Shown here: positions 1 to 37,036 of the stretch, piece by piece
Numbering within the stretch: the first letter of the stretch is position 1
Layout: the number at the start of each line of letters is the position of its first letter
Assembly (NCBI GenBank): GCA_005809115.1
Contig: SYLK01000433.1
Location: 1-37,036 of the forward strand
Length of the DNA: 37,036 nucleotides
From: Planctomyces sp.
Lineage (GTDB): Bacteria > Planctomycetota > Planctomycetia > Planctomycetales > Planctomycetaceae
Direction of reading: 5' to 3'
The notes under the pieces: generated by a model
Database searches by the model: none
What the model was told of the DNA's origin: nothing
What the model saw: only the letters and a program-made list of their open reading frames with translations
Translations under genes and position numbers: made by a program

Positions 1-1
1 A

Positions 2-478
2 CTGAGCGAGATCGAGCAGTTGATTCGCCAGGACCTTGGACTGGAAATCGCTGTGGTCCGGGTCGGCGGCTGGGATTCTCATCAGGCGCAGGTGGAGTCA
101 GTCGAGCCCCTGCTGCAGTCACTCGGGAAGTCCCTGCACGGATTCTACCGTGCCGTTGGCGATGCGGTTGAGCGAATCACGGTGGTCGTGATGACGGAAT
201 TCGGACGTCGAGTGGCCGTGAATCTGGCGGGTGGAACGGACCACGGACGGGGAACTGTGATGCTGCTGCTGGGTGGGGGAATCCGCGGAGGCCAAATCTC
301 GGGCCGATGGCCGGGAATCAGACCTGATCAACTTGACGACAATGGAAACCTTCGGGTGACAACAGACTTCCGCGATGTGCTGGCGGAAGTGGTGTCATCA
401 CGACTACGGAACACGGCGATTCGCAGTGTTTTTCCTGAATTCACGGCAGCGCCTCTGAACATTTGTCGGCCGCTTTGA
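2..478 (+). CDS. DUF1501 domain-containing protein (sulfatase-like fold), C-terminal fragment; the 5' end lies outside the window
   Basis: The frame is open from the window edge: there is no stop between nt 2 and 19, so the listed TTG at 20 is internal. The translation carries the DUF1501 C-terminal signature MTEFGRR...GGTDHGRG...MLLLGGGIRGG. Confidence 0.8.
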   Translation: MSEIEQLIRQDLGLEIAVVRVGGWDSHQAQVESVEPLLQSLGKSLHGFYRAVGDAVERITVVVMTEFGRRVAVNLAGGTDHGRGTVMLLLGGGIRGGQISGRWPGIRPDQLDDNGNLRVTTDFRDVLAEVVSSRLRNTAIRSVFPEFTAAPLNICRPL

Positions 479-481
479 TGT

Positions 482-570
482 GGGCTCAGAAAAGGGGTCA
501 GGAACCAATAGCCAAATGGCCCAAAGGGTGCTCCGCACTATTGGTTCCTGACCCCCTTTCTGTCTGAGCC
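482..570. repeat. REP/MITE-like palindromic intergenic element, copy 1
   Basis: Long imperfect inverted repeat: GGCTCAGAAAAGGGGTCAGGAACCAATAG (483-511) pairs with CTATTGGTTCCTGACCCCCTTTCTGTCTGAGCC (538-570). It starts 4 nt after the DUF1501 stop codon. A second, same-orientation copy lies at 3509-3598. Confidence 0.85.
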
Positions 571-701
571 ACATCACGATTCTGAACGGGATGCGCATGA
601 CTGTGTCGACATCATCAACGCATGCCGGGACATCGCTCCGGAGGTCGTTTCTGGGGCAATGAGGCGTCTGGGAAAACTTTCCGATTTTCTGGATCAGGCA
701 A

Positions 702-730
702 TTGACGCCGGTCTGATCCCTGTATAGGAT
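702..730 (+). promoter_or_regulatory. Candidate sigma70-like promoter for the PEP-CTERM gene (weak call)
   Basis: TTGACG (702-707), a 17-nt spacer, then TAGGAT (725-730), about 160 nt upstream of the ATG at 889. This is a pattern match only, and promoter consensus in this lineage is poorly defined. Confidence 0.15.
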
Positions 731-888
731 GAACTCACGGGCTGTTGAACAAGGGCACTCGACTGAGACGCGCACCGTGAATTTCAGATTGCATGTCGCA
801 TGGGTTTGATGGAACGCTTCTGAGGTCAGGGATTTGCTGTTTGTCTTCGCTGCAGTGGTTTCCAACAAGTGGTATTGGAGGTAAGTCA

Positions 889-1527
889 ATGAGTAAATTT
901 TGGAGTCTGGTTCAATGGACCGCCGGTGGTCTTGCCCCACTTCTGTTGATCGGATCGGCGTCAGCCGCGATCATCGGGGCCACAGTCACCACGACCACGG
1001 CGAATAGCGCCGGGGGCGTGTTCAGCATGCTCGGCCCGCAGGCAGCGGTCGGCGGCGTCGGGATTCCCGTCGCGGGCAAGAACGTGATGGGAATGAATGA
1101 GCGTACAGGTGTCACGCTTGACGGAACAAAGGTTGACAGCCACATCGTGTGGACCAATTTCACGGCGACCAGTGGAATCGTGGCCAAGGTTCAGTTCGCC
1201 AACAAGATTCTGGGGATCATCACCACGAGCCAGGGTGCGCTGAATTACCTGGGTGCAAGCAATACGGTCGTGGGGTTGCTGACCACAACCTATCTCAATG
1301 CCAACAACTGGGGTATGGAAAATGGTTCTGTGTTTGCCGGTCTGACAGAGGGGGTTGTCATCTCGGGAACCAACGAGATCACCTTCACCTCCACAGGAAT
1401 TGGGCCGGATTACGTGCGAGTACTGACCGCCGTACCGGAGCCGGGATCTGTAGCCATTCTGAGTCTCGGAGCAGTTGGTCTGATCGCTGCTGGTTATCGT
1501 CGCCGACGGAACCGAACCACGGTCTAG
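889..1527 (+). CDS. PEP-CTERM sorting domain-containing secreted protein (exosortase substrate)
   Basis: The C-terminus reads VPEPGSVAILSLGAVGLIAAGYRRRRNR, which is the canonical PEP motif, a TM helix and an Arg cluster. The N-terminal signal-like segment is MSKFWSLVQWTAGGLAPLLLIGSASA. GGAGG at 877-881 lies 7 nt before the ATG at 889, so the listed ORF start at 793 is probably too long. The body is Thr/Ser/Gly-rich and has no Cys. Confidence 0.9.
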   Translation: MSKFWSLVQWTAGGLAPLLLIGSASAAIIGATVTTTTANSAGGVFSMLGPQAAVGGVGIPVAGKNVMGMNERTGVTLDGTKVDSHIVWTNFTATSGIVAKVQFANKILGIITTSQGALNYLGASNTVVGLLTTTYLNANNWGMENGSVFAGLTEGVVISGTNEITFTSTGIGPDYVRVLTAVPEPGSVAILSLGAVGLIAAGYRRRRNRTTV

Positions 1528-1574
1528 ATGAGATCGCGGATTTCCGACAAAGCGACTGAAGATGGTCGAATTGG

Positions 1575-1606
1575 ACGGGTGGCCCGAGAGGGTCACCCGT
1601 TTTTTT
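1575..1606 (+). terminator. Rho-independent terminator after the PEP-CTERM gene
   Basis: An 11-bp stem, ACGGGTGGCCC (1575-1585) pairing with GGGTCACCCGT (1590-1600), contains one G-U pair. The loop is GAGA and a T7 run follows (1600-1606). Confidence 0.8.
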
Positions 1607-1846
1607 GCGCCTCGGCGACAGGAAATTGCGATTCCAGGTTGATTCAGTGACTATCCTTCGAATAATCGCAACGTGGGATTCTCTCTGCTCCCGGTACCCG
1701 TTTGACGACCATAAAATCACTGCCTGAGTCGGTCGAGCGTCGCGCAGCTCCGCTCGGACGGTCGGGAATTCCAGTTTCCGGGGCGCGAACTGTTTTTTCA
1801 GGAAACAGCCAGTAGAACTTCTGATCAGAACATTCTCGAGACCAGC

Positions 1847-3502
1847 GTGATGCAGACGGCGGAGATCGTGTCGAAAGTCAGGGGATTTGTGGGCATGCGC
1901 GTGGCCATTCTGTTGCTGCTGGCTGCACACCTGCCCTATGTCGCGGTATACTTCATCAGTCTCTGGCAGCAGCGCACTCATTACCAGTTTTTCCCATTCG
2001 CCGTTGCTGCGTTTATCTGGCTGTTCTCCAGCAGGCGCCGGAAGTCAGGCGAGCAATGGTCAGCATTACCAGTTGCATTGGTTCTGGGCGACCTGTCCTG
2101 CGTTCTGTTGGGCGTCGTGATTCGTTCTCCCTGGCTGTTTGCCTTCGGTATGTTCCTCAGCGTACTCGCCTGGTGCGTCGCATCGCACGAAGAAGGTTAT
2201 CATCGACGTCTGACTTATCTGGCGCTGCTGCCGCTGCTGACAATCAGGCTGCCAGCCAACGGTGACAACCAGATCATCGCCTGGCTGCAGACGGTGACTA
2301 CGGCCGTAGCCAGCAGAATGCTGCAGCGTTTCGGATTCCTGCACTTCCGCGAGGGCAACGTACTGGAATTCCCAGGGAAGCGCTTTCTGGTGGAAGAAGC
2401 CTGCAGCGGAGTACAGTCGCTCTTCACGATTCTGTTCATCGGTGCTCTGGTCATCTGCTGGAATCGCCGGACTCTGACCCATGGAATCATTCTGCTGGCC
2501 AGTGGCGTGGTCTTTGCCGGTGTGATGAATGTCTCGCGCGTTGTCGCGATTGCCGTAGCCTGGGACCAGTATGCGGTGGATCTTTCGACCGGTTATCAGC
2601 ATGACGTGCTGGGATATGTGTGCCTCGGTATTGCGGCCCTGTTGCTGTTGAGTGCCGATTCATTCCTGACCTTTATCACCGATCCCGTACCTGATCTGAA
2701 AAGTGCGGGGACTCTCGGCAATTTCCGAAATCCTCTGATTGCAGCCTGGAACTACCTGTTTTCTGTCTCGCGAGAATCGATCCGCACCGGTCCGGCTCAG
2801 GATTCCTCGAAGCACACTCCTGGTCGGCAGTCAGTGTGGAACATCGGAGCCGGATTGATCTGTGTTACGCTGCTGCTGTTCCAGACGTACGTGCTTCGCG
2901 GTGAAACTCCGAACCGACCACCAGCAGAAATATCCCGCGGGGATACCTTTGATGCGGAGACGCTGCCAGCGACAGTGGCGGGAATGTCCAGATCCCATTA
3001 TCTGGTTGAGGAAGGTTCTTCAGATACGACGACTGCACGCTTCTCAAACGTCTGGCACTACACTTCTGACAACCTCGAGGCGCGCGTCTCGTGTGACCAT
3101 CCGTACTTTGACTGGCAGCTGATTCAGCATTCTTATGTCAGGGAAGGCTGGGAAATTACGGAGTCGTCTGAGCAGGACAGCCCGGACGGGTGGAGTGCCA
3201 CGATGATCCGTATGCGGAACATCGCCGAGAATCGCCACGGTTTTCTGCTGTTCAGCATGTTTGACAGAACTGGAAAAACTCTCGAGCCGGAGAAATCCGC
3301 AGGTGCGGGATCAAGAGTATTTGATCGGCTGTTCCGATCCGGCCCCGATCGATCGGGCAGCATAATGTCTTATCTGGCTCAGACATTTGTCGTGACGGGC
3401 AGCCGAATTCCCGATAACGATGTTCAGAAACTTATCGAACTGCATTTTCAGACACGGAGCCAGCTGCGACTGGCAGCGACGGCGTCGGCAGCCAGTAATT
3501 AG
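1847..3502 (+). CDS. Exosortase family protein fused to a C-terminal EpsI-like domain
   Basis: The polytopic N-terminal half (about aa 1-280) carries the exosortase signature: Cys186 in VEEACSG (TGC at 2402-2404), Arg231 in MNVSRV and His252 in YQHDVLG. An extra TM segment (aa 331-348) is followed by a ~200-aa soluble domain that is paralogous to the free-standing ORF at 33624-34394. The start is GTG at 1847 or ATG at 1850. Confidence 0.85.
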   Translation: MMQTAEIVSKVRGFVGMRVAILLLLAAHLPYVAVYFISLWQQRTHYQFFPFAVAAFIWLFSSRRRKSGEQWSALPVALVLGDLSCVLLGVVIRSPWLFAFGMFLSVLAWCVASHEEGYHRRLTYLALLPLLTIRLPANGDNQIIAWLQTVTTAVASRMLQRFGFLHFREGNVLEFPGKRFLVEEACSGVQSLFTILFIGALVICWNRRTLTHGIILLASGVVFAGVMNVSRVVAIAVAWDQYAVDLSTGYQHDVLGYVCLGIAALLLLSADSFLTFITDPVPDLKSAGTLGNFRNPLIAAWNYLFSVSRESIRTGPAQDSSKHTPGRQSVWNIGAGLICVTLLLFQTYVLRGETPNRPPAEISRGDTFDAETLPATVAGMSRSHYLVEEGSSDTTTARFSNVWHYTSDNLEARVSCDHPYFDWQLIQHSYVREGWEITESSEQDSPDGWSATMIRMRNIAENRHGFLLFSMFDRTGKTLEPEKSAGAGSRVFDRLFRSGPDRSGSIMSYLAQTFVVTGSRIPDNDVQKLIELHFQTRSQLRLAATASAASN

Positions 3503-3508
3503 TGCACT

Positions 3509-3598
3509 GGCTCAGAAACAGGGGTCAGGAACCAATAGCCAGATGGCCCAGTGGGTGCTCCTCACGATTGTTTCCTGACCCCTTTTCTTTTCTGAGCC
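3509..3598. repeat. REP/MITE-like palindromic intergenic element, copy 2
   Basis: GGCTCAGAAACAGGGGTCAGGAACCAATAGCC...CGATTGTTTCCTGACCCCTTTTCTTTTCTGAGCC. It has the same orientation and the same central loop (GATGGCCCAGTGGGTGCTCC) as copy 1. It starts 7 nt after the exosortase stop codon. Confidence 0.85.
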
Positions 3599-3610
3599 TC
3601 GTATCCTGCA

Positions 3611-5806
3611 ATGTGCTCATTGAAGTCCCCACAGAACATGGTTCGGGAAACCGGTCAGAGTCTGAATGTACTGCCAGCGTCAGGCGATTACTCGCACGGC
3701 GGGCGCCCCCGACGTGATTCGGTCCTCCCGGCGCTGCTGAATCCCGTGAATCATTTTCGCTGGCTGGCGGGATTTGGGCAGTCCTGGGTCCTGTCTCGCG
3801 ATTACGGGCGACTGACTTCGAGCATCCCATTCTGGATTCTCATCGTTGCGGTCGTCTTTCTGACCTGGCTGCGACATGCGCCGGATGATGAAGTCGTGGC
3901 CTCGTACCAGTCGGCCCTGGAAGCGGCCGTCAACAGCGGCGACGCGGCACGGCAGGAGGTCTATCTGAACGCACTTGTGCAGCTGCGCCCGCGTGACCCT
4001 GAGGTCCGATTTCAGCGGGCAAAGCTCCTGCTCAGTCAGGGTCGGAACGAAGGGATCGACTTCATAAGTCCACTGGTACCCGATGAGACTGACGGGTACG
4101 CGCCAGCCAGAATGTGGCTTGTCGAACAGGCCAGCCGTCCCAATCCCGTGGTTCCGTTGACAGACAGCCAGATTCAGAACCATCTGACCAGGATTCTCAG
4201 CCAGCGACAGGATGACCCTCAGGCACATCGCTGGCTCGCCCGGATTCTTCTGCGGCAATCAGATCTTAAGGGAGCTGAGACGCATCTCGAGCTTGCCGCG
4301 CGGACACTTCCCGATCTGAACGTGGAGCTGGCGAAGCTGAAGGCAGCGCTCCAGCGAGATCCTGCCGAGATCCACAGATATGCCTCGCGTGGGGCCGATG
4401 AGCTGACCGGTCGCCTGCGGACGGACCCCGACAATATGGAATGCCGCCTGGCACTTGGCGAAGCGCTGATCCTTCTGGGGCAGTTCGACGCAGCCAGAGA
4501 ATTGCTGACGGCCAGAGCGGATCTGAGCAGTGATCCGCGACTGCGGCGATCGCTGTCGGACCTCGAAATCGCATCCGCCGACCGACTTCTCGCGGATTCT
4601 CTGCTGAATCAGGATGTGTGCGGCCGGATCCTGCTGAAGGCGCTGGAACTGGACCCGTCAAACCTGACTGCGGTACAGCGCATCGCCGAACTCCATGCTG
4701 CGGGCACTCACTTCCAGCGCAGCGAGATCGAGGCGTCTCTGAATTACTGGCAGCAGCAACTGACGGAACGCCAGGATCAGGAAGGCCCAAGGCGTATCCT
4801 CAGCCAGCTGCTCGCCGTGGTTGGCGCGGCGGCGGAAGCCGCAGAAGTCCTGCGGCCTGTCGTTCTGCGGCGACCGGAACTCAGACTGTCGTTTGCCAGG
4901 CTGCTCACCGACGCCGGCGCAAAGGACGAGGCATCTGCTGTGCTGCAGCTGGTGGAACTGGAGGTCGGTCTCGAGCTGCTGCAGAATCCGGATTCTGTCA
5001 CGGCTGCAGAACAAAAGACCGAATCGCTCATGATCGGCGGTCGCCCGGCAGAAGCTCTGAAGTTCCTGCAGAAACTCACGTCACGAAATCAGGCCGGACG
5101 AATTCCCGAGGCGCCCAGTCTGAAAGCGCTGTTTGGCAGAGCCTCGATTCAGGTGTACGACTCGTTGATTCTTTCAGGTGGCGTCCCTGCGGGGGGATCG
5201 GAAAACGCCCCGCAGCCAGATGAATCAACGCTGCTGCAGCTGCTGGCCGACGCGGTGTCGTCACAGACTTCAGCCGCAGCGGGAATGGATCGACTGGCAC
5301 AACTCGCTTTGTCGCAACATCCTGCCGCGGCACGGGCTGAGGAAATGATCCGGCAGTATCGGCTGACTGAAGCGTCCGAGCAGGAGATGCTGAACCGACT
5401 TGGGACACAGGCGCTGGTCGTCGGTGACTATCAGAAGGCGCGCACCTGTCTGGAACAGGCGAATCAGCTGTCCCGTGGCGGGAATCCCATGACCCTGAAC
5501 AATCTGGCAATCGCCGTTGCACGCGGCGAATCTCGGGATCTTACTGCAGCGCTGGAACTGGCAAATCAGGCTTTGCTGCAGCTTCCCGGGCACCCGGACG
5601 TGCTGTCGACTCGCGGGGAAATCCTGCTGGAATTGGGCCGGTGGCCCGAAGCCATCCAGGATCTTGAGCAGGCGGTTTCGATGCGGCGCGACAGCCGCGA
5701 GGTTCACGAGCTGCTGCTGCGAGCTTATACCGCCACGAACGCCACAGAAAAGGTGGAAGCTCACCAGAGGGAACTCAAACGAATCTCTGAGAACAACCCC
5801 GGATGA
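3611..5806 (+). CDS. TPR-repeat protein with an N-terminal membrane anchor (possible PEP-CTERM-system PrsT-like component)
   Basis: There is a single TM segment (SSIPFWILIVAVVFLTWL), followed by about 650 aa of Ala/Leu/Arg-rich helical repeats. Recognisable TPR units include GDYQKARTCLEQANQL and GRWPEAIQDLEQAVSM. It lies immediately downstream of the exosortase. The start is uncertain (3611 or 3638). Confidence 0.6.
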   Translation: MCSLKSPQNMVRETGQSLNVLPASGDYSHGGRPRRDSVLPALLNPVNHFRWLAGFGQSWVLSRDYGRLTSSIPFWILIVAVVFLTWLRHAPDDEVVASYQSALEAAVNSGDAARQEVYLNALVQLRPRDPEVRFQRAKLLLSQGRNEGIDFISPLVPDETDGYAPARMWLVEQASRPNPVVPLTDSQIQNHLTRILSQRQDDPQAHRWLARILLRQSDLKGAETHLELAARTLPDLNVELAKLKAALQRDPAEIHRYASRGADELTGRLRTDPDNMECRLALGEALILLGQFDAARELLTARADLSSDPRLRRSLSDLEIASADRLLADSLLNQDVCGRILLKALELDPSNLTAVQRIAELHAAGTHFQRSEIEASLNYWQQQLTERQDQEGPRRILSQLLAVVGAAAEAAEVLRPVVLRRPELRLSFARLLTDAGAKDEASAVLQLVELEVGLELLQNPDSVTAAEQKTESLMIGGRPAEALKFLQKLTSRNQAGRIPEAPSLKALFGRASIQVYDSLILSGGVPAGGSENAPQPDESTLLQLLADAVSSQTSAAAGMDRLAQLALSQHPAAARAEEMIRQYRLTEASEQEMLNRLGTQALVVGDYQKARTCLEQANQLSRGGNPMTLNNLAIAVARGESRDLTAALELANQALLQLPGHPDVLSTRGEILLELGRWPEAIQDLEQAVSMRRDSREVHELLLRAYTATNATEKVEAHQRELKRISENNPG

Positions 5807-6090
5807 CACCGATGACACGGATCGACTGCAGTCAACAGGGGCGGAACCGCGACAGCATCGAGCCTTTGGCGCCCCGTATGCGTACTCGTACTCGGCATCG
5901 CGGTACTCGTACTTCTACTCGATTGCCCCTTCGGCAACCCGATCGGTTCGCTGGATCAATCATGTCAGCATCGACACTATCCGCTTCAGTTGCGCTTAAA
6001 GTCCGGCGAAAGCTGCCGGGGCCGACTTGTGTGGTACAGTCGGGCGCGGCAGGCTGACTGAGATCCGGCGCCCGAAACAGTGTCACCGGA

Positions 6091-6125
6091 AAACAAAAAA
6101 GCCCGACGCGGCGATGCGTCGGGCT
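6091..6125 (-). terminator. Rho-independent terminator closing the long minus-strand glycan operon
   Basis: On the minus strand, stem GCCCGACGC (6116-6124) pairs with GCGTCGGGC (6101-6109). A T-run follows, read as TTTTTTGTTT (complement of 6091-6100). The site lies 53 nt downstream of the carbamoyltransferase stop codon. Confidence 0.75.
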
Positions 6126-6177
6126 CTGAGGGTTGAACTGCCGAGATTCAGGATTCAGCGTCAGTCGTGCGGTCGCT

Positions 6178-7947
6178 TCACGCCGGAGAAACGCGTTTTT
6201 GAAGGTGTTCGGGGAAATCCGGTCGATGCCGATCGATCAGCACGCCACCAATCGCGATCGCATCCATGTCCGTTCGCAGGAAGCAGCTGATCGCCTCAGC
6301 CGGCGTGCGAACAATCGGCTCGTTTTCGTTCAGTGACGTATTCAGCACGATCGGAACACCTGTTTTCTCGAAGAATCGGCTGATGAGTCGATGATACAGC
6401 GGGTTTGTTTTCATTGAAACAGTCTGCAGTCGTCCGCTGCCGTCTACATGGGTCACAGCCGGAATGATCGCGTGTTTTTCCTTCCGAATCGGGAATACCT
6501 TTTCCATATACGGTGTCGGTTCGCTGATCTCAAACCACTCGCCCGCCTGCTCTTCCAGAATGCTGGGCGCAAATGGACGGAACTTTTCCCGAAACTTGAT
6601 TCGCAGGTTGATGATGTCCCGCATGTCGGTCCGACGAGGATCTGCCAGCAGAGTCCGGTTACCCAGAGCACGCGCTCCGAATTCCATCGCGCCCTGAAAC
6701 CAGCCCACGACTTTTCCCTCGAGCAGCAGATCCGTGGTCCGGTCCACCAGAGCTGCCTCGTCGAGCTGTTCAAACGGGACACCCGCAGCATTGGCGGCGG
6801 CGACGGCTTCGTCTGCCGAAGAACTGCAGCCCCAGTAAGCATGGTTCTGCACGAATCCCCGAGGTTTTCCCAGCAGGCGATTCCACACATAAAAGGCGGC
6901 ACCGAAGGATGTCCCGTTGTCGGCCGCGCCGGCCGGGATATAGACGTTCCTGAAGGGTGTTTCCGTGGTAATCCTGCCATTCGCCACGGAATTCATGGCC
7001 ACACCGCCCGTCATGCAGATGTTCGGGCTCTTCGTCTTTGCATGCAGCCGGCGCAGCAGATGCATGATGATTTCTTCCGTCACGACCTGCAGTGACTTCG
7101 CGATGTTATCGTGCCTGGCCGTCATCGGCTCCTTCGGACGGCGCGCCGGACCGAGCAACTGTTCGAGCTTCGGACTGTGAAATGGCTGCACAATCGGAGC
7201 ACCATCGTTCCATGTCATCCGGAGTCCCTTTCGATGGTGTGTGAAGAAATCCAGGTTCAGCTCAAACGTGTCACCGCGGGGAAAGATCATCCGGCGAAAC
7301 AGATCTGCAAACTCCGGTTCTCCATAAGGCGCCAGCCCCATGACCTTGTATTCGTCACCATAATGAGGAAATCCCAGGTACATGGTCACAGCGCTGTACA
7401 GGAAACCGATGGAATGCGGGTAACAGACGCGATCCAGTTCCTTCCATCCGGTCCCGGATGCCTTCGCTGTCAGCGTACTGGTGAAATCTCCCATCCCGTC
7501 GACCGACAGGACGGCCGCTTCGTCAAACGGAGAAATCAGGAATCCTGCCGCGACATGTGTCTGATGGTGTTCAATACGGTGAAATTGTGCCCTGACGGCG
7601 GACCGTTCAACTCCCACTGCGTCCGCAAACTGCCCGTCGAGCCCAAGCGTTCTCCCCTGACGTCGGAGTCGGTCCAGAATGGCAGACGCTGACGGCCAGT
7701 GAGTTGCCACGAAGCCGAGGCGTCTCAGCAGATTCGCTCGCGGATTAAAAGAAATTGCCACGTGATCCACGTCCGCCGCTGTGAGCCCCGCCTGCTGCAG
7801 ACACCAGCGAATCGACTGGGAAGGAAATCCGGCCCAGTGCTTGATTCGATTGAATCGCTCTTCCTCGACTGCGGCAATCAACTGGCCGTCAACCACCAGA
7901 GCCGCCGAGGCATCACCATGATAGGCATTCAGCCCGAGTATGTTCAT
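6178..7947 (-). CDS. Carbamoyltransferase, NodU/CmcH family
   Basis: The N-terminus MNILGLNAYHGDASAALVVDGQLIAAVEEERFNRIKHWAGFP is typical of the family. At 589 aa the protein has the expected full length. It is the last gene of the operon. Confidence 0.9.
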   Translation of the reverse strand: MNILGLNAYHGDASAALVVDGQLIAAVEEERFNRIKHWAGFPSQSIRWCLQQAGLTAADVDHVAISFNPRANLLRRLGFVATHWPSASAILDRLRRQGRTLGLDGQFADAVGVERSAVRAQFHRIEHHQTHVAAGFLISPFDEAAVLSVDGMGDFTSTLTAKASGTGWKELDRVCYPHSIGFLYSAVTMYLGFPHYGDEYKVMGLAPYGEPEFADLFRRMIFPRGDTFELNLDFFTHHRKGLRMTWNDGAPIVQPFHSPKLEQLLGPARRPKEPMTARHDNIAKSLQVVTEEIIMHLLRRLHAKTKSPNICMTGGVAMNSVANGRITTETPFRNVYIPAGAADNGTSFGAAFYVWNRLLGKPRGFVQNHAYWGCSSSADEAVAAANAAGVPFEQLDEAALVDRTTDLLLEGKVVGWFQGAMEFGARALGNRTLLADPRRTDMRDIINLRIKFREKFRPFAPSILEEQAGEWFEISEPTPYMEKVFPIRKEKHAIIPAVTHVDGSGRLQTVSMKTNPLYHRLISRFFEKTGVPIVLNTSLNENEPIVRTPAEAISCFLRTDMDAIAIGGVLIDRHRPDFPEHLQKRVSPA

Positions 7948-8001
7948 TTTCAGATCCGAGCGTCGTATCTGCCAGGGAACCAGGAATTCCAGTCAGGACA
8001 G

Positions 8002-9234
8002 TCAGGGAACAGCAGCGCGTGCAGCTGGAGGGGCCACACCAAAGAACATATTCGTGTACCCGCTGAGCAGATTGTGCTGTTCAAAAAATTCATGTGCCAG
8101 GGACAGGGCGCCCTGCTGCAACCGACGATATTCCGGGTGGTTCATTCCGATGATGGCATTCATAGCGGAGACAAACTGATCTGGCGCATCCAGAGAGAGA
8201 TCCCATCCGGCGTTCCTGGCCTGCAGATCCCGCCACATCGTTCGATCGCTGATGATCACGGGCGTTCCGACAGCCAGAGATTCGAAAATTGCGTGCCCGA
8301 AATTCTCTCCCAGGGTGGGCAGGATCATGGCGTCGGCCTGGATCAGAAATTCACGAACCTCAGACTCAGATTTGGCACCCACAAACTCCACCCGCACCGA
8401 TTCCGGCAATTCCCGTACCGCATTCAGACATCGCTGATGATAGGTCGTATCCTCCACGGGTCCCACGATCGTCAGCTGACAGTCCCCCTGCACGCGACCT
8501 GACAATTCAATCAACCACAGGATGTTCTTGGTTTCGTGGACGCGGCCGACAGAACAAAACCGGGCAGGACAAGCTTTTTCGGTCCTGTCGGACAGCTTGC
8601 TGACGGGAAGACACGGCACGTTGGGAATGGCGGTAACGGGGACGGCTCCGAATGCCGCATGAATCTCGGCAGCCTCCTCAGGCGAAGTAGCATGGAATGA
8701 AACGTGCCGCAGGACCCCACAGGTTCTCAGGAACCAGATGAGCGGCCGTTTCTTCCAGCCCTTCTGCTGCATCGCAGCGGGCTTCAGCATTCCCCGCGGG
8801 GCCAGAAATATTCGGATCCGTCGCCTGGTCAGCCGCAACCAGAGCAGGGGCCACAACGTCCCGGCAAGGGAGAACATACTGTTGAGGTAAACCGCATGCG
8901 GGCGGAATCGTCGCAGCATAAACACAAACGCAGCGCACCGACGGAAACCTGAGCTGCAGTAGCGCACGCGAGCCAGCCCGCGCCAGTTAAACCAGCGGTC
9001 TGAGGGAACCGCATCGTAGGACTGGTCGCTGCCAAGGTCTCTGTCAGAGGTGATGATTGCCACATCCGCTGATTTGCCGAGCAACACCGCAAGATTGGCA
9101 CAGCTGCGGATCGGTCCTCCGGCCCGCACTCCCGGATCGAACCAGTCGACACAGACCAGCAGACGTGGCCTTATGACGGCCACCTGGGCAGGTTCAACGG
9201 CGGACTCGTGCTCACGCTCAGCTCTGGAATTCAT
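8002..9234 (-). CDS. Glycosyltransferase, GT-B fold (GT4-like)
   Basis: C-terminal sugar-donor motif LPTLGENFGHAIFESLAVGTPVIISD. An ATGA overlap (9231-9234) couples it to the upstream gene. Confidence 0.8.
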   Translation of the reverse strand: MNSRAEREHESAVEPAQVAVIRPRLLVCVDWFDPGVRAGGPIRSCANLAVLLGKSADVAIITSDRDLGSDQSYDAVPSDRWFNWRGLARVRYCSSGFRRCAAFVFMLRRFRPHAVYLNSMFSLAGTLWPLLWLRLTRRRIRIFLAPRGMLKPAAMQQKGWKKRPLIWFLRTCGVLRHVSFHATSPEEAAEIHAAFGAVPVTAIPNVPCLPVSKLSDRTEKACPARFCSVGRVHETKNILWLIELSGRVQGDCQLTIVGPVEDTTYHQRCLNAVRELPESVRVEFVGAKSESEVREFLIQADAMILPTLGENFGHAIFESLAVGTPVIISDRTMWRDLQARNAGWDLSLDAPDQFVSAMNAIIGMNHPEYRRLQQGALSLAHEFFEQHNLLSGYTNMFFGVAPPAARAAVP

Positions 9235-10616
9235 GATACTCCGGAGCGGCGGAATCCCGCAGAGCGAGCACGAGGCAGAACATCAATGGGCGCTCGAAGC
9301 TGCCCGAACAGCATCTGATGTGACAGCCCGTAAGCCACCGAGACGAACAGGCCTGCCTTCACAAGATGATTGAGAACCACAGCCAGCTCGGTCTCCGACT
9401 TGATGGCCTGTGAAAAAATCACGGGCAGCCACAGCAGAAACAACACATGCCCGCGTCCCCGAGTTGCCAGAAGATAATAGGCCCCGGAAAAGACCGCGCC
9501 GTATCCCATCATCGCCGCGATTCCGCCATCGACTCCAAAGTTCGCATAGGCCTCACCAATTGTGCCGATTCCCATGGAAGTCTTTTCGCTGATTTCGAGT
9601 CCCGTGAATCGCCGAAATTTTTCACGACCTCCGGCCGTCGTCTTGTTCGGAAACAGAAAACGGGGAACAAGGGAATCAATCGCCGCCGCCCGAAACGTCT
9701 CACCGTTGGCAAACGGCTCTTCGGCCGGCACGTGCAGCATGACACTCGTCACAATCCAGCCCTGATTCAGGCGAACTCGCATGACCTCAGCGACTCCGTC
9801 AAAGGTGAGCGTCACGCTTTGCGCCGCGTGCTGTAATGCCACCAGAATCCCCGATCCCGACCCTGACTCCTGCTCCAGCTTCAGACGATACTCCGCCTTG
9901 AATGACTGCAGCACAACGAGGGCACAGAAACCACCTGTGAGCAGCATCGTATTCAGAATCAGGCTGCGGCGTTTCAGCTCGCGTGCAAGCACCAGGCTCA
10001 CCAGGATCGCTCCCCAGATGATCAACTGGTGAAACATCCCCTGTGCGAGGGCGAAAAAGATGCTGACACCCAGAACTCCGGTCAGCATCCAGCGCCTCTG
10101 ATGATGGCGGCAGAAGTAGCAGTACAGCGCGCCCACAAACTTCAGCTCACCGCCCAGAAAGAAAGCGAACGACAGTGACGGCGGCGCGTAACGCCCAAGT
10201 ATCGTGAACACGACACCCGCCAGCATGATCATCACCCCCGCCTGGAAGACTCTTCGCCCGGCGGTAAAGGACATCACTTCGGTCAGCATCGGCAACTGAT
10301 GCCGGACCCACACGATCGGCAGCAGATAGGCCACGACAGCCGGAATCGCAAATCGGAAGTAGTCTTCCGAGGATACGACCATCCGGTACCGGTAAAACTC
10401 AGGCGGGCTGTAGTAAGAACACAGCGGCCCGATCAGCAGCTGCAGGCAATACACGATGGCCGTGACCTCCAGTATCGGAATATCACGACCAAGGGCCACG
10501 ATCAGCAGTCTTGCGCAACAGAACGCAATCAGCAGGATCGGGATTTCCACCGGGGCGAGACTGAAGCGCCCCATCAGCCCGGCAAAAAACAGCAGCAGCA
10601 GATCCACCCACTTCAT
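9231..10616 (-). CDS. Polytopic membrane protein, Wzy polymerase / WaaL ligase-like
   Basis: About 10-11 predicted TM helices surround a large loop (about aa 235-345). That loop contains LVPRFLFPNK and GTIGEAYANFGVDGG, motifs I associate with O-antigen polymerase-type proteins. Both ends have ATGA overlaps. The family call is tentative. Confidence 0.45.
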   Translation of the reverse strand: MKWVDLLLLFFAGLMGRFSLAPVEIPILLIAFCCARLLIVALGRDIPILEVTAIVYCLQLLIGPLCSYYSPPEFYRYRMVVSSEDYFRFAIPAVVAYLLPIVWVRHQLPMLTEVMSFTAGRRVFQAGVMIMLAGVVFTILGRYAPPSLSFAFFLGGELKFVGALYCYFCRHHQRRWMLTGVLGVSIFFALAQGMFHQLIIWGAILVSLVLARELKRRSLILNTMLLTGGFCALVVLQSFKAEYRLKLEQESGSGSGILVALQHAAQSVTLTFDGVAEVMRVRLNQGWIVTSVMLHVPAEEPFANGETFRAAAIDSLVPRFLFPNKTTAGGREKFRRFTGLEISEKTSMGIGTIGEAYANFGVDGGIAAMMGYGAVFSGAYYLLATRGRGHVLFLLWLPVIFSQAIKSETELAVVLNHLVKAGLFVSVAYGLSHQMLFGQLRAPIDVLPRARSAGFRRSGVS

Positions 10617-11878
10617 GTCGGCCGCCCGTCCGTAGTCGCCCGGAACACTGACGGTGATAACCGCACCGCGGACACAACCGCGTTAACGATCCCGTCAAAG
10701 GACCAGTCCTGAATGAAACGCTGACTCTGTACGCCCATTTCGTCGAGCAGAATGCGCCGCTCGGGGAGGCTCCGGAACACGTCCACGGCACCGTCTGACC
10801 CCAGCTCCGGACACCGAAACCCGGTGCGGCCTTCCACCAGCAGGTCACGCGCAGCACCCACTCGATCCGTTGCCATCACAGCACGACCGCAGGCCATGGC
10901 TTCGTTCAGACAAAGCCCCCATGTCTCATTAAACCGGGACGGCAGACAGACGATATCGCCCACCCGATACACAACTGGCATCCGCTGTTGATTCTGAAAA
11001 GGCAGGATGCGAATCCGCTCGTCTGTGCCGATGACGCGACGGAGTTCCGGCTCCAGAACACCATCGCCCACGAGCAGCAGTCGCAGGCTGGTGCGCTCGG
11101 ACGCTGCCATCTGAAAGACACGCACCAGTCCCAATGGGTCCTTCTTTCGTTCGAATTTGCCGGCGAACAGGATGACCACATCGTGATCGCCAAAACCCAT
11201 TTCCCGGCGGAGCAATTCGGCCTCTCTGTCAAACTGGTCATCCGTGCCGGCAAATCGCTGGTTGTCAATCGCATGCGGGGCCGTCACGAGCTGTGACTCG
11301 CCCAGGCCATTCTTCCGGAAATATTCCCGGTTACAACTTCCCACAGCAATGGCAAAATCAATGTGGCGATAGACGTATCGCAGCAGCATCGATCGGGCGA
11401 AAGAACGGATTCCCGGGCAATCATCCAGAAGTGTGGAGTCCCCTCGGAACAGCACCGGGATACGCCCGTGAAACCAGCGCATCACGCGAAAATGAGAAGC
11501 AAAGTTCCAGCCGCAGACCAGCACGGCATCGGGCTGCCAGGCCGAAATCCGGGAGATCAGCTCAGGAGAATCCATGTTCCAGAACGTCCGGCGCTCCACG
11601 GGACGAGCCGGGGGCAGGAGTTCCCACTCATACCCGTCCAGCAGCGGAATGTCCCACTGAATCGATTTTCCGAACCCGGGGTCCCTGACCAGCGTGTCGC
11701 CGGCATGCCACGTATAAAAGACATGGACGCAAACGTCATCCTGAGCACTCAGCAGCTTGAGCCACGGTGCATTATACTGCACCGGGTGTGTCATCACGAT
11801 CGCGATCCGCGCCACGATAAGGTTCCATGCTGACCGCTGCCAGCTGCGTTCTCCGGACAGTCTCCGATGACGAATCAT
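10613..11878 (-). CDS. Glycosyltransferase, GT-B fold (GT4-like)
   Basis: Motif CLPSRFNETWGLCLNEAMACGRAVMATDRVGAARDLLVEGRTGF, the E-x7-E type donor-binding region. Confidence 0.8.
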   Translation of the reverse strand: MIRHRRLSGERSWQRSAWNLIVARIAIVMTHPVQYNAPWLKLLSAQDDVCVHVFYTWHAGDTLVRDPGFGKSIQWDIPLLDGYEWELLPPARPVERRTFWNMDSPELISRISAWQPDAVLVCGWNFASHFRVMRWFHGRIPVLFRGDSTLLDDCPGIRSFARSMLLRYVYRHIDFAIAVGSCNREYFRKNGLGESQLVTAPHAIDNQRFAGTDDQFDREAELLRREMGFGDHDVVILFAGKFERKKDPLGLVRVFQMAASERTSLRLLLVGDGVLEPELRRVIGTDERIRILPFQNQQRMPVVYRVGDIVCLPSRFNETWGLCLNEAMACGRAVMATDRVGAARDLLVEGRTGFRCPELGSDGAVDVFRSLPERRILLDEMGVQSQRFIQDWSFDGIVNAVVSAVRLSPSVFRATTDGRPT

Positions 11879-11916
11879 CGTGAGTCCGCCACAGCATCAT
11901 TTGCGGAACGGCGCAA

Positions 11917-13221
11917 TCAGCGCTGCGGCTGGCTGAGTGCGGCTTCAAAGCACTCGACGATGCGGTCGGTCATCGTCGGCGCCAGACAGCTCGAAAACGC
12001 CTCCCAGTCCGTCGCCGGTGGAGTTTCGAACCGACGTCCTTCAAACCAGCGCTCATAAATCACTGCGGCGGTCTGCTGCGGATCATCCGCTGACGAGAAA
12101 GTGACACATGTCCCGGCTCGAACCCGGCGCATCACGTCATTCACCGAGCTGTCCTGATGAAACACCGTCAGCAGCGGACGGGCCGCCGTAATATACGGGT
12201 AGATTTTCGACGCCGTATACGAGGCATCACCAGAACCCGGAATCACCAGCGCATCGGCGTCCACAAGACAACGAAGCGCCTCGAAATACGGGACTCGACG
12301 GGGTGTCTCACGGACAAATCCCCCGATTCCCAGTTCGTCAGCGATTGGCCTGACCCAGTAACGTTCCGATCCGGGAGGAGCATAGTCCGTGCCAATAAAA
12401 TCCAGCTGGATCTTCTTCGCCGCCGTCGGCTGCAGCTCCAGGAACTTCCGGAACCCGACCAGGATGGACGTCAGTGAGTGCCGCATGTCGGGGCCGCAGC
12501 GGCCTACGTAGACCCAGTGTTTCAGGCCGTCGTCCTTTCGGTAACAGGAATTGGTGACCTGTGACGAAGATGCCACCTCCACGTCCTTCAGAGTGGCCGC
12601 AAACGGAATTGTGACGAATCGATCAGCGCTCAGAAACGGGTAGCGCCGGCCGAGTGTTTCAGAATACTGCCCGGATACGACCATGATCATCGCGGCGCGA
12701 CCCAGCACCCGAGGCTCAAACCGGGATGCAGCCCACTGATGCAGGAAGTGTTTGAACTGGCCGCCGGGAGGCCGCAGCTGGTTGTCACGATAATAATGGT
12801 TGACCCAGGGATCCTGCAGGTCAACCACATACGGCACCCCGAATTTTCGCAGCCACGCGGGCCCCAGCGGCAACAGGCCGAATTCCGTCGTCGAAAAGAA
12901 TACCAGATCGAATTTCTGCTCCCGCAGCAGTCGTTTCGCGACTGACGAAATCTGCCTGCCGCTTCGCATCGAAAGACTGCCGATGCCCAGCAGCCGAGTC
13001 CACTTCCGGGACCAGGCACTGACGCGATGCACAGTCACCTCAGCCGGTATCGTGGACGCCAGCAGCGGATCGCGCGGCGCAGCAACGAAATCGGCGTCAA
13101 CACAGATCACCGTGGGCCGCCAGCCGCGCGCTTCCAGAAACGGCAGGGCAAGCCGAACACGCTGCGCATCCGGAGCATTGCTCGGCGGGAATCGCGGTGA
13201 AATAATCAGAACGTTGCGCAT
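11917..13221 (-). CDS. Glycosyltransferase, GT-B fold
   Basis: From the internal Met, the protein starts MRNVLIISPRFPPSNAPDAQRVRLALPFLEARGWRPTVICVD, a typical GT-B N-terminus. The longer ORF start at 13344 would add an Arg-rich extension and overlap the upstream gene by 64 nt. Confidence 0.7.
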   Translation of the reverse strand: MRNVLIISPRFPPSNAPDAQRVRLALPFLEARGWRPTVICVDADFVAAPRDPLLASTIPAEVTVHRVSAWSRKWTRLLGIGSLSMRSGRQISSVAKRLLREQKFDLVFFSTTEFGLLPLGPAWLRKFGVPYVVDLQDPWVNHYYRDNQLRPPGGQFKHFLHQWAASRFEPRVLGRAAMIMVVSGQYSETLGRRYPFLSADRFVTIPFAATLKDVEVASSSQVTNSCYRKDDGLKHWVYVGRCGPDMRHSLTSILVGFRKFLELQPTAAKKIQLDFIGTDYAPPGSERYWVRPIADELGIGGFVRETPRRVPYFEALRCLVDADALVIPGSGDASYTASKIYPYITAARPLLTVFHQDSSVNDVMRRVRAGTCVTFSSADDPQQTAAVIYERWFEGRRFETPPATDWEAFSSCLAPTMTDRIVECFEAALSQPQR

Positions 13222-13280
13222 TCGGGACTGAGCCGCAGCGGACAGGACATCAGGGGCCTGGCAGGACTGCGTCCGGCTGT

Positions 13281-14519
13281 TCACGTGTCGCCGATGGCTT
13301 TCTCTACGGCTGCGAGCAGGCGATCTGCGTTTTCTTCCCAGCAAAACCGGGCAGTACCGGCTTCCCAGGCAGCCTGCTTCGCATGACGCAGCACGTCCCG
13401 ATCGTCAAGCAGCGAATCGATCGCGGCTGCCAGTGACTGTGCGTCACGCTGAGAGTAAACGCGAGTGGCGTCCGGAACCTGACGACAGATTTCCAGCTGC
13501 CCCAGCGTATCACTGGCCACCGCTGGAATCCCCGCCAGAAAATAGTGCAGGATCTTGTTTGTGACAGTCAGATTGCGGCTCCTGTTATGAGCCAGTTCGC
13601 CGGCAAACCCGACATCATACGACTGCATCAAAGGCAGCAGCTCTTCATGCGGCACCTGATCGTGAAAGAACAGGCCGCAGGAAGAGTGCAGATTTCGGTA
13701 CAGCGAATCCCGGATCCCTGATCGACTTCGGCCGGTCAGGTGGATCTCCACCGGATGGCGCAGATGATGCGTTGCGGCAACAAGCTGTTCCAGGCCGCGA
13801 TCCGGCCCGATCACCTGAGAGACCCACCCGATTCGGGCTGTCCCCGGACGGTCGGGTCGCTCGTGGGGCGGCGAGTCGCCAGCACGCCGTTCCGACAGGC
13901 GAAACGCGTTGTACAGCACGATCGGTCGAGGACATCCGTAACATTCCCTCAGAGCATCGCTGAGTACCTCAGATGTTGTCGACGCGAAAACCGCTCCCCG
14001 GAGGACAGTGGATTCGTTTGCACGCAGCAGCCTGACGGGACTATGAGCCAGATCCTCCGCACGCAGATCTTCGGAATACCAGTCTTCAATATCCACGCAC
14101 ACCCTGGCCCCGCGTTCAAGGAGCCGAGATCCCACCCACATCGCCTGCGGCAGATGCAGACTGTATAAGTCGGCCGGATGACTGACACAGGATTTCAGGA
14201 GTCCGACCGCGGCATACCCCAGCTGTCCCACGGACTCGCGGCCGGAAACCCGACACGCCGTGATGACAATCTTTCGCTTCAGTCTGGCCCATTGCCAGTC
14301 CAGCTTCCGCGTCGCGTCCGGTGACGCTGTATCAATAATCCGCCGTGTCCCGAACTGATGGGCCTGCTCCAGCTGCCGATTGCGCCCATCGTCTTCGGGT
14401 TTGAGCAGTGAACACAGAACTTCGACCGCGTACCCTGCCTCGGCAAGTGTCGCGGCCTCCTTGACAACACGCGGATTGTCGGAGAGCTGAATCCCGGAAA
14501 CGATGGTGATCTTCTTCAT
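13281..14519 (-). CDS. Glycosyltransferase, GT-B fold (GT4-like)
   Basis: N-terminus MKKITIVSGIQLSDNPRVVKEAATLAEAGYAVEV with a GT-B-like C-terminal half. An ATGA overlap (14516-14519) couples it to the methyltransferase gene. Confidence 0.75.
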   Translation of the reverse strand: MKKITIVSGIQLSDNPRVVKEAATLAEAGYAVEVLCSLLKPEDDGRNRQLEQAHQFGTRRIIDTASPDATRKLDWQWARLKRKIVITACRVSGRESVGQLGYAAVGLLKSCVSHPADLYSLHLPQAMWVGSRLLERGARVCVDIEDWYSEDLRAEDLAHSPVRLLRANESTVLRGAVFASTTSEVLSDALRECYGCPRPIVLYNAFRLSERRAGDSPPHERPDRPGTARIGWVSQVIGPDRGLEQLVAATHHLRHPVEIHLTGRSRSGIRDSLYRNLHSSCGLFFHDQVPHEELLPLMQSYDVGFAGELAHNRSRNLTVTNKILHYFLAGIPAVASDTLGQLEICRQVPDATRVYSQRDAQSLAAAIDSLLDDRDVLRHAKQAAWEAGTARFCWEENADRLLAAVEKAIGDT

Positions 14520-15361
14520 CGCGTCCAGGTCGCGATCAGATGGCCAACCCCGTTTTCCGGCACCGAAGTCACGCTGACGAACTCCATCAGTTCCACCTGA
14601 TACGCGTAGTGCGCAAGAAAACTGCAGCAGGCATCCAGGAGTGCGCGTGAATGAAATTCAATGCACAGGATCGGGTGGTGCTGTTCAATCAGAGTCTTCG
14701 CGCCTCGCAGAACTTCCGCCTCGGCACCTTCCACATCAATCTTGATCAGCTGCGGCGGTTCAATTTCGCCGCAGGCCACCAGCGAATCGAGTGACCTGAT
14801 CTGCACTCTGATGTGCTGCCCTGTGTTCTGCTCCTTCTGGAACGTGCCGATGTTCAGTTTCCCCATGCTCGATTCCGGCATGATCAGAAACTCCGCCGAC
14901 CCGTCAGACGCCCCGACCGCGCACTCGTGCAGCGTCAGATGCCGGTCCGGATTCAGGCTGATGACCTTGCGAATCTGCTCGGCGTTGACCGGGTTCGGCT
15001 CAAAGCAATGGACTGACGATGCGCCGGACACCGCCATGACTCCCGCCAGAAAACCACGATGCCCGCCAATATCAAGACACACCGCTCCGTTTCTGATCAG
15101 CGGTACCAGACGAGAAGTGAATTCACACTCCCACGTTCCGGTCCAGATCAGTTTGTCCTGAGGCAGTGAGACCGGATAGATCAGGCCGCATGCCGGTCCG
15201 GCACTGATGCGATGCACGAATTCCCGTCCACTCAGAAACCTTCTGAAGAACCAGCGCTGCAGACCGGAAAGAATCGGAATGCGGCGCAGGCGGTTTCTGA
15301 CCGTCCACGGCAGTAAGTCAACGCTCCGCTGTAATAGCTGTGACAGCAATCGGTGCTCCAC
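14516..15361 (-). CDS. FkbM family methyltransferase
   Basis: SAM-binding CLDIGGHRGFLAGVMA and the family-typical LIKIDVEGAEAEVLRGA. The start codon is GTG at 15361. Confidence 0.85.
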   Translation of the reverse strand: MEHRLLSQLLQRSVDLLPWTVRNRLRRIPILSGLQRWFFRRFLSGREFVHRISAGPACGLIYPVSLPQDKLIWTGTWECEFTSRLVPLIRNGAVCLDIGGHRGFLAGVMAVSGASSVHCFEPNPVNAEQIRKVISLNPDRHLTLHECAVGASDGSAEFLIMPESSMGKLNIGTFQKEQNTGQHIRVQIRSLDSLVACGEIEPPQLIKIDVEGAEAEVLRGAKTLIEQHHPILCIEFHSRALLDACCSFLAHYAYQVELMEFVSVTSVPENGVGHLIATWTR

Positions 15362-15554
15362 TCATGGTCGAATATCGGATGCGAGAAGACCAGTTCAACG
15401 CTGGTCGCTCGACCTTGTTGAACAGGATCTGTGCTGCGGCAAATGACGCAGCCAGGGCCACGAACAGCACGCCCCCAACGGGACCATTCTTCACTGATGG
15501 CTTCCTGAACGGCTGTTGTCGACGGAATACAGCGATGCAGCTCAGGAAACTGCA

Positions 15555-16607
15555 CTACCCGGGATCACCGGCATCCAGGCGGCGATACAGTTGTGCGTAC
15601 CGCGATGCCAGCATCTTTTCATCGAAGCGCGACCGATTCATGCGTCCCTGCGCAATCAGTGATTCACGGTAGTCAGCATCCTGAATCACACGCAGAACTC
15701 CGTCCCGGATGGATTCCACGCGGAACGGATCGACCAGGCAGGCACCATGGCCCGCAACCTCGGGCATTGAAGAACAGTTCGACGTAACGCAGACGCGTTC
15801 CACGCACTGGGCTTCCACGATCGGCATGCCAAAGCCTTCATGAGTCGAGACAAAACTGATGATATCCGCCTCACAGTAACGCTCCACAATCTGCTCATCC
15901 GTCAGGCGCCCGTAACTCGTGAACCGAATCGCGTTTTCAACCAGCGCGTTGTGCAGCGATTCGTCCACGGGGCCCACCAGATCCAGATGGCAGCCCAGCC
16001 CTCTGAGCGCCTGCACCAGCCGTACGACATTCTTGTTGGCCTTGGTGCCAACCTGCAGAATTCTCGGACACTCCGCGTTAAACACCTTCGGAGACGGCTG
16101 AAACAATGCAGAGACCGATACAGGAATCACATGGATTTTCTCGGCCGGAAATCGAATCTCGTTCAGGAGCTGCTGCTTTGTCTCCTGAGAAATCACCGTC
16201 ATTGCCGCGACACGGTGCGCGGGCAGCGTATACCACAGCCACTTCACTATGGCTCGCTTCCAGCCGGTCAGACGCTCGAGAATCTGACAGTCCAGAACGG
16301 TCAGCAAAGTGCGATCGCCCCTCAGCAGTATCGCGATATAGTGGATGTCGCCCGTAATATGATTCACGGCACCCTGGTTTCGCCAGGAACTCAGAATGTT
16401 CCGGACGCGACCCACGATCCCGGAACTGAAACAGGGCATCGTGCAGACCCGAATTTGCAGATCCCGCAGATGCAGATCCCCTTCGCTGCCATTGACAGCC
16501 GTCGGCTGCAGGCATCGGCGAATCCGATCGAAGTACCCTTCGATGCTGAACTGAGTTGGCCGCGGGCGGCGATGAAAATGGACCACCTCCACGATCTGCT
16601 TATCCAT
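15555..16607 (-). CDS. Glycosyltransferase, GT-B fold (GT4-like)
   Basis: Motif FVSTHEGFGMPIVEAQCVERVCVTSNCSSMPEVAG. Confidence 0.8.
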   Translation of the reverse strand: MDKQIVEVVHFHRRPRPTQFSIEGYFDRIRRCLQPTAVNGSEGDLHLRDLQIRVCTMPCFSSGIVGRVRNILSSWRNQGAVNHITGDIHYIAILLRGDRTLLTVLDCQILERLTGWKRAIVKWLWYTLPAHRVAAMTVISQETKQQLLNEIRFPAEKIHVIPVSVSALFQPSPKVFNAECPRILQVGTKANKNVVRLVQALRGLGCHLDLVGPVDESLHNALVENAIRFTSYGRLTDEQIVERYCEADIISFVSTHEGFGMPIVEAQCVERVCVTSNCSSMPEVAGHGACLVDPFRVESIRDGVLRVIQDADYRESLIAQGRMNRSRFDEKMLASRYAQLYRRLDAGDPG

Positions 16608-16724
16608 TGTTCCTGTCAGCAGCCTCCGTCACTGATTCTCCCGCGAATCACAAAGCCGTGAATCTCAATCTTCCGCCTGATCGAGGCTGACACGAATCGT
16701 GTGTCCATGGGCTTCGGGCCAGCA

Positions 16725-17882
16725 TCAGTTCGCGGAGGCCGAAAGCGACGCAGCATTCAGCAGGGCGAAGATGCGATCGATCTGGCGGTCATAGGAATTT
16801 TCCAGCGCGACTTCGATCCGCGCTTTCTGAAGTTCCACGGAATTCTTCTCGTCGAGCCGTGCGATCGTCTCGGCAAATATCTCCGGCAGGTCCGCATCCG
16901 TTTCACTGGCAGACATCATCAGCAGACCGGCCTGATCCTCGTACGCCTGAATCCGGCTCGAGACGACGACCTTTCCGGTGCTCAGGTACTCCAGAATCTT
17001 ATGCGAATTTGAACGATCTGATTCGGTCGGATCGGCAGCATAAGACAGCAGGAAGGCATCCATCGTGCGAAAACCTTCCGCCAGCTGGTGCTGTGACACG
17101 GCTCCGTGCAGGGTCACGTTCGACTGCTTTATGAGATACGCGATGAATTCCGACGCGGCCCCGGAGTTCGCCTCCGCGGGTCCCCAGAAGTGAAAGTCAA
17201 CCTGCGGGTTCTCGGCGACAATCTGCCGCAGCACGGCGCGATTCACCGGACGGCGGCCCAGATTCCCCGCGTAACCGACTCGGTGTCGGCTCCGACACAG
17301 ACCGCCGCGCTCCGCCATTGACGACGAATTCAGCCCGCTGAGGGTCTCCCGGCCCAGCTGCTCAAACGGCGCCGCCAGTCCATGATTGACCACATGGACT
17401 TCGCGCCCTGAAGCAGCCAGCTGCCCGGCAATCCGCGACGAAACCGTAAGCACCAGATCCGCCGTCCTGGCAGGCTGCAGATGACGGCGGTCACTCAGTG
17501 GATCCACCGGATGAAAAATCGATCGGTCTGCCCCGAGGCGCGACAAATCACCCAGCAGATTGAAATCGAAACACCAGACAAGATCGGGCGCACAGTGATA
17601 TCGCCTCAGCAGCCCTGTCACATGGCGCCGCAGCAGCCAGTCATGGATCCGTGGAACATGGAACCTCAGACGGTAAAACCACGGTCGACGATATGACAAC
17701 ACGCGCACACCGGGATGTCCCGGAACAACTTCACAGGCGGAATCCCCCAGAAGGCTGTCCTGCGGCGGGTTAAGAAATACAACGCGATGCCCCCGCCGTG
17801 CGAGCGCCATCGCATAGTTATGCTTTGAGACAGGGATGTGGTTCCACGGCTGAGGCGAGATGATCAGTATGGCCTGCTGCAC
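16725..17882 (-). CDS. Glycosyltransferase, GT-B fold (TuaH-like N-terminus)
   Basis: N-terminus MQQAILIISPQPWNHIPVSKHNYAMALARRGHRVVFLNPP. The C-terminal half contains SNSHKILEYLSTGKVVVSS. Confidence 0.65.
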   Translation of the reverse strand: MQQAILIISPQPWNHIPVSKHNYAMALARRGHRVVFLNPPQDSLLGDSACEVVPGHPGVRVLSYRRPWFYRLRFHVPRIHDWLLRRHVTGLLRRYHCAPDLVWCFDFNLLGDLSRLGADRSIFHPVDPLSDRRHLQPARTADLVLTVSSRIAGQLAASGREVHVVNHGLAAPFEQLGRETLSGLNSSSMAERGGLCRSRHRVGYAGNLGRRPVNRAVLRQIVAENPQVDFHFWGPAEANSGAASEFIAYLIKQSNVTLHGAVSQHQLAEGFRTMDAFLLSYAADPTESDRSNSHKILEYLSTGKVVVSSRIQAYEDQAGLLMMSASETDADLPEIFAETIARLDEKNSVELQKARIEVALENSYDRQIDRIFALLNAASLSASAN

Positions 17883-17980
17883 GGTAGCCTGTCCCGCTCC
17901 ACTCGCGAATCAGCAGTTCTGGCCGAATTCCACCGCAGCTCTCAACTGACCACCCGGCCCGTGTGCACGCGGGCACTCTG

Positions 17981-19087
17981 TCACGGAGCGCCAATGCCGG
18001 AAAAGAATGCCCTGATCGCAGTGACCACCGTCCCGATCTCGCTGTCGCTCAGCTCCGGATAGATTGGAAGTGACAGGATCTCATCAGCATGGCTGACTGC
18101 CACCGGAAAATCTGCAGCAGTATGCCCGAGGTAATCATACGCCTGATACAGCGGCAATGGCCTGGGATAATTGATCACCGTCGGAATGGAACGCGCTCCC
18201 AGCCAGTCGCGGAGCGAATCGCGGTGCTTCGTGCGGATGACGTACAGGTGATACACATGGCTGCCGCCACTTCTGACCGCCGGAGTGATGATGTCTCCGA
18301 CCCCCTGCAGCAGTCGGTCATAGACAGCCGCGCGGCTCTGTCGAGCGGCTGTCCATTGATCGAGGTGACGCAGTTTGACGCTGAGGATGGCCGCATGCAG
18401 CCCGTCAAGCCGGCTGTTAATGCCCTCCATCACGTGGTTTCCCTTACCACCATGCCGCGCATAAAGCGCGCTGAATTCAGCGATGTCATCACGGCTTGTC
18501 ACCAGAGCACCGGCGTCGCCCATCGCCCCCAGATTCTTCCCGGGATAGAAGCTGAACGTGGCTGCATCACCCATGGTGCCGACCGTCCGGCCTTTGTAGA
18601 CCGCCAGATGCGCCTGCGCACAGTCCTCAATGACCCACAGATTGTGACGTTTCGCAATCTCCAGAATCGGATCCATGTCGGCCGGCTGGCCGTACAAATG
18701 AACGGGAATGATTCCCCTGGTCCGGTTCGTGATCTTCGATTCGATCGCCACCGGATCGATATTGAAAAAATCGCTTTCGGTGTCACAGAAAACGACTCGT
18801 CCTCCGGCCTGAGTGATCGTCTCACTGGTGGCGATCCAGGAATTCGCCGTCGTGATCACCTCGTCTCCCGGTCGGAGTCCCAGGGCCTTCATGGCGACAT
18901 AGATCGCATCGGTGCCGTTGGCACACGAAACACAGTGTTTCGTACCGACCTTCTCAGCAAACTCCTGCTCAAACCTGTCGACGTAAGGGCCCCGCACGAA
19001 GGCCGATTCGGCAATGACCGCTGCCATCTCCTGATCAATTTCCGGCTTGATTGAGAGATACTGTGCGTAAAGATCAACGAATTGCAT
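17981..19087 (-). CDS. DegT/DnrJ/EryC1/StrS family sugar aminotransferase (WbpE/WlbC-like)
   Basis: N-terminus MQFVDLYAQYLSIKPEIDQEMAAVIAESAFVRGPYVDRFEQEFAEKVGTKHCVSCANGTDAIYVAMKALG, followed by the PLP region SFYPGKNLGAMGDAG. Confidence 0.9.
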   Translation of the reverse strand: MQFVDLYAQYLSIKPEIDQEMAAVIAESAFVRGPYVDRFEQEFAEKVGTKHCVSCANGTDAIYVAMKALGLRPGDEVITTANSWIATSETITQAGGRVVFCDTESDFFNIDPVAIESKITNRTRGIIPVHLYGQPADMDPILEIAKRHNLWVIEDCAQAHLAVYKGRTVGTMGDAATFSFYPGKNLGAMGDAGALVTSRDDIAEFSALYARHGGKGNHVMEGINSRLDGLHAAILSVKLRHLDQWTAARQSRAAVYDRLLQGVGDIITPAVRSGGSHVYHLYVIRTKHRDSLRDWLGARSIPTVINYPRPLPLYQAYDYLGHTAADFPVAVSHADEILSLPIYPELSDSEIGTVVTAIRAFFSGIGAP

Positions 19088-19104
19088 ATTGCAGAGGCCG
19101 AAGG

Positions 19105-19635
19105 TCAGAGGTTGTGCAGCCGGCGAGCCGGGTTCCCGCAGTAAGTTCCCGGTAATGTGACGTCTTTTGTCACAACACTGCCCGCACCGATCACAACGTC
19201 GTCACAGATCGTGACCGGCAGGATCGTGGCGTTCGTTCCGATCGAAACACGATGGCCGATCCGGGTGGACTTCCACTTCGTCTGATCTCCGCGAGCCGGC
19301 CCACCATCGGCGAACAGGTCGTTGATGAACATGGCTCCATGACTGATGAAACAGTCATCACCGATCGTCACCAGCTCACAGATGAACGCATGTGACTGGA
19401 TGCGGCAGCGGGCGCCAATCGTGACTCGCTTCTGGATTTCGACAAACGGACCGACAAAGCAGTGATCACCGATCCGGCATTCGTAGAGATTGCATGGCTC
19501 AACCACCGTCACGTTGTGACCGAATTCAACGTCTCGAATCGAGACCCTGAGGATGCGGGGTTCCATCGGCCTGGGGATTCTTTCGATGAGGAACAGCGGA
19601 CGTGGTACACCGTCAGGAAGCAAATGTGACGTCAT
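19105..19635 (-). CDS. Left-handed beta-helix sugar N-acetyltransferase (WbpD/WlbB-like)
   Basis: Hexapeptide-repeat region NLYECRIGDHCFVGPFVEIQKRVTIGARCRIQSHAFICELVTIGDDCFISHGAMFIND...GAGSVVTKDV...GNPARRL. An alternative start is the ATG at 19566 (MEPRILRV). Confidence 0.75.
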   Translation of the reverse strand: MTSHLLPDGVPRPLFLIERIPRPMEPRILRVSIRDVEFGHNVTVVEPCNLYECRIGDHCFVGPFVEIQKRVTIGARCRIQSHAFICELVTIGDDCFISHGAMFINDLFADGGPARGDQTKWKSTRIGHRVSIGTNATILPVTICDDVVIGAGSVVTKDVTLPGTYCGNPARRLHNL

Positions 19636-19829
19636 CCTGAGTCATTCGTGCCGGTTCAACGGACGCATTGACTGCCCGGGCTCCGGACACAGCAGGATCC
19701 TGTGTCTGTCTCCTGAAGTCAGCAATCGCGATCAGCCTGATCCCGGACGGCTGCCTGTCGCGTGGAAGTCGGCATCCTGTCCCTGCCTGACGGTCCCGGA
19801 TTGGCATCGGCGACGCGCTTCGATTCCTG

Positions 19830-20900
19830 TCAGACGCTCCTGGCGATCAGCGTATCGAGTCGAGATCTGGAGGGTACGGGATTCCAGCGAATACTTTCGT
19901 AAATTTTTTCGATGATCTCGACCGTCTTCAGGCCTTCGTAACCATTCGTGGCGATCACTCCCCCGTGCTGCAGCACATCCACCAGGTTTCCATAAACCTC
20001 GTCATGGTTCGACATGGATCCCACATAGTGTCCGTACTGATTCGCCGGTTTTCCCGGAGCCAGTCCGCTGATTTCAAAGTCCTGAATCTGCTGGTATTCC
20101 AGCTCATTCAGATACTGACCACCAATCTTCACGGTTCCCTTCTCTGCAAAAATCGTCAGCGACCCTTCCATGTTCCTCTGGTAACTGTTGATTGTGAAGT
20201 GGATCGATCCCAGAGCCCCGCTGCGGAATCGCAGCGCGACAACCCCGCAGTCTTCGAAGTCCACGGTGTCCTGGTGGCAGAAGTTGTCGGCAAAGGCCTG
20301 TGCTGAGACGACATCGCCGGCCATCCAGTACAGCAGATCGATAAAATGGCTGAACTGTGTATAAAGGCAGCCGCCATCGAGTTCCGACGTCCCCTTCCAG
20401 GGATCATTCAGGTAATACTCTGCACGACGATTCCAGAAACAGTTCAGCTGCACACTGAAGATCCGCCCCAGTCGCCCTTCGTCAATCACCTTCTTCACGG
20501 CGGCGACCGGCGGATTGAAGCGATTCTGCTTGACGACGAACAGCCGCCGATTCGCTCGTTCGGCGGCCTGAATCATGGCCCCGCAGTCATCAGCGGTCAG
20601 CGCCATCGGCTTTTCGCAAAGCACATGACATCCGGCCTGCAGAGCTGCAATTGAATGCTCGGCGTGCAGGCCATTCGGACTGCAGACGCTGACGACGTCG
20701 ATATCGCCGGCTGCGGTCAGCATCTCTGCCAGACTGGCATACGCGCAGGCCCCGTGTGGTGCCGCCATTTTCTCGGCTCGGTCCAGCACCGGGTCGCAGG
20801 TGGCCACGAGCCGTCCGAATCTGCCGACGTGTTCCGCGTGCCGGTTCGCAATGCGGCCGCAGCCCACGATGGCGAAACGCAGTGATGGTGAATCTGTCAT
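19830..20900 (-). CDS. Gfo/Idh/MocA family oxidoreductase (WbpB/WlbA-like sugar 3-dehydrogenase)
   Basis: Rossmann N-terminus LRFAIVGCGRIANRHAEH. It is adjacent to the aminotransferase and N-acetyltransferase genes. Confidence 0.85.
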   Translation of the reverse strand: MTDSPSLRFAIVGCGRIANRHAEHVGRFGRLVATCDPVLDRAEKMAAPHGACAYASLAEMLTAAGDIDVVSVCSPNGLHAEHSIAALQAGCHVLCEKPMALTADDCGAMIQAAERANRRLFVVKQNRFNPPVAAVKKVIDEGRLGRIFSVQLNCFWNRRAEYYLNDPWKGTSELDGGCLYTQFSHFIDLLYWMAGDVVSAQAFADNFCHQDTVDFEDCGVVALRFRSGALGSIHFTINSYQRNMEGSLTIFAEKGTVKIGGQYLNELEYQQIQDFEISGLAPGKPANQYGHYVGSMSNHDEVYGNLVDVLQHGGVIATNGYEGLKTVEIIEKIYESIRWNPVPSRSRLDTLIARSV

Positions 20901-20916
20901 GTGTCGGAAAAACCTG

Positions 20917-21435
20917 TCAATAGACCCGAAAAAACTCGCTGACTGGCACCTGCCAGTCAGCGACTACGTCCCCCGCATCCGGCAGATCGGATTCCTCAAG
21001 AAGTGGCAGATACCTGGATTCATCTCCGACGCTGTCGAACCGGGCACGGCTCACGAAGGCCACATCCGCCGCCAGCACCGTGTCAGGTGCCTGGGCAATC
21101 AGAAATCCGGTTTCCGCAGCAAATACCACGCCCAGATGCCGTCGCTCCAGATGGCTGCTCAGATGCCAGGCAATCCGGCTGGCCACGCGTCCATGACGAC
21201 CACCCGCCGGGGACGTCTCCCTCAAACTCCCTGCAATCAGCTCATACCGACTGGAACCCGATTCGCGACGAAACAGCTCGTCCGCTGTGATGCATCGCCG
21301 ATGAGCAATCTCGGGCGCTGTCATGACGGTCCTGGAGGCCCTGAAAAACCGGGCATGTCCCGACGTGAAATTCCGATCCCGTCCGTGCCACAATTCCCGC
21401 AGGACGCCGATGCCGTAAGTGTACTCATCAAACAC
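20917..21435 (-). CDS. Uma2 (DUF820) family putative endonuclease, apparently internally deleted
   Basis: Family N-terminal core RYELIAGSLRETSPAGGRHGRVASRIAWHLSSHL...GVVFAAETGFLI...PDTVLAADVAFVS. The tail DWQVPVSEFF is also family-like. The expected central (D/E)xK segment seems to be missing. The gaps to the flanking genes are 16 nt and 9 nt. Confidence 0.65.
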   Translation of the reverse strand: MFDEYTYGIGVLRELWHGRDRNFTSGHARFFRASRTVMTAPEIAHRRCITADELFRRESGSSRYELIAGSLRETSPAGGRHGRVASRIAWHLSSHLERRHLGVVFAAETGFLIAQAPDTVLAADVAFVSRARFDSVGDESRYLPLLEESDLPDAGDVVADWQVPVSEFFRVY

Positions 21436-21444
21436 TCGCCGCGG

Positions 21445-22233
21445 CTACTGCCTTTTTCGACAGACCTGAAAGAACTGCTCACGCAGTACGGATTCTGACG
21501 GAAAATTTACCAGCACCGCTCGGTGAACCCCGTGAAATACGAACATGCTGCCGGCCGATACCGCTGCTGCCCCGCCGTCACGGACAGCCCGAAGAAAGTC
21601 GTCGACTTTTCCGGCACCCCCGGAGGCAATCACCGGGACAGGTACTGCCGATGTCACCCTGCTGAGCAGTTCGATGTCGTATCCCAGATACGTTCCATCA
21701 CGGTCGATGGAGTTCAGCAGAATTTCTCCGGCACCCTGTTGCACGGCTGCGACCGCCGCCACAGTGGGATCAGGCTTCTGGCGGACTGTGCCACTATGTG
21801 ATCGAGTCTGGTAGCGTCCGAACCAACCCTTCCGCGCGTCAATCGAAACCACAATGCTCTGCGACCCGAACTGATCGGCTGCCGCCCGGATCAGTTCCGG
21901 CTGGCGAAACACACTGGAATTCAGAATGACTTTCTCAACACCCGACAGCAGAATGCGACGGATCTGGGCTACCGACGTGATTCCCCCACCGTACGCCATC
22001 GGCATGAAACACTCCCCGGCAATCTCCGCGATCTTTTCAAACTTCGGCTCAGAGCCGTGCCGCGACGCACCAATGTCGAGGATCGCGATTTCGTCGACTT
22101 CCTTCTCGTTGAAGATCTTGACCGTGTTAATCGGATCCCCGACATACACGGGCTTCTGAAAGCGCGCGGTCTTGACCAGACCATCCCCGCTCAGCAGCAG
22201 ACTGGGAATGACTCGGATGCGTTCCATAGGCAT
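21445..22233 (-). CDS. hisF: HisF-like cyclase subunit (HisF2/WbuZ type, acetamidino-sugar modification)
   Basis: RVIPSLLLSGDGLVKTARFQKPVYVGDPINTVKIFNEKEVDEIAILDI and IASGGAGKVDDF, which indicate the HisF TIM barrel. Its position in a glycan cluster with HisH-like and WbpG-like genes marks it as the polysaccharide paralog rather than the histidine-pathway gene. Confidence 0.88.
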   Translation of the reverse strand: MPMERIRVIPSLLLSGDGLVKTARFQKPVYVGDPINTVKIFNEKEVDEIAILDIGASRHGSEPKFEKIAEIAGECFMPMAYGGGITSVAQIRRILLSGVEKVILNSSVFRQPELIRAAADQFGSQSIVVSIDARKGWFGRYQTRSHSGTVRQKPDPTVAAVAAVQQGAGEILLNSIDRDGTYLGYDIELLSRVTSAVPVPVIASGGAGKVDDFLRAVRDGGAAAVSAGSMFVFHGVHRAVLVNFPSESVLREQFFQVCRKRQ

Positions 22234-22507
22234 CTGTAAGACTGTTTCTCACGGTCTGGCAGAACAGCCGGGATCCGTCGTGTGCGTTCCCAGGTTCGGA
22301 GGCATACCGGAGGTCATGCTTCAGATTCTGTTGCGTCGGGCTGCCAGACAGCAGGCGAAAGCTGTCGGGGTGCGGCCCCCATCCCTGACAACCGATGGGC
22401 GTCACGGCGTCAGTCAGTGTTTTTCTGGCTGCAGGATCCTGGCGCGTCGGCCTCCATGCGCGTCCGCTCTGGTGCGGAGGCACCGCTGGCTGGCCAGTGC
22501 CCGCTGA

Positions 22508-23137
22508 TTACCGGACTGTCTTCGACAGTCTCGCAAAATTTTCCAGCAGCTTCATCCCGAATCGATGACTCTTCTCCGGATGAAACTGCACCCCCCGGAT
22601 GTTTCCGCGCTGTACACCCACTGTAATCTGATATCCGTGATGAGAACTGATGATGATGTCTTCCGGGCAGGTGCACTGCAGATGGTAGGAATGGACATGG
22701 TAAAATCGGGATTCCGCCGGCAGCCCGTCGCAGAGAGGATCAGGGCGAACCACCGATATATCACGCCACCCCATGTTCGGTATCTTGTCCTCGGGTCTCA
22801 GTCGGGAGCGATCAAAGGCTGTCGTCCGCCCCGGAATCCATCCCAGTCCGGGCAACCTTCCTTCGTCGCTGCCCTCGGTCATCAGTTGCACGCCCAGGCA
22901 GATGCCGAGGATCGGGACGTGCCGCCGCAGCACGTACTCGTTCAGGAATTCCCATAACCCGGTCGCCCGCAGGTTTGCAATGCCGGTGTCAAATGAACCG
23001 ACACCCGGAAGAATCAAACTCGTGGCGCTCCCGAGCTGATTTCGATCGCCGGTAATCACCGACTCGAAACCCAGCCGCTTCAGCATGCTGCCGATCGAGG
23101 CCAGATTGCCGACGCCGTAGTCCACGACACCGATCAA
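22508..23137 (-). CDS. hisH: HisH-like glutamine amidotransferase subunit (HisH2/WbuY type)
   Basis: MIGVVDYGVGNLASI, the catalytic GICLGVQLM, and FHPEKS. The start is TTG at 23137, in a TTGA overlap with the upstream stop codon. Confidence 0.88.
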   Translation of the reverse strand: MIGVVDYGVGNLASIGSMLKRLGFESVITGDRNQLGSATSLILPGVGSFDTGIANLRATGLWEFLNEYVLRRHVPILGICLGVQLMTEGSDEGRLPGLGWIPGRTTAFDRSRLRPEDKIPNMGWRDISVVRPDPLCDGLPAESRFYHVHSYHLQCTCPEDIIISSHHGYQITVGVQRGNIRGVQFHPEKSHRFGMKLLENFARLSKTVR

Positions 23138-24318
23138 GACCGTGCCCCCAGGAGCCGCTTCACCAGCCGCACCGGCAGTCTGAGAGGACTGAGCACCGGG
23201 TAGGTTTCGAACAGCCCTCGTTCGGTTTCAAATTCCTCGTGCCGGCGCGGAGCCAGGCGCATCAGCTCCTCGAACTCATCGTGAGAAATTCCCAGTTTCT
23301 TGAGCACGAACTCCCGATCAATTTTCAGCTGATCCGGATCATAGACCGGCTTCTGCAGTTCGGTCAGTGCTTCATCACGCGTGATCTGGCCCGAGAATAT
23401 CAGATCGGACAGATGCGCCATGCGTTTGTCGATGCCGAACTTTGTCGGCAGAATGTACCCCTGATAAAATCGCGTGAAAATCGACTCGTAGTGTTTACCG
23501 CCGTAGTCGCGCCAGCCCAGATCATCCATGATCTGCTGCTTGACGCGAGCTTTATTGTACGGCACATAGTTCAGAATCGAGGTCTGTGTGACCCTGCCGA
23601 ACATCTGATACAGTTTCTTTACCTTCCAGTCCATCAGCGGATAGGTCTTCATCGGCTTCTTACCAAAAAGGCGATGAATGGCCTGAATATGGACATGGTC
23701 CGTTTTGTGCCAGATCCAGTGTGGCGGCAGTGTGCATTCGGTGACCACGTTCGTTCCGCTCAGAATATGCCTGACGCCATGCCTTGCGGCCTGCTTGTAC
23801 AGAGTCGCGAAAATCGCATGGTCGCTGACCAGTTCGATATCAACCACCGAGGCGCGGATAAACGCCAGCTGGATATCGCGAAACTCCTCCCAGTCAATCA
23901 CGTACGTGAAGAGATCGATGTCGAGTCGGCTGACGATGTTTTCAATATTCTTGACGGCCAGTTCGGAATTCCAGCCATTATCGCAGTGGACTGCCAGCGC
24001 CCGCAGTCCCAGTTCCTTCGCCAGAAGAGCCACGTAAGTGCTGTCGACGCCGCCGCTGACCCCGATCACAACATCATACGGCCGCCCCCGCCCGTCGCGG
24101 CGAATGCGGTCTACCAGTGCGTCAAGCGCTGCCTGCCGTTCGGCAGGATGCTGGACGTGCTGCGCCACGGCTCGGACATACTGCTGGTAATAATTGCACA
24201 CACCGTTGTCGTCGAACGTCATCTGCGGATCGTCACGCGTGTCCAGGACGGACATCGCACATCGGCGGTACGTCGTCCCCGCCTGCAATCCTGCATCACA
24301 GACTGTCGCCACCGTCAT
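23134..24318 (-). CDS. N-acetyl sugar amidotransferase (WbpG/WbuX/PseA-like, PP-loop ATPase)
   Basis: PP-loop GVSGGVDSTYVALLAKELGLRALAVHCDNGWNSELAVKNIENI. The likely start is the ATG at 24318 (MTVATV...), which forms an ATGA overlap with the upstream stop codon. The listed start at 24420 would overlap that gene by about 100 nt. Confidence 0.85.
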   Translation of the reverse strand: MTVATVCDAGLQAGTTYRRCAMSVLDTRDDPQMTFDDNGVCNYYQQYVRAVAQHVQHPAERQAALDALVDRIRRDGRGRPYDVVIGVSGGVDSTYVALLAKELGLRALAVHCDNGWNSELAVKNIENIVSRLDIDLFTYVIDWEEFRDIQLAFIRASVVDIELVSDHAIFATLYKQAARHGVRHILSGTNVVTECTLPPHWIWHKTDHVHIQAIHRLFGKKPMKTYPLMDWKVKKLYQMFGRVTQTSILNYVPYNKARVKQQIMDDLGWRDYGGKHYESIFTRFYQGYILPTKFGIDKRMAHLSDLIFSGQITRDEALTELQKPVYDPDQLKIDREFVLKKLGISHDEFEELMRLAPRRHEEFETERGLFETYPVLSPLRLPVRLVKRLLGARS

Positions 24319-24974
24319 TTTCCGCTTTCTGTCAGCCGATCTGCTCCGCCCTGCCGGCGAAGGTATTCGGCCTCGGTCAGATAACCTATGAATCTTCGGC
24401 GGACCGAGTGACGCACACACTGATCCGGATTCAGCGTTCGGAGTGTCTTCGCGGGATTTCCGCCAATCACCTGAAATCCCTGGGGAAAACTCCGTGTCAC
24501 CACGGCTCCGGCCCCGACGATCGTAAAATCACCGAGTTCCACACCGGGAAGGATCACCGCGTTCATTCCAATCCAGCAATACGCGCCGATTGTGACACTT
24601 CCACTGCAACGCTCGCGCAGGTCACAGGGATCGTGGTTGGCACTGATGATTCCCGCGTTCGGACCAATCTGCGTGAAATCGCCAATCGTGATTCCCCCGT
24701 ATCCCTGAATATAACATCCCTTCATCAGACCCGGGCAGACGTCGACACCGATCCGGATCTTCTCCGCGTCGTAGACCTGACTGTACTCGCTGACCGGCCA
24801 GTAAGCATCACGGTTGCCTCCCCGACCCAGAACCTTCTGCCGGAACCAGATGCCCAGATTGATCCGATTCTGATAATCGTCGGTTTCCCGAATGAATTGA
24901 AAGAACGGCAGACGAGTCAGCAGAATCTCAGGAATCCGCCACGGCCTGCGCAGCAGGAACTTCATGTTCGGCAT
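24315..24974 (-). CDS. Left-handed beta-helix O-acetyltransferase (paralog A)
   Basis: [49 protein letters not shown] lies 11 nt upstream of the ATG at 24974, whereas the listed start at 25016 overlaps the GT2 gene. It is a paralog of 31503-32261. Confidence 0.8.
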   Translation of the reverse strand: [219 protein letters not shown]

Positions 24975-24982
24975 CCGTTCGG

Positions 24983-25894
24983 CTACCTCCCGATCAGTTT
25001 TCGGAATGGGTAACACGCCAGATCATACACCAGCGCGACCAGATCGGAGGGCTCCAGACCGGCAGCGGCCGCCACGCTCTTCGCGACAGCCAGCCTGCCC
25101 GACATCAGATATCTGAGTACCCTGCGGCGACAGGCCTTTCGCTGCTGCCGCATGATTCGACCCCGATCTTCTGAGTTCAGCGGACATCGTGCGGATCGCA
25201 GCTGCGTCCAGGTGATCTCTTCATATTGCCCCAGATACTTCTCAAAGCTCGCCACTTCCTGATCACCATGTTCACGGTACCAGACAATGCCGTCCGGCAT
25301 CAGCAGGACCGGGAAGGACTCGGACAACCGCAGCCACATTTCATAGTCACTCGACATGCGACGGGCCGGAAAACCGCCCACCGCATCGAAAGCAGTGCGC
25401 GTGATCATCGCAGACAACGGCGCCTTGTGGAACAGGGGAAATCCCGTAAAGTGCCAGCGATAGGCTTCTTCCGGTGACAGGACGATCGGGAACGGTCGCG
25501 ACACATGCTGCTGCAGGGAGCACAGACCATACCCGGCCTGCGGATGTGCTTCCATCATTTCAACCAGCACCTGCAGACCGGTTGGATAGATGAAGTCGTC
25601 AGCATCCACGTACTTGAGGTACTTCCCGCGGGCCAGTGAAGCGGCTTTGTTGCGATTGGGATAGTCACCCAGATTCACATCATTGCGATGCAGGCGAACT
25701 CTCGAGTCCCTGCGGGCGTAGTCCAGGGCAATCTCACACGACCGGTCCTTCGAGCAGTCGTCAACGATGAGATACTCGAAATTCTGAAAAGACTGCGCCA
25801 GCACGCTTTCAATCGCTTCCGCCAGGTAGGCTTCGCGGTTGTAGCACGTCGTCAGAACACTGACCAGCGGGATTTCCAACGGCATCTCGACCAC
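24983..25894 (-). CDS. Glycosyltransferase family 2
   Basis: VSVLTTCYNREAYLAEAIESVLAQSFQNFEYLIVDDCSKDRS and the YVDADD (DxD) motif. Confidence 0.85.
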   Translation of the reverse strand: MVEMPLEIPLVSVLTTCYNREAYLAEAIESVLAQSFQNFEYLIVDDCSKDRSCEIALDYARRDSRVRLHRNDVNLGDYPNRNKAASLARGKYLKYVDADDFIYPTGLQVLVEMMEAHPQAGYGLCSLQQHVSRPFPIVLSPEEAYRWHFTGFPLFHKAPLSAMITRTAFDAVGGFPARRMSSDYEMWLRLSESFPVLLMPDGIVWYREHGDQEVASFEKYLGQYEEITWTQLRSARCPLNSEDRGRIMRQQRKACRRRVLRYLMSGRLAVAKSVAAAAGLEPSDLVALVYDLACYPFRKLIGR

Positions 25895-25924
25895 TCTCGA
25901 AGCAACACGGCCACGGAGGTTTTG

Positions 25925-26899
25925 TCAGGGGTTCTGACGCAAAGACTGCAGTCGGAACGGCTTACCCACAGAGCGATCGTGCAGCCGCTTCACTTCTTCA
26001 TCACCGGACTGCAGGGCCTGAAGAAAGTCGTCGATCGCCCGCCGCATGGCCTTCTGGTTTGCCAGATTAAAGCACCACCAGTGCCACCGCCTGCCGATGC
26101 TCAGCCCCGCCGGCCGCAGCAGCGAACGCACCAGCGAGAGTCTCGCGCGAAGTGTCTGCCTCGGAATCTCCGGTACCACACCAAACAGCCAGTTCCGCAG
26201 ACACAGCATCGTGACGACCCGTCTGTATGTGACCGCTTCGTCCTCCAGATGATAATGGAATACGCGGGCGGACGGATCATAGACCAGTGTATGGCCCGCC
26301 TTCAGCGCATCAATCGCCCACAGGGGATCTTCACCATAAGGAATCTCCCGAAACGGGATCTGATCCCGCAGTACCGAAGTGCGGTACATGGCAATCACGT
26401 CATCCCATGACGCCGCGTCCCTTTTCTGCCCGGGCGGCAGCGCTTCAAACTGCTCCGGCGTCTCAAACGAAAATCGCTTCGTGCGGGGCTCCGACCGAGG
26501 CCGAAACCACTCCGCAGGATTCTTGTCCGGCTCGTGGGGCACCACCTGGAGCCCGCAGACCCCGGCAACCCTGTCGCTGTCGAAGCCAGCCACCAGTCGT
26601 GCCAGCACGGATCGATCACACGCCCTGGCATCGCCCACTGTCATCAGCGTCAGCTCGCCCGTCACATGCCTCATTGCCCGATTACGAGTTGTCCCATGAT
26701 TGAACTCCGAACCAGGAATCTCGACCAGCCGGACCTTGTCATAGCCTCTGACAATCTCCAGCGTCCCGTCCGTGGAACCGGAGTCGATGACCACGATCTC
26801 TTCCACAGCGACTGACTGATTCAGCCAGCTGTCCAGGCACTCTGTGATGCCCTTCGCTTCGTTGCGGACGGGAATCACAATGGAAACGGTCGGATGCAT
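25925..26899 (-). CDS. Glycosyltransferase family 2
   Basis: VSIVIPVRNEAKGITECLDSWLNQSVAVEEIVVIDSGSTDGT. Confidence 0.85.
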   Translation of the reverse strand: MHPTVSIVIPVRNEAKGITECLDSWLNQSVAVEEIVVIDSGSTDGTLEIVRGYDKVRLVEIPGSEFNHGTTRNRAMRHVTGELTLMTVGDARACDRSVLARLVAGFDSDRVAGVCGLQVVPHEPDKNPAEWFRPRSEPRTKRFSFETPEQFEALPPGQKRDAASWDDVIAMYRTSVLRDQIPFREIPYGEDPLWAIDALKAGHTLVYDPSARVFHYHLEDEAVTYRRVVTMLCLRNWLFGVVPEIPRQTLRARLSLVRSLLRPAGLSIGRRWHWWCFNLANQKAMRRAIDDFLQALQSGDEEVKRLHDRSVGKPFRLQSLRQNP

Positions 26900-26946
26900 A
26901 ACGGGCAGCGGGCAATAAGCAGTGGGCAGTGAATCGGACCGGGATG

Positions 26947-27744
26947 TCAGATTCCGGATTCCGGGTTGTGGCCGGCGTGGAATTCCCTGAGCGCGGCGTT
27001 GAGTTCATCCGATGTGCCGATGTCAATGTAACGACCATCCGGCACGGGAAATCCTCGCACGTTCATCCCGTCGGCAAGAGCGGCGTTGAACACATCGCCC
27101 AGCACAGTTTCCCGGCCGCCAGCGTCATGCTGTGAAAGAAACGCATCCAGCAGGTTCGTGAATCGCACGGACCAGCAGCACGTACCCCACATATACTCCA
27201 GGGACGAGTTCTGCGGCTTGTCAACTGTGCTGACGACTCGACTGTCAGCATCGATCTCGACCATGCCAAACTTCTGCGGGCGATCGGTCGCAAAGAGTCC
27301 CAGGGACAGATCGGCACCAGACTGAAAGTGCTGCTCGACCAGTGTCTTCAGCGCGGTTACAGGCCGAATAATCGTGTCCGGCATGCCAAAGACAACGGTT
27401 GCGTCTCCAATCCAGGGACGTGCCAGATTTATCGCCGAAGGCATTCCGTCGAGTCGCTCCTGATAGAGGTAAGCAATCTCAAGGCCGAAACGACTGCCGT
27501 CGCCGTAATACTCGACCACGTCCTGTTTGCCCTGACCGACAATCAGCAGGATTCGCCGGACTCCTGCCTGTTTCATGTTTTCCAGAATGTACTGACTCAC
27601 CACCTTTGGCCGTTTCTCGGCCCTGCCCTTCACGATGTAGTCCTGAAAACCAATCGGAAACAACTCCTTGGCGCAGGGAAAAGGCGCCAGGCGCGTCCCT
27701 TTACCAGCAGCCGGAATAATTCCCACCGTGTCTGCATTCTTCAT
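26947..27744 (-). CDS. Sugar-1-phosphate nucleotidyltransferase (NTP-transferase family)
   Basis: N-terminal GIIPAAGKGTRLAPFPCAKELFPIG, the G-x-G-T-R-x-x-P...K-E-L motif of sugar nucleotidylyltransferases. An ATGA overlap (27741-27744) couples it to the upstream BNR protein gene. The sugar specificity is unknown. Confidence 0.8.
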   Translation of the reverse strand: MKNADTVGIIPAAGKGTRLAPFPCAKELFPIGFQDYIVKGRAEKRPKVVSQYILENMKQAGVRRILLIVGQGKQDVVEYYGDGSRFGLEIAYLYQERLDGMPSAINLARPWIGDATVVFGMPDTIIRPVTALKTLVEQHFQSGADLSLGLFATDRPQKFGMVEIDADSRVVSTVDKPQNSSLEYMWGTCCWSVRFTNLLDAFLSQHDAGGRETVLGDVFNAALADGMNVRGFPVPDGRYIDIGTSDELNAALREFHAGHNPESGI

Positions 27745-29042
27745 GGAGACAAATGCTCCGGCAAAAAGGACGCTCGCAGAAATGTATCAAACCGCTGATA
27801 ACCGGGATAAGCGCGGACACCCACGCAGATGACCTCTTTCCCGCCAGTGTTTCTCACTGCCATCGGACGCACCAGGTCATGTGCTGTGCGGCTCGAAAGT
27901 CGCGGTTCCGCGGCTTTCTGCCATTGCTGATCAATGAACGAAAACTCAGCAATCTCATACCGGCCTTCCGCGTTCTTCAGGGAGACGAGCACCACAGGCG
28001 GACTGACTGAAACGATACAGGCTCCGGCCGGGTAGCAGACAAGACCCTGACGGGCGATTTCCTGTGTGGTCCAGGTGTTGGTGGTTGAGTCCCGGTGCGA
28101 CCAGCAGACGACGGAGTCGGCGGAATCATAGTCAATCCAGATCGCGGCGAGCTGACCAGCGGGATCACGCTGCACATCCCACACGCGGGTTTCACGATCG
28201 CCCTCGGTCCGCATGACGGCAGTCAGTCCGTGAAAAAGAACCGGAAGTGTGAGGCGGCTTCCTGTTCCATCCTGCCAGGTAACGCCGCTGTCCGAACTCC
28301 GGATATGGTAGACGTCGCGAACGCGGCCCTCAACCGCCACCCCAAACAGCAGATCGACATCCGCCGTCGTTTCGTCTCCGACTGACAGTGAATAGATCCA
28401 GTCTCCGCTGATTCCTTCCCCGGGCGCAGCGTCCACCAGAACCGTTTCATCGGAAAATGAACGGCCGTGATCCTGTGACATTCGAAAACAGTACGGACGC
28501 GCACCGTCGGAATCCGTCCGGCGATAGAACAGGAGCAGCCGATCGTTTGTCGTGCAGAGGACAGGATAGGTGCTTTCTCCGTCGCAGACAACGACGGGAT
28601 CTAACCATGACGTAATGTCTCCGCTGGTCGCCGTTATGCGACTGAACATCGGGGAGTTATGCAGGCTGTAGAACACTCGCACTCGCCCCGCGTCCGGTCC
28701 GCGTGCGGGAAGATATAAAGCGGGCGGGCCATGATCGTCCAGATAATGATACTGGGCTACGACAGCAGCGAATGCCTCCCGCTCAGAAATCTGTCCAACG
28801 ACAACCTCACGACGCGATGTCATCCAGCCGGCGTAGATATTCGCCCCCGAACGGACTGCCGGCGGCGTGTTGTACCACAGGAGATTGCCTCGACCCCACA
28901 GCTCGTCGAATGAGGGTGCCGTGGTGCGCAACACGTATCCCACGGGAACCAGGATCGCAGCTGCGATGAGAACACCAGCGGTAATTCGTTTCGTATTCAT
29001 GTTCAGGAGTTCTGACACGCCCTGGCGAATCCGGGACAGCAC
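27741..29042 (-). CDS. Membrane-anchored Asp-box (BNR) repeat protein, sialidase-like beta-propeller candidate
   Basis: Two Asp-boxes are present: SQDHGRSF (nt 28455-28478) and the perfect S-x-D-x-G-x-T-W match SSDSGVTW (nt 28275-28298). An N-terminal TM helix reads ITAGVLIAAAILVPVGYVL. The likely start is the ATG at 29000 (MNTKRI). Confidence 0.55.
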   Translation of the reverse strand: MLSRIRQGVSELLNMNTKRITAGVLIAAAILVPVGYVLRTTAPSFDELWGRGNLLWYNTPPAVRSGANIYAGWMTSRREVVVGQISEREAFAAVVAQYHYLDDHGPPALYLPARGPDAGRVRVFYSLHNSPMFSRITATSGDITSWLDPVVVCDGESTYPVLCTTNDRLLLFYRRTDSDGARPYCFRMSQDHGRSFSDETVLVDAAPGEGISGDWIYSLSVGDETTADVDLLFGVAVEGRVRDVYHIRSSDSGVTWQDGTGSRLTLPVLFHGLTAVMRTEGDRETRVWDVQRDPAGQLAAIWIDYDSADSVVCWSHRDSTTNTWTTQEIARQGLVCYPAGACIVSVSPPVVLVSLKNAEGRYEIAEFSFIDQQWQKAAEPRLSSRTAHDLVRPMAVRNTGGKEVICVGVRAYPGYQRFDTFLRASFLPEHLSP

Positions 29043-29152
29043 CTCCTGACAGCGTTGTCGGCGGAGTCCTGCGAACCAGTCCCAACGCTGTCCTCAACTC
29101 CAGGGCCAACTCCTCTGCTGCGACTGGCTCAGTTCTGAGGGCCGTTCGCCTG

Positions 29153-30346
29153 TCAGGGTGCACTCCGGAGTCGAAGCAGCCAGTCGGCTGCCGTGTCGGC
29201 AATCCACGCGAATGAAGTACACGTGCCGAGGCTGCGGGCAGCCTGATGTGGCTGATAGACGAGCAGCGGCACGTATTCCCGCGTATGATCGGTTCCCGGG
29301 ACCGTCGGGTCGCACCCGTGATCACCGGTAATCACGAGCAAGTCATCGTCTGTCAGGTGATTCAGCATCTCGGGAATTGCCCGATCAATTTCCTCCAGCG
29401 CACGACCGTATCCCACCGGATCATTGCGATGACCGTAGAGAGCGTCTGTATCAACAAGGTTTGTAAAGATCAACTGGCATTCGGATTCATCCGTGGTCGT
29501 CCGCGATTCTCGCAGTGACGTCAGGTCCAGCTGATTTCGAATCGCCTGCAGAGTGAGCTGCAGCCCTTCAGCATTTCCATTGGTATGTACGGAATGCGTG
29601 ATTCCCGATCCCACGAAGATGTCGACAATCTTCCCGATCCCCAGCACCAGTCCACCCCTGTCTGCGATTCGATTCAGAACGGTGGGTTTCGGAGGTGTCA
29701 CGGCCAGATCACGCCGAGCTCCGGAAAGTCGCTTCAGGCCCATCTCTGTGCGACAATACGGCCTGGCGATGACGCGGCTGACGTTGTAATCGTCGGTCAG
29801 CAGCCCTCGAGCGATCTGGCACCAGCCGTACAGCGTTTCGAGCGGGACCACATCCGTGTTGCACGCGACCTGAAAGACACTGTCCGCACTGGTATAGACG
29901 ATGGGAAATCCCGTCGCGACGTGCCGCGGATCGAAGCGTTCGATGATCTCGGTCCCCGACGCCGGACAATTCCCGAGAATTCCCCCGCAGTCAGTTTCGG
30001 CGACAAATCGGTCCAGCAGCTCGGCTGGAAAGCCGTGCGGATACACCTGAAAGGGCTGATCCAGCACCAGGCCCGCAATTTCCCAGTGCCCTGTCGTCGT
30101 ATCCTTGCCTTTCGAGACTTCCATCATCCGTCCATAGCTGGCAAGTGGCTGAGCGACCGGAGGTACTCCCTGAACCTCGGTGATATTTCCCAGGCCGAGT
30201 GCTCCCAGATGCGGCAGACGCAGTCCCTGGCTGGCCCTTGCGACGTTACCCAGCGTGTTGCATTCCGGAATATCTCCGTAGTCCGCGGCATCCGGCAGCG
30301 CCCCGACGCCCAGGGCGTCAATCACGATGATGATCGCTCGTCGCAT
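29153..30346 (-). CDS. deoB: Phosphopentomutase
   Basis: It is collinear with E. coli DeoB from the first residues. Shared motifs include MRRAIIIVIDALGVGA, SKGKDTTTGHWEIAG, IVYTSADSVFQVAC, RVIARP and ITGDHGCDPT...GTDHTREYVPLLVY. The start at ATG 30346 fits the family N-terminus, while the listed start at 30478 adds 44 atypical residues. Confidence 0.9.
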   Translation of the reverse strand: MRRAIIIVIDALGVGALPDAADYGDIPECNTLGNVARASQGLRLPHLGALGLGNITEVQGVPPVAQPLASYGRMMEVSKGKDTTTGHWEIAGLVLDQPFQVYPHGFPAELLDRFVAETDCGGILGNCPASGTEIIERFDPRHVATGFPIVYTSADSVFQVACNTDVVPLETLYGWCQIARGLLTDDYNVSRVIARPYCRTEMGLKRLSGARRDLAVTPPKPTVLNRIADRGGLVLGIGKIVDIFVGSGITHSVHTNGNAEGLQLTLQAIRNQLDLTSLRESRTTTDESECQLIFTNLVDTDALYGHRNDPVGYGRALEEIDRAIPEMLNHLTDDDLLVITGDHGCDPTVPGTDHTREYVPLLVYQPHQAARSLGTCTSFAWIADTAADWLLRLRSAP

Positions 30347-30485
30347 CTTCAGATGACCCCCATTCGCGCCCTGGCAGCGCCTGTGACTGTCGATACCGCT
30401 GTCCTGCCGGTCCCCGGTCCGATTCGCATGACGGCCGATTCGCTTGACGGCCGGGAAAAGGGCACCTTCCGGCTGCAACCTGCGG

Positions 30486-31499
30486 CTACTGCTGCAGAGG
30501 CGCAGATGTCGGCAACTTCCACAGCAGCGAGATGGCCTGAAATATCTTCAGCTGCGATTCCACCCAGCTTCGCACAAAGGGGAATCGGATCAATCGTGAT
30601 CGACACGCCAGAACCGCTCTGCTCAGCCGCCTGAATTCTAAACCATTCAGCACGCCTGCCTCATGACTCCACTTCAACAGGTCGTTTGCCAGGTCGAAAT
30701 GTCGACCGCGCGCAGCACCGTAAACCGTTTCGCCCACCATATACCGCGCCAGACGCTTCTGACCCGATTTTCCGCTGGCTTCAAGGAGCTGAACGGCATC
30801 ACGGATAACCCGACAGCGGCTTTCCACCTTCGGGCGTGCATAAAATCCTGAGCGACTGAGACTGGAATGTTCTCGGTAGTACAGATCCGCGGGAAGATCA
30901 AAGCAGACTTTCGCACAGTAATCCTGAATCCAGGCCCGCAGAAACAGATCGATATCCTGCCAGATCGCCAGATGTTCTGCCCACATGCCGATTCTCAGGA
31001 AAGACGATTTCCTCCAGATGCAGCCGGTCCCCTGACAAATTGCGTCCTGATGAAACTGACGACTCAGCAGATCACGATCCGTGGCCACATTCCACCATCG
31101 GGCAGCGTCACCTGAGACACTGTGAAAGATCTCGCACGGAAAGACTGCCAGGTCGAGTTCTGGATGCTGCTGCATCACCTGCACGCGCTGTGACAGGCAG
31201 TGTGGAGCGAGCAGATCGTCGGTATCGAGAAAGATCAGATACTGGCCGGAACTGTGCTCGACTCCGATGTTGCGACAGGTACAGGCGCCTTTCGGTTCTC
31301 GATCACGCTCCAGCAAAGTCACGCGTGACTCAGCCGCTATGACATCGCGCATCTGCCGGAGACACGCGGCATCACTCCCGTCGTCAACGATGATCTGCTC
31401 CCAGTCCGGGTAGTCCTGCGCGCGGAGCGAAGCGAGTGTCTCCGGATACAGATCGCCACGGTTAAAACTCGGTGTGATGATCGAAATGACGGCAGCCAC
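30486..31499 (-). CDS. Glycosyltransferase family 2
   Basis: ISIITPSFNRGDLYPETLASLRAQDYPDWEQIIVDDGSD and the FLDTDD motif. Confidence 0.85.
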   Translation of the reverse strand: MAAVISIITPSFNRGDLYPETLASLRAQDYPDWEQIIVDDGSDAACLRQMRDVIAAESRVTLLERDREPKGACTCRNIGVEHSSGQYLIFLDTDDLLAPHCLSQRVQVMQQHPELDLAVFPCEIFHSVSGDAARWWNVATDRDLLSRQFHQDAICQGTGCIWRKSSFLRIGMWAEHLAIWQDIDLFLRAWIQDYCAKVCFDLPADLYYREHSSLSRSGFYARPKVESRCRVIRDAVQLLEASGKSGQKRLARYMVGETVYGAARGRHFDLANDLLKWSHEAGVLNGLEFRRLSRAVLACRSRLIRFPFVRSWVESQLKIFQAISLLWKLPTSAPLQQ

Positions 31500-31502
31500 G
31501 TG

Positions 31503-32186
31503 TCAGACCCAGAGCTTTCGCGCGCGGTAGGCTGAGAAGTCTGCAGCCCTCAGATAGCCGACGTACTCCTGGCTCAGGCAACGACGCTGACACTTTTCAG
31601 GATCCAGTCTTCGGATCAGGCGGGCCGGGTTTCCCGCCACGACGCAGTTTCCGTCCGGAAACGACTTCGTGACAATACTTCCGGCACCGACCACCGTAAA
31701 ATCACCCAGCCGCACGCCCGGCAAAATGACCGCATTCATACCGATCCAGCAATAGTCACCAATCACAACACTCTGCGTCTTATCGTGCTGGTCCGGGTCT
31801 TCAGGCAGGTGATTCGCACTGACGATTCCCACATTCTGTGCGATCCGCGTATAGTCACCGATGAAGACCTGACCGAGTCCCTGAATATAGCACCCTGGTT
31901 CATAGCCGGGACACGTATCGATCCCCACCACGATATTCTGTGGCTGGTTGATCTTGCTCGTAAAATGTACAGGCCAGTAGGCCTTTCGATTGATTCCCAG
32001 AACTTTCTGAATCAGAAATCCGGACAATGTCCTGGGCACTGGTGATTCACGCGTATTCTTCACGAAATGAAGGGGCGGCAGCCGGATGAGGGCCTCATAG
32101 AGACATCGCGCGCTGTTCCGGAACAGGAACCGGGCTGCCCGCCAGGGCAGCGTATGCAGCGGCCAGACCCGCTCAGAGAGTCGCAT
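31503..32186 (-). CDS. Left-handed beta-helix O-acetyltransferase (paralog B)
   Basis: WIGMNAVILPGVRLGDFTVVGAGSIVTKSFPDGNCVVAGNPARL. The protein aligns with paralog A along its whole length. The start is uncertain, with candidate Met codons at 32186, 32207, 32213 and 32261, all of which overlap the wzt 3' end. Confidence 0.75.
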   Translation of the reverse strand: MRLSERVWPLHTLPWRAARFLFRNSARCLYEALIRLPPLHFVKNTRESPVPRTLSGFLIQKVLGINRKAYWPVHFTSKINQPQNIVVGIDTCPGYEPGCYIQGLGQVFIGDYTRIAQNVGIVSANHLPEDPDQHDKTQSVVIGDYCWIGMNAVILPGVRLGDFTVVGAGSIVTKSFPDGNCVVAGNPARLIRRLDPEKCQRRCLSQEYVGYLRAADFSAYRARKLWV

Positions 32187-33525
32187 ATCGGGTAATACTG
32201 CTGTCATTGTCATGCATCGGCGAGTAATCAATCTGCCAGTCAAATCGAGGATGGATGGCACCGGCAGGACGGGCTGAATGTGTCAGGCCCAGATGATTCA
32301 CAGTCAGCTCATCCACGTAAAACGCAACGTCATGGCCTGCCACAAGGGAGGCTGTCAGCGGAATGTCGATGTCCACACTGACCACATACTTGCCAATGTT
32401 CAGGAAGTGTGCCGGAATAGTGACAGAACTCACGTAGCTTCCCGGTGCTCGCATCCGGTCCGCCGCCTGATGGTTGAAGTCACTTGTCGAGAGTACCAGA
32501 CTGCCGTCCTGCGCCGACAGATTCACGGAAACCCTGAGACTTCGGATCGAATTCACTATCGTGTAGCGAACTTCCACGCGCAGTGAGTCAGACGTCGACA
32601 GTCGCGTATCACAACGGCCCAGCGCGTCCACAACTGATACAGCATTCAGCCGCACGCCGCCCTTTGACGGTTCCTGCCCGGCCGGAAACGTCAGAATTCG
32701 TTCAGCCCCGCTGCCGGCCGCGAGATACCTGTCAATGATGTCAGAGGTGACCCCGGCGGAATCCAGAGTCCCATTGACCAGCAGGCAGCTCTGCCGACAC
32801 AGTCGGCGAATCGACGCCATGTTATGACTCACGAACAGGATCGTTCGCCCGGATTCACGACTGACGTCTTCCATCTTGCCGATGCAGCGAGTCTGAAAAT
32901 CGGCGTCCCCGACGGCCAGGACTTCATCGACGATCAGGATCTCCGGTTCCAGGTGAGCTGCCACCGCAAATGCCAGCCGCACATACATTCCGGATGAATA
33001 TCGCTTCACCGGTGTGTCAATGTATTTCGCACAGCCGGAAAACTCCACGATCTCATCAAATCGCCGACGAATATCGGACCGAGTCATCCCCAGAATCGCA
33101 CCGTTCAGATAGATATTCTCGCGCCCGGTCAATTCGGGGTGAAATCCTGTTCCGACTTCCAGCAGGCTCGCCATTCGCCCGCGAACACGGATTCGCCCGG
33201 TTGTCGGCGCGGTGACTCGAGACAGCAGTTTCAGCAAAGTCGATTTGCCGGAACCATTCCGGCCTATGATTCCCAGGATCTGACCCTGCTCCACCTGCAG
33301 ATTGATGTCCTTCAGCGCCCAGACGTAGTCAGACACCGCGGAGCGAGAGGCGGGAGGCAAAGAAGCGACGGTACGATCATTCACCTGCCACACGCGGGCA
33401 AATGGATCGTCCTTCCCCCGGAATCTGGCCCACCAGCGGTTGAGATCGTGCGCAATAGTGCCCGTGCCCACCTGACCCAGGCGGTACATCTTGGAGACAT
33501 TTTCAATGGAGATCGCGGTGCTCAT
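32173..33525 (-). CDS. wzt: Polysaccharide ABC exporter ATP-binding protein with a C-terminal glycan-binding-type extension
   Basis: Walker A GRNGSGKST, signature YSSGMYVRLAFAVA and Walker B ILIVDEVLAVGD. A further ~190 aa of beta-rich sequence (RLNAVSVVD...VEVRYTI...VSVNL...) occupies the position of the Wzt C-terminal domain. Confidence 0.9.
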   Translation of the reverse strand: MSTAISIENVSKMYRLGQVGTGTIAHDLNRWWARFRGKDDPFARVWQVNDRTVASLPPASRSAVSDYVWALKDINLQVEQGQILGIIGRNGSGKSTLLKLLSRVTAPTTGRIRVRGRMASLLEVGTGFHPELTGRENIYLNGAILGMTRSDIRRRFDEIVEFSGCAKYIDTPVKRYSSGMYVRLAFAVAAHLEPEILIVDEVLAVGDADFQTRCIGKMEDVSRESGRTILFVSHNMASIRRLCRQSCLLVNGTLDSAGVTSDIIDRYLAAGSGAERILTFPAGQEPSKGGVRLNAVSVVDALGRCDTRLSTSDSLRVEVRYTIVNSIRSLRVSVNLSAQDGSLVLSTSDFNHQAADRMRAPGSYVSSVTIPAHFLNIGKYVVSVDIDIPLTASLVAGHDVAFYVDELTVNHLGLTHSARPAGAIHPRFDWQIDYSPMHDNDSSITRYATL

Positions 33526-33526
33526 C

Positions 33527-33555
33527 GCTGACTGCTGACTGCTGACTGCTGACTG
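33527..33555. repeat. Heptanucleotide tandem repeat (GCTGACT x4, read as CAGTCAG on the coding strand)
   Basis: Four perfect contiguous 7-nt units span 33527-33554, with one extra G. The run ends 1 nt from the wzt ATG (33523-33525), in the 98-nt spacer after the EpsI-like gene. Confidence 0.9.
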
Positions 33556-33623
33556 ATTCCCAAAGGATCCCCGAGCGGAAAGGCATCATTCTCCGCCGGG
33601 ATTCCTGGCCAAGACCGGAGTGC

Positions 33624-34394
33624 TCATTCACGGACTGAAACGGACACGTTGCCGACGGACCTGGCCGTCATCCAGCAGGCACGCAGGATATCGCGGGTCG
33701 CGCCGTGCAGTTCCCGCAGCTTCTGCAGCGCCTCTTCGGACAGAGGACCGCGATGAGGCAACAGCACCTGACACTGCAGGCATCGGGCGGACTCGTTGAA
33801 ACCAGTATCCGACAATCGCGACGCGCCGCCGGTCAGACGCCCCAGGAGCCCCCCGTCCTGCGTTTCGTCGCCGGCGGGAGGTACCACGACAGCCCCGAGT
33901 CCATTGAAGATCGAATACAGCAGGGTCGCTTCTTCACCCGTGGGCTTCTGCAGATGCGCCAGCACATACTGCCAGTTTTCACCGGCCTCGGCGGACGACA
34001 GTGAATGTATTGACCGCCGCGTCACTTTCCAGCCTGTGGCTGTATAGCACTGCGTCAGTTCGTGCCAGCCCATAAAACCAACCTGATCGAACGCCACCTG
34101 AACCTGCAGCGAATCTCTGCGGACTGACCAGGAATGACTCCAGCCAAACATCCCGGGCACATCGGCCTGCTGCGGCTCAATGAAGGACACGACAGTCCAG
34201 CCATTGATCGTGTCCGGCAGCACCGTGCGAGACAACCGAATGTCCCCCCGCCCCGGACCCGCACAGGTTGCACTCCCGGCGACACCGAAATACCGCGCCG
34301 CGGCCTGGGCCGCGATCATCAGCCCCACAATCAGGAGAATGACGCGGGTGGAGCCTCCGGATGAATTCGCAGCCTCAGACATCGTCGACACCAT
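33624..34394 (-). CDS. EpsI-family-like (exosortase-associated) protein with an N-terminal membrane anchor
   Basis: The TM anchor is RVILLIVGLMIAAQAAA. It is followed by LPDTINGW and WHELTQCYTATGW, which fits the H-x4-C-x4-GW pattern I associate with EpsI proteins. The protein is clearly paralogous to aa ~370-540 of the exosortase ORF. Confidence 0.55.
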   Translation of the reverse strand: MVSTMSEAANSSGGSTRVILLIVGLMIAAQAAARYFGVAGSATCAGPGRGDIRLSRTVLPDTINGWTVVSFIEPQQADVPGMFGWSHSWSVRRDSLQVQVAFDQVGFMGWHELTQCYTATGWKVTRRSIHSLSSAEAGENWQYVLAHLQKPTGEEATLLYSIFNGLGAVVVPPAGDETQDGGLLGRLTGGASRLSDTGFNESARCLQCQVLLPHRGPLSEEALQKLRELHGATRDILRACWMTARSVGNVSVSVRE

Positions 34395-34406
34395 CCGCGA
34401 TTCCGG

Positions 34407-35324
34407 TCAGACATGATCCATAAATGTGCGTTCGACGCGATTGAAGATCACGATTCCCGCCGCCAGTACGACAAGTGTCACAAGGATGCTGTAGCCAAGA
34501 TGCAGTGGACTGTACTCGCCGGCGCCCAGAAATCCATATCGAAAGGTCTCCACAATCGGCGTCAGCGGGTTGGCGTTCACAATCAGGCGATATTTTTCGG
34601 GCAATGCCGAAGCCGGATAGATCACCGGCGTGGCATACATTGCCAGCTGAACGGCAAACTGCAGCAGAAAACGCAGATCACGATACTTGGTCGTGAGAGA
34701 CGAAATGATCATGCCCAGACCCAGCGACAGACCGCCCATCAGCAGCACAAGCACCGGAAACAGTGCCGCCACGGCATTCACGCGAATCCCTGTCCCTGAA
34801 AACGCATACCATCCACAGAAACACAGAAACAGTGCAAACTGAACTCCGAACCGCAGCAGATTCGACACGACAATCGACAGCGGAATGATTACGCGCGGAA
34901 AGTAGACTTTCCCGAAGATGTTCGCATTCTGAATGAACGTCTCCGACGTCTTCGTCAGACACTCGGCGAAATAGCTCCAGCACGTGATGCCGCTCAGGTA
35001 GAACAGCACCTGCGGCAGTCCGTCGGTCGGAATACTGGCGATCTGGCCAAATACGATAGTGAATACAATCGTGGTCAGGACGGGCTGAATCAGGAACCAC
35101 AGCGGACCCAGAATTGTCTGCTTGTACAGAGCCACGAAATCGCGATAAACCAGCAGCAGCAGCAGGTCCCGGTACCTCCAGATGTCCCGAACGGGAATCG
35201 AAAATAGCCCGGCCTGAGGTTCAATCTCCAGCGTCCAGTCCCCCGGATCTTCCGCGTTCAGAGCAGAATTCGATCCCTGCGCATCTGGCTCCAGTGTCTC
35301 CGGTAATTGTCTGATTGTGGACAT
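34407..35324 (-). CDS. wzm: Polysaccharide ABC exporter permease (ABC-2 type)
   Basis: DIWRYRDLLLLLVYRDFVALYKQTILGPLWFLIQPVLTTIVFTIVFG, followed by six TM segments. This is the typical Wzm/TagG/KpsM architecture. Confidence 0.85.
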   Translation of the reverse strand: MSTIRQLPETLEPDAQGSNSALNAEDPGDWTLEIEPQAGLFSIPVRDIWRYRDLLLLLVYRDFVALYKQTILGPLWFLIQPVLTTIVFTIVFGQIASIPTDGLPQVLFYLSGITCWSYFAECLTKTSETFIQNANIFGKVYFPRVIIPLSIVVSNLLRFGVQFALFLCFCGWYAFSGTGIRVNAVAALFPVLVLLMGGLSLGLGMIISSLTTKYRDLRFLLQFAVQLAMYATPVIYPASALPEKYRLIVNANPLTPIVETFRYGFLGAGEYSPLHLGYSILVTLVVLAAGIVIFNRVERTFMDHV

Positions 35325-35334
35325 GATCGGCGTG

Positions 35335-35907
35335 TCAGGACGGAGCCTGCTCGAACAGGTGCCTCAGATGATCGAGAATTTCCGGCTCTTCCTTGAGTTC
35401 CACGAGCGGCTGCAACTCTCTGATCACCAGCTCACGATCGAGACTGCCGGCCTGCCGACGAATGACATGCTGGATATCAATCCAGTCCTGTGGCCGACTG
35501 GCGAATGCCTTGAGTACGACAAGATCTTCAGCGCTGCATGTCCGGATCGTGCCGGCGCCCGGTGATCCCCAGGCTGAAGCTCGTGCCACCAGCCGATGTT
35601 CATAGGGCATGCCGCCGAGCGACAGGTCGATTCCGAAGCCGGAAATGTCCTGCACAAGCAGCACTCGAGCCTGCAATGCAAATGAAACAGGATCGGCAAT
35701 TCGCGGCTGATATCTTCTGAGTACAGCGCGAACGACGGGCATTTCCTGGCCAAAGTCGGCGATCACCGTACCATCAAGATCCCGGGTCATCCTCGGTTCG
35801 CCCCAGCGCTGACAGGCGATACCGCCGATGAAACAGAACGCCAGACTTTCGGATGCCAGAAACTCCTGCAAGTCGCGGGCTGCATCCCAGAGCGCCCCCG
35901 GGATCAT
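35335..35907 (-). CDS. Minimal nucleotidyltransferase-fold protein (AbiEii/MenT-like toxin candidate)
   Basis: FIGGIACQRWGEPRMTRDLDGTV matches the GG-x-A...R-x-T-x-D-x-D pattern. The later LVVLKAFASRPQDWIDIQHV matches K..A..R..D..D. An ATGA overlap couples it to the upstream 76-aa ORF. Its stop codon lies 10 nt from the wzm start. Confidence 0.5.
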   Translation of the reverse strand: MIPGALWDAARDLQEFLASESLAFCFIGGIACQRWGEPRMTRDLDGTVIADFGQEMPVVRAVLRRYQPRIADPVSFALQARVLLVQDISGFGIDLSLGGMPYEHRLVARASAWGSPGAGTIRTCSAEDLVVLKAFASRPQDWIDIQHVIRRQAGSLDRELVIRELQPLVELKEEPEILDHLRHLFEQAPS

Positions 35908-36134
35908 TGCTCCTGATCCGGAGGCCGCATCAGATTCAGGACACGCAATCGCATCATCCAGGCCTGAAAGGCGACAAGTCCGCTGGACTGAACGTGTGGA
36001 CGGCTGCCGCCGCGCAGCAGATCGAGTCCGGCAGCCTCGTCCAGCCTGGACAGCTCCTCATCGCGGATTCGCTGGAGCTCGGGTCCGGCGAATCGCCACG
36101 CTGCAATCCACTGTTTTTCAATGTCCGTGGGCAT
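35904..36134 (-). CDS. Small hypothetical protein (76 aa), possible cognate antitoxin
   Basis: An ATG-initiated ORF is translationally coupled (ATGA at 35904-35907) to the NTase-fold gene. It looks helical (WIAAWRFAGPELQRIRDEELSRLDEAAG). No family was recognised. Confidence 0.35.
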   Translation of the reverse strand: MPTDIEKQWIAAWRFAGPELQRIRDEELSRLDEAAGLDLLRGGSRPHVQSSGLVAFQAWMMRLRVLNLMRPPDQEQ

Positions 36135-36212
36135 TACGAGCAGTCAGCTCCTGACAGCGCCTGTCGGCCACTCGGAACCTGCGATTTCCGGACGGCAGTC
36201 CCATTGAGGACT

Positions 36213-36716
36213 CTACCCCAGTGGATCACTGATCAGCTGTTGCAGGCGACAGGCGAGTTCCGACGGGAAACGAGGCGCCCACGACTCATCGATCAGCCCC
36301 ACCTCCAGCATATCACGCAGGTGCATCCGATCCTTGTCTCGAAAAACATTGATCTTCATGCGAACCAGGGCCTCCAATGTCAATGTGCGATGTGCCTCAA
36401 TCATGACGGACTCATTGACATCGGGAGCTGCGACAAGATCACTGTCGCGAACCTTTTCTTCAGCCATCAGCGCATGCACGGCGTCTCGCTCCTTCGCATC
36501 GACCCCATCCAGAAACATGTCGAGACCCGCTGAATGCCGATAGACGAAACCGGCCTGCTCCATCGCAGTAATCACCCGCGGGAGATCAGCGCGTCGCAGC
36601 AGAATGTCGACATCTCGCGTGGTGCGAACTGCCGCCTCATCAACTTGCACGGCTCGATTCATCCGGTCCCAGAGGGCTTGTCCCGTGAGATGAAATTCCA
36701 CCATCAGTTGCAGCAA
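36213..36716 (-). CDS. Nucleotidyltransferase-fold protein, second copy (N-terminally short)
   Basis: RTTRDVDILL and LVRMKINVFRDKDRMHLRDML match the same NTase pattern. The ORF opens only 3 codons after an in-frame TGA, with a TTG at 36716 or an ATG at 36704. The region before the catalytic motif is therefore unusually short. Confidence 0.45.
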   Translation of the reverse strand: MLQLMVEFHLTGQALWDRMNRAVQVDEAAVRTTRDVDILLRRADLPRVITAMEQAGFVYRHSAGLDMFLDGVDAKERDAVHALMAEEKVRDSDLVAAPDVNESVMIEAHRTLTLEALVRMKINVFRDKDRMHLRDMLEVGLIDESWAPRFPSELACRLQQLISDPLG

Positions 36717-36955
36717 TTCTGCTCAGGAATTCCAGACTGTCCGGCAACAGGGGAACTGACTTCGGCTTCGGCTCGCAGCACGCAAGGTGAGACAATCGAC
36801 GGCGATTGACCGGTCAGGACCGGCCAAAAAATCAGTTGAACAAACTCATGAAAACTTCGGCCGCATGAATCCTGCACCTCGAATTCGGATTCGCTGGATC
36901 AGTTCATCAGCTGGCCGATGATTTCATGCAGCAATTTTACGGTCAAAACGAAACA

Positions 36956-37035
36956 TTCAGGTCCAGCCGCTGTCACACACCAGCGTGATTCCGGTCAGGG
37001 CGGCGCTGCGCTTCCCTGACCAGAATATTTGTTCA
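36956..37035 (-). CDS. Possible C-terminal end of a short-chain dehydrogenase/reductase; the gene body lies outside the window
   Basis: The minus-strand frame reads EQIFWSGKRSAALTGITLVCDSGWT-stop. This resembles the SDR C-terminal ...S.ITGQ.L.VDGGW motif. Only 25 codons are visible. The printed sequence ends at 37035. Confidence 0.3.
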
Positions 37036-37036
37036 A

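Follow-up and report, generated by a model that had tools for sequence, protein, structure and literature searches.

Why should a small protein related to the C-terminal domain of an exosortase be encoded between the two subunits of a glycan exporter? This question is raised by a stretch of 37,036 nucleotides from a Planctomyces sp. (contig SYLK01000433.1), here called the window, in which a plus-strand module of a PEP-CTERM gene, an exosortase U (XrtU) gene and a TPR gene lies opposite 27 co-directional minus-strand glycan genes (Table 1). The protein in question, here called X, is encoded 30 kb from the exosortase, with gaps of 12 nt to wzm and 98 nt to wzt. The PEP-CTERM, exosortase, TPR, wzm, 256-aa and wzt genes are all found where an earlier note on this DNA had placed them. 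Taken together with its continuation on the source contig and with related loci, the window contains, opposite an exosortase-U sorting module, those genes of a conserved planctomycetal surface-polysaccharide supercluster that are specific to the glycan.

Table 1. Features of the window, in order of position.
Feature	Position	Strand	Evidence or remark
PEP-CTERM substrate protein	889-1527	+	signal peptide, Gly/Thr-rich body, VPEP, hydrophobic helix, RRRR
Exosortase U (XrtU), 551 aa	1847-3502	+	PF09721, TIGR02602, TIGR04178, NF033780
Membrane-anchored TPR protein	3611-5806	+	TPR Pfam matches
Intrinsic terminator	6098-6127	-	12-bp stem, 8 GC pairs, T-run; closes minus-strand array
Carbamoyltransferase (CarbT)	6178-7947	-	Pfam/NCBIfam
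GT4a	8002-9234	-	Pfam/NCBIfam
Polytopic membrane protein (unk461)	9231-10616	-	TM segments
GT4b-d, FkbM methyltransferase, GT4e (15555-16607)	rest of distal block 6178-16607	-	Pfam/NCBIfam
GT4f, DegT aminotransferase, hexapeptide acyltransferase, GFO oxidoreductase	16725-20900	-	Pfam
Partial Uma2-family endonuclease ORF	20917-21435	-	match spans profile positions 3-82 of 172
HisF-like, HisH-like, WbuX N-acetyl-sugar amidotransferase	within 21445-32261	-	WbuX 271 bits vs 203
Hexapeptide transferases, three GT2s, sugar nucleotidyltransferase	within 21445-32261	-	proximal glycan genes
BNR_4 protein, metalloenzyme-superfamily mutase-like protein	within 21445-32261	-	proximal glycan genes
Wzt-type ABC ATPase	32173-33525	-	ABC_tran (PF00005) 80.8 bits; galactan Wzt model 180 bits
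X, 256 aa: free XrtU_C/EpsI-superfamily domain	33624-34394	-	NF033780 139 bits (cut-off 40)
Wzm-type ABC-2 permease	34407-35324	-	PF01061 67 bits
AbiEii-like nucleotidyltransferase	35335-35907	-	upstream of wzm
76-aa ORF	35904-36134	-	upstream of wzm
NTP_transf_5-like protein	36213-36704	-	upstream of wzm

The only convincing PEP-CTERM ORF of the window encodes a protein with the sorting domain at its C-terminus (VPEPGSVAILSLGAVGLIAAGYRRRR), which scores 22.4 bits against PF07589 (GA 20.7) and 20.4 bits against TIGR02595 (cut-off 16), and Gly and Thr each make up 15% of its mature part. The exosortase belongs to its family with 125 bits against PF09721, 126 bits against TIGR02602 (cut-off 105.55) and 53.1 bits against TIGR04178 (cut-off 23), and its ACSG, NVSR and QHD motifs are visible; for both proteins, the family assignments made in the earlier note are borne out above curated cut-offs. 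The exosortase core, with the ACSG Cys, Arg and His motifs, spans aa ~20-280; after it come one more TM helix (aa ~330-350) and an XrtU_C domain (aa ~355-545), which matches NF033780, the NCBIfam model for the C-terminal domain of exosortase U, over aa 377-543 with 89.8 bits (cut-off 40). A core joined to an NF033780 domain above 40 bits makes the 551-aa protein an exosortase U, which is also the name that NCBI gives to its relatives; the number of TM segments in XrtU varies when counted by crude hydropathy. The TPR protein scores 77.5 bits against the PrsT equivalog model (TIGR02917), which demands 312, and is classed as a TPR protein of generic type. The exosortase gene has a TPR gene after it in L025, L028, L029, L038, L045, L052, L056, L057, L061, L077 and L082, among others, and exosortase-TPR fusion proteins occur (P0081, P0119, P0121 and P0123); proximity to a TPR gene is conserved in this class of exosortases.

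The glycan array opposite had been described as about 25 genes running from wzm to the carbamoyltransferase and ending at a single terminator. Its end stands as described, with a minus-strand terminator that lies 51 nt past the carbamoyltransferase stop codon and whose T-run is seen for the minus strand only. The array, however, has 27 glycan genes and starts beyond wzm: wzm is itself preceded by three small genes of the same orientation, and the source contig shows the array going on past the window, with three genes for epimerases, one for a GT4 and one that is PCP/BY-kinase-like, all on this strand. Besides the terminator, an equally strong terminator-like hairpin lies mid-array (20936-20963), in the last codons of the Uma2 ORF and about 35 nt ahead of the GFO start codon, and may be a boundary separating two transcription units. 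The Uma2 ORF, in which about half of the profile is matched, looks like a gene fragment. The three small genes form a toxin-antitoxin-like insert between wzm and the epimerase core just beyond the window, and homologs of them are found at or inside the core block in L006, L010, L011, L014, L066/67, L075 and L076.

Among the glycan genes, those for the DegT aminotransferase, hexapeptide acyltransferase and GFO oxidoreductase form a WbpE/D/B-like amino-sugar trio, and the proximal block is syntenic with the L001 region downstream of its wzm-X-wzt genes. For the membrane protein unk461 no family was found in Pfam or NCBIfam even at E = 5, and we can but guess at a Wzy/WaaL-like role. The best NCBIfam matches of the permease are the Wzm and KpsM models, both under cut-off, and the ATPase has a weak Wzt_C-like C-terminal region (PF14524, 27.4 bits vs GA 30.4). 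Encoded together, the ABC-2 permease and the ABC ATPase constitute an ABC exporter; against the galactan, KpsM and TagH equivalog models, the pair scores far under the cut-offs.

X consists of one N-terminal TM helix (aa ~15-35), flanked by Lys+Arg counts of 2.0 vs 2.2 on its two sides in a crude hydropathy/positive-inside count, and an XrtU_C-type domain. It shares the NF033780 domain with the window exosortase but lacks the exosortase core, with no PF09721 match and no exosortase model at E <= 0.01, and is thus not an exosortase U. X and the exosortase C-terminal domain are true paralogs, as the earlier note had supposed: both lie above the NF033780 cut-off, BLASTP aligns them at 22% identity (E = 2e-9), and hhalign matches the X profile to fused-clade profiles with E-values of 8e-43 (probability 100%) and 5e-49. 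The further claim that both are EpsI paralogs fared less well, as EpsI models were not reached at curated cut-offs; X scores 17.4 bits against PF11984 (DUF3485), below the required 26.1, and has no match to TIGR02914 at E <= 0.01, and the fused C-domain matches neither of these models. Sub-threshold PF11984 matches are present in 8 of 11 X relatives (best E 3.5e-5), and the XrtU_C domain is likely related to EpsI at the superfamily level. By these sequence scores the precise family of X and the fused domain is the exosortase U C-domain, 'EpsI' being a sub-threshold superfamily label.

The domain family, gathered as 1272 representative proteins at E <= 1e-3, sets X apart from the fused forms. 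Its best ~62 members are all free, with lengths of 129-326 aa (most about 250), and fused forms of 540-645 aa come next. In a domain tree, which is a neighbour-joining distance tree without bootstraps, X sits in a clade of 66 proteins, all of them free. All free ORFs in glycan loci (34 of 34) were classed as X-type, whereas a free ORF that adjoins an unfused exosortase in L056 was classed as fused-type. The X clade is old, separate and all-free. X retains every superfamily-invariant residue (W89, D103, W110, H111, L113, C116, Y117, Q207 and Q209). AF2 models of X (full length, pLDDT 73; domain alone, pLDDT 85) gave no PDB fold match at E < 1e-3, and a sequence search of the PDB with the X profile gave no match. 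The best weak fold matches (SciW/DUF1795, Apa, PsbP and START-like folds), with TM-scores <= 0.42, were not adopted.

We compared 25 distinct X loci, reading flanks of up to 10 kb; 20 of these are informative for wzm, and a same-strand wzm lies within 10 kb of X in 16 of the 20. The order wzm-X-wzt is shared by the window and its closest relatives (the independent loci L001, L063, L064 and L065), a position between the exporter genes that belongs to the window's subclade. More distant relatives (L002, L007, L009, L011, L070 and L072) have the order X-wzm(-wzt), with wzt 0.8-3.9 kb beyond wzm where the contig extends. Other genes separate X from wzm by 2-9 kb in L008, L066, L069, L073 and L074, and no wzm is found downstream of X within the 5.7-10 kb read in L083-L089 and L006. 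The X relatives of L083-L089 are 29-31% identical to the window X, and in L086-L089 the cluster has Wzy_C and PCP genes upstream of X. The synteny of wzm, an EpsI-like gene and wzt put forward in the earlier note thus recurs, but some X relatives show no wzm in the 5.7-10 kb read downstream, and the notion of X as a partner specific to ABC exporters is ruled out by L083-L089.

The most constant neighbour of X is a conserved core made up of a PCP/BY-kinase-like gene, a GT4 gene and three NDP-sugar epimerase/dehydratase genes. In most genomes X is preceded by this core (at least 17 loci), whose third epimerase is conserved at 58-80% identity, X at 29-45%. On account of this neighbour, the context of X resembles a classical EPS locus more than the earlier note had supposed. 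The home of X is the junction of the conserved core and the variable glycan genes, usually beside wzm/wzt.

That the two units of the window are linked, as the earlier note had proposed, can be upheld in part. Four distal-block genes have homologs beside exosortase U or beside X in other genomes. For example, one co-directional array in L045 holds an unk461-like gene, GT4e (50%), CarbT (62%), then XrtU and TPR genes; another in L052 holds unk461 (39%), GT4e (57%), GT4a (55%), a PEP-CTERM gene, XrtU and TPR genes; and in L086, X is followed by CarbT (38%), unk461 (39%) and GT4e (46%). Full XrtU adjoins orthologs of the core epimerases in some Pirellulaceae (L014, L018 and L043), and a single contig of the MAG ABC1.50 carries X and, some 45 kb away, three exosortase-TPR modules; the ortholog of the window XrtU in this MAG is without the C-domain. 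However, no glycan cluster was found within 10 kb of the closest XrtU orthologs (L059 and L061) or of the unfused relative L057, which rules out that the XrtU module always adjoins such a cluster.

How does this arrangement compare with known systems? Described Wzm/Wzt systems are two-component, and we know of none with a single-TM protein encoded between both subunits. The window resembles O-antigen and galactan ABC exporters (for examples, see PMC6379404, PMC9445017 and PMC13018209) in pairing an ABC-2 permease with an ATPase that is extended at its C-terminus, amid glycosyltransferases, along with possible chain-end modifiers (a methyltransferase and a carbamoyltransferase) in the cluster. 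With the EpsH/EpsI pair of the PEP-CTERM/exosortase system (Haft et al. 2006, PMC1569441; models TIGR02602, TIGR02914 and PF11984) it shares an exosortase accessory domain of no known function that is either fused or a small separate protein, a place among polysaccharide genes, and PEP-CTERM substrates rich in residues typical of glycoproteins. Unlike EpsI, X is not beside an exosortase, none being found within 10 kb in the 25 distinct X loci, and heads the variable glycan region, mostly with wzm/wzt. Our literature search found no published description of exosortase U, and nothing connecting exosortases with Wzm/Wzt or on EpsI structure. The wzm-X-wzt case is a real, undescribed form of the known exosortase-polysaccharide association, for which we infer a mechanism as follows.

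We give an even chance to X being the trans-acting counterpart of the accessory domain carried by exosortases, and to its linking Wzm/Wzt-delivered glycan to PEP-CTERM processing. X, encoded with the glycan genes, would stand in trans for the accessory domain, act at the membrane on lipid-linked glycan that Wzm/Wzt (in other lineages, a different exporter) brings, and tie this glycan to the processing that PEP-CTERM proteins undergo through the exosortase. Since three superfamily-invariant residues are substituted in the fused C-domain of the window (H to Q424, C to S429 and Q to L510), although its own clade conserves them at 98%, 93% and 93%, respectively, X may be the functional copy in this genome. 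Counted against a glycan-exosortase explanation are the lack of an exosortase within 10 kb of X in any locus, the lack of a glycan cluster within 10 kb of the closest XrtU orthologs, and that Wzm similarity is no guide to X identity, which stays flat at 31-37% while Wzm scores span 63 to 312 bits. It is also conceivable, though distinctly unlikely, that the XrtU_C/EpsI-type domain presents the lipid-linked glycan as exosortase acceptor, and that PEP-CTERM proteins are covalently attached to the polymer exported through Wzm/Wzt. X would then be the glycan-specific, trans-acting version with which each variable glycan cassette begins, and the anchoring of PEP-CTERM proteins would resemble that of type IX secretion cargo, which is attached to anionic LPS (PMC7468200). 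The likeness is one of analogy only: type IX secretion cleaves off a C-terminal sorting signal and couples the protein to a glycolipid via a Wbp-pathway amino sugar, and the window encodes the WbpB/D/E-like trio, but the enzymes and signals are unrelated. Covalent exosortase linkage to polysaccharide is a proposal only (PMC12188702).

The tight placement of X between wzm and wzt in the window, an order that four relatives share, as well as its direct adjacency to wzm in 11 distinct loci, would also suit the docking model of the earlier note in its strict form: X as a structural accessory subunit of Wzm/Wzt, whose fused copy does the same on the exosortase so that the two machines are coupled by paralogous adaptors. 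The L001 triplet has no epimerase core, and wzm-X-wzt therefore travels as a unit. We nevertheless think this reading unlikely, given the loci that show no wzm within 5.7-10 kb downstream of X, some of them with Wzy_C and PCP genes instead, those that interpose other genes, and a distance from the window X that is about equal whatever Wzm lineage adjoins. Doubtful as well is a role of X in glycan biogenesis without any exosortase, as an enzyme or binding protein that acts on the polymer or its lipid carrier via the invariant Asp, His and Cys and shares only ancestry with the fused domain. Exosortases are the sole fusion partner of the XrtU_C domain among ~200 domain-bearing proteins examined, Pirellulaceae place fused XrtU beside the same epimerase genes, and elsewhere the distal genes of the cluster are co-directional with XrtU and PEP-CTERM genes. 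These observations have to be set against the constant company of polysaccharide genes, and never of an exosortase, in which X is found, the superfamily-wide invariance of D103, H111 and C116, and the divergence of X in the manner of variable-region genes (29-37% identity vs about 78% for neighbouring epimerases).

Very improbable, and already weakened by the conservation data, is a chance meeting of an ordinary O-antigen/EPS cluster with an ordinary PEP-CTERM module, X being a drifting remnant of an exosortase gene. The convergent adjacency is indeed not kept in the nearest XrtU orthologs, and mobile-type genes (the Uma2 fragment and the AbiEii-like gene) show that the cluster has been rearranged. 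X, however, is kept in more than 60 clusters at 50% identity and has a TM helix of its own as well as ten residues that do not vary, in a context conserved over 25 distinct loci, and homologs of the distal glycan genes are again beside XrtU in L045 and L052.

EpsI-type accessory domains have had no assigned function since 2006, and what exosortases do after the PEP-CTERM cut is a standing question as well (PMC1569441, PMC12188702). New here are the separate, all-free clade of X, the presence of wzm near it and of the core ahead of it, and the arrays in which distal-gene homologs accompany exosortase U. An annotation error is also exposed, as free X proteins carry the name 'exosortase U', given by NCBI to at least two of them (P0293 and P0178). 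The comparison defines a polysaccharide supercluster of planctomycetes, in which variable glycan genes come after a conserved core, and shows X to be a conserved, fast-diverging free paralog that heads these variable genes, often inside the exporter gene pair. X thereby offers a concrete, testable handle on how sorted proteins and surface sugars connect.

The gene between wzm and wzt encodes a protein, here called X, of 256 aa with a single N-terminal transmembrane helix, and the proposal of the earlier note that it is a paralog of the domain fused to the exosortase is borne out by three comparisons. NF033780, the NCBIfam model of the exosortase U (XrtU) C-terminal domain, covers the last 170 residues of the window's exosortase with 89.8 bits (cut-off 40) and scores higher, 139 bits, on X. 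BLASTP aligns residues 49-238 of X with residues 364-541 of the exosortase (E = 2e-9), and a comparison of the X-clade profile with those of two fused-domain clades gives a probability of 100% with E-values of 8e-43 and 5e-49. The label 'EpsI-like' holds loosely at most: X itself reaches 17.4 bits with Pfam DUF3485/EpsI, below the gathering score of 26.1, but this is the sole Pfam family matched by eight of 11 X relatives (best E 3.5e-5). Judged by its residues, the window's fused accessory domain appears to be a degenerate copy, in which Q424, S429 and L510 (XrtU residues; window 3113-3376) replace the His, Cys and Gln that the fused clade of this XrtU keeps at 98%, 93% and 93%, respectively, whereas the free X retains all superfamily-invariant residues (W89, D103, W110, H111, L113, C116, Y117, Q207 and Q209 in X numbering). 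Confidently modelled by AF2 (pLDDT 85, pTM 0.84), the X domain is predicted to form an antiparallel sheet of seven strands, a short helix bearing the WHELTxCY motif and a long helix at the C-terminus; structure and sequence comparison of the domain with the PDB found no significant match.

A profile search over 1.84 billion representative proteins retrieved 1272 relatives at E <= 1e-3, the top ~62 being all free proteins (129-326 aa, mostly about 250 aa) and the exosortase-fused relatives (540-645 aa) ranking below them. In a neighbour-joining domain tree, built without bootstrap, 66 free proteins including X form one pure clade and the window's fused domain falls in a separate clade composed solely of 43 fused proteins. 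HMM classification, done independently, gives the same picture, assigning 34 of 34 free ORFs from glycan loci to the X type. At locus L056, a free 213-aa ORF immediately next to an unfused exosortase is classified as fused-type and so resembles the product of a recent split. Exosortase is the sole fusion partner of the domain among the 206 domain-bearing proteins examined, and genome matches to the domain belong to Planctomycetota in every case. NCBI calls at least two X-type proteins (P0293 and P0178, 263-264 aa) 'exosortase U', a misnomer because the exosortase core is absent; the naming is probably triggered by the domain-level model NF033780.

The contexts of X were surveyed at 25 distinct loci, 20 of them with enough sequence to position wzm, and a same-strand wzm lies within 10 kb of X in 16 of these 20. 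The window has the order wzm-X-wzt in common with the closer relatives (L001, L063, L064 and L065; 38-61% identity), but other X loci differ in order or show no nearby wzm. X and wzm are adjacent with X first in L002, L007, L009, L011, L070 and L072, wzt following 0.8-3.9 kb beyond wzm where the contig extends that far, and a GT4 gene and others separate X from wzm-wzt in L008, L066, L069, L073 and L074. In L006, L083, L086 and L088, the 5.7-10 kb read past X in the downstream direction contain no wzm; the upstream side of L086-L089 has Wzy_C and PCP/BY-kinase-like genes instead. In L083-L085 and L088-L089, with no wzm in reach, a planctomycete-specific PSD/PSCyt-domain protein of ~1020-1050 aa is encoded directly after X, followed in L083 and L084 by an HXXSHH (DUF1552) protein.

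Past the right end of the window, upstream of wzm and on the same strand, lies a core made up of a PCP/BY-kinase-like gene, a GT4 gene and three NDP-sugar epimerase/dehydratase genes (Epi1-Epi3). This core is found upstream of X in at least 17 loci, with the third epimerase 58-80% identical and X only 29-45%. X thus stands at the boundary of the conserved core and the variable glycan region, and its divergence resembles that of the variable genes. L001 has the wzm-X-wzt triplet without the core, so the three genes can also move together. Between core and wzm, on the strand of the core, sits a small insert (an AbiEii-like gene, a 76-aa ORF and an NTP_transf_5-like gene), a putative nucleotidyltransferase toxin-like set with homologs (up to 60-65% identity) at or inside the core block in L006, L010, L011, L014, L066/L067, L075 and L076; the L014 copy is beside a fused XrtU. 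A 226-aa ORF overlapping these called genes on the opposite strand has no family match and for both reasons is probably not a gene.

Features of the window and their supporting evidence
Feature	Position	Strand	Evidence or remark
DUF1501 gene, 3' portion	20-478	+	truncated by contig end
PEP-CTERM protein, 212 aa	889-1527	+	both PEP-CTERM models passed
Exosortase (XrtU), 551 aa	1847-3502	+	PF09721 125 bits, TIGR02602 126 bits, signature model 53 bits
TPR protein, 731 aa	3611-5806	+	TPR matches
Terminator	6098-6127	-	12-bp stem, T-run
Carbamoyltransferase	6178-7947	-	
Polytopic membrane protein, 461 aa	9231-10616	-	~ten TM segments, large loop
Uma2-family endonuclease ORF, half-length	20917-21435	-	
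Second hairpin	20936-20963 (-)		12-bp stem, T-run
BNR_4 protein	27741-29042	-	sialidase-like beta-propeller; N-terminal hydrophobic segment
wzt	32173-33525	-	
X	33624-34394	-	
wzm	34407-35324	-	
Toxin-like set (putative)	35335-36704	-	
ORF, 226 aa	35853-36533	+	
Glycosyltransferases in array		-	seven GT4, three GT2
Methyltransferase in array		-	FkbM
DegT/hexapeptide-transferase/GFO trio in array		-	
WbuX/HisH/HisF amidotransferase set in array		-	WbuX 271 bits vs 203
Sugar nucleotidyltransferase, metalloenzyme-family protein in array		-	

The minus-strand array, which the earlier note had put at about 25 genes ending at a single terminator, is co-directional from wzm to the carbamoyltransferase, with intergenic gaps of ~270 nt at most, but it holds 27 genes and extends upstream past the window. 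The terminator is present, but a second, strong terminator-like hairpin occurs inside the array, ~35 nt ahead of the GFO start codon and within the 3' end of the Uma2-family ORF. This hairpin may divide the array into a proximal part (wzm to hisF), syntenic with L001, and a distal part (GFO to carbamoyltransferase), which holds genes recurring beside XrtU. L073/L076 likewise have a Uma2 fragment shortly upstream of X. The polytopic membrane protein has no family match in Pfam or NCBIfam and could be a polymerase or ligase that has escaped recognition; its homologs occur with GT4e beside XrtU (L045, L052) and, in L086, downstream of X. The BNR_4 gene lies mid-array, a biosynthetic operon being an unusual setting for this fold, and is missing from the otherwise syntenic L001. 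From its gene content, the array is predicted to yield sugars of acetamidino, diamino and carbamoylated types.

On the plus strand, the expected sorting module of PEP-CTERM substrate, exosortase with fused domain and TPR protein was recovered in full by family models. The PEP-CTERM protein carries a signal peptide and a body rich in Gly and Thr, and its C-terminus consists of VPEP, a hydrophobic helix and RRRR. Exosortase core and TPR repeats occur in a single chain in P0081, P0119, P0121 and P0123 (565-964 aa; cores 46-65% identical to the window's exosortase), an arrangement that supports a likely physical partnership of the exosortase with the neighbouring TPR protein.

The anatomy of X and its recurring contexts are established by these data; their best reading, we infer, is that X couples glycan export to exosortase handling of PEP-CTERM proteins. 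A link to the exosortase is suggested by the fusions, in which exosortase is the sole partner observed, and by the residue losses in the window's fused copy. In some Pirellulaceae, a full fused XrtU directly adjoins orthologs of the core epimerases, in the order XrtU-Epi1-Epi2 (L014, L018) or Epi3-XrtU (L043). Homologs of the distal genes share one co-directional array with XrtU in L045 (membrane-protein homolog, GT4e at 50%, carbamoyltransferase at 62% with a 4-nt overlap with XrtU, and TPR) and in L052 (membrane protein at 39%, GT4e at 57%, GT4a at 55%, PEP-CTERM gene, XrtU and TPR), and the same distal-gene homologs lie downstream of X in L086. In MAG ABC1.50, X is ~45 kb from three exosortase-TPR modules on one contig, and the ortholog of the window's XrtU wholly lacks the C-domain. 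The three modules are in tandem (L056; JAWKTZ010000011.1, 174.7-195.8 kb): the first type has an unfused exosortase and a free accessory gene next to it, another a fused exosortase, and another an unfused exosortase without accessory. All three exosortase/accessory architectures are thus found together in one genome.

Two results argue against a tight link: no exosortase was found within 10 kb of X at any of the 25 loci, and the XrtU orthologs closest to the window's (L059, L061), like the unfused L057, are surrounded by unrelated genes. The stricter model of the earlier note, in which the two copies dock separately, one on the exosortase and one on the Wzm/Wzt exporter, is possible but weakened, given that X loci exist without nearby wzm and that X and Wzm do not co-diverge.

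Exosortases in polysaccharide loci have been known since 2006 (PMC1569441), with the EpsI-type domain fused or adjacent. A covalent linkage between PEP-CTERM proteins and polysaccharide is an open proposal (PMC12188702). Our literature search found no paper on exosortase U or on an exosortase link to Wzm/Wzt. What is new here is a separate free clade of accessory-domain proteins, the fixed position of X at the head of variable glycan genes, often between the two ABC exporter genes and at a distance from exosortases, and a supercluster architecture of conserved core followed by variable genes. Under the coupling reading, X would be a trans-acting equivalent of the exosortase accessory domain, encoded in the glycan locus, and would form a connection between the lipid-linked glycan that is exported and the exosortase-dependent handling of PEP-CTERM proteins.

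Follow-up and report, generated by a model that had tools for sequence, protein, structure and literature searches.

A phosphopentomutase–nucleotidyltransferase cassette in a planctomycete glycan cluster points to an undescribed route of pentose activation for surface polysaccharide

Why should the gene for a phosphopentomutase lie next but one to that of a nucleotidyltransferase in a cluster devoted to glycan export? In the window analysed here (the whole stretch of 37,036 nucleotides), a Wzm/Wzt glycan cluster on the minus strand, where all genes described below are located, harbours an intact deoB (29153–30346; 397 amino acids) and a gene for an RmlA-fold sugar-1-phosphate nucleotidyltransferase (hereafter NTase; 26947–27744; 265 amino acids). 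The pair is bracketed by two genes for soluble family-2 glycosyltransferases: GT2A upstream of deoB (30486–31499; PF00535, 88 bits) and GT2B downstream of the NTase (25925–26899; PF00535, 75 bits). The original prediction was that the two enzymes make an NDP-pentose. Judged from sequence comparisons, this branch of DeoB, together with the NTase and the two glycosyltransferases, points to an undescribed pentose-activation route for surface polysaccharide.

The predicted presence of a full-length DeoB inside a glycan cluster is borne out: the protein clears the cut-offs of both NF003766 (484 bits, with 256 required) and TIGR01696 (415 bits, with 341 required), its ATG start at 30346 agrees with the profile start and it aligns end to end with the phosphopentomutase (PPM) of Bacillus cereus (3M8W; E 3e-102). 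The Thr-nucleophile and Asp/His metal motifs (i.e. GKDTTTGHWE, NLVDTD..GH, DHGCDP and GTDHTRE) are retained, line up with those of the B. cereus enzyme and are shared by the clade of DeoB proteins described below. The YTSADSV and RVIARP segments, which we take to be the ribose contacts in the B. cereus structures, are unaltered. The window DeoB is a bona fide member of the phosphopentomutase family and a predicted ribose-5-phosphate/ribose-1-phosphate mutase.

The NTase gene follows deoB with one gene in between, and its product carries the expected G-x-G-T-R...K-E-L signature as AAGKGTRL...AKELFP, i.e. the G-x-G-T-R loop and the Lys after it; its PF00483 score is 79 bits (gathering score 21). 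Residues R18, K26 and K176 are invariant across the NTase family, which is 54–83% conserved across phyla. The protein falls below every NCBIfam equivalog cut-off (RmlA, GalU, GlmU, MurU, HddC and ManC), with rmlA_long as the best (84 bits against 320). In a Foldseek search with an AF2 model (pLDDT 84.5), RmlA is the best match (E 5e-19, TM ∼0.75–0.77, 24% identity). The NTase has no characterised homologue, and a feature search of the atlas returned generic 'nucleotidyltransferase / G1P thymidylyltransferase family' clusters only. The NTase is a predicted sugar-1-phosphate nucleotidyltransferase of an orphan, unannotated and widespread family.

The slot between deoB and the NTase is variable and is occupied here by a gene for a membrane-anchored BNR_4 beta-propeller protein (27741–29042; PF15892, 67 bits), which shares 4 nt with the start of the NTase gene. 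Its product has an N-terminal hydrophobic segment (about residues 19–37) and weakly matches the propellers 5MUM, 5MVH and 5MUK; its sole close homologue (39%) sits in another cassette cluster. GT2A and GT2B are conserved cassette members without any TM segment and their PDB matches are to generic GT2 enzymes only, so their candidacy as polyprenyl-phosphate sugar synthases is not supported. Upstream of GT2A lie genes for a hexapeptide O-acetyltransferase (31503–32261; Hexapep, 39 bits; WbbJ/MAT-like) and for the Wzt ABC-exporter ATPase (32173–33525; ABC_tran, 81 bits), the latter with a weak Wzt_C-like tail that scores 27 bits and is below the cut-off. The O-acetyltransferase family occupies the same place ahead of GT2A in seven other loci (L009, L014, L019, L035, L041, L044 and L222). 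A wzt gene is found upstream of GT2A in 12 of the 15 related loci with enough flank; elsewhere it usually lies one to four genes upstream of the cassette. In GC and GC3 content, the cassette genes are like the other genes of the cluster, and there is thus no sign of recent transfer by foreign composition.

The gaps on either side of deoB had been put at about 140 and 110 nt and called the largest in the cluster. The sizes hold (139 nt, 30347–30485, between GT2A and deoB; 110 nt, 29043–29152, between deoB and the BNR_4 gene), but the ranking does not, as the cluster has gaps of 274 nt (HisH/HisF, 22234–22507), 194 nt (19636–19829) and 193 nt (15362–15554). An Rfam search with E values of up to 1 gave no match in either gap, and neither a sigma-70-like promoter nor a terminator-like site was found across 26800–30700, which includes both. 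The two gaps are unremarkable.

Could this deoB simply be a housekeeping or salvage gene that was placed in a glycan locus and returns ribose-1-phosphate from nucleoside phosphorylases to ribose-5-phosphate? The original prediction had raised the prospect of a second deoB among nucleoside-catabolism genes. No such copy was found, and the cassette copy is the only deoB in the window's MAG (66% complete), as it is in two further cassette-bearing planctomycete genomes. A purine nucleoside phosphorylase (PNP) is encoded on another contig of the window's genome. Neorhodopirellula has deoA, deoC and PNP genes and no DeoB other than that of the cassette, which could there also serve catabolism. A single deoB per genome would, taken alone, favour the salvage explanation. 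However, a search of 60 other genomes from the family to which the window belongs detected no DeoB, even though PNP is widespread in them (in 17 of 20 such DeoB-less genomes); deoB therefore has no housekeeping status in this lineage. Across the phylum, 39 of 301 genomes have DeoB. Moreover, deoA, deoC and deoD are absent from the window, and deoA and deoC were not found in its 66%-complete genome. Given also that the linkage to the NTase is kept across four phyla by a dedicated DeoB clade, we consider a mere salvage role very improbable.

The conservation of the deoB–nucleotidyltransferase linkage in relatives, which the original prediction had raised, is indeed found in these four phyla. The order GT2A–DeoB–NTase–GT2B occurs in six Planctomycetota loci, in Magnetococcus marinus MC-1 and in one alphaproteobacterial MAG, and the DeoB–NTase pair in three Verrucomicrobiota loci. 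In other phyla, the GT2A orthologues that flank the NTase are 40–79% identical and the GT2B orthologues directly after it are 40–72% identical. On metagenomic contigs, an NTase gene lies within about 1.1 kb downstream of 9 of the 11 DeoBs that are at least 54% identical to that of the window, but the 69 ordinary DeoBs all lack one there. Among 14 cassette loci, the pairwise identities of the DeoBs correlate with those of the NTases (r = 0.90). In a tree with 24 other DeoBs (20 of them planctomycete), the NTase-linked DeoBs of the four phyla form one split (support 100/100, stem 0.65). The pairing is far beyond chance since it recurs across phyla, and its combination with a dedicated clade supports a functional coupling of mutase and nucleotidyltransferase. 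Two DeoBs, those of loci L149 and L151, have the clade signature and no NTase nearby; the ORF downstream of the latter was considered as a hidden NTase and rejected (hhalign probability 0.15%).

Part of the NTase distribution bears on a different explanation, in which the NTase is independent of DeoB and activates a sugar-1-phosphate from general metabolism, while DeoB serves, e.g., the ribose-1-phosphate/ribose-5-phosphate balance or a PRPP feed. About 54 of the ∼76 NTase loci contain neither DeoB nor GT2A/GT2B. The arrangement GT2A–NTase–GT2B without adjacent DeoB is present in Gemmatimonadaceae, Lacibacter, Minwuia, Kordiimonadales and a Bacteroidales MAG (NTase 52–60% identical), and three of these genomes, one of them a complete Kordiimonadales genome, lack DeoB genome-wide. 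The NTase substrate must therefore be obtainable without DeoB, and the proposed NDP-pentose route is weakened to that extent, whereas the conserved linkage and the non-housekeeping status of deoB strengthen it. No kinase or phosphohexomutase gene recurs beside the NTase in the ∼76 loci, where GT2 and GT4 genes predominate among its neighbours. The neighbours of the DeoB-less cassettes likewise offer no other source of sugar-1-phosphate: they are GT2, GT4, epimerase, HisF, methyltransferase and export genes and unknowns, with no kinase or phosphohexomutase among them. The idea that DeoB is carried only where nucleoside phosphorylases are missing failed, because all 10 genomes tested have a PNP_UDP_1 member; the best matches are PNP- or MTAP-type in nine of the 10, and two of the three genomes that lack DeoB, those of Kordiimonadales and Minwuia, yielded an MTAP-type match only and no PNP-type match in this search. 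Against an independent NTase stand the tight, reciprocal linkage with the DeoB clade (9/11 versus 0/69), the monophyly of that clade across four phyla, the parallel divergence of the two proteins and the lack of a PRPP-using transferase domain in the window. In addition, DeoB-less cassettes are not unusual, since many glycan clusters have a nucleotidyltransferase without its mutase, as in rml and man loci. Independent action of the NTase is, in our judgement, unlikely.

The features that set the DeoB clade apart could also mean that its substrate has changed, such that the mutase acts on a non-pentose sugar phosphate (hexose, amino sugar or modified sugar) and the pathway ends in an NDP-hexose, whether ordinary or unusual. 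The stem branch of the clade is long, its members share a 14–15-residue insertion (residues 272–286 in the window DeoB) and five substitutions are fixed (T300, N163, S190, Y197 and I320). At position 300, F has given way to T; this residue adjoins an Asp that is a metal ligand and falls in the stretch that separates two Asp residues of the active site. Fixed changes also flank the RVIARP segment. Yet the window DeoB scores well over the equivalog cut-offs of DeoB, both presumed ribose-contact segments are intact and the host genomes presumably have phosphohexomutases already. A change to a non-pentose substrate thus seems quite unlikely to us.

We therefore return to the coupling of DeoB and NTase in pentose activation. 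In the proposed pathway, (i) the cassette DeoB would shift the phosphate of a pentose 5-phosphate to C1, the simplest substrate being ribose-5-phosphate from the pentose-phosphate pathway; (ii) the orphan NTase would condense the resulting pentofuranose-1-phosphate with an NTP to form an NDP-pentose; and (iii) one or both of the flanking soluble GT2 enzymes would use this NDP-pentose as a Leloir donor and add a pentose residue to the exported polysaccharide. DeoB-type mutases in enzyme cascades take ribose-, deoxyribose-, arabinose- and xylose-5-phosphate (PMC8073115). We infer in which direction the mutase works, which sugar and which nucleotide are involved, and that the GT2 enzymes use the product; read from gene content and homology, the sequence from pentose-5-phosphate through pentose-1-phosphate to NDP-pentose and its use by the flanking GT2s has, we think, a little better than an even chance of being correct. 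The same modest leaning towards acceptance applies to the best explanation as a whole, part of which is that GT2A–deoB–NTase–GT2B is a horizontally mobile cassette of ABC-transporter-dependent glycan clusters, with the BNR_4 gene inserted in the window copy.

A broader and more tentative model, which we hold as possible rather than probable, is that this cassette constitutes a Leloir-type NDP-pentofuranose pathway (a DeoB-clade mutase, an orphan NTase and GT2 enzymes) that exists beside the PRPP routes and has spread horizontally through at least four phyla, and through several more with a housekeeping supply of the precursor. The cassette usually lies directly behind wzm/wzt, which suggests that the pentose, possibly O-acetylated, may be either the core polymer or a chain-end cap read by the Wzt exporter. 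If the pathway is real, it would add a new nucleotide sugar, derived from an intermediate of the pentose-phosphate pathway, to the known set of donors, and inverting or retaining Leloir transfer of a pentofuranose would become possible. It would also give a function to a widespread unannotated NTase family, a distinct DeoB clade and two GT2 families, and provide enzymes for chemo-enzymatic pentofuranoside synthesis. Neorhodopirellula pilleata Pla100 and Magnetococcus marinus MC-1 are cultured carriers, so the idea is directly testable.

The proposed logic is that of the classical pairs Pgm/RmlA, ManB/ManC and GlmM/GlmU, in which a mutase makes the sugar-1-phosphate and a nucleotidyltransferase activates it, but the partner mutase here belongs to the alkaline-phosphatase superfamily and is a pentose mutase, in contrast to the alpha-D-phosphohexomutases of those pairs. 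The cassette NTase resembles RmlA in its fold, its G-x-G-T-R loop and its conserved Lys and Asp. It differs in overall sequence (∼24% identity, below all equivalog cut-offs), in a ∼13-residue insertion after KELFPVG and in motifs aligned with the RmlA sugar pocket, where it has PDT for GDN and IDKP for EEKP. Similarly, the window DeoB shares family and fold with the B. cereus PPM (3M8W) and Escherichia coli DeoB, with identity at about half of the positions of the printed alignment, whereas it belongs to a distinct clade with the insertion and fixed changes described above. The usual DeoB is found with deoA, deoC and deoD; by contrast, the cassette DeoB adjoins a nucleotidyltransferase in glycan clusters and, unlike ordinary DeoB, occurs in lineages that are otherwise without DeoB.

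To our knowledge, every described case in which ribofuranose is built into a bacterial glycan begins with PRPP. The PRPP systems (cytoplasmic Ribf transferases and the three-component polyprenyl-phosphoribose system) serve the same end as the proposed cassette, i.e. the incorporation of a pentofuranose into glycans of the O-antigen or capsule type, among them those that depend on an ABC transporter, and the PRPP start is stressed to restrict the linkages that cytoplasmic enzymes can make (PMC11127046). These systems need a phosphoribosyltransferase-type enzyme and a phosphatase, whereas the major ORFs of the window show no Pfam family of the phosphoribosyltransferase type, and the predicted donor of the cassette is an NDP-sugar for Leloir GT2 enzymes. 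In the literature, we found no account of a phosphopentomutase paired with a nucleotidyltransferase for polysaccharide or UDP-ribose synthesis. The aminoribosyl pathway of nucleoside antibiotics of the caprazamycin/A-90289 type reportedly comprises the phosphorylase LipP, the uridylyltransferase LipM and the ribosyltransferase LipN. As a pathway, it is said to be similar: an RmlA-like nucleotidyltransferase converts a pentofuranose-1-phosphate to a UDP-pentofuranose, which a glycosyltransferase then uses. Its sugar-1-phosphate, however, is reported to be released from 5'-amino-5'-deoxyuridine by a nucleoside phosphorylase, with no DeoB involved, and its product reportedly decorates a secondary metabolite, unlike the polysaccharide proposed for the cassette.

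One minus-strand glycan cluster takes up most of the window, which belongs to a metagenome-assembled genome (MAG; 66% complete, 970 contigs) assigned to Planctomycetota by its nearest relatives. In operon reading order, the cluster contains an AbiEii-like gene, wzm (34407–35324), a small EpsI-like gene, wzt (32173–33525) and a hexapeptide acetyltransferase gene (31503–32261). These are followed by genes for a family-2 glycosyltransferase (GT2A; 30486–31499), the phosphopentomutase DeoB (29153–30346), a BNR_4 protein (27741–29042), a PF00483 nucleotidyltransferase (NTase; 26947–27744) and a second family-2 glycosyltransferase (GT2B; 25925–26899). Downstream of GT2B lie a third GT2 gene, then WbuX/HisH/HisF with a WbpB/D/E-like triad, and after these six GT4 genes and genes for an FkbM methyltransferase, a multi-TM protein and a carbamoyltransferase. 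The low end of the window carries plus-strand genes for a PEP-CTERM protein (793–1527) and an exosortase (1847–3502); a TPR protein gene (3611–5806) comes next. The gaps flanking deoB have about the sizes first reported (139 and 110 nt), but they are not the largest in the cluster as had been claimed: operon gaps of 274 nt (22234–22507), 194 nt (19636–19829) and 193 nt (15362–15554) exceed both. The two gaps beside deoB showed no identifiable RNA motif, promoter or terminator.

The window DeoB is a genuine member of the phosphopentomutase family, as originally predicted: it scores 484 and 415 bits against two DeoB equivalog models (each over the cut-off), aligns end to end with the B. cereus phosphopentomutase 3M8W (E = 3e-102) and retains an intact Thr-nucleophile motif, Asp/His metal motifs and YTSADSV segment. 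Although scores and motifs place it within the family, it belongs to a distinct clade and has a different genomic context from known DeoB. In a maximum-likelihood tree, a 100/100 branch of length 0.65 separates the complete set of 11 NTase-linked DeoBs, which come from four phyla, from 24 other DeoBs (20 from Planctomycetota). The clade shares an insertion of 14–15 residues (residues 272–286 in the window DeoB) and fixed substitutions, among them an F-to-T change in NLVD[T]D that lies between two conserved metal-site Asp residues, and G-to-S and F-to-Y changes flanking the RVIARP segment. These changes near the active site could have shifted pentose preference. Two metagenomic DeoBs (L149:5992–7185 and L151:5992–7182) carry the insertion and NLVDTD with no NTase nearby; they adjoin a divergent UDP-GlcNAc 2-epimerase gene and an ABC1-kinase-like gene.

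The linkage of deoB to the NTase gene is conserved in relatives and recurs in four phyla. An NTase search with one genome per species yielded 80 loci, which were compared, together with further loci from encoding contigs, with the window's proteins by tblastn. Six Planctomycetota loci, one of them from the cultured Neorhodopirellula pilleata Pla100, have the order GT2A-DeoB-NTase-GT2B (hereafter the cassette), as do Magnetococcus marinus MC-1 and one alphaproteobacterial MAG; three Verrucomicrobiota loci contain the DeoB-NTase pair. A GT2A-NTase-GT2B version without DeoB is present in Gemmatimonadaceae, Lacibacter, Magnetococcales, Caulobacteraceae, Minwuia, Kordiimonadales, a Bacteroidales MAG and an uncultured alphaproteobacterial MAG. 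Of 80 metagenomic DeoB loci, 11 encode a DeoB that shares 54% identity or more with the window's; NTase lies downstream in nine of these (GT2A intervenes in one of the nine), and all 69 ordinary DeoBs lack it. Over 14 cassette loci, DeoB divergence tracks that of NTase (r = 0.90); the value is inflated by kinship but fits co-transfer of both genes as a unit.

A housekeeping deoB trapped in the glycan locus is highly improbable, and the taxonomic profile is decisive here. DeoB was found in 39 of 301 sampled genomes of the phylum and in none of 60 further genomes, from 60 genera, in the family of the window (61 genomes searched including the window's MAG, 47 of them ≥90% complete and ≤5% contaminated), though purine nucleoside phosphorylase (PNP) is common, being present in 17 of 20 family relatives examined and in the window's genome. 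This indicates that the lineage uses nucleoside phosphorylases without DeoB. The window's deoB is an addition that came in within the glycan cluster. Searches of the window's 66%-complete genome found no deoC, no deoA and no second deoB. Neorhodopirellula pilleata and Planctomycetaceae UBA7805 encode pyrimidine and/or purine nucleoside phosphorylases but no DeoB other than that of the cassette, which might serve nucleoside catabolism as well as glycan synthesis. The Neorhodopirellula genome also contains deoA, deoC and PNP, so a dual role is possible there.

The sugar-1-phosphate nucleotidyltransferase motif noted earlier is borne out (GKGTR...KELFP). The NTase resembles RmlA in its confidently predicted fold (pLDDT 84.5; Foldseek E = 5e-19, TM 0.77, 24% identity) but is a member of no named equivalog; it scores under the cut-off of every NCBIfam equivalog and is therefore counted as an unassigned family. 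This family spans many phyla at 54–83% identity. More distant NTases (35–58%; e.g. in Anaerolineae, Chitinophagaceae, Bdellovibrionales and cyanobacteria) mostly adjoin other GT2 and GT4 genes. Cyanobacterial relatives in Scytonema, Brasilonema and Tolypothrix (L067–L078; ∼40% identical) lie outside glycan clusters, behind a conserved ExbB/ExbD pair and a DUF1232 gene, and therefore may have a different role.

The most parsimonious interpretation extends the classical mutase-nucleotidyltransferase-glycosyltransferase logic to a pentose, and we consider an NDP-pentose route via the DeoB clade and NTase somewhat probable. DeoB would convert pentose-5-P to pentose-1-P, NTase would convert this to NDP-pentose, and GT2A and/or GT2B would transfer the pentose. 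Ribose-5-P would be the default substrate; DeoB-type enzymes in enzyme cascades also process deoxyribose-, arabinose- and xylose-5-P (PMC8073115). For ribofuranose in bacterial glycans, all routes described to date depend on PRPP (PMC11127046), and no gene of the window resembles such systems.

The strongest counter-evidence to this NDP-pentose route comes from orthologous GT2A-NTase-GT2B cassettes in genomes without any DeoB, i.e. Kordiimonadales IMCC3096 (complete genome), Lacibacter and Minwuia, which imply that the NTase substrate can be made without DeoB. They keep alive the alternative that NTase uses a common sugar-1-P independently of DeoB, which we regard as unlikely. Such cassettes are compatible with the pentose route because nucleoside phosphorylases also supply ribose-1-P and the precursor mutase is absent from many glycan loci. 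In two of these three genomes, the only match of a PNP_UDP_1 search was of the MTAP type, with none of the PNP type. The two clade-type DeoBs without NTase (L149 and L151) also count against the pentose route, as does the possible dual role of DeoB in Neorhodopirellula; that the clade acts on a non-pentose substrate seems quite improbable.

The slot between deoB and the NTase gene is variable and, in most loci, empty. It contains a SAM methyltransferase gene in the closest relative (L143:4436–5482; DeoB 79% identical), an Acyl_transf_3 O-acyltransferase gene in L222 (7669–8637) and, in the window, the BNR_4 gene. The BNR_4 product carries a membrane anchor at its N-terminus and weakly matches propellers 5MUM, 5MVH and 5MUK, which we take to represent the GH145 rhamnosidase family; it may process glycans in the periplasm. 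A 5.8-billion-protein set contains a single close homologue (39% identical; L222:1953–3287), encoded between wzm and wzt in a different DeoB-NTase cassette cluster, so the BNR_4 protein appears to be an accessory that recurs in clusters of this type and not a random insertion. A weaker relative (26%; L150:20–979) lies 5 kb upstream of the cassette in L150.

GT2A and GT2B are predicted cytoplasmic Leloir-type enzymes. The absence of TM segments in both, and their exclusively generic GT2 relatives in the PDB, argue against polyprenyl-phosphate sugar synthases. Of 15 related loci from several phyla whose flanks are long enough, 12 have wzt one to four genes upstream of GT2A (wzm/wzt in L006, L010, L014, L019, L034, L035, L038–L041, L044 and L045; 31503–35324 in the window), often with the same hexapeptide acetyltransferase gene as in the window, or a WbuX-like or AsnB-like gene, in between. 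This makes the cassette a conserved head module of ABC-transporter-dependent clusters that may build the polymer core or a Wzt-read chain-end cap.

Our literature search found no paper on deoB linked to a nucleotidyltransferase in polysaccharide loci. The nearest known functional precedent is the LipP/LipM/LipN aminoribosyl pathway of caprazamycin-type antibiotics, in which a ribofuranose-1-P derivative is uridylylated and then transferred. It differs in using a phosphorylase in place of DeoB and in decorating a small molecule. The pathway logic is known, whereas the mutase, sugar class and enzyme families of the predicted NDP-pentose route would be unprecedented.

Follow-up and report, generated by a model that had tools for sequence, protein, structure and literature searches.

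We describe an EpsI-like module that is encoded, in a conserved association, with an ABC glycan exporter. The gene, here designated X, lies in a stretch of 37,036 nucleotides from Planctomyces sp. (GCA_005809115.1 SYLK01000433.1:1-37036; this whole stretch is referred to below as the window), where it is inserted between wzm and wzt (Table 1). The genes follow one another on the minus strand in the order wzm-X-wzt, with 12 nt between the wzm stop and the X start (34395-34406) and 98 nt between the X stop and the wzt start (33526-33623). An earlier note on this DNA had described a 256-amino acid gene splitting wzm and wzt with spacers of 12 and 98 nt, and our coordinates agree with it, the strand being added here. 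We favor, at somewhat short of an even chance, a model in which X supplies an EpsI-type function in trans at the exporter and couples glycan export to the processing of PEP-CTERM proteins by exosortase U (XrtU).

Table 1. Features of the window; positions are counted from its first nucleotide.
Feature	Coordinates	Strand	Description
X	33624..34394	-	ATG-started ORF, 256 aa; free-standing EpsI-like protein of the XrtU C-domain family
N-terminal hydrophobic helix of X, residues 17-36	34287..34346	-	predicted membrane anchor or uncleaved signal
LPDTINGW motif of X, residues 59-66	34197..34220	-	P60 and W66 conserved
WHELTQCYTATGW motif of X, residues 110-122	34029..34067	-	holds invariant His111 and Cys116
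wzm	34407..35324	-	305 aa; ABC-2 permease of glycan exporter; PF01061, 67 bits
wzt	32173..33525	-	450 aa; ABC ATPase with C-terminal extension; PF00005, 81 bits
Glycan biosynthesis genes downstream of wzt	6178..32261	-	profile matches
TPR protein, PrsT-like, paired with exosortase	3611..5806	+	TIGR02917-like, TPR matches
XrtU-type exosortase	1847..3502	+	551 aa, fused EpsI-like C-domain; 8TM_EpsH 126 bits; PF09721
Degenerate motif WQLIQHSYVREGW of XrtU C-domain	3113..3151	+	His111 position = Gln, Cys116 position = Ser
PEP-CTERM substrate protein	793..1527	+	PF07589, TIGR02595 matches; C-terminal end VPEPGSVAILSLGAVGLIAAGYRRRRNRTTV (C-terminal sequence also given as VPEPGSVAILSLGAVGLIAAGYRRRR)

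The best NCBIfam matches of the wzm product were Wzm/RfbD and KpsM, and those of the wzt product were TagH and Wzt/RfbE; the Wzm/RfbD and Wzt/TagH matches were under the equivalog cut-offs. The tail of the wzt product also had a weak match to Wzt_C (PF14524; 27.4 bits vs GA 30.4), and this match was likewise weak in the Wzt orthologue of locus L007. The two genes form an ABC-2 permease and ATPase pair in one operon with glycosyltransferase (GT)-rich surroundings, the arrangement by which we recognized a Wzm/Wzt exporter. Together with X they head a 29 kb glycan cluster, all on one strand. Its genes downstream of wzt encode GT2 and GT4 transferases, acetyltransferases, a phosphopentomutase-like metalloenzyme, an NTP-transferase, a WbuX/HisH/HisF2 acetamidino module, an aminotransferase, an FkbM methyltransferase and a carbamoyltransferase. 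Three divergently oriented genes, for a TPR protein, XrtU and a PEP-CTERM protein, adjoin the far end of the cluster.

The only profile that X matched significantly was NF033780 (exosort_XrtU_C; E=1.3e-40, 139 bits, cut-off 40 bits); the match extended over residues 62-241 of X and positions 2-170 of the 173 in the model. NF033780 was also matched by 62 of 62 free-standing relatives, and these profile matches assign X to the family formed by the C-terminal domains of exosortase U in planctomycetes. X shares this domain family yet is no exosortase U, because it has only 256 residues and contains no exosortase domain; neither PF09721 nor TIGR02602 was matched among the Pfam and NCBIfam profiles, and the protein has a single N-terminal helix. 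In a family-wide scan of the 62 relatives, no family besides NF033780 recurred except DUF3485. A defense-system reading of X was rejected, as PADLOC gave no match.

The earlier note had called the product EpsI-like and proposed a profile search against the EpsI/DUF3485 family, and that search gave a divided answer. X itself stayed below threshold with Pfam DUF3485 (PF11984; E=0.0037, 17.4 bits vs GA 26.1) and had an E-value of 0.046 with EpsI_type_B, whereas 18 of the 62 free-standing relatives matched DUF3485 at E<0.01 (best E 3.5e-5) and two of the 62 matched TIGR02914 (EpsI_fam). We then compared the X family with genuine EpsI domains, using six XrtD exosortases that are encoded on Rhodobacterales plasmids and carry a fused EpsI domain, and an annotated "exosortase-associated EpsI family protein" from plasmid pISOP01 of Isosphaera pallida. 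The XrtD domains carry FPREIAGW and HSPEVCLPVGGW, and the Isosphaera protein carries LPLQVGNW and HDPQFCYPLAGY; the H-x4-C-x4-GW pattern, which the earlier note had given as typical of EpsI, can be read in both and is a true EpsI motif. An hhalign comparison of the X family with the XrtD and Isosphaera domains gave an E-value of 8e-4 and placed both X motifs in register, LPDTINGW with FPREIAGW (XrtD) and LPLQVGNW (Isosphaera), and WHELTQCYTATGW with HSPEVCLPVGGW. Thus, the EpsI-like assignment stood in the sense that X is a remote EpsI homologue via the XrtU C-domain family, but the significant match is to NF033780 and not to DUF3485.

Both motifs reported previously, LPDTINGW and WHELTQCYTATGW, are present in the translation of X, and the numbering of His111 and Cys116 is right. 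P60 and W66 of the first motif were invariant in alignment A1 and almost so in A2. The alignment of the 62 free-standing representatives had a mean column identity of 25%, and ten residues were invariant throughout (W89, D103, Q104, W110, H111, L113, C116, Y117, Q207 and Q209). Motifs of the WHELTQCYTATGW type were also found in most fused XrtU domains. The signal-anchor helix claimed for X was found as an N-terminal hydrophobic segment (VILLIVGLMIAAQAAARYF, Kyte-Doolittle 1.96; Table 1), which the AF2 model of X places at residues 14-35. A strong N-terminal hydrophobic helix was present in 49 of the 62 relatives, and most of the others are apparently N-terminally truncated gene calls. In profile alignments the N-terminal helix of X corresponds to the membrane helix that comes last in fused XrtU proteins (e.g., P0071, residues 327-549). 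Alternatively, this segment may be removed as a signal peptide (c-region AQAAA) instead of serving as an anchor.

In the AF2 model (pLDDT 82.6, pTM 0.82) the rest of X forms an alpha/beta domain of ~210 residues with seven strands, a short helix on which His111 and Cys116 are located, a disordered loop and, at the C-terminus, a long helix; this domain is probably periplasmic. Foldseek searches of the PDB with two models of X (pLDDT 73 and 83) gave no match at E<0.001 and TM values no higher than 0.43, and a profile search of PDB sequences with the X family gave zero matches at E<=1. Because X has no significant solved relative, its fold offers no mechanistic hint.

To examine the distribution of the domain, we searched 1.84 billion representative proteins exhaustively with a profile and obtained 1272 matches at E<=0.001. 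The best ~70 matches were free-standing proteins of about 225-290 residues, and from about E=1e-31 on there were proteins of 535-645 residues with the domain at the C-terminus. In a neighbor-joining (NJ) tree of 195 extracted domains, one clade contained 70 free-standing and no fused members, and the remaining short sequences were scattered among fused ones. These short sequences resemble fragments of genes or XrtU genes that have been split, examples of which are L034 and L088 (1594-2235, starting 37 nt past a short exosortase). On the basis of this tree, the free-standing branch of the exosortase-U C-domain/EpsI-like superfamily appears to be monophyletic. All named hosts of X-domain proteins belonged to Planctomycetota; free-standing members occurred in Planctomycetaceae, unclassified Planctomycetota and Kuenenia, and fused members mainly in Pirellulaceae and Mariniblastus. 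Public copies of the X clade are unnamed or annotated as "hypothetical protein", with no precomputed Pfam domain, and the sole model that recognizes these proteins bears the name of an exosortase U domain, which leaves a gap in annotation.

To gather loci containing X, we looked up exact proteins and scanned the GTDB species genomes once and the JGI metagenomes once, the latter with an 11-sequence alignment. Profiles for four components (X, Wzm, Wzt and the N-domain of exosortases) served to annotate the loci, and identical proteins were collapsed. A wzm gene was found on the same strand as X and within 9 kb of it in 19 distinct loci, the window included. Seven of these had the order wzm-X-wzt (the window, L001, L005, L007, L008/9/62, L061 and L063), with X proteins 38-79% identical to that of the window and, in the other triplets, X-wzt spacings from a 4-nt overlap to 78 nt. 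X was located 28-150 nt upstream of wzm in another seven (L002/3, L012, L014, L016, L068, L070 and L095), and in the remaining five (L013, L064/65, L066/67, L071/74 and L072) it was also upstream, but at a distance of 2-9 kb from wzm that is taken up by glycan genes; in this last group a GDP-mannose 4,6-dehydratase gene was often directly before X and a GT4 transferase gene directly after it. Only in L011, a Kuenenia stuttgartiensis MAG with 10 kb of downstream sequence, was wzm absent despite at least 5 kb of such sequence; in loci outside the 19 and L011, the sequence ends too soon for wzm linkage to be judged.

Recurrence of the triplet had been set in advance as a refutation test, and six distinct loci besides the window have it. 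The placement itself held in part: closer relatives (38-79% identity) lie between wzm and wzt, but more distant ones lie upstream of wzm. The "between" position is therefore a trait of one subclade, and what is conserved is the co-orientation of X with wzm/wzt and its closeness to them in a glycan cluster. Similarity in some triplets extends beyond wzt. L001 keeps the order of the genes that follow it (GT2c, phosphopentomutase-like metalloenzyme, NTP-transferase, GT2b and GT2a), and several of these genes are likewise found after wzt in L005, where a WbuX-like gene is placed differently.

X is a real gene and not a chance reading frame, because full-length free-standing homologues make up more than 60 representative clusters and because dN/dS values of X against three orthologues were 0.22-0.34, which indicates purifying selection. 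These values also bear on the idea that X is a decaying, functionless piece that was duplicated from an XrtU gene and came to rest between wzm and wzt. X is indeed paralogous to the C-domain of the XrtU in the window, and split XrtU genes do exist (see above), but such a piece would hardly be expected to belong to a pure clade of 70 members in which certain residues are invariant and the N-terminal helix is kept, to keep its linkage to wzm in both Planctomycetaceae and Kuenenia, or to score higher against NF033780 than the fused copy (139 vs 89.8 bits). Conservation thus effectively refutes this idea, to which we assign almost no probability.

The fused copy in question spans residues 377-543 of the XrtU in the window and is 22% identical to X (E=2e-9). 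Its version of the His/Cys motif is degenerate (Table 1), and outside the motif a Leu occupies the position of Gln207; the structural Trp, Tyr and Gly-Trp are retained. The presence in the window of a second, fused and motif-degenerate copy of the domain is a point absent from the earlier note. Close full-length relatives of this XrtU mostly keep the His and Cys residues, the Cys being gone in P0164 and P0169, and the C-domain is missing altogether from many relatives at 45-55% identity, which are short exosortases (310-390 residues). As far as the compared sequences indicate, the fused module has been repeatedly degraded or lost in this exosortase lineage, and the free-standing copy retains every invariant residue.

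The exosortase system with which the earlier note had associated X is present in the window, in the form of XrtU, a PEP-CTERM protein and a TPR protein, and pairs of exosortase and TPR genes recur in L088, L089 and L093. However, the nearest exosortase in the window is ~30 kb from X, and no exosortase gene was found within 10 kb of any free-standing clade member in the collected loci. Because of this, the link between X and exosortases comes from two contigs. One is the window; the other is JAWKTZ010000011.1, in which a free-standing X, wzm and wzt are located at about 130 kb (L013), and three exosortase/TPR pairs and a PEP-CTERM gene at about 175-186 kb, directly past a GT2 gene. P0257 on this contig is a short exosortase without a C-domain and is the contig's closest match to the N-domain of the window XrtU (46% identity).

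The distance between X and exosortase genes raises the main alternative, which we consider rather unlikely but of some weight, namely that X assists the Wzm-Wzt pathway independently of exosortases. Its Cys/His site would then act on the lipid-linked glycan (transfer, release, trimming or capping), or X would serve as a small adaptor to later envelope steps, and its homology to exosortase C-domains would reflect a shared handling of glycan or lipid carrier rather than a partnership. The conserved neighbors of X are indeed wzm/wzt together with sugar-nucleotide and GT genes, with a recurrent core of GDP-mannose dehydratase, X and GT4, and exosortases are never among the genes within 10 kb. In addition, no gene for a WaaL-type ligase, Wzy, PCP or OPX was detected in the cluster of the window, so that a periplasmic handling step lacks an assigned gene, and XrtU homologues with intact domains occur apart from glycan clusters (e.g., P0165, which has none nearby). 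The weak structural neighbors of X in Foldseek (Apa, SciW, LpqN, PsbP and START) are ligand- or helix-binding alpha/beta folds, although these matches are non-significant (E >= 0.006, TM <= 0.43). On the other hand, all other known homes of the domain superfamily are fused to an exosortase or beside one (PMC1569441 and this analysis), and in both the window and JAWKTZ010000011.1 the glycan cluster with X has exosortase/PEP-CTERM modules at its end.

The favored model, in which X acts in trans for the exosortase system, can be outlined as follows. X would be a bitopic inner-membrane protein with an N-terminal anchor helix and a periplasmic domain. It would be co-transcribed with the Wzm-Wzt exporter, with translational coupling to Wzm being probable, and would most likely be active on the periplasmic side of the membrane, at the point where the lipid-linked glycan comes out. 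Its conserved site may consist of D-Q ... H-x4-C-x4-GW together with two Gln residues on a later strand. X could in this way give in trans what exosortases normally hold as a fused or adjacent EpsI-type module, and may thereby couple the glycan export of the cluster to the processing, by XrtU, of the PEP-CTERM protein of the cluster. We infer a contact of X with Wzm/Wzt, an action in trans on XrtU and a role of the His/Cys site; from sequence and gene order, a function of X as an accessory subunit or adaptor of the transporter is plausible.

The same topology is compatible with X being a sensor or regulator that binds the exported glycan or the PEP-CTERM tail and tunes the transporter or the exosortase, with His and Cys in a non-catalytic role. 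A single membrane helix with a small predicted periplasmic domain, the absence of likeness to any enzyme fold in Foldseek, and the multi-component nature of exosortase loci, which already have dedicated TPR partners, would suit such a protein. Nevertheless, only ~16 residues precede the helix and X has no cytoplasmic output domain, and the invariance of His, Cys, Asp and Gln over 62 divergent members (25% mean identity) suits a chemical site better than a binding surface. We therefore regard a sensor or regulator as improbable.

A more far-reaching version of the favored model may also be considered, which is speculative and in our view unlikely. EpsI-type modules would be the acceptor-handling half of the exosortase machine. 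Within the planctomycete clade of X, this half would have been shifted from the exosortase gene to the Wzm-Wzt operon, X would capture the undecaprenyl-linked glycan leaving the transporter, and the invariant His and Cys would help join PEP-CTERM proteins to the glycan. If true, exosortase sorting would be a protein-to-polysaccharide ligation physically coupled to ABC export, and exosortases with a lost or degraded EpsI domain would rely on a stand-alone copy.

Two questions have accompanied the PEP-CTERM/exosortase system since it was proposed in 2006: the role of EpsI, and what exosortases attach their substrates to. The exporter-linked EpsI-like clade suggests that what the module handles may be the exported glycan or the lipid carrier of this glycan. 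Testable handles are provided by residues His111 and Cys116 and by the candidate partners Wzm, Wzt and XrtU.

Among known systems, the C-domain of exosortase U is similar to X in the W-H-[ED]-L-[TS]-x-C-Y-x3-G-W motif, in the positions of D103, Q207 and Q209, and in the membrane helix that precedes the domain. In contrast to this domain, X is a separate gene in a clade of its own and is found with wzm/wzt rather than at the end of an exosortase gene. EpsI, a name given in 2006 to a protein that is either fused with the exosortase EpsH or encoded next to it, "with no known function" (PMC1569441), shares with X an N-terminal helix followed by a predicted periplasmic domain, and the motifs [LF]P-x4-W and then H-x4-C-x4-G-[WY] in the same order and register. 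It differs in gene context: in contrast to EpsI of XrtD or of the Methylobacillus EpsH-EpsI, the X gene neither adjoins an exosortase gene nor is fused to one. In Isosphaera pISOP01 the annotated EpsI gene is two genes upstream of the exosortase gene, with a tyrosine-kinase (PCP-like) gene between. Our searches of the exosortase and anammox/Planctomycetes literature found no functional or structural study of EpsI, and those on XrtU, exosortase U and DUF3485 found nothing relevant.

KpsE and other PCP adaptors resemble X in the general idea of their topology, that of a periplasmic protein which is anchored in the membrane and encoded together with an ABC glycan exporter. However, X is far smaller, has no detected sequence or fold similarity to them and has no OPX partner in the window. 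A PCP/KpsE/Wzz-type adaptor was also tried as a candidate identity for X and rejected, since there was no PCP match in Pfam/NCBIfam, no match among PDB sequences and no significant match in Foldseek.

The exporter itself resembles the Wzm-Wzt, TagGH and KpsMT systems, having a standard ABC-2 permease, an ATPase with a C-terminal extension and a glycosyltransferase-rich cluster. In described Wzm-Wzt systems the wzm and wzt genes are adjacent or overlapping, and to our knowledge none of these systems has an EpsI-like third component. In the loci analyzed here, in contrast, a third gene is inserted between wzm and wzt or prefixed to them, and this arrangement is conserved.

The EpsI-like domain fused to the window exosortase, XrtU, is degenerate in its motif. 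The family-invariant His is replaced by Gln and the Cys by Ser, and the position of Gln207 (numbering of X, the free-standing EpsI-like gene between wzm and wzt) is occupied by Leu; structural residues are retained. The Cys is also missing in two XrtU relatives, P0164 and P0169.

Many close relatives of the N-domain of the exosortase encoded at window positions 1847–3502 (45–55% identity) were only 310–390 aa long and had no C-domain. Every short exosortase examined, including those at the collected loci L088 and L089, was followed by a ~725-aa TPR protein orthologous to the product of window positions 3611–5806. The exosortase and the TPR protein are a conserved pair. At L088, a 213-aa ORF downstream of the short exosortase scored E about 1e-26 against the X profile and kept HDLTVCYTNIGW, but the N-terminal helix was missing. 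This ORF appears to belong to an XrtU that was split or frameshifted, and not to the wzm-linked clade. The same pattern was observed at L034.

Homologs of the two nucleotidyltransferase-fold genes that precede wzm also occurred upstream of X in L006, L011, L015, L016, L064/65, L073 and L074, and these genes therefore appear to be syntenic with the start of the cluster. Genes for a WbuX/HisH/HisF2 acetamidino-sugar module and for a BNR_4 beta-propeller protein are also part of the window cluster, in which a gene for a phosphopentomutase-like metalloenzyme adjoins an NTP-transferase gene. The latter pair was also present by wzt in L001, and the L005 sequence stops inside the metalloenzyme gene. 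This gene content hints that the cluster may make an unusual nucleotide sugar, possibly derived from a pentose. A Uma2-family gene was also detected within the operon. Uma2 genes occur elsewhere too, separating wzm from wzt in L095 (8412–9711) and located upstream of X in L006 (688–1239). These occurrences may reflect a small element, mobile or selfish, that is prone to inserting into such glycan clusters.

Upstream of wzt, a perfect tandem repeat stops 1 nt short of the start codon and takes up the expected position of the ribosome-binding site. It occurred nowhere else in the window (3 overlapping matches vs 0.02 expected) and was absent from the homologous loci, in which the X–wzt spacing varied between a 4-nt overlap and 78 nt. 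The repeat could serve as a slip-strand site through which translation of wzt is tuned.

Features in the window and at homologous loci
Feature	Location	Strand	Details
Degenerate motif, XrtU fused EpsI-like domain	3113-3151		WQLIQHSYVREGW; XrtU residues 423-435
Uma2-family gene (putative restriction endonuclease-like) within glycan operon	20917-21435	minus	
Glycan cluster genes for the acetamidino-sugar module, BNR_4 protein, metalloenzyme and NTP-transferase	21445-24420 and 27741-30478	minus	
Perfect 7-nt tandem repeat	33527-33555		GCTGACT x 4.1; coding strand AGTCAGC
Two small nucleotidyltransferase-fold genes upstream of wzm	35335-35907, 36213-36716	minus	AbiEii-like + NTP_transf_5-like
Short exosortase, then ORF	L088 538-2235 (contig JAWKTZ010000011.1)		339 aa; 213-aa ORF after 37 nt
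Annotated free-standing EpsI, then tyrosine-kinase (PCP-like) gene, then short exosortase	L082 1709-6459 (Isosphaera pallida plasmid pISOP01)		

In the Isosphaera pallida plasmid locus, again from a planctomycete, a glycan-export component likewise separates EpsI from its exosortase.
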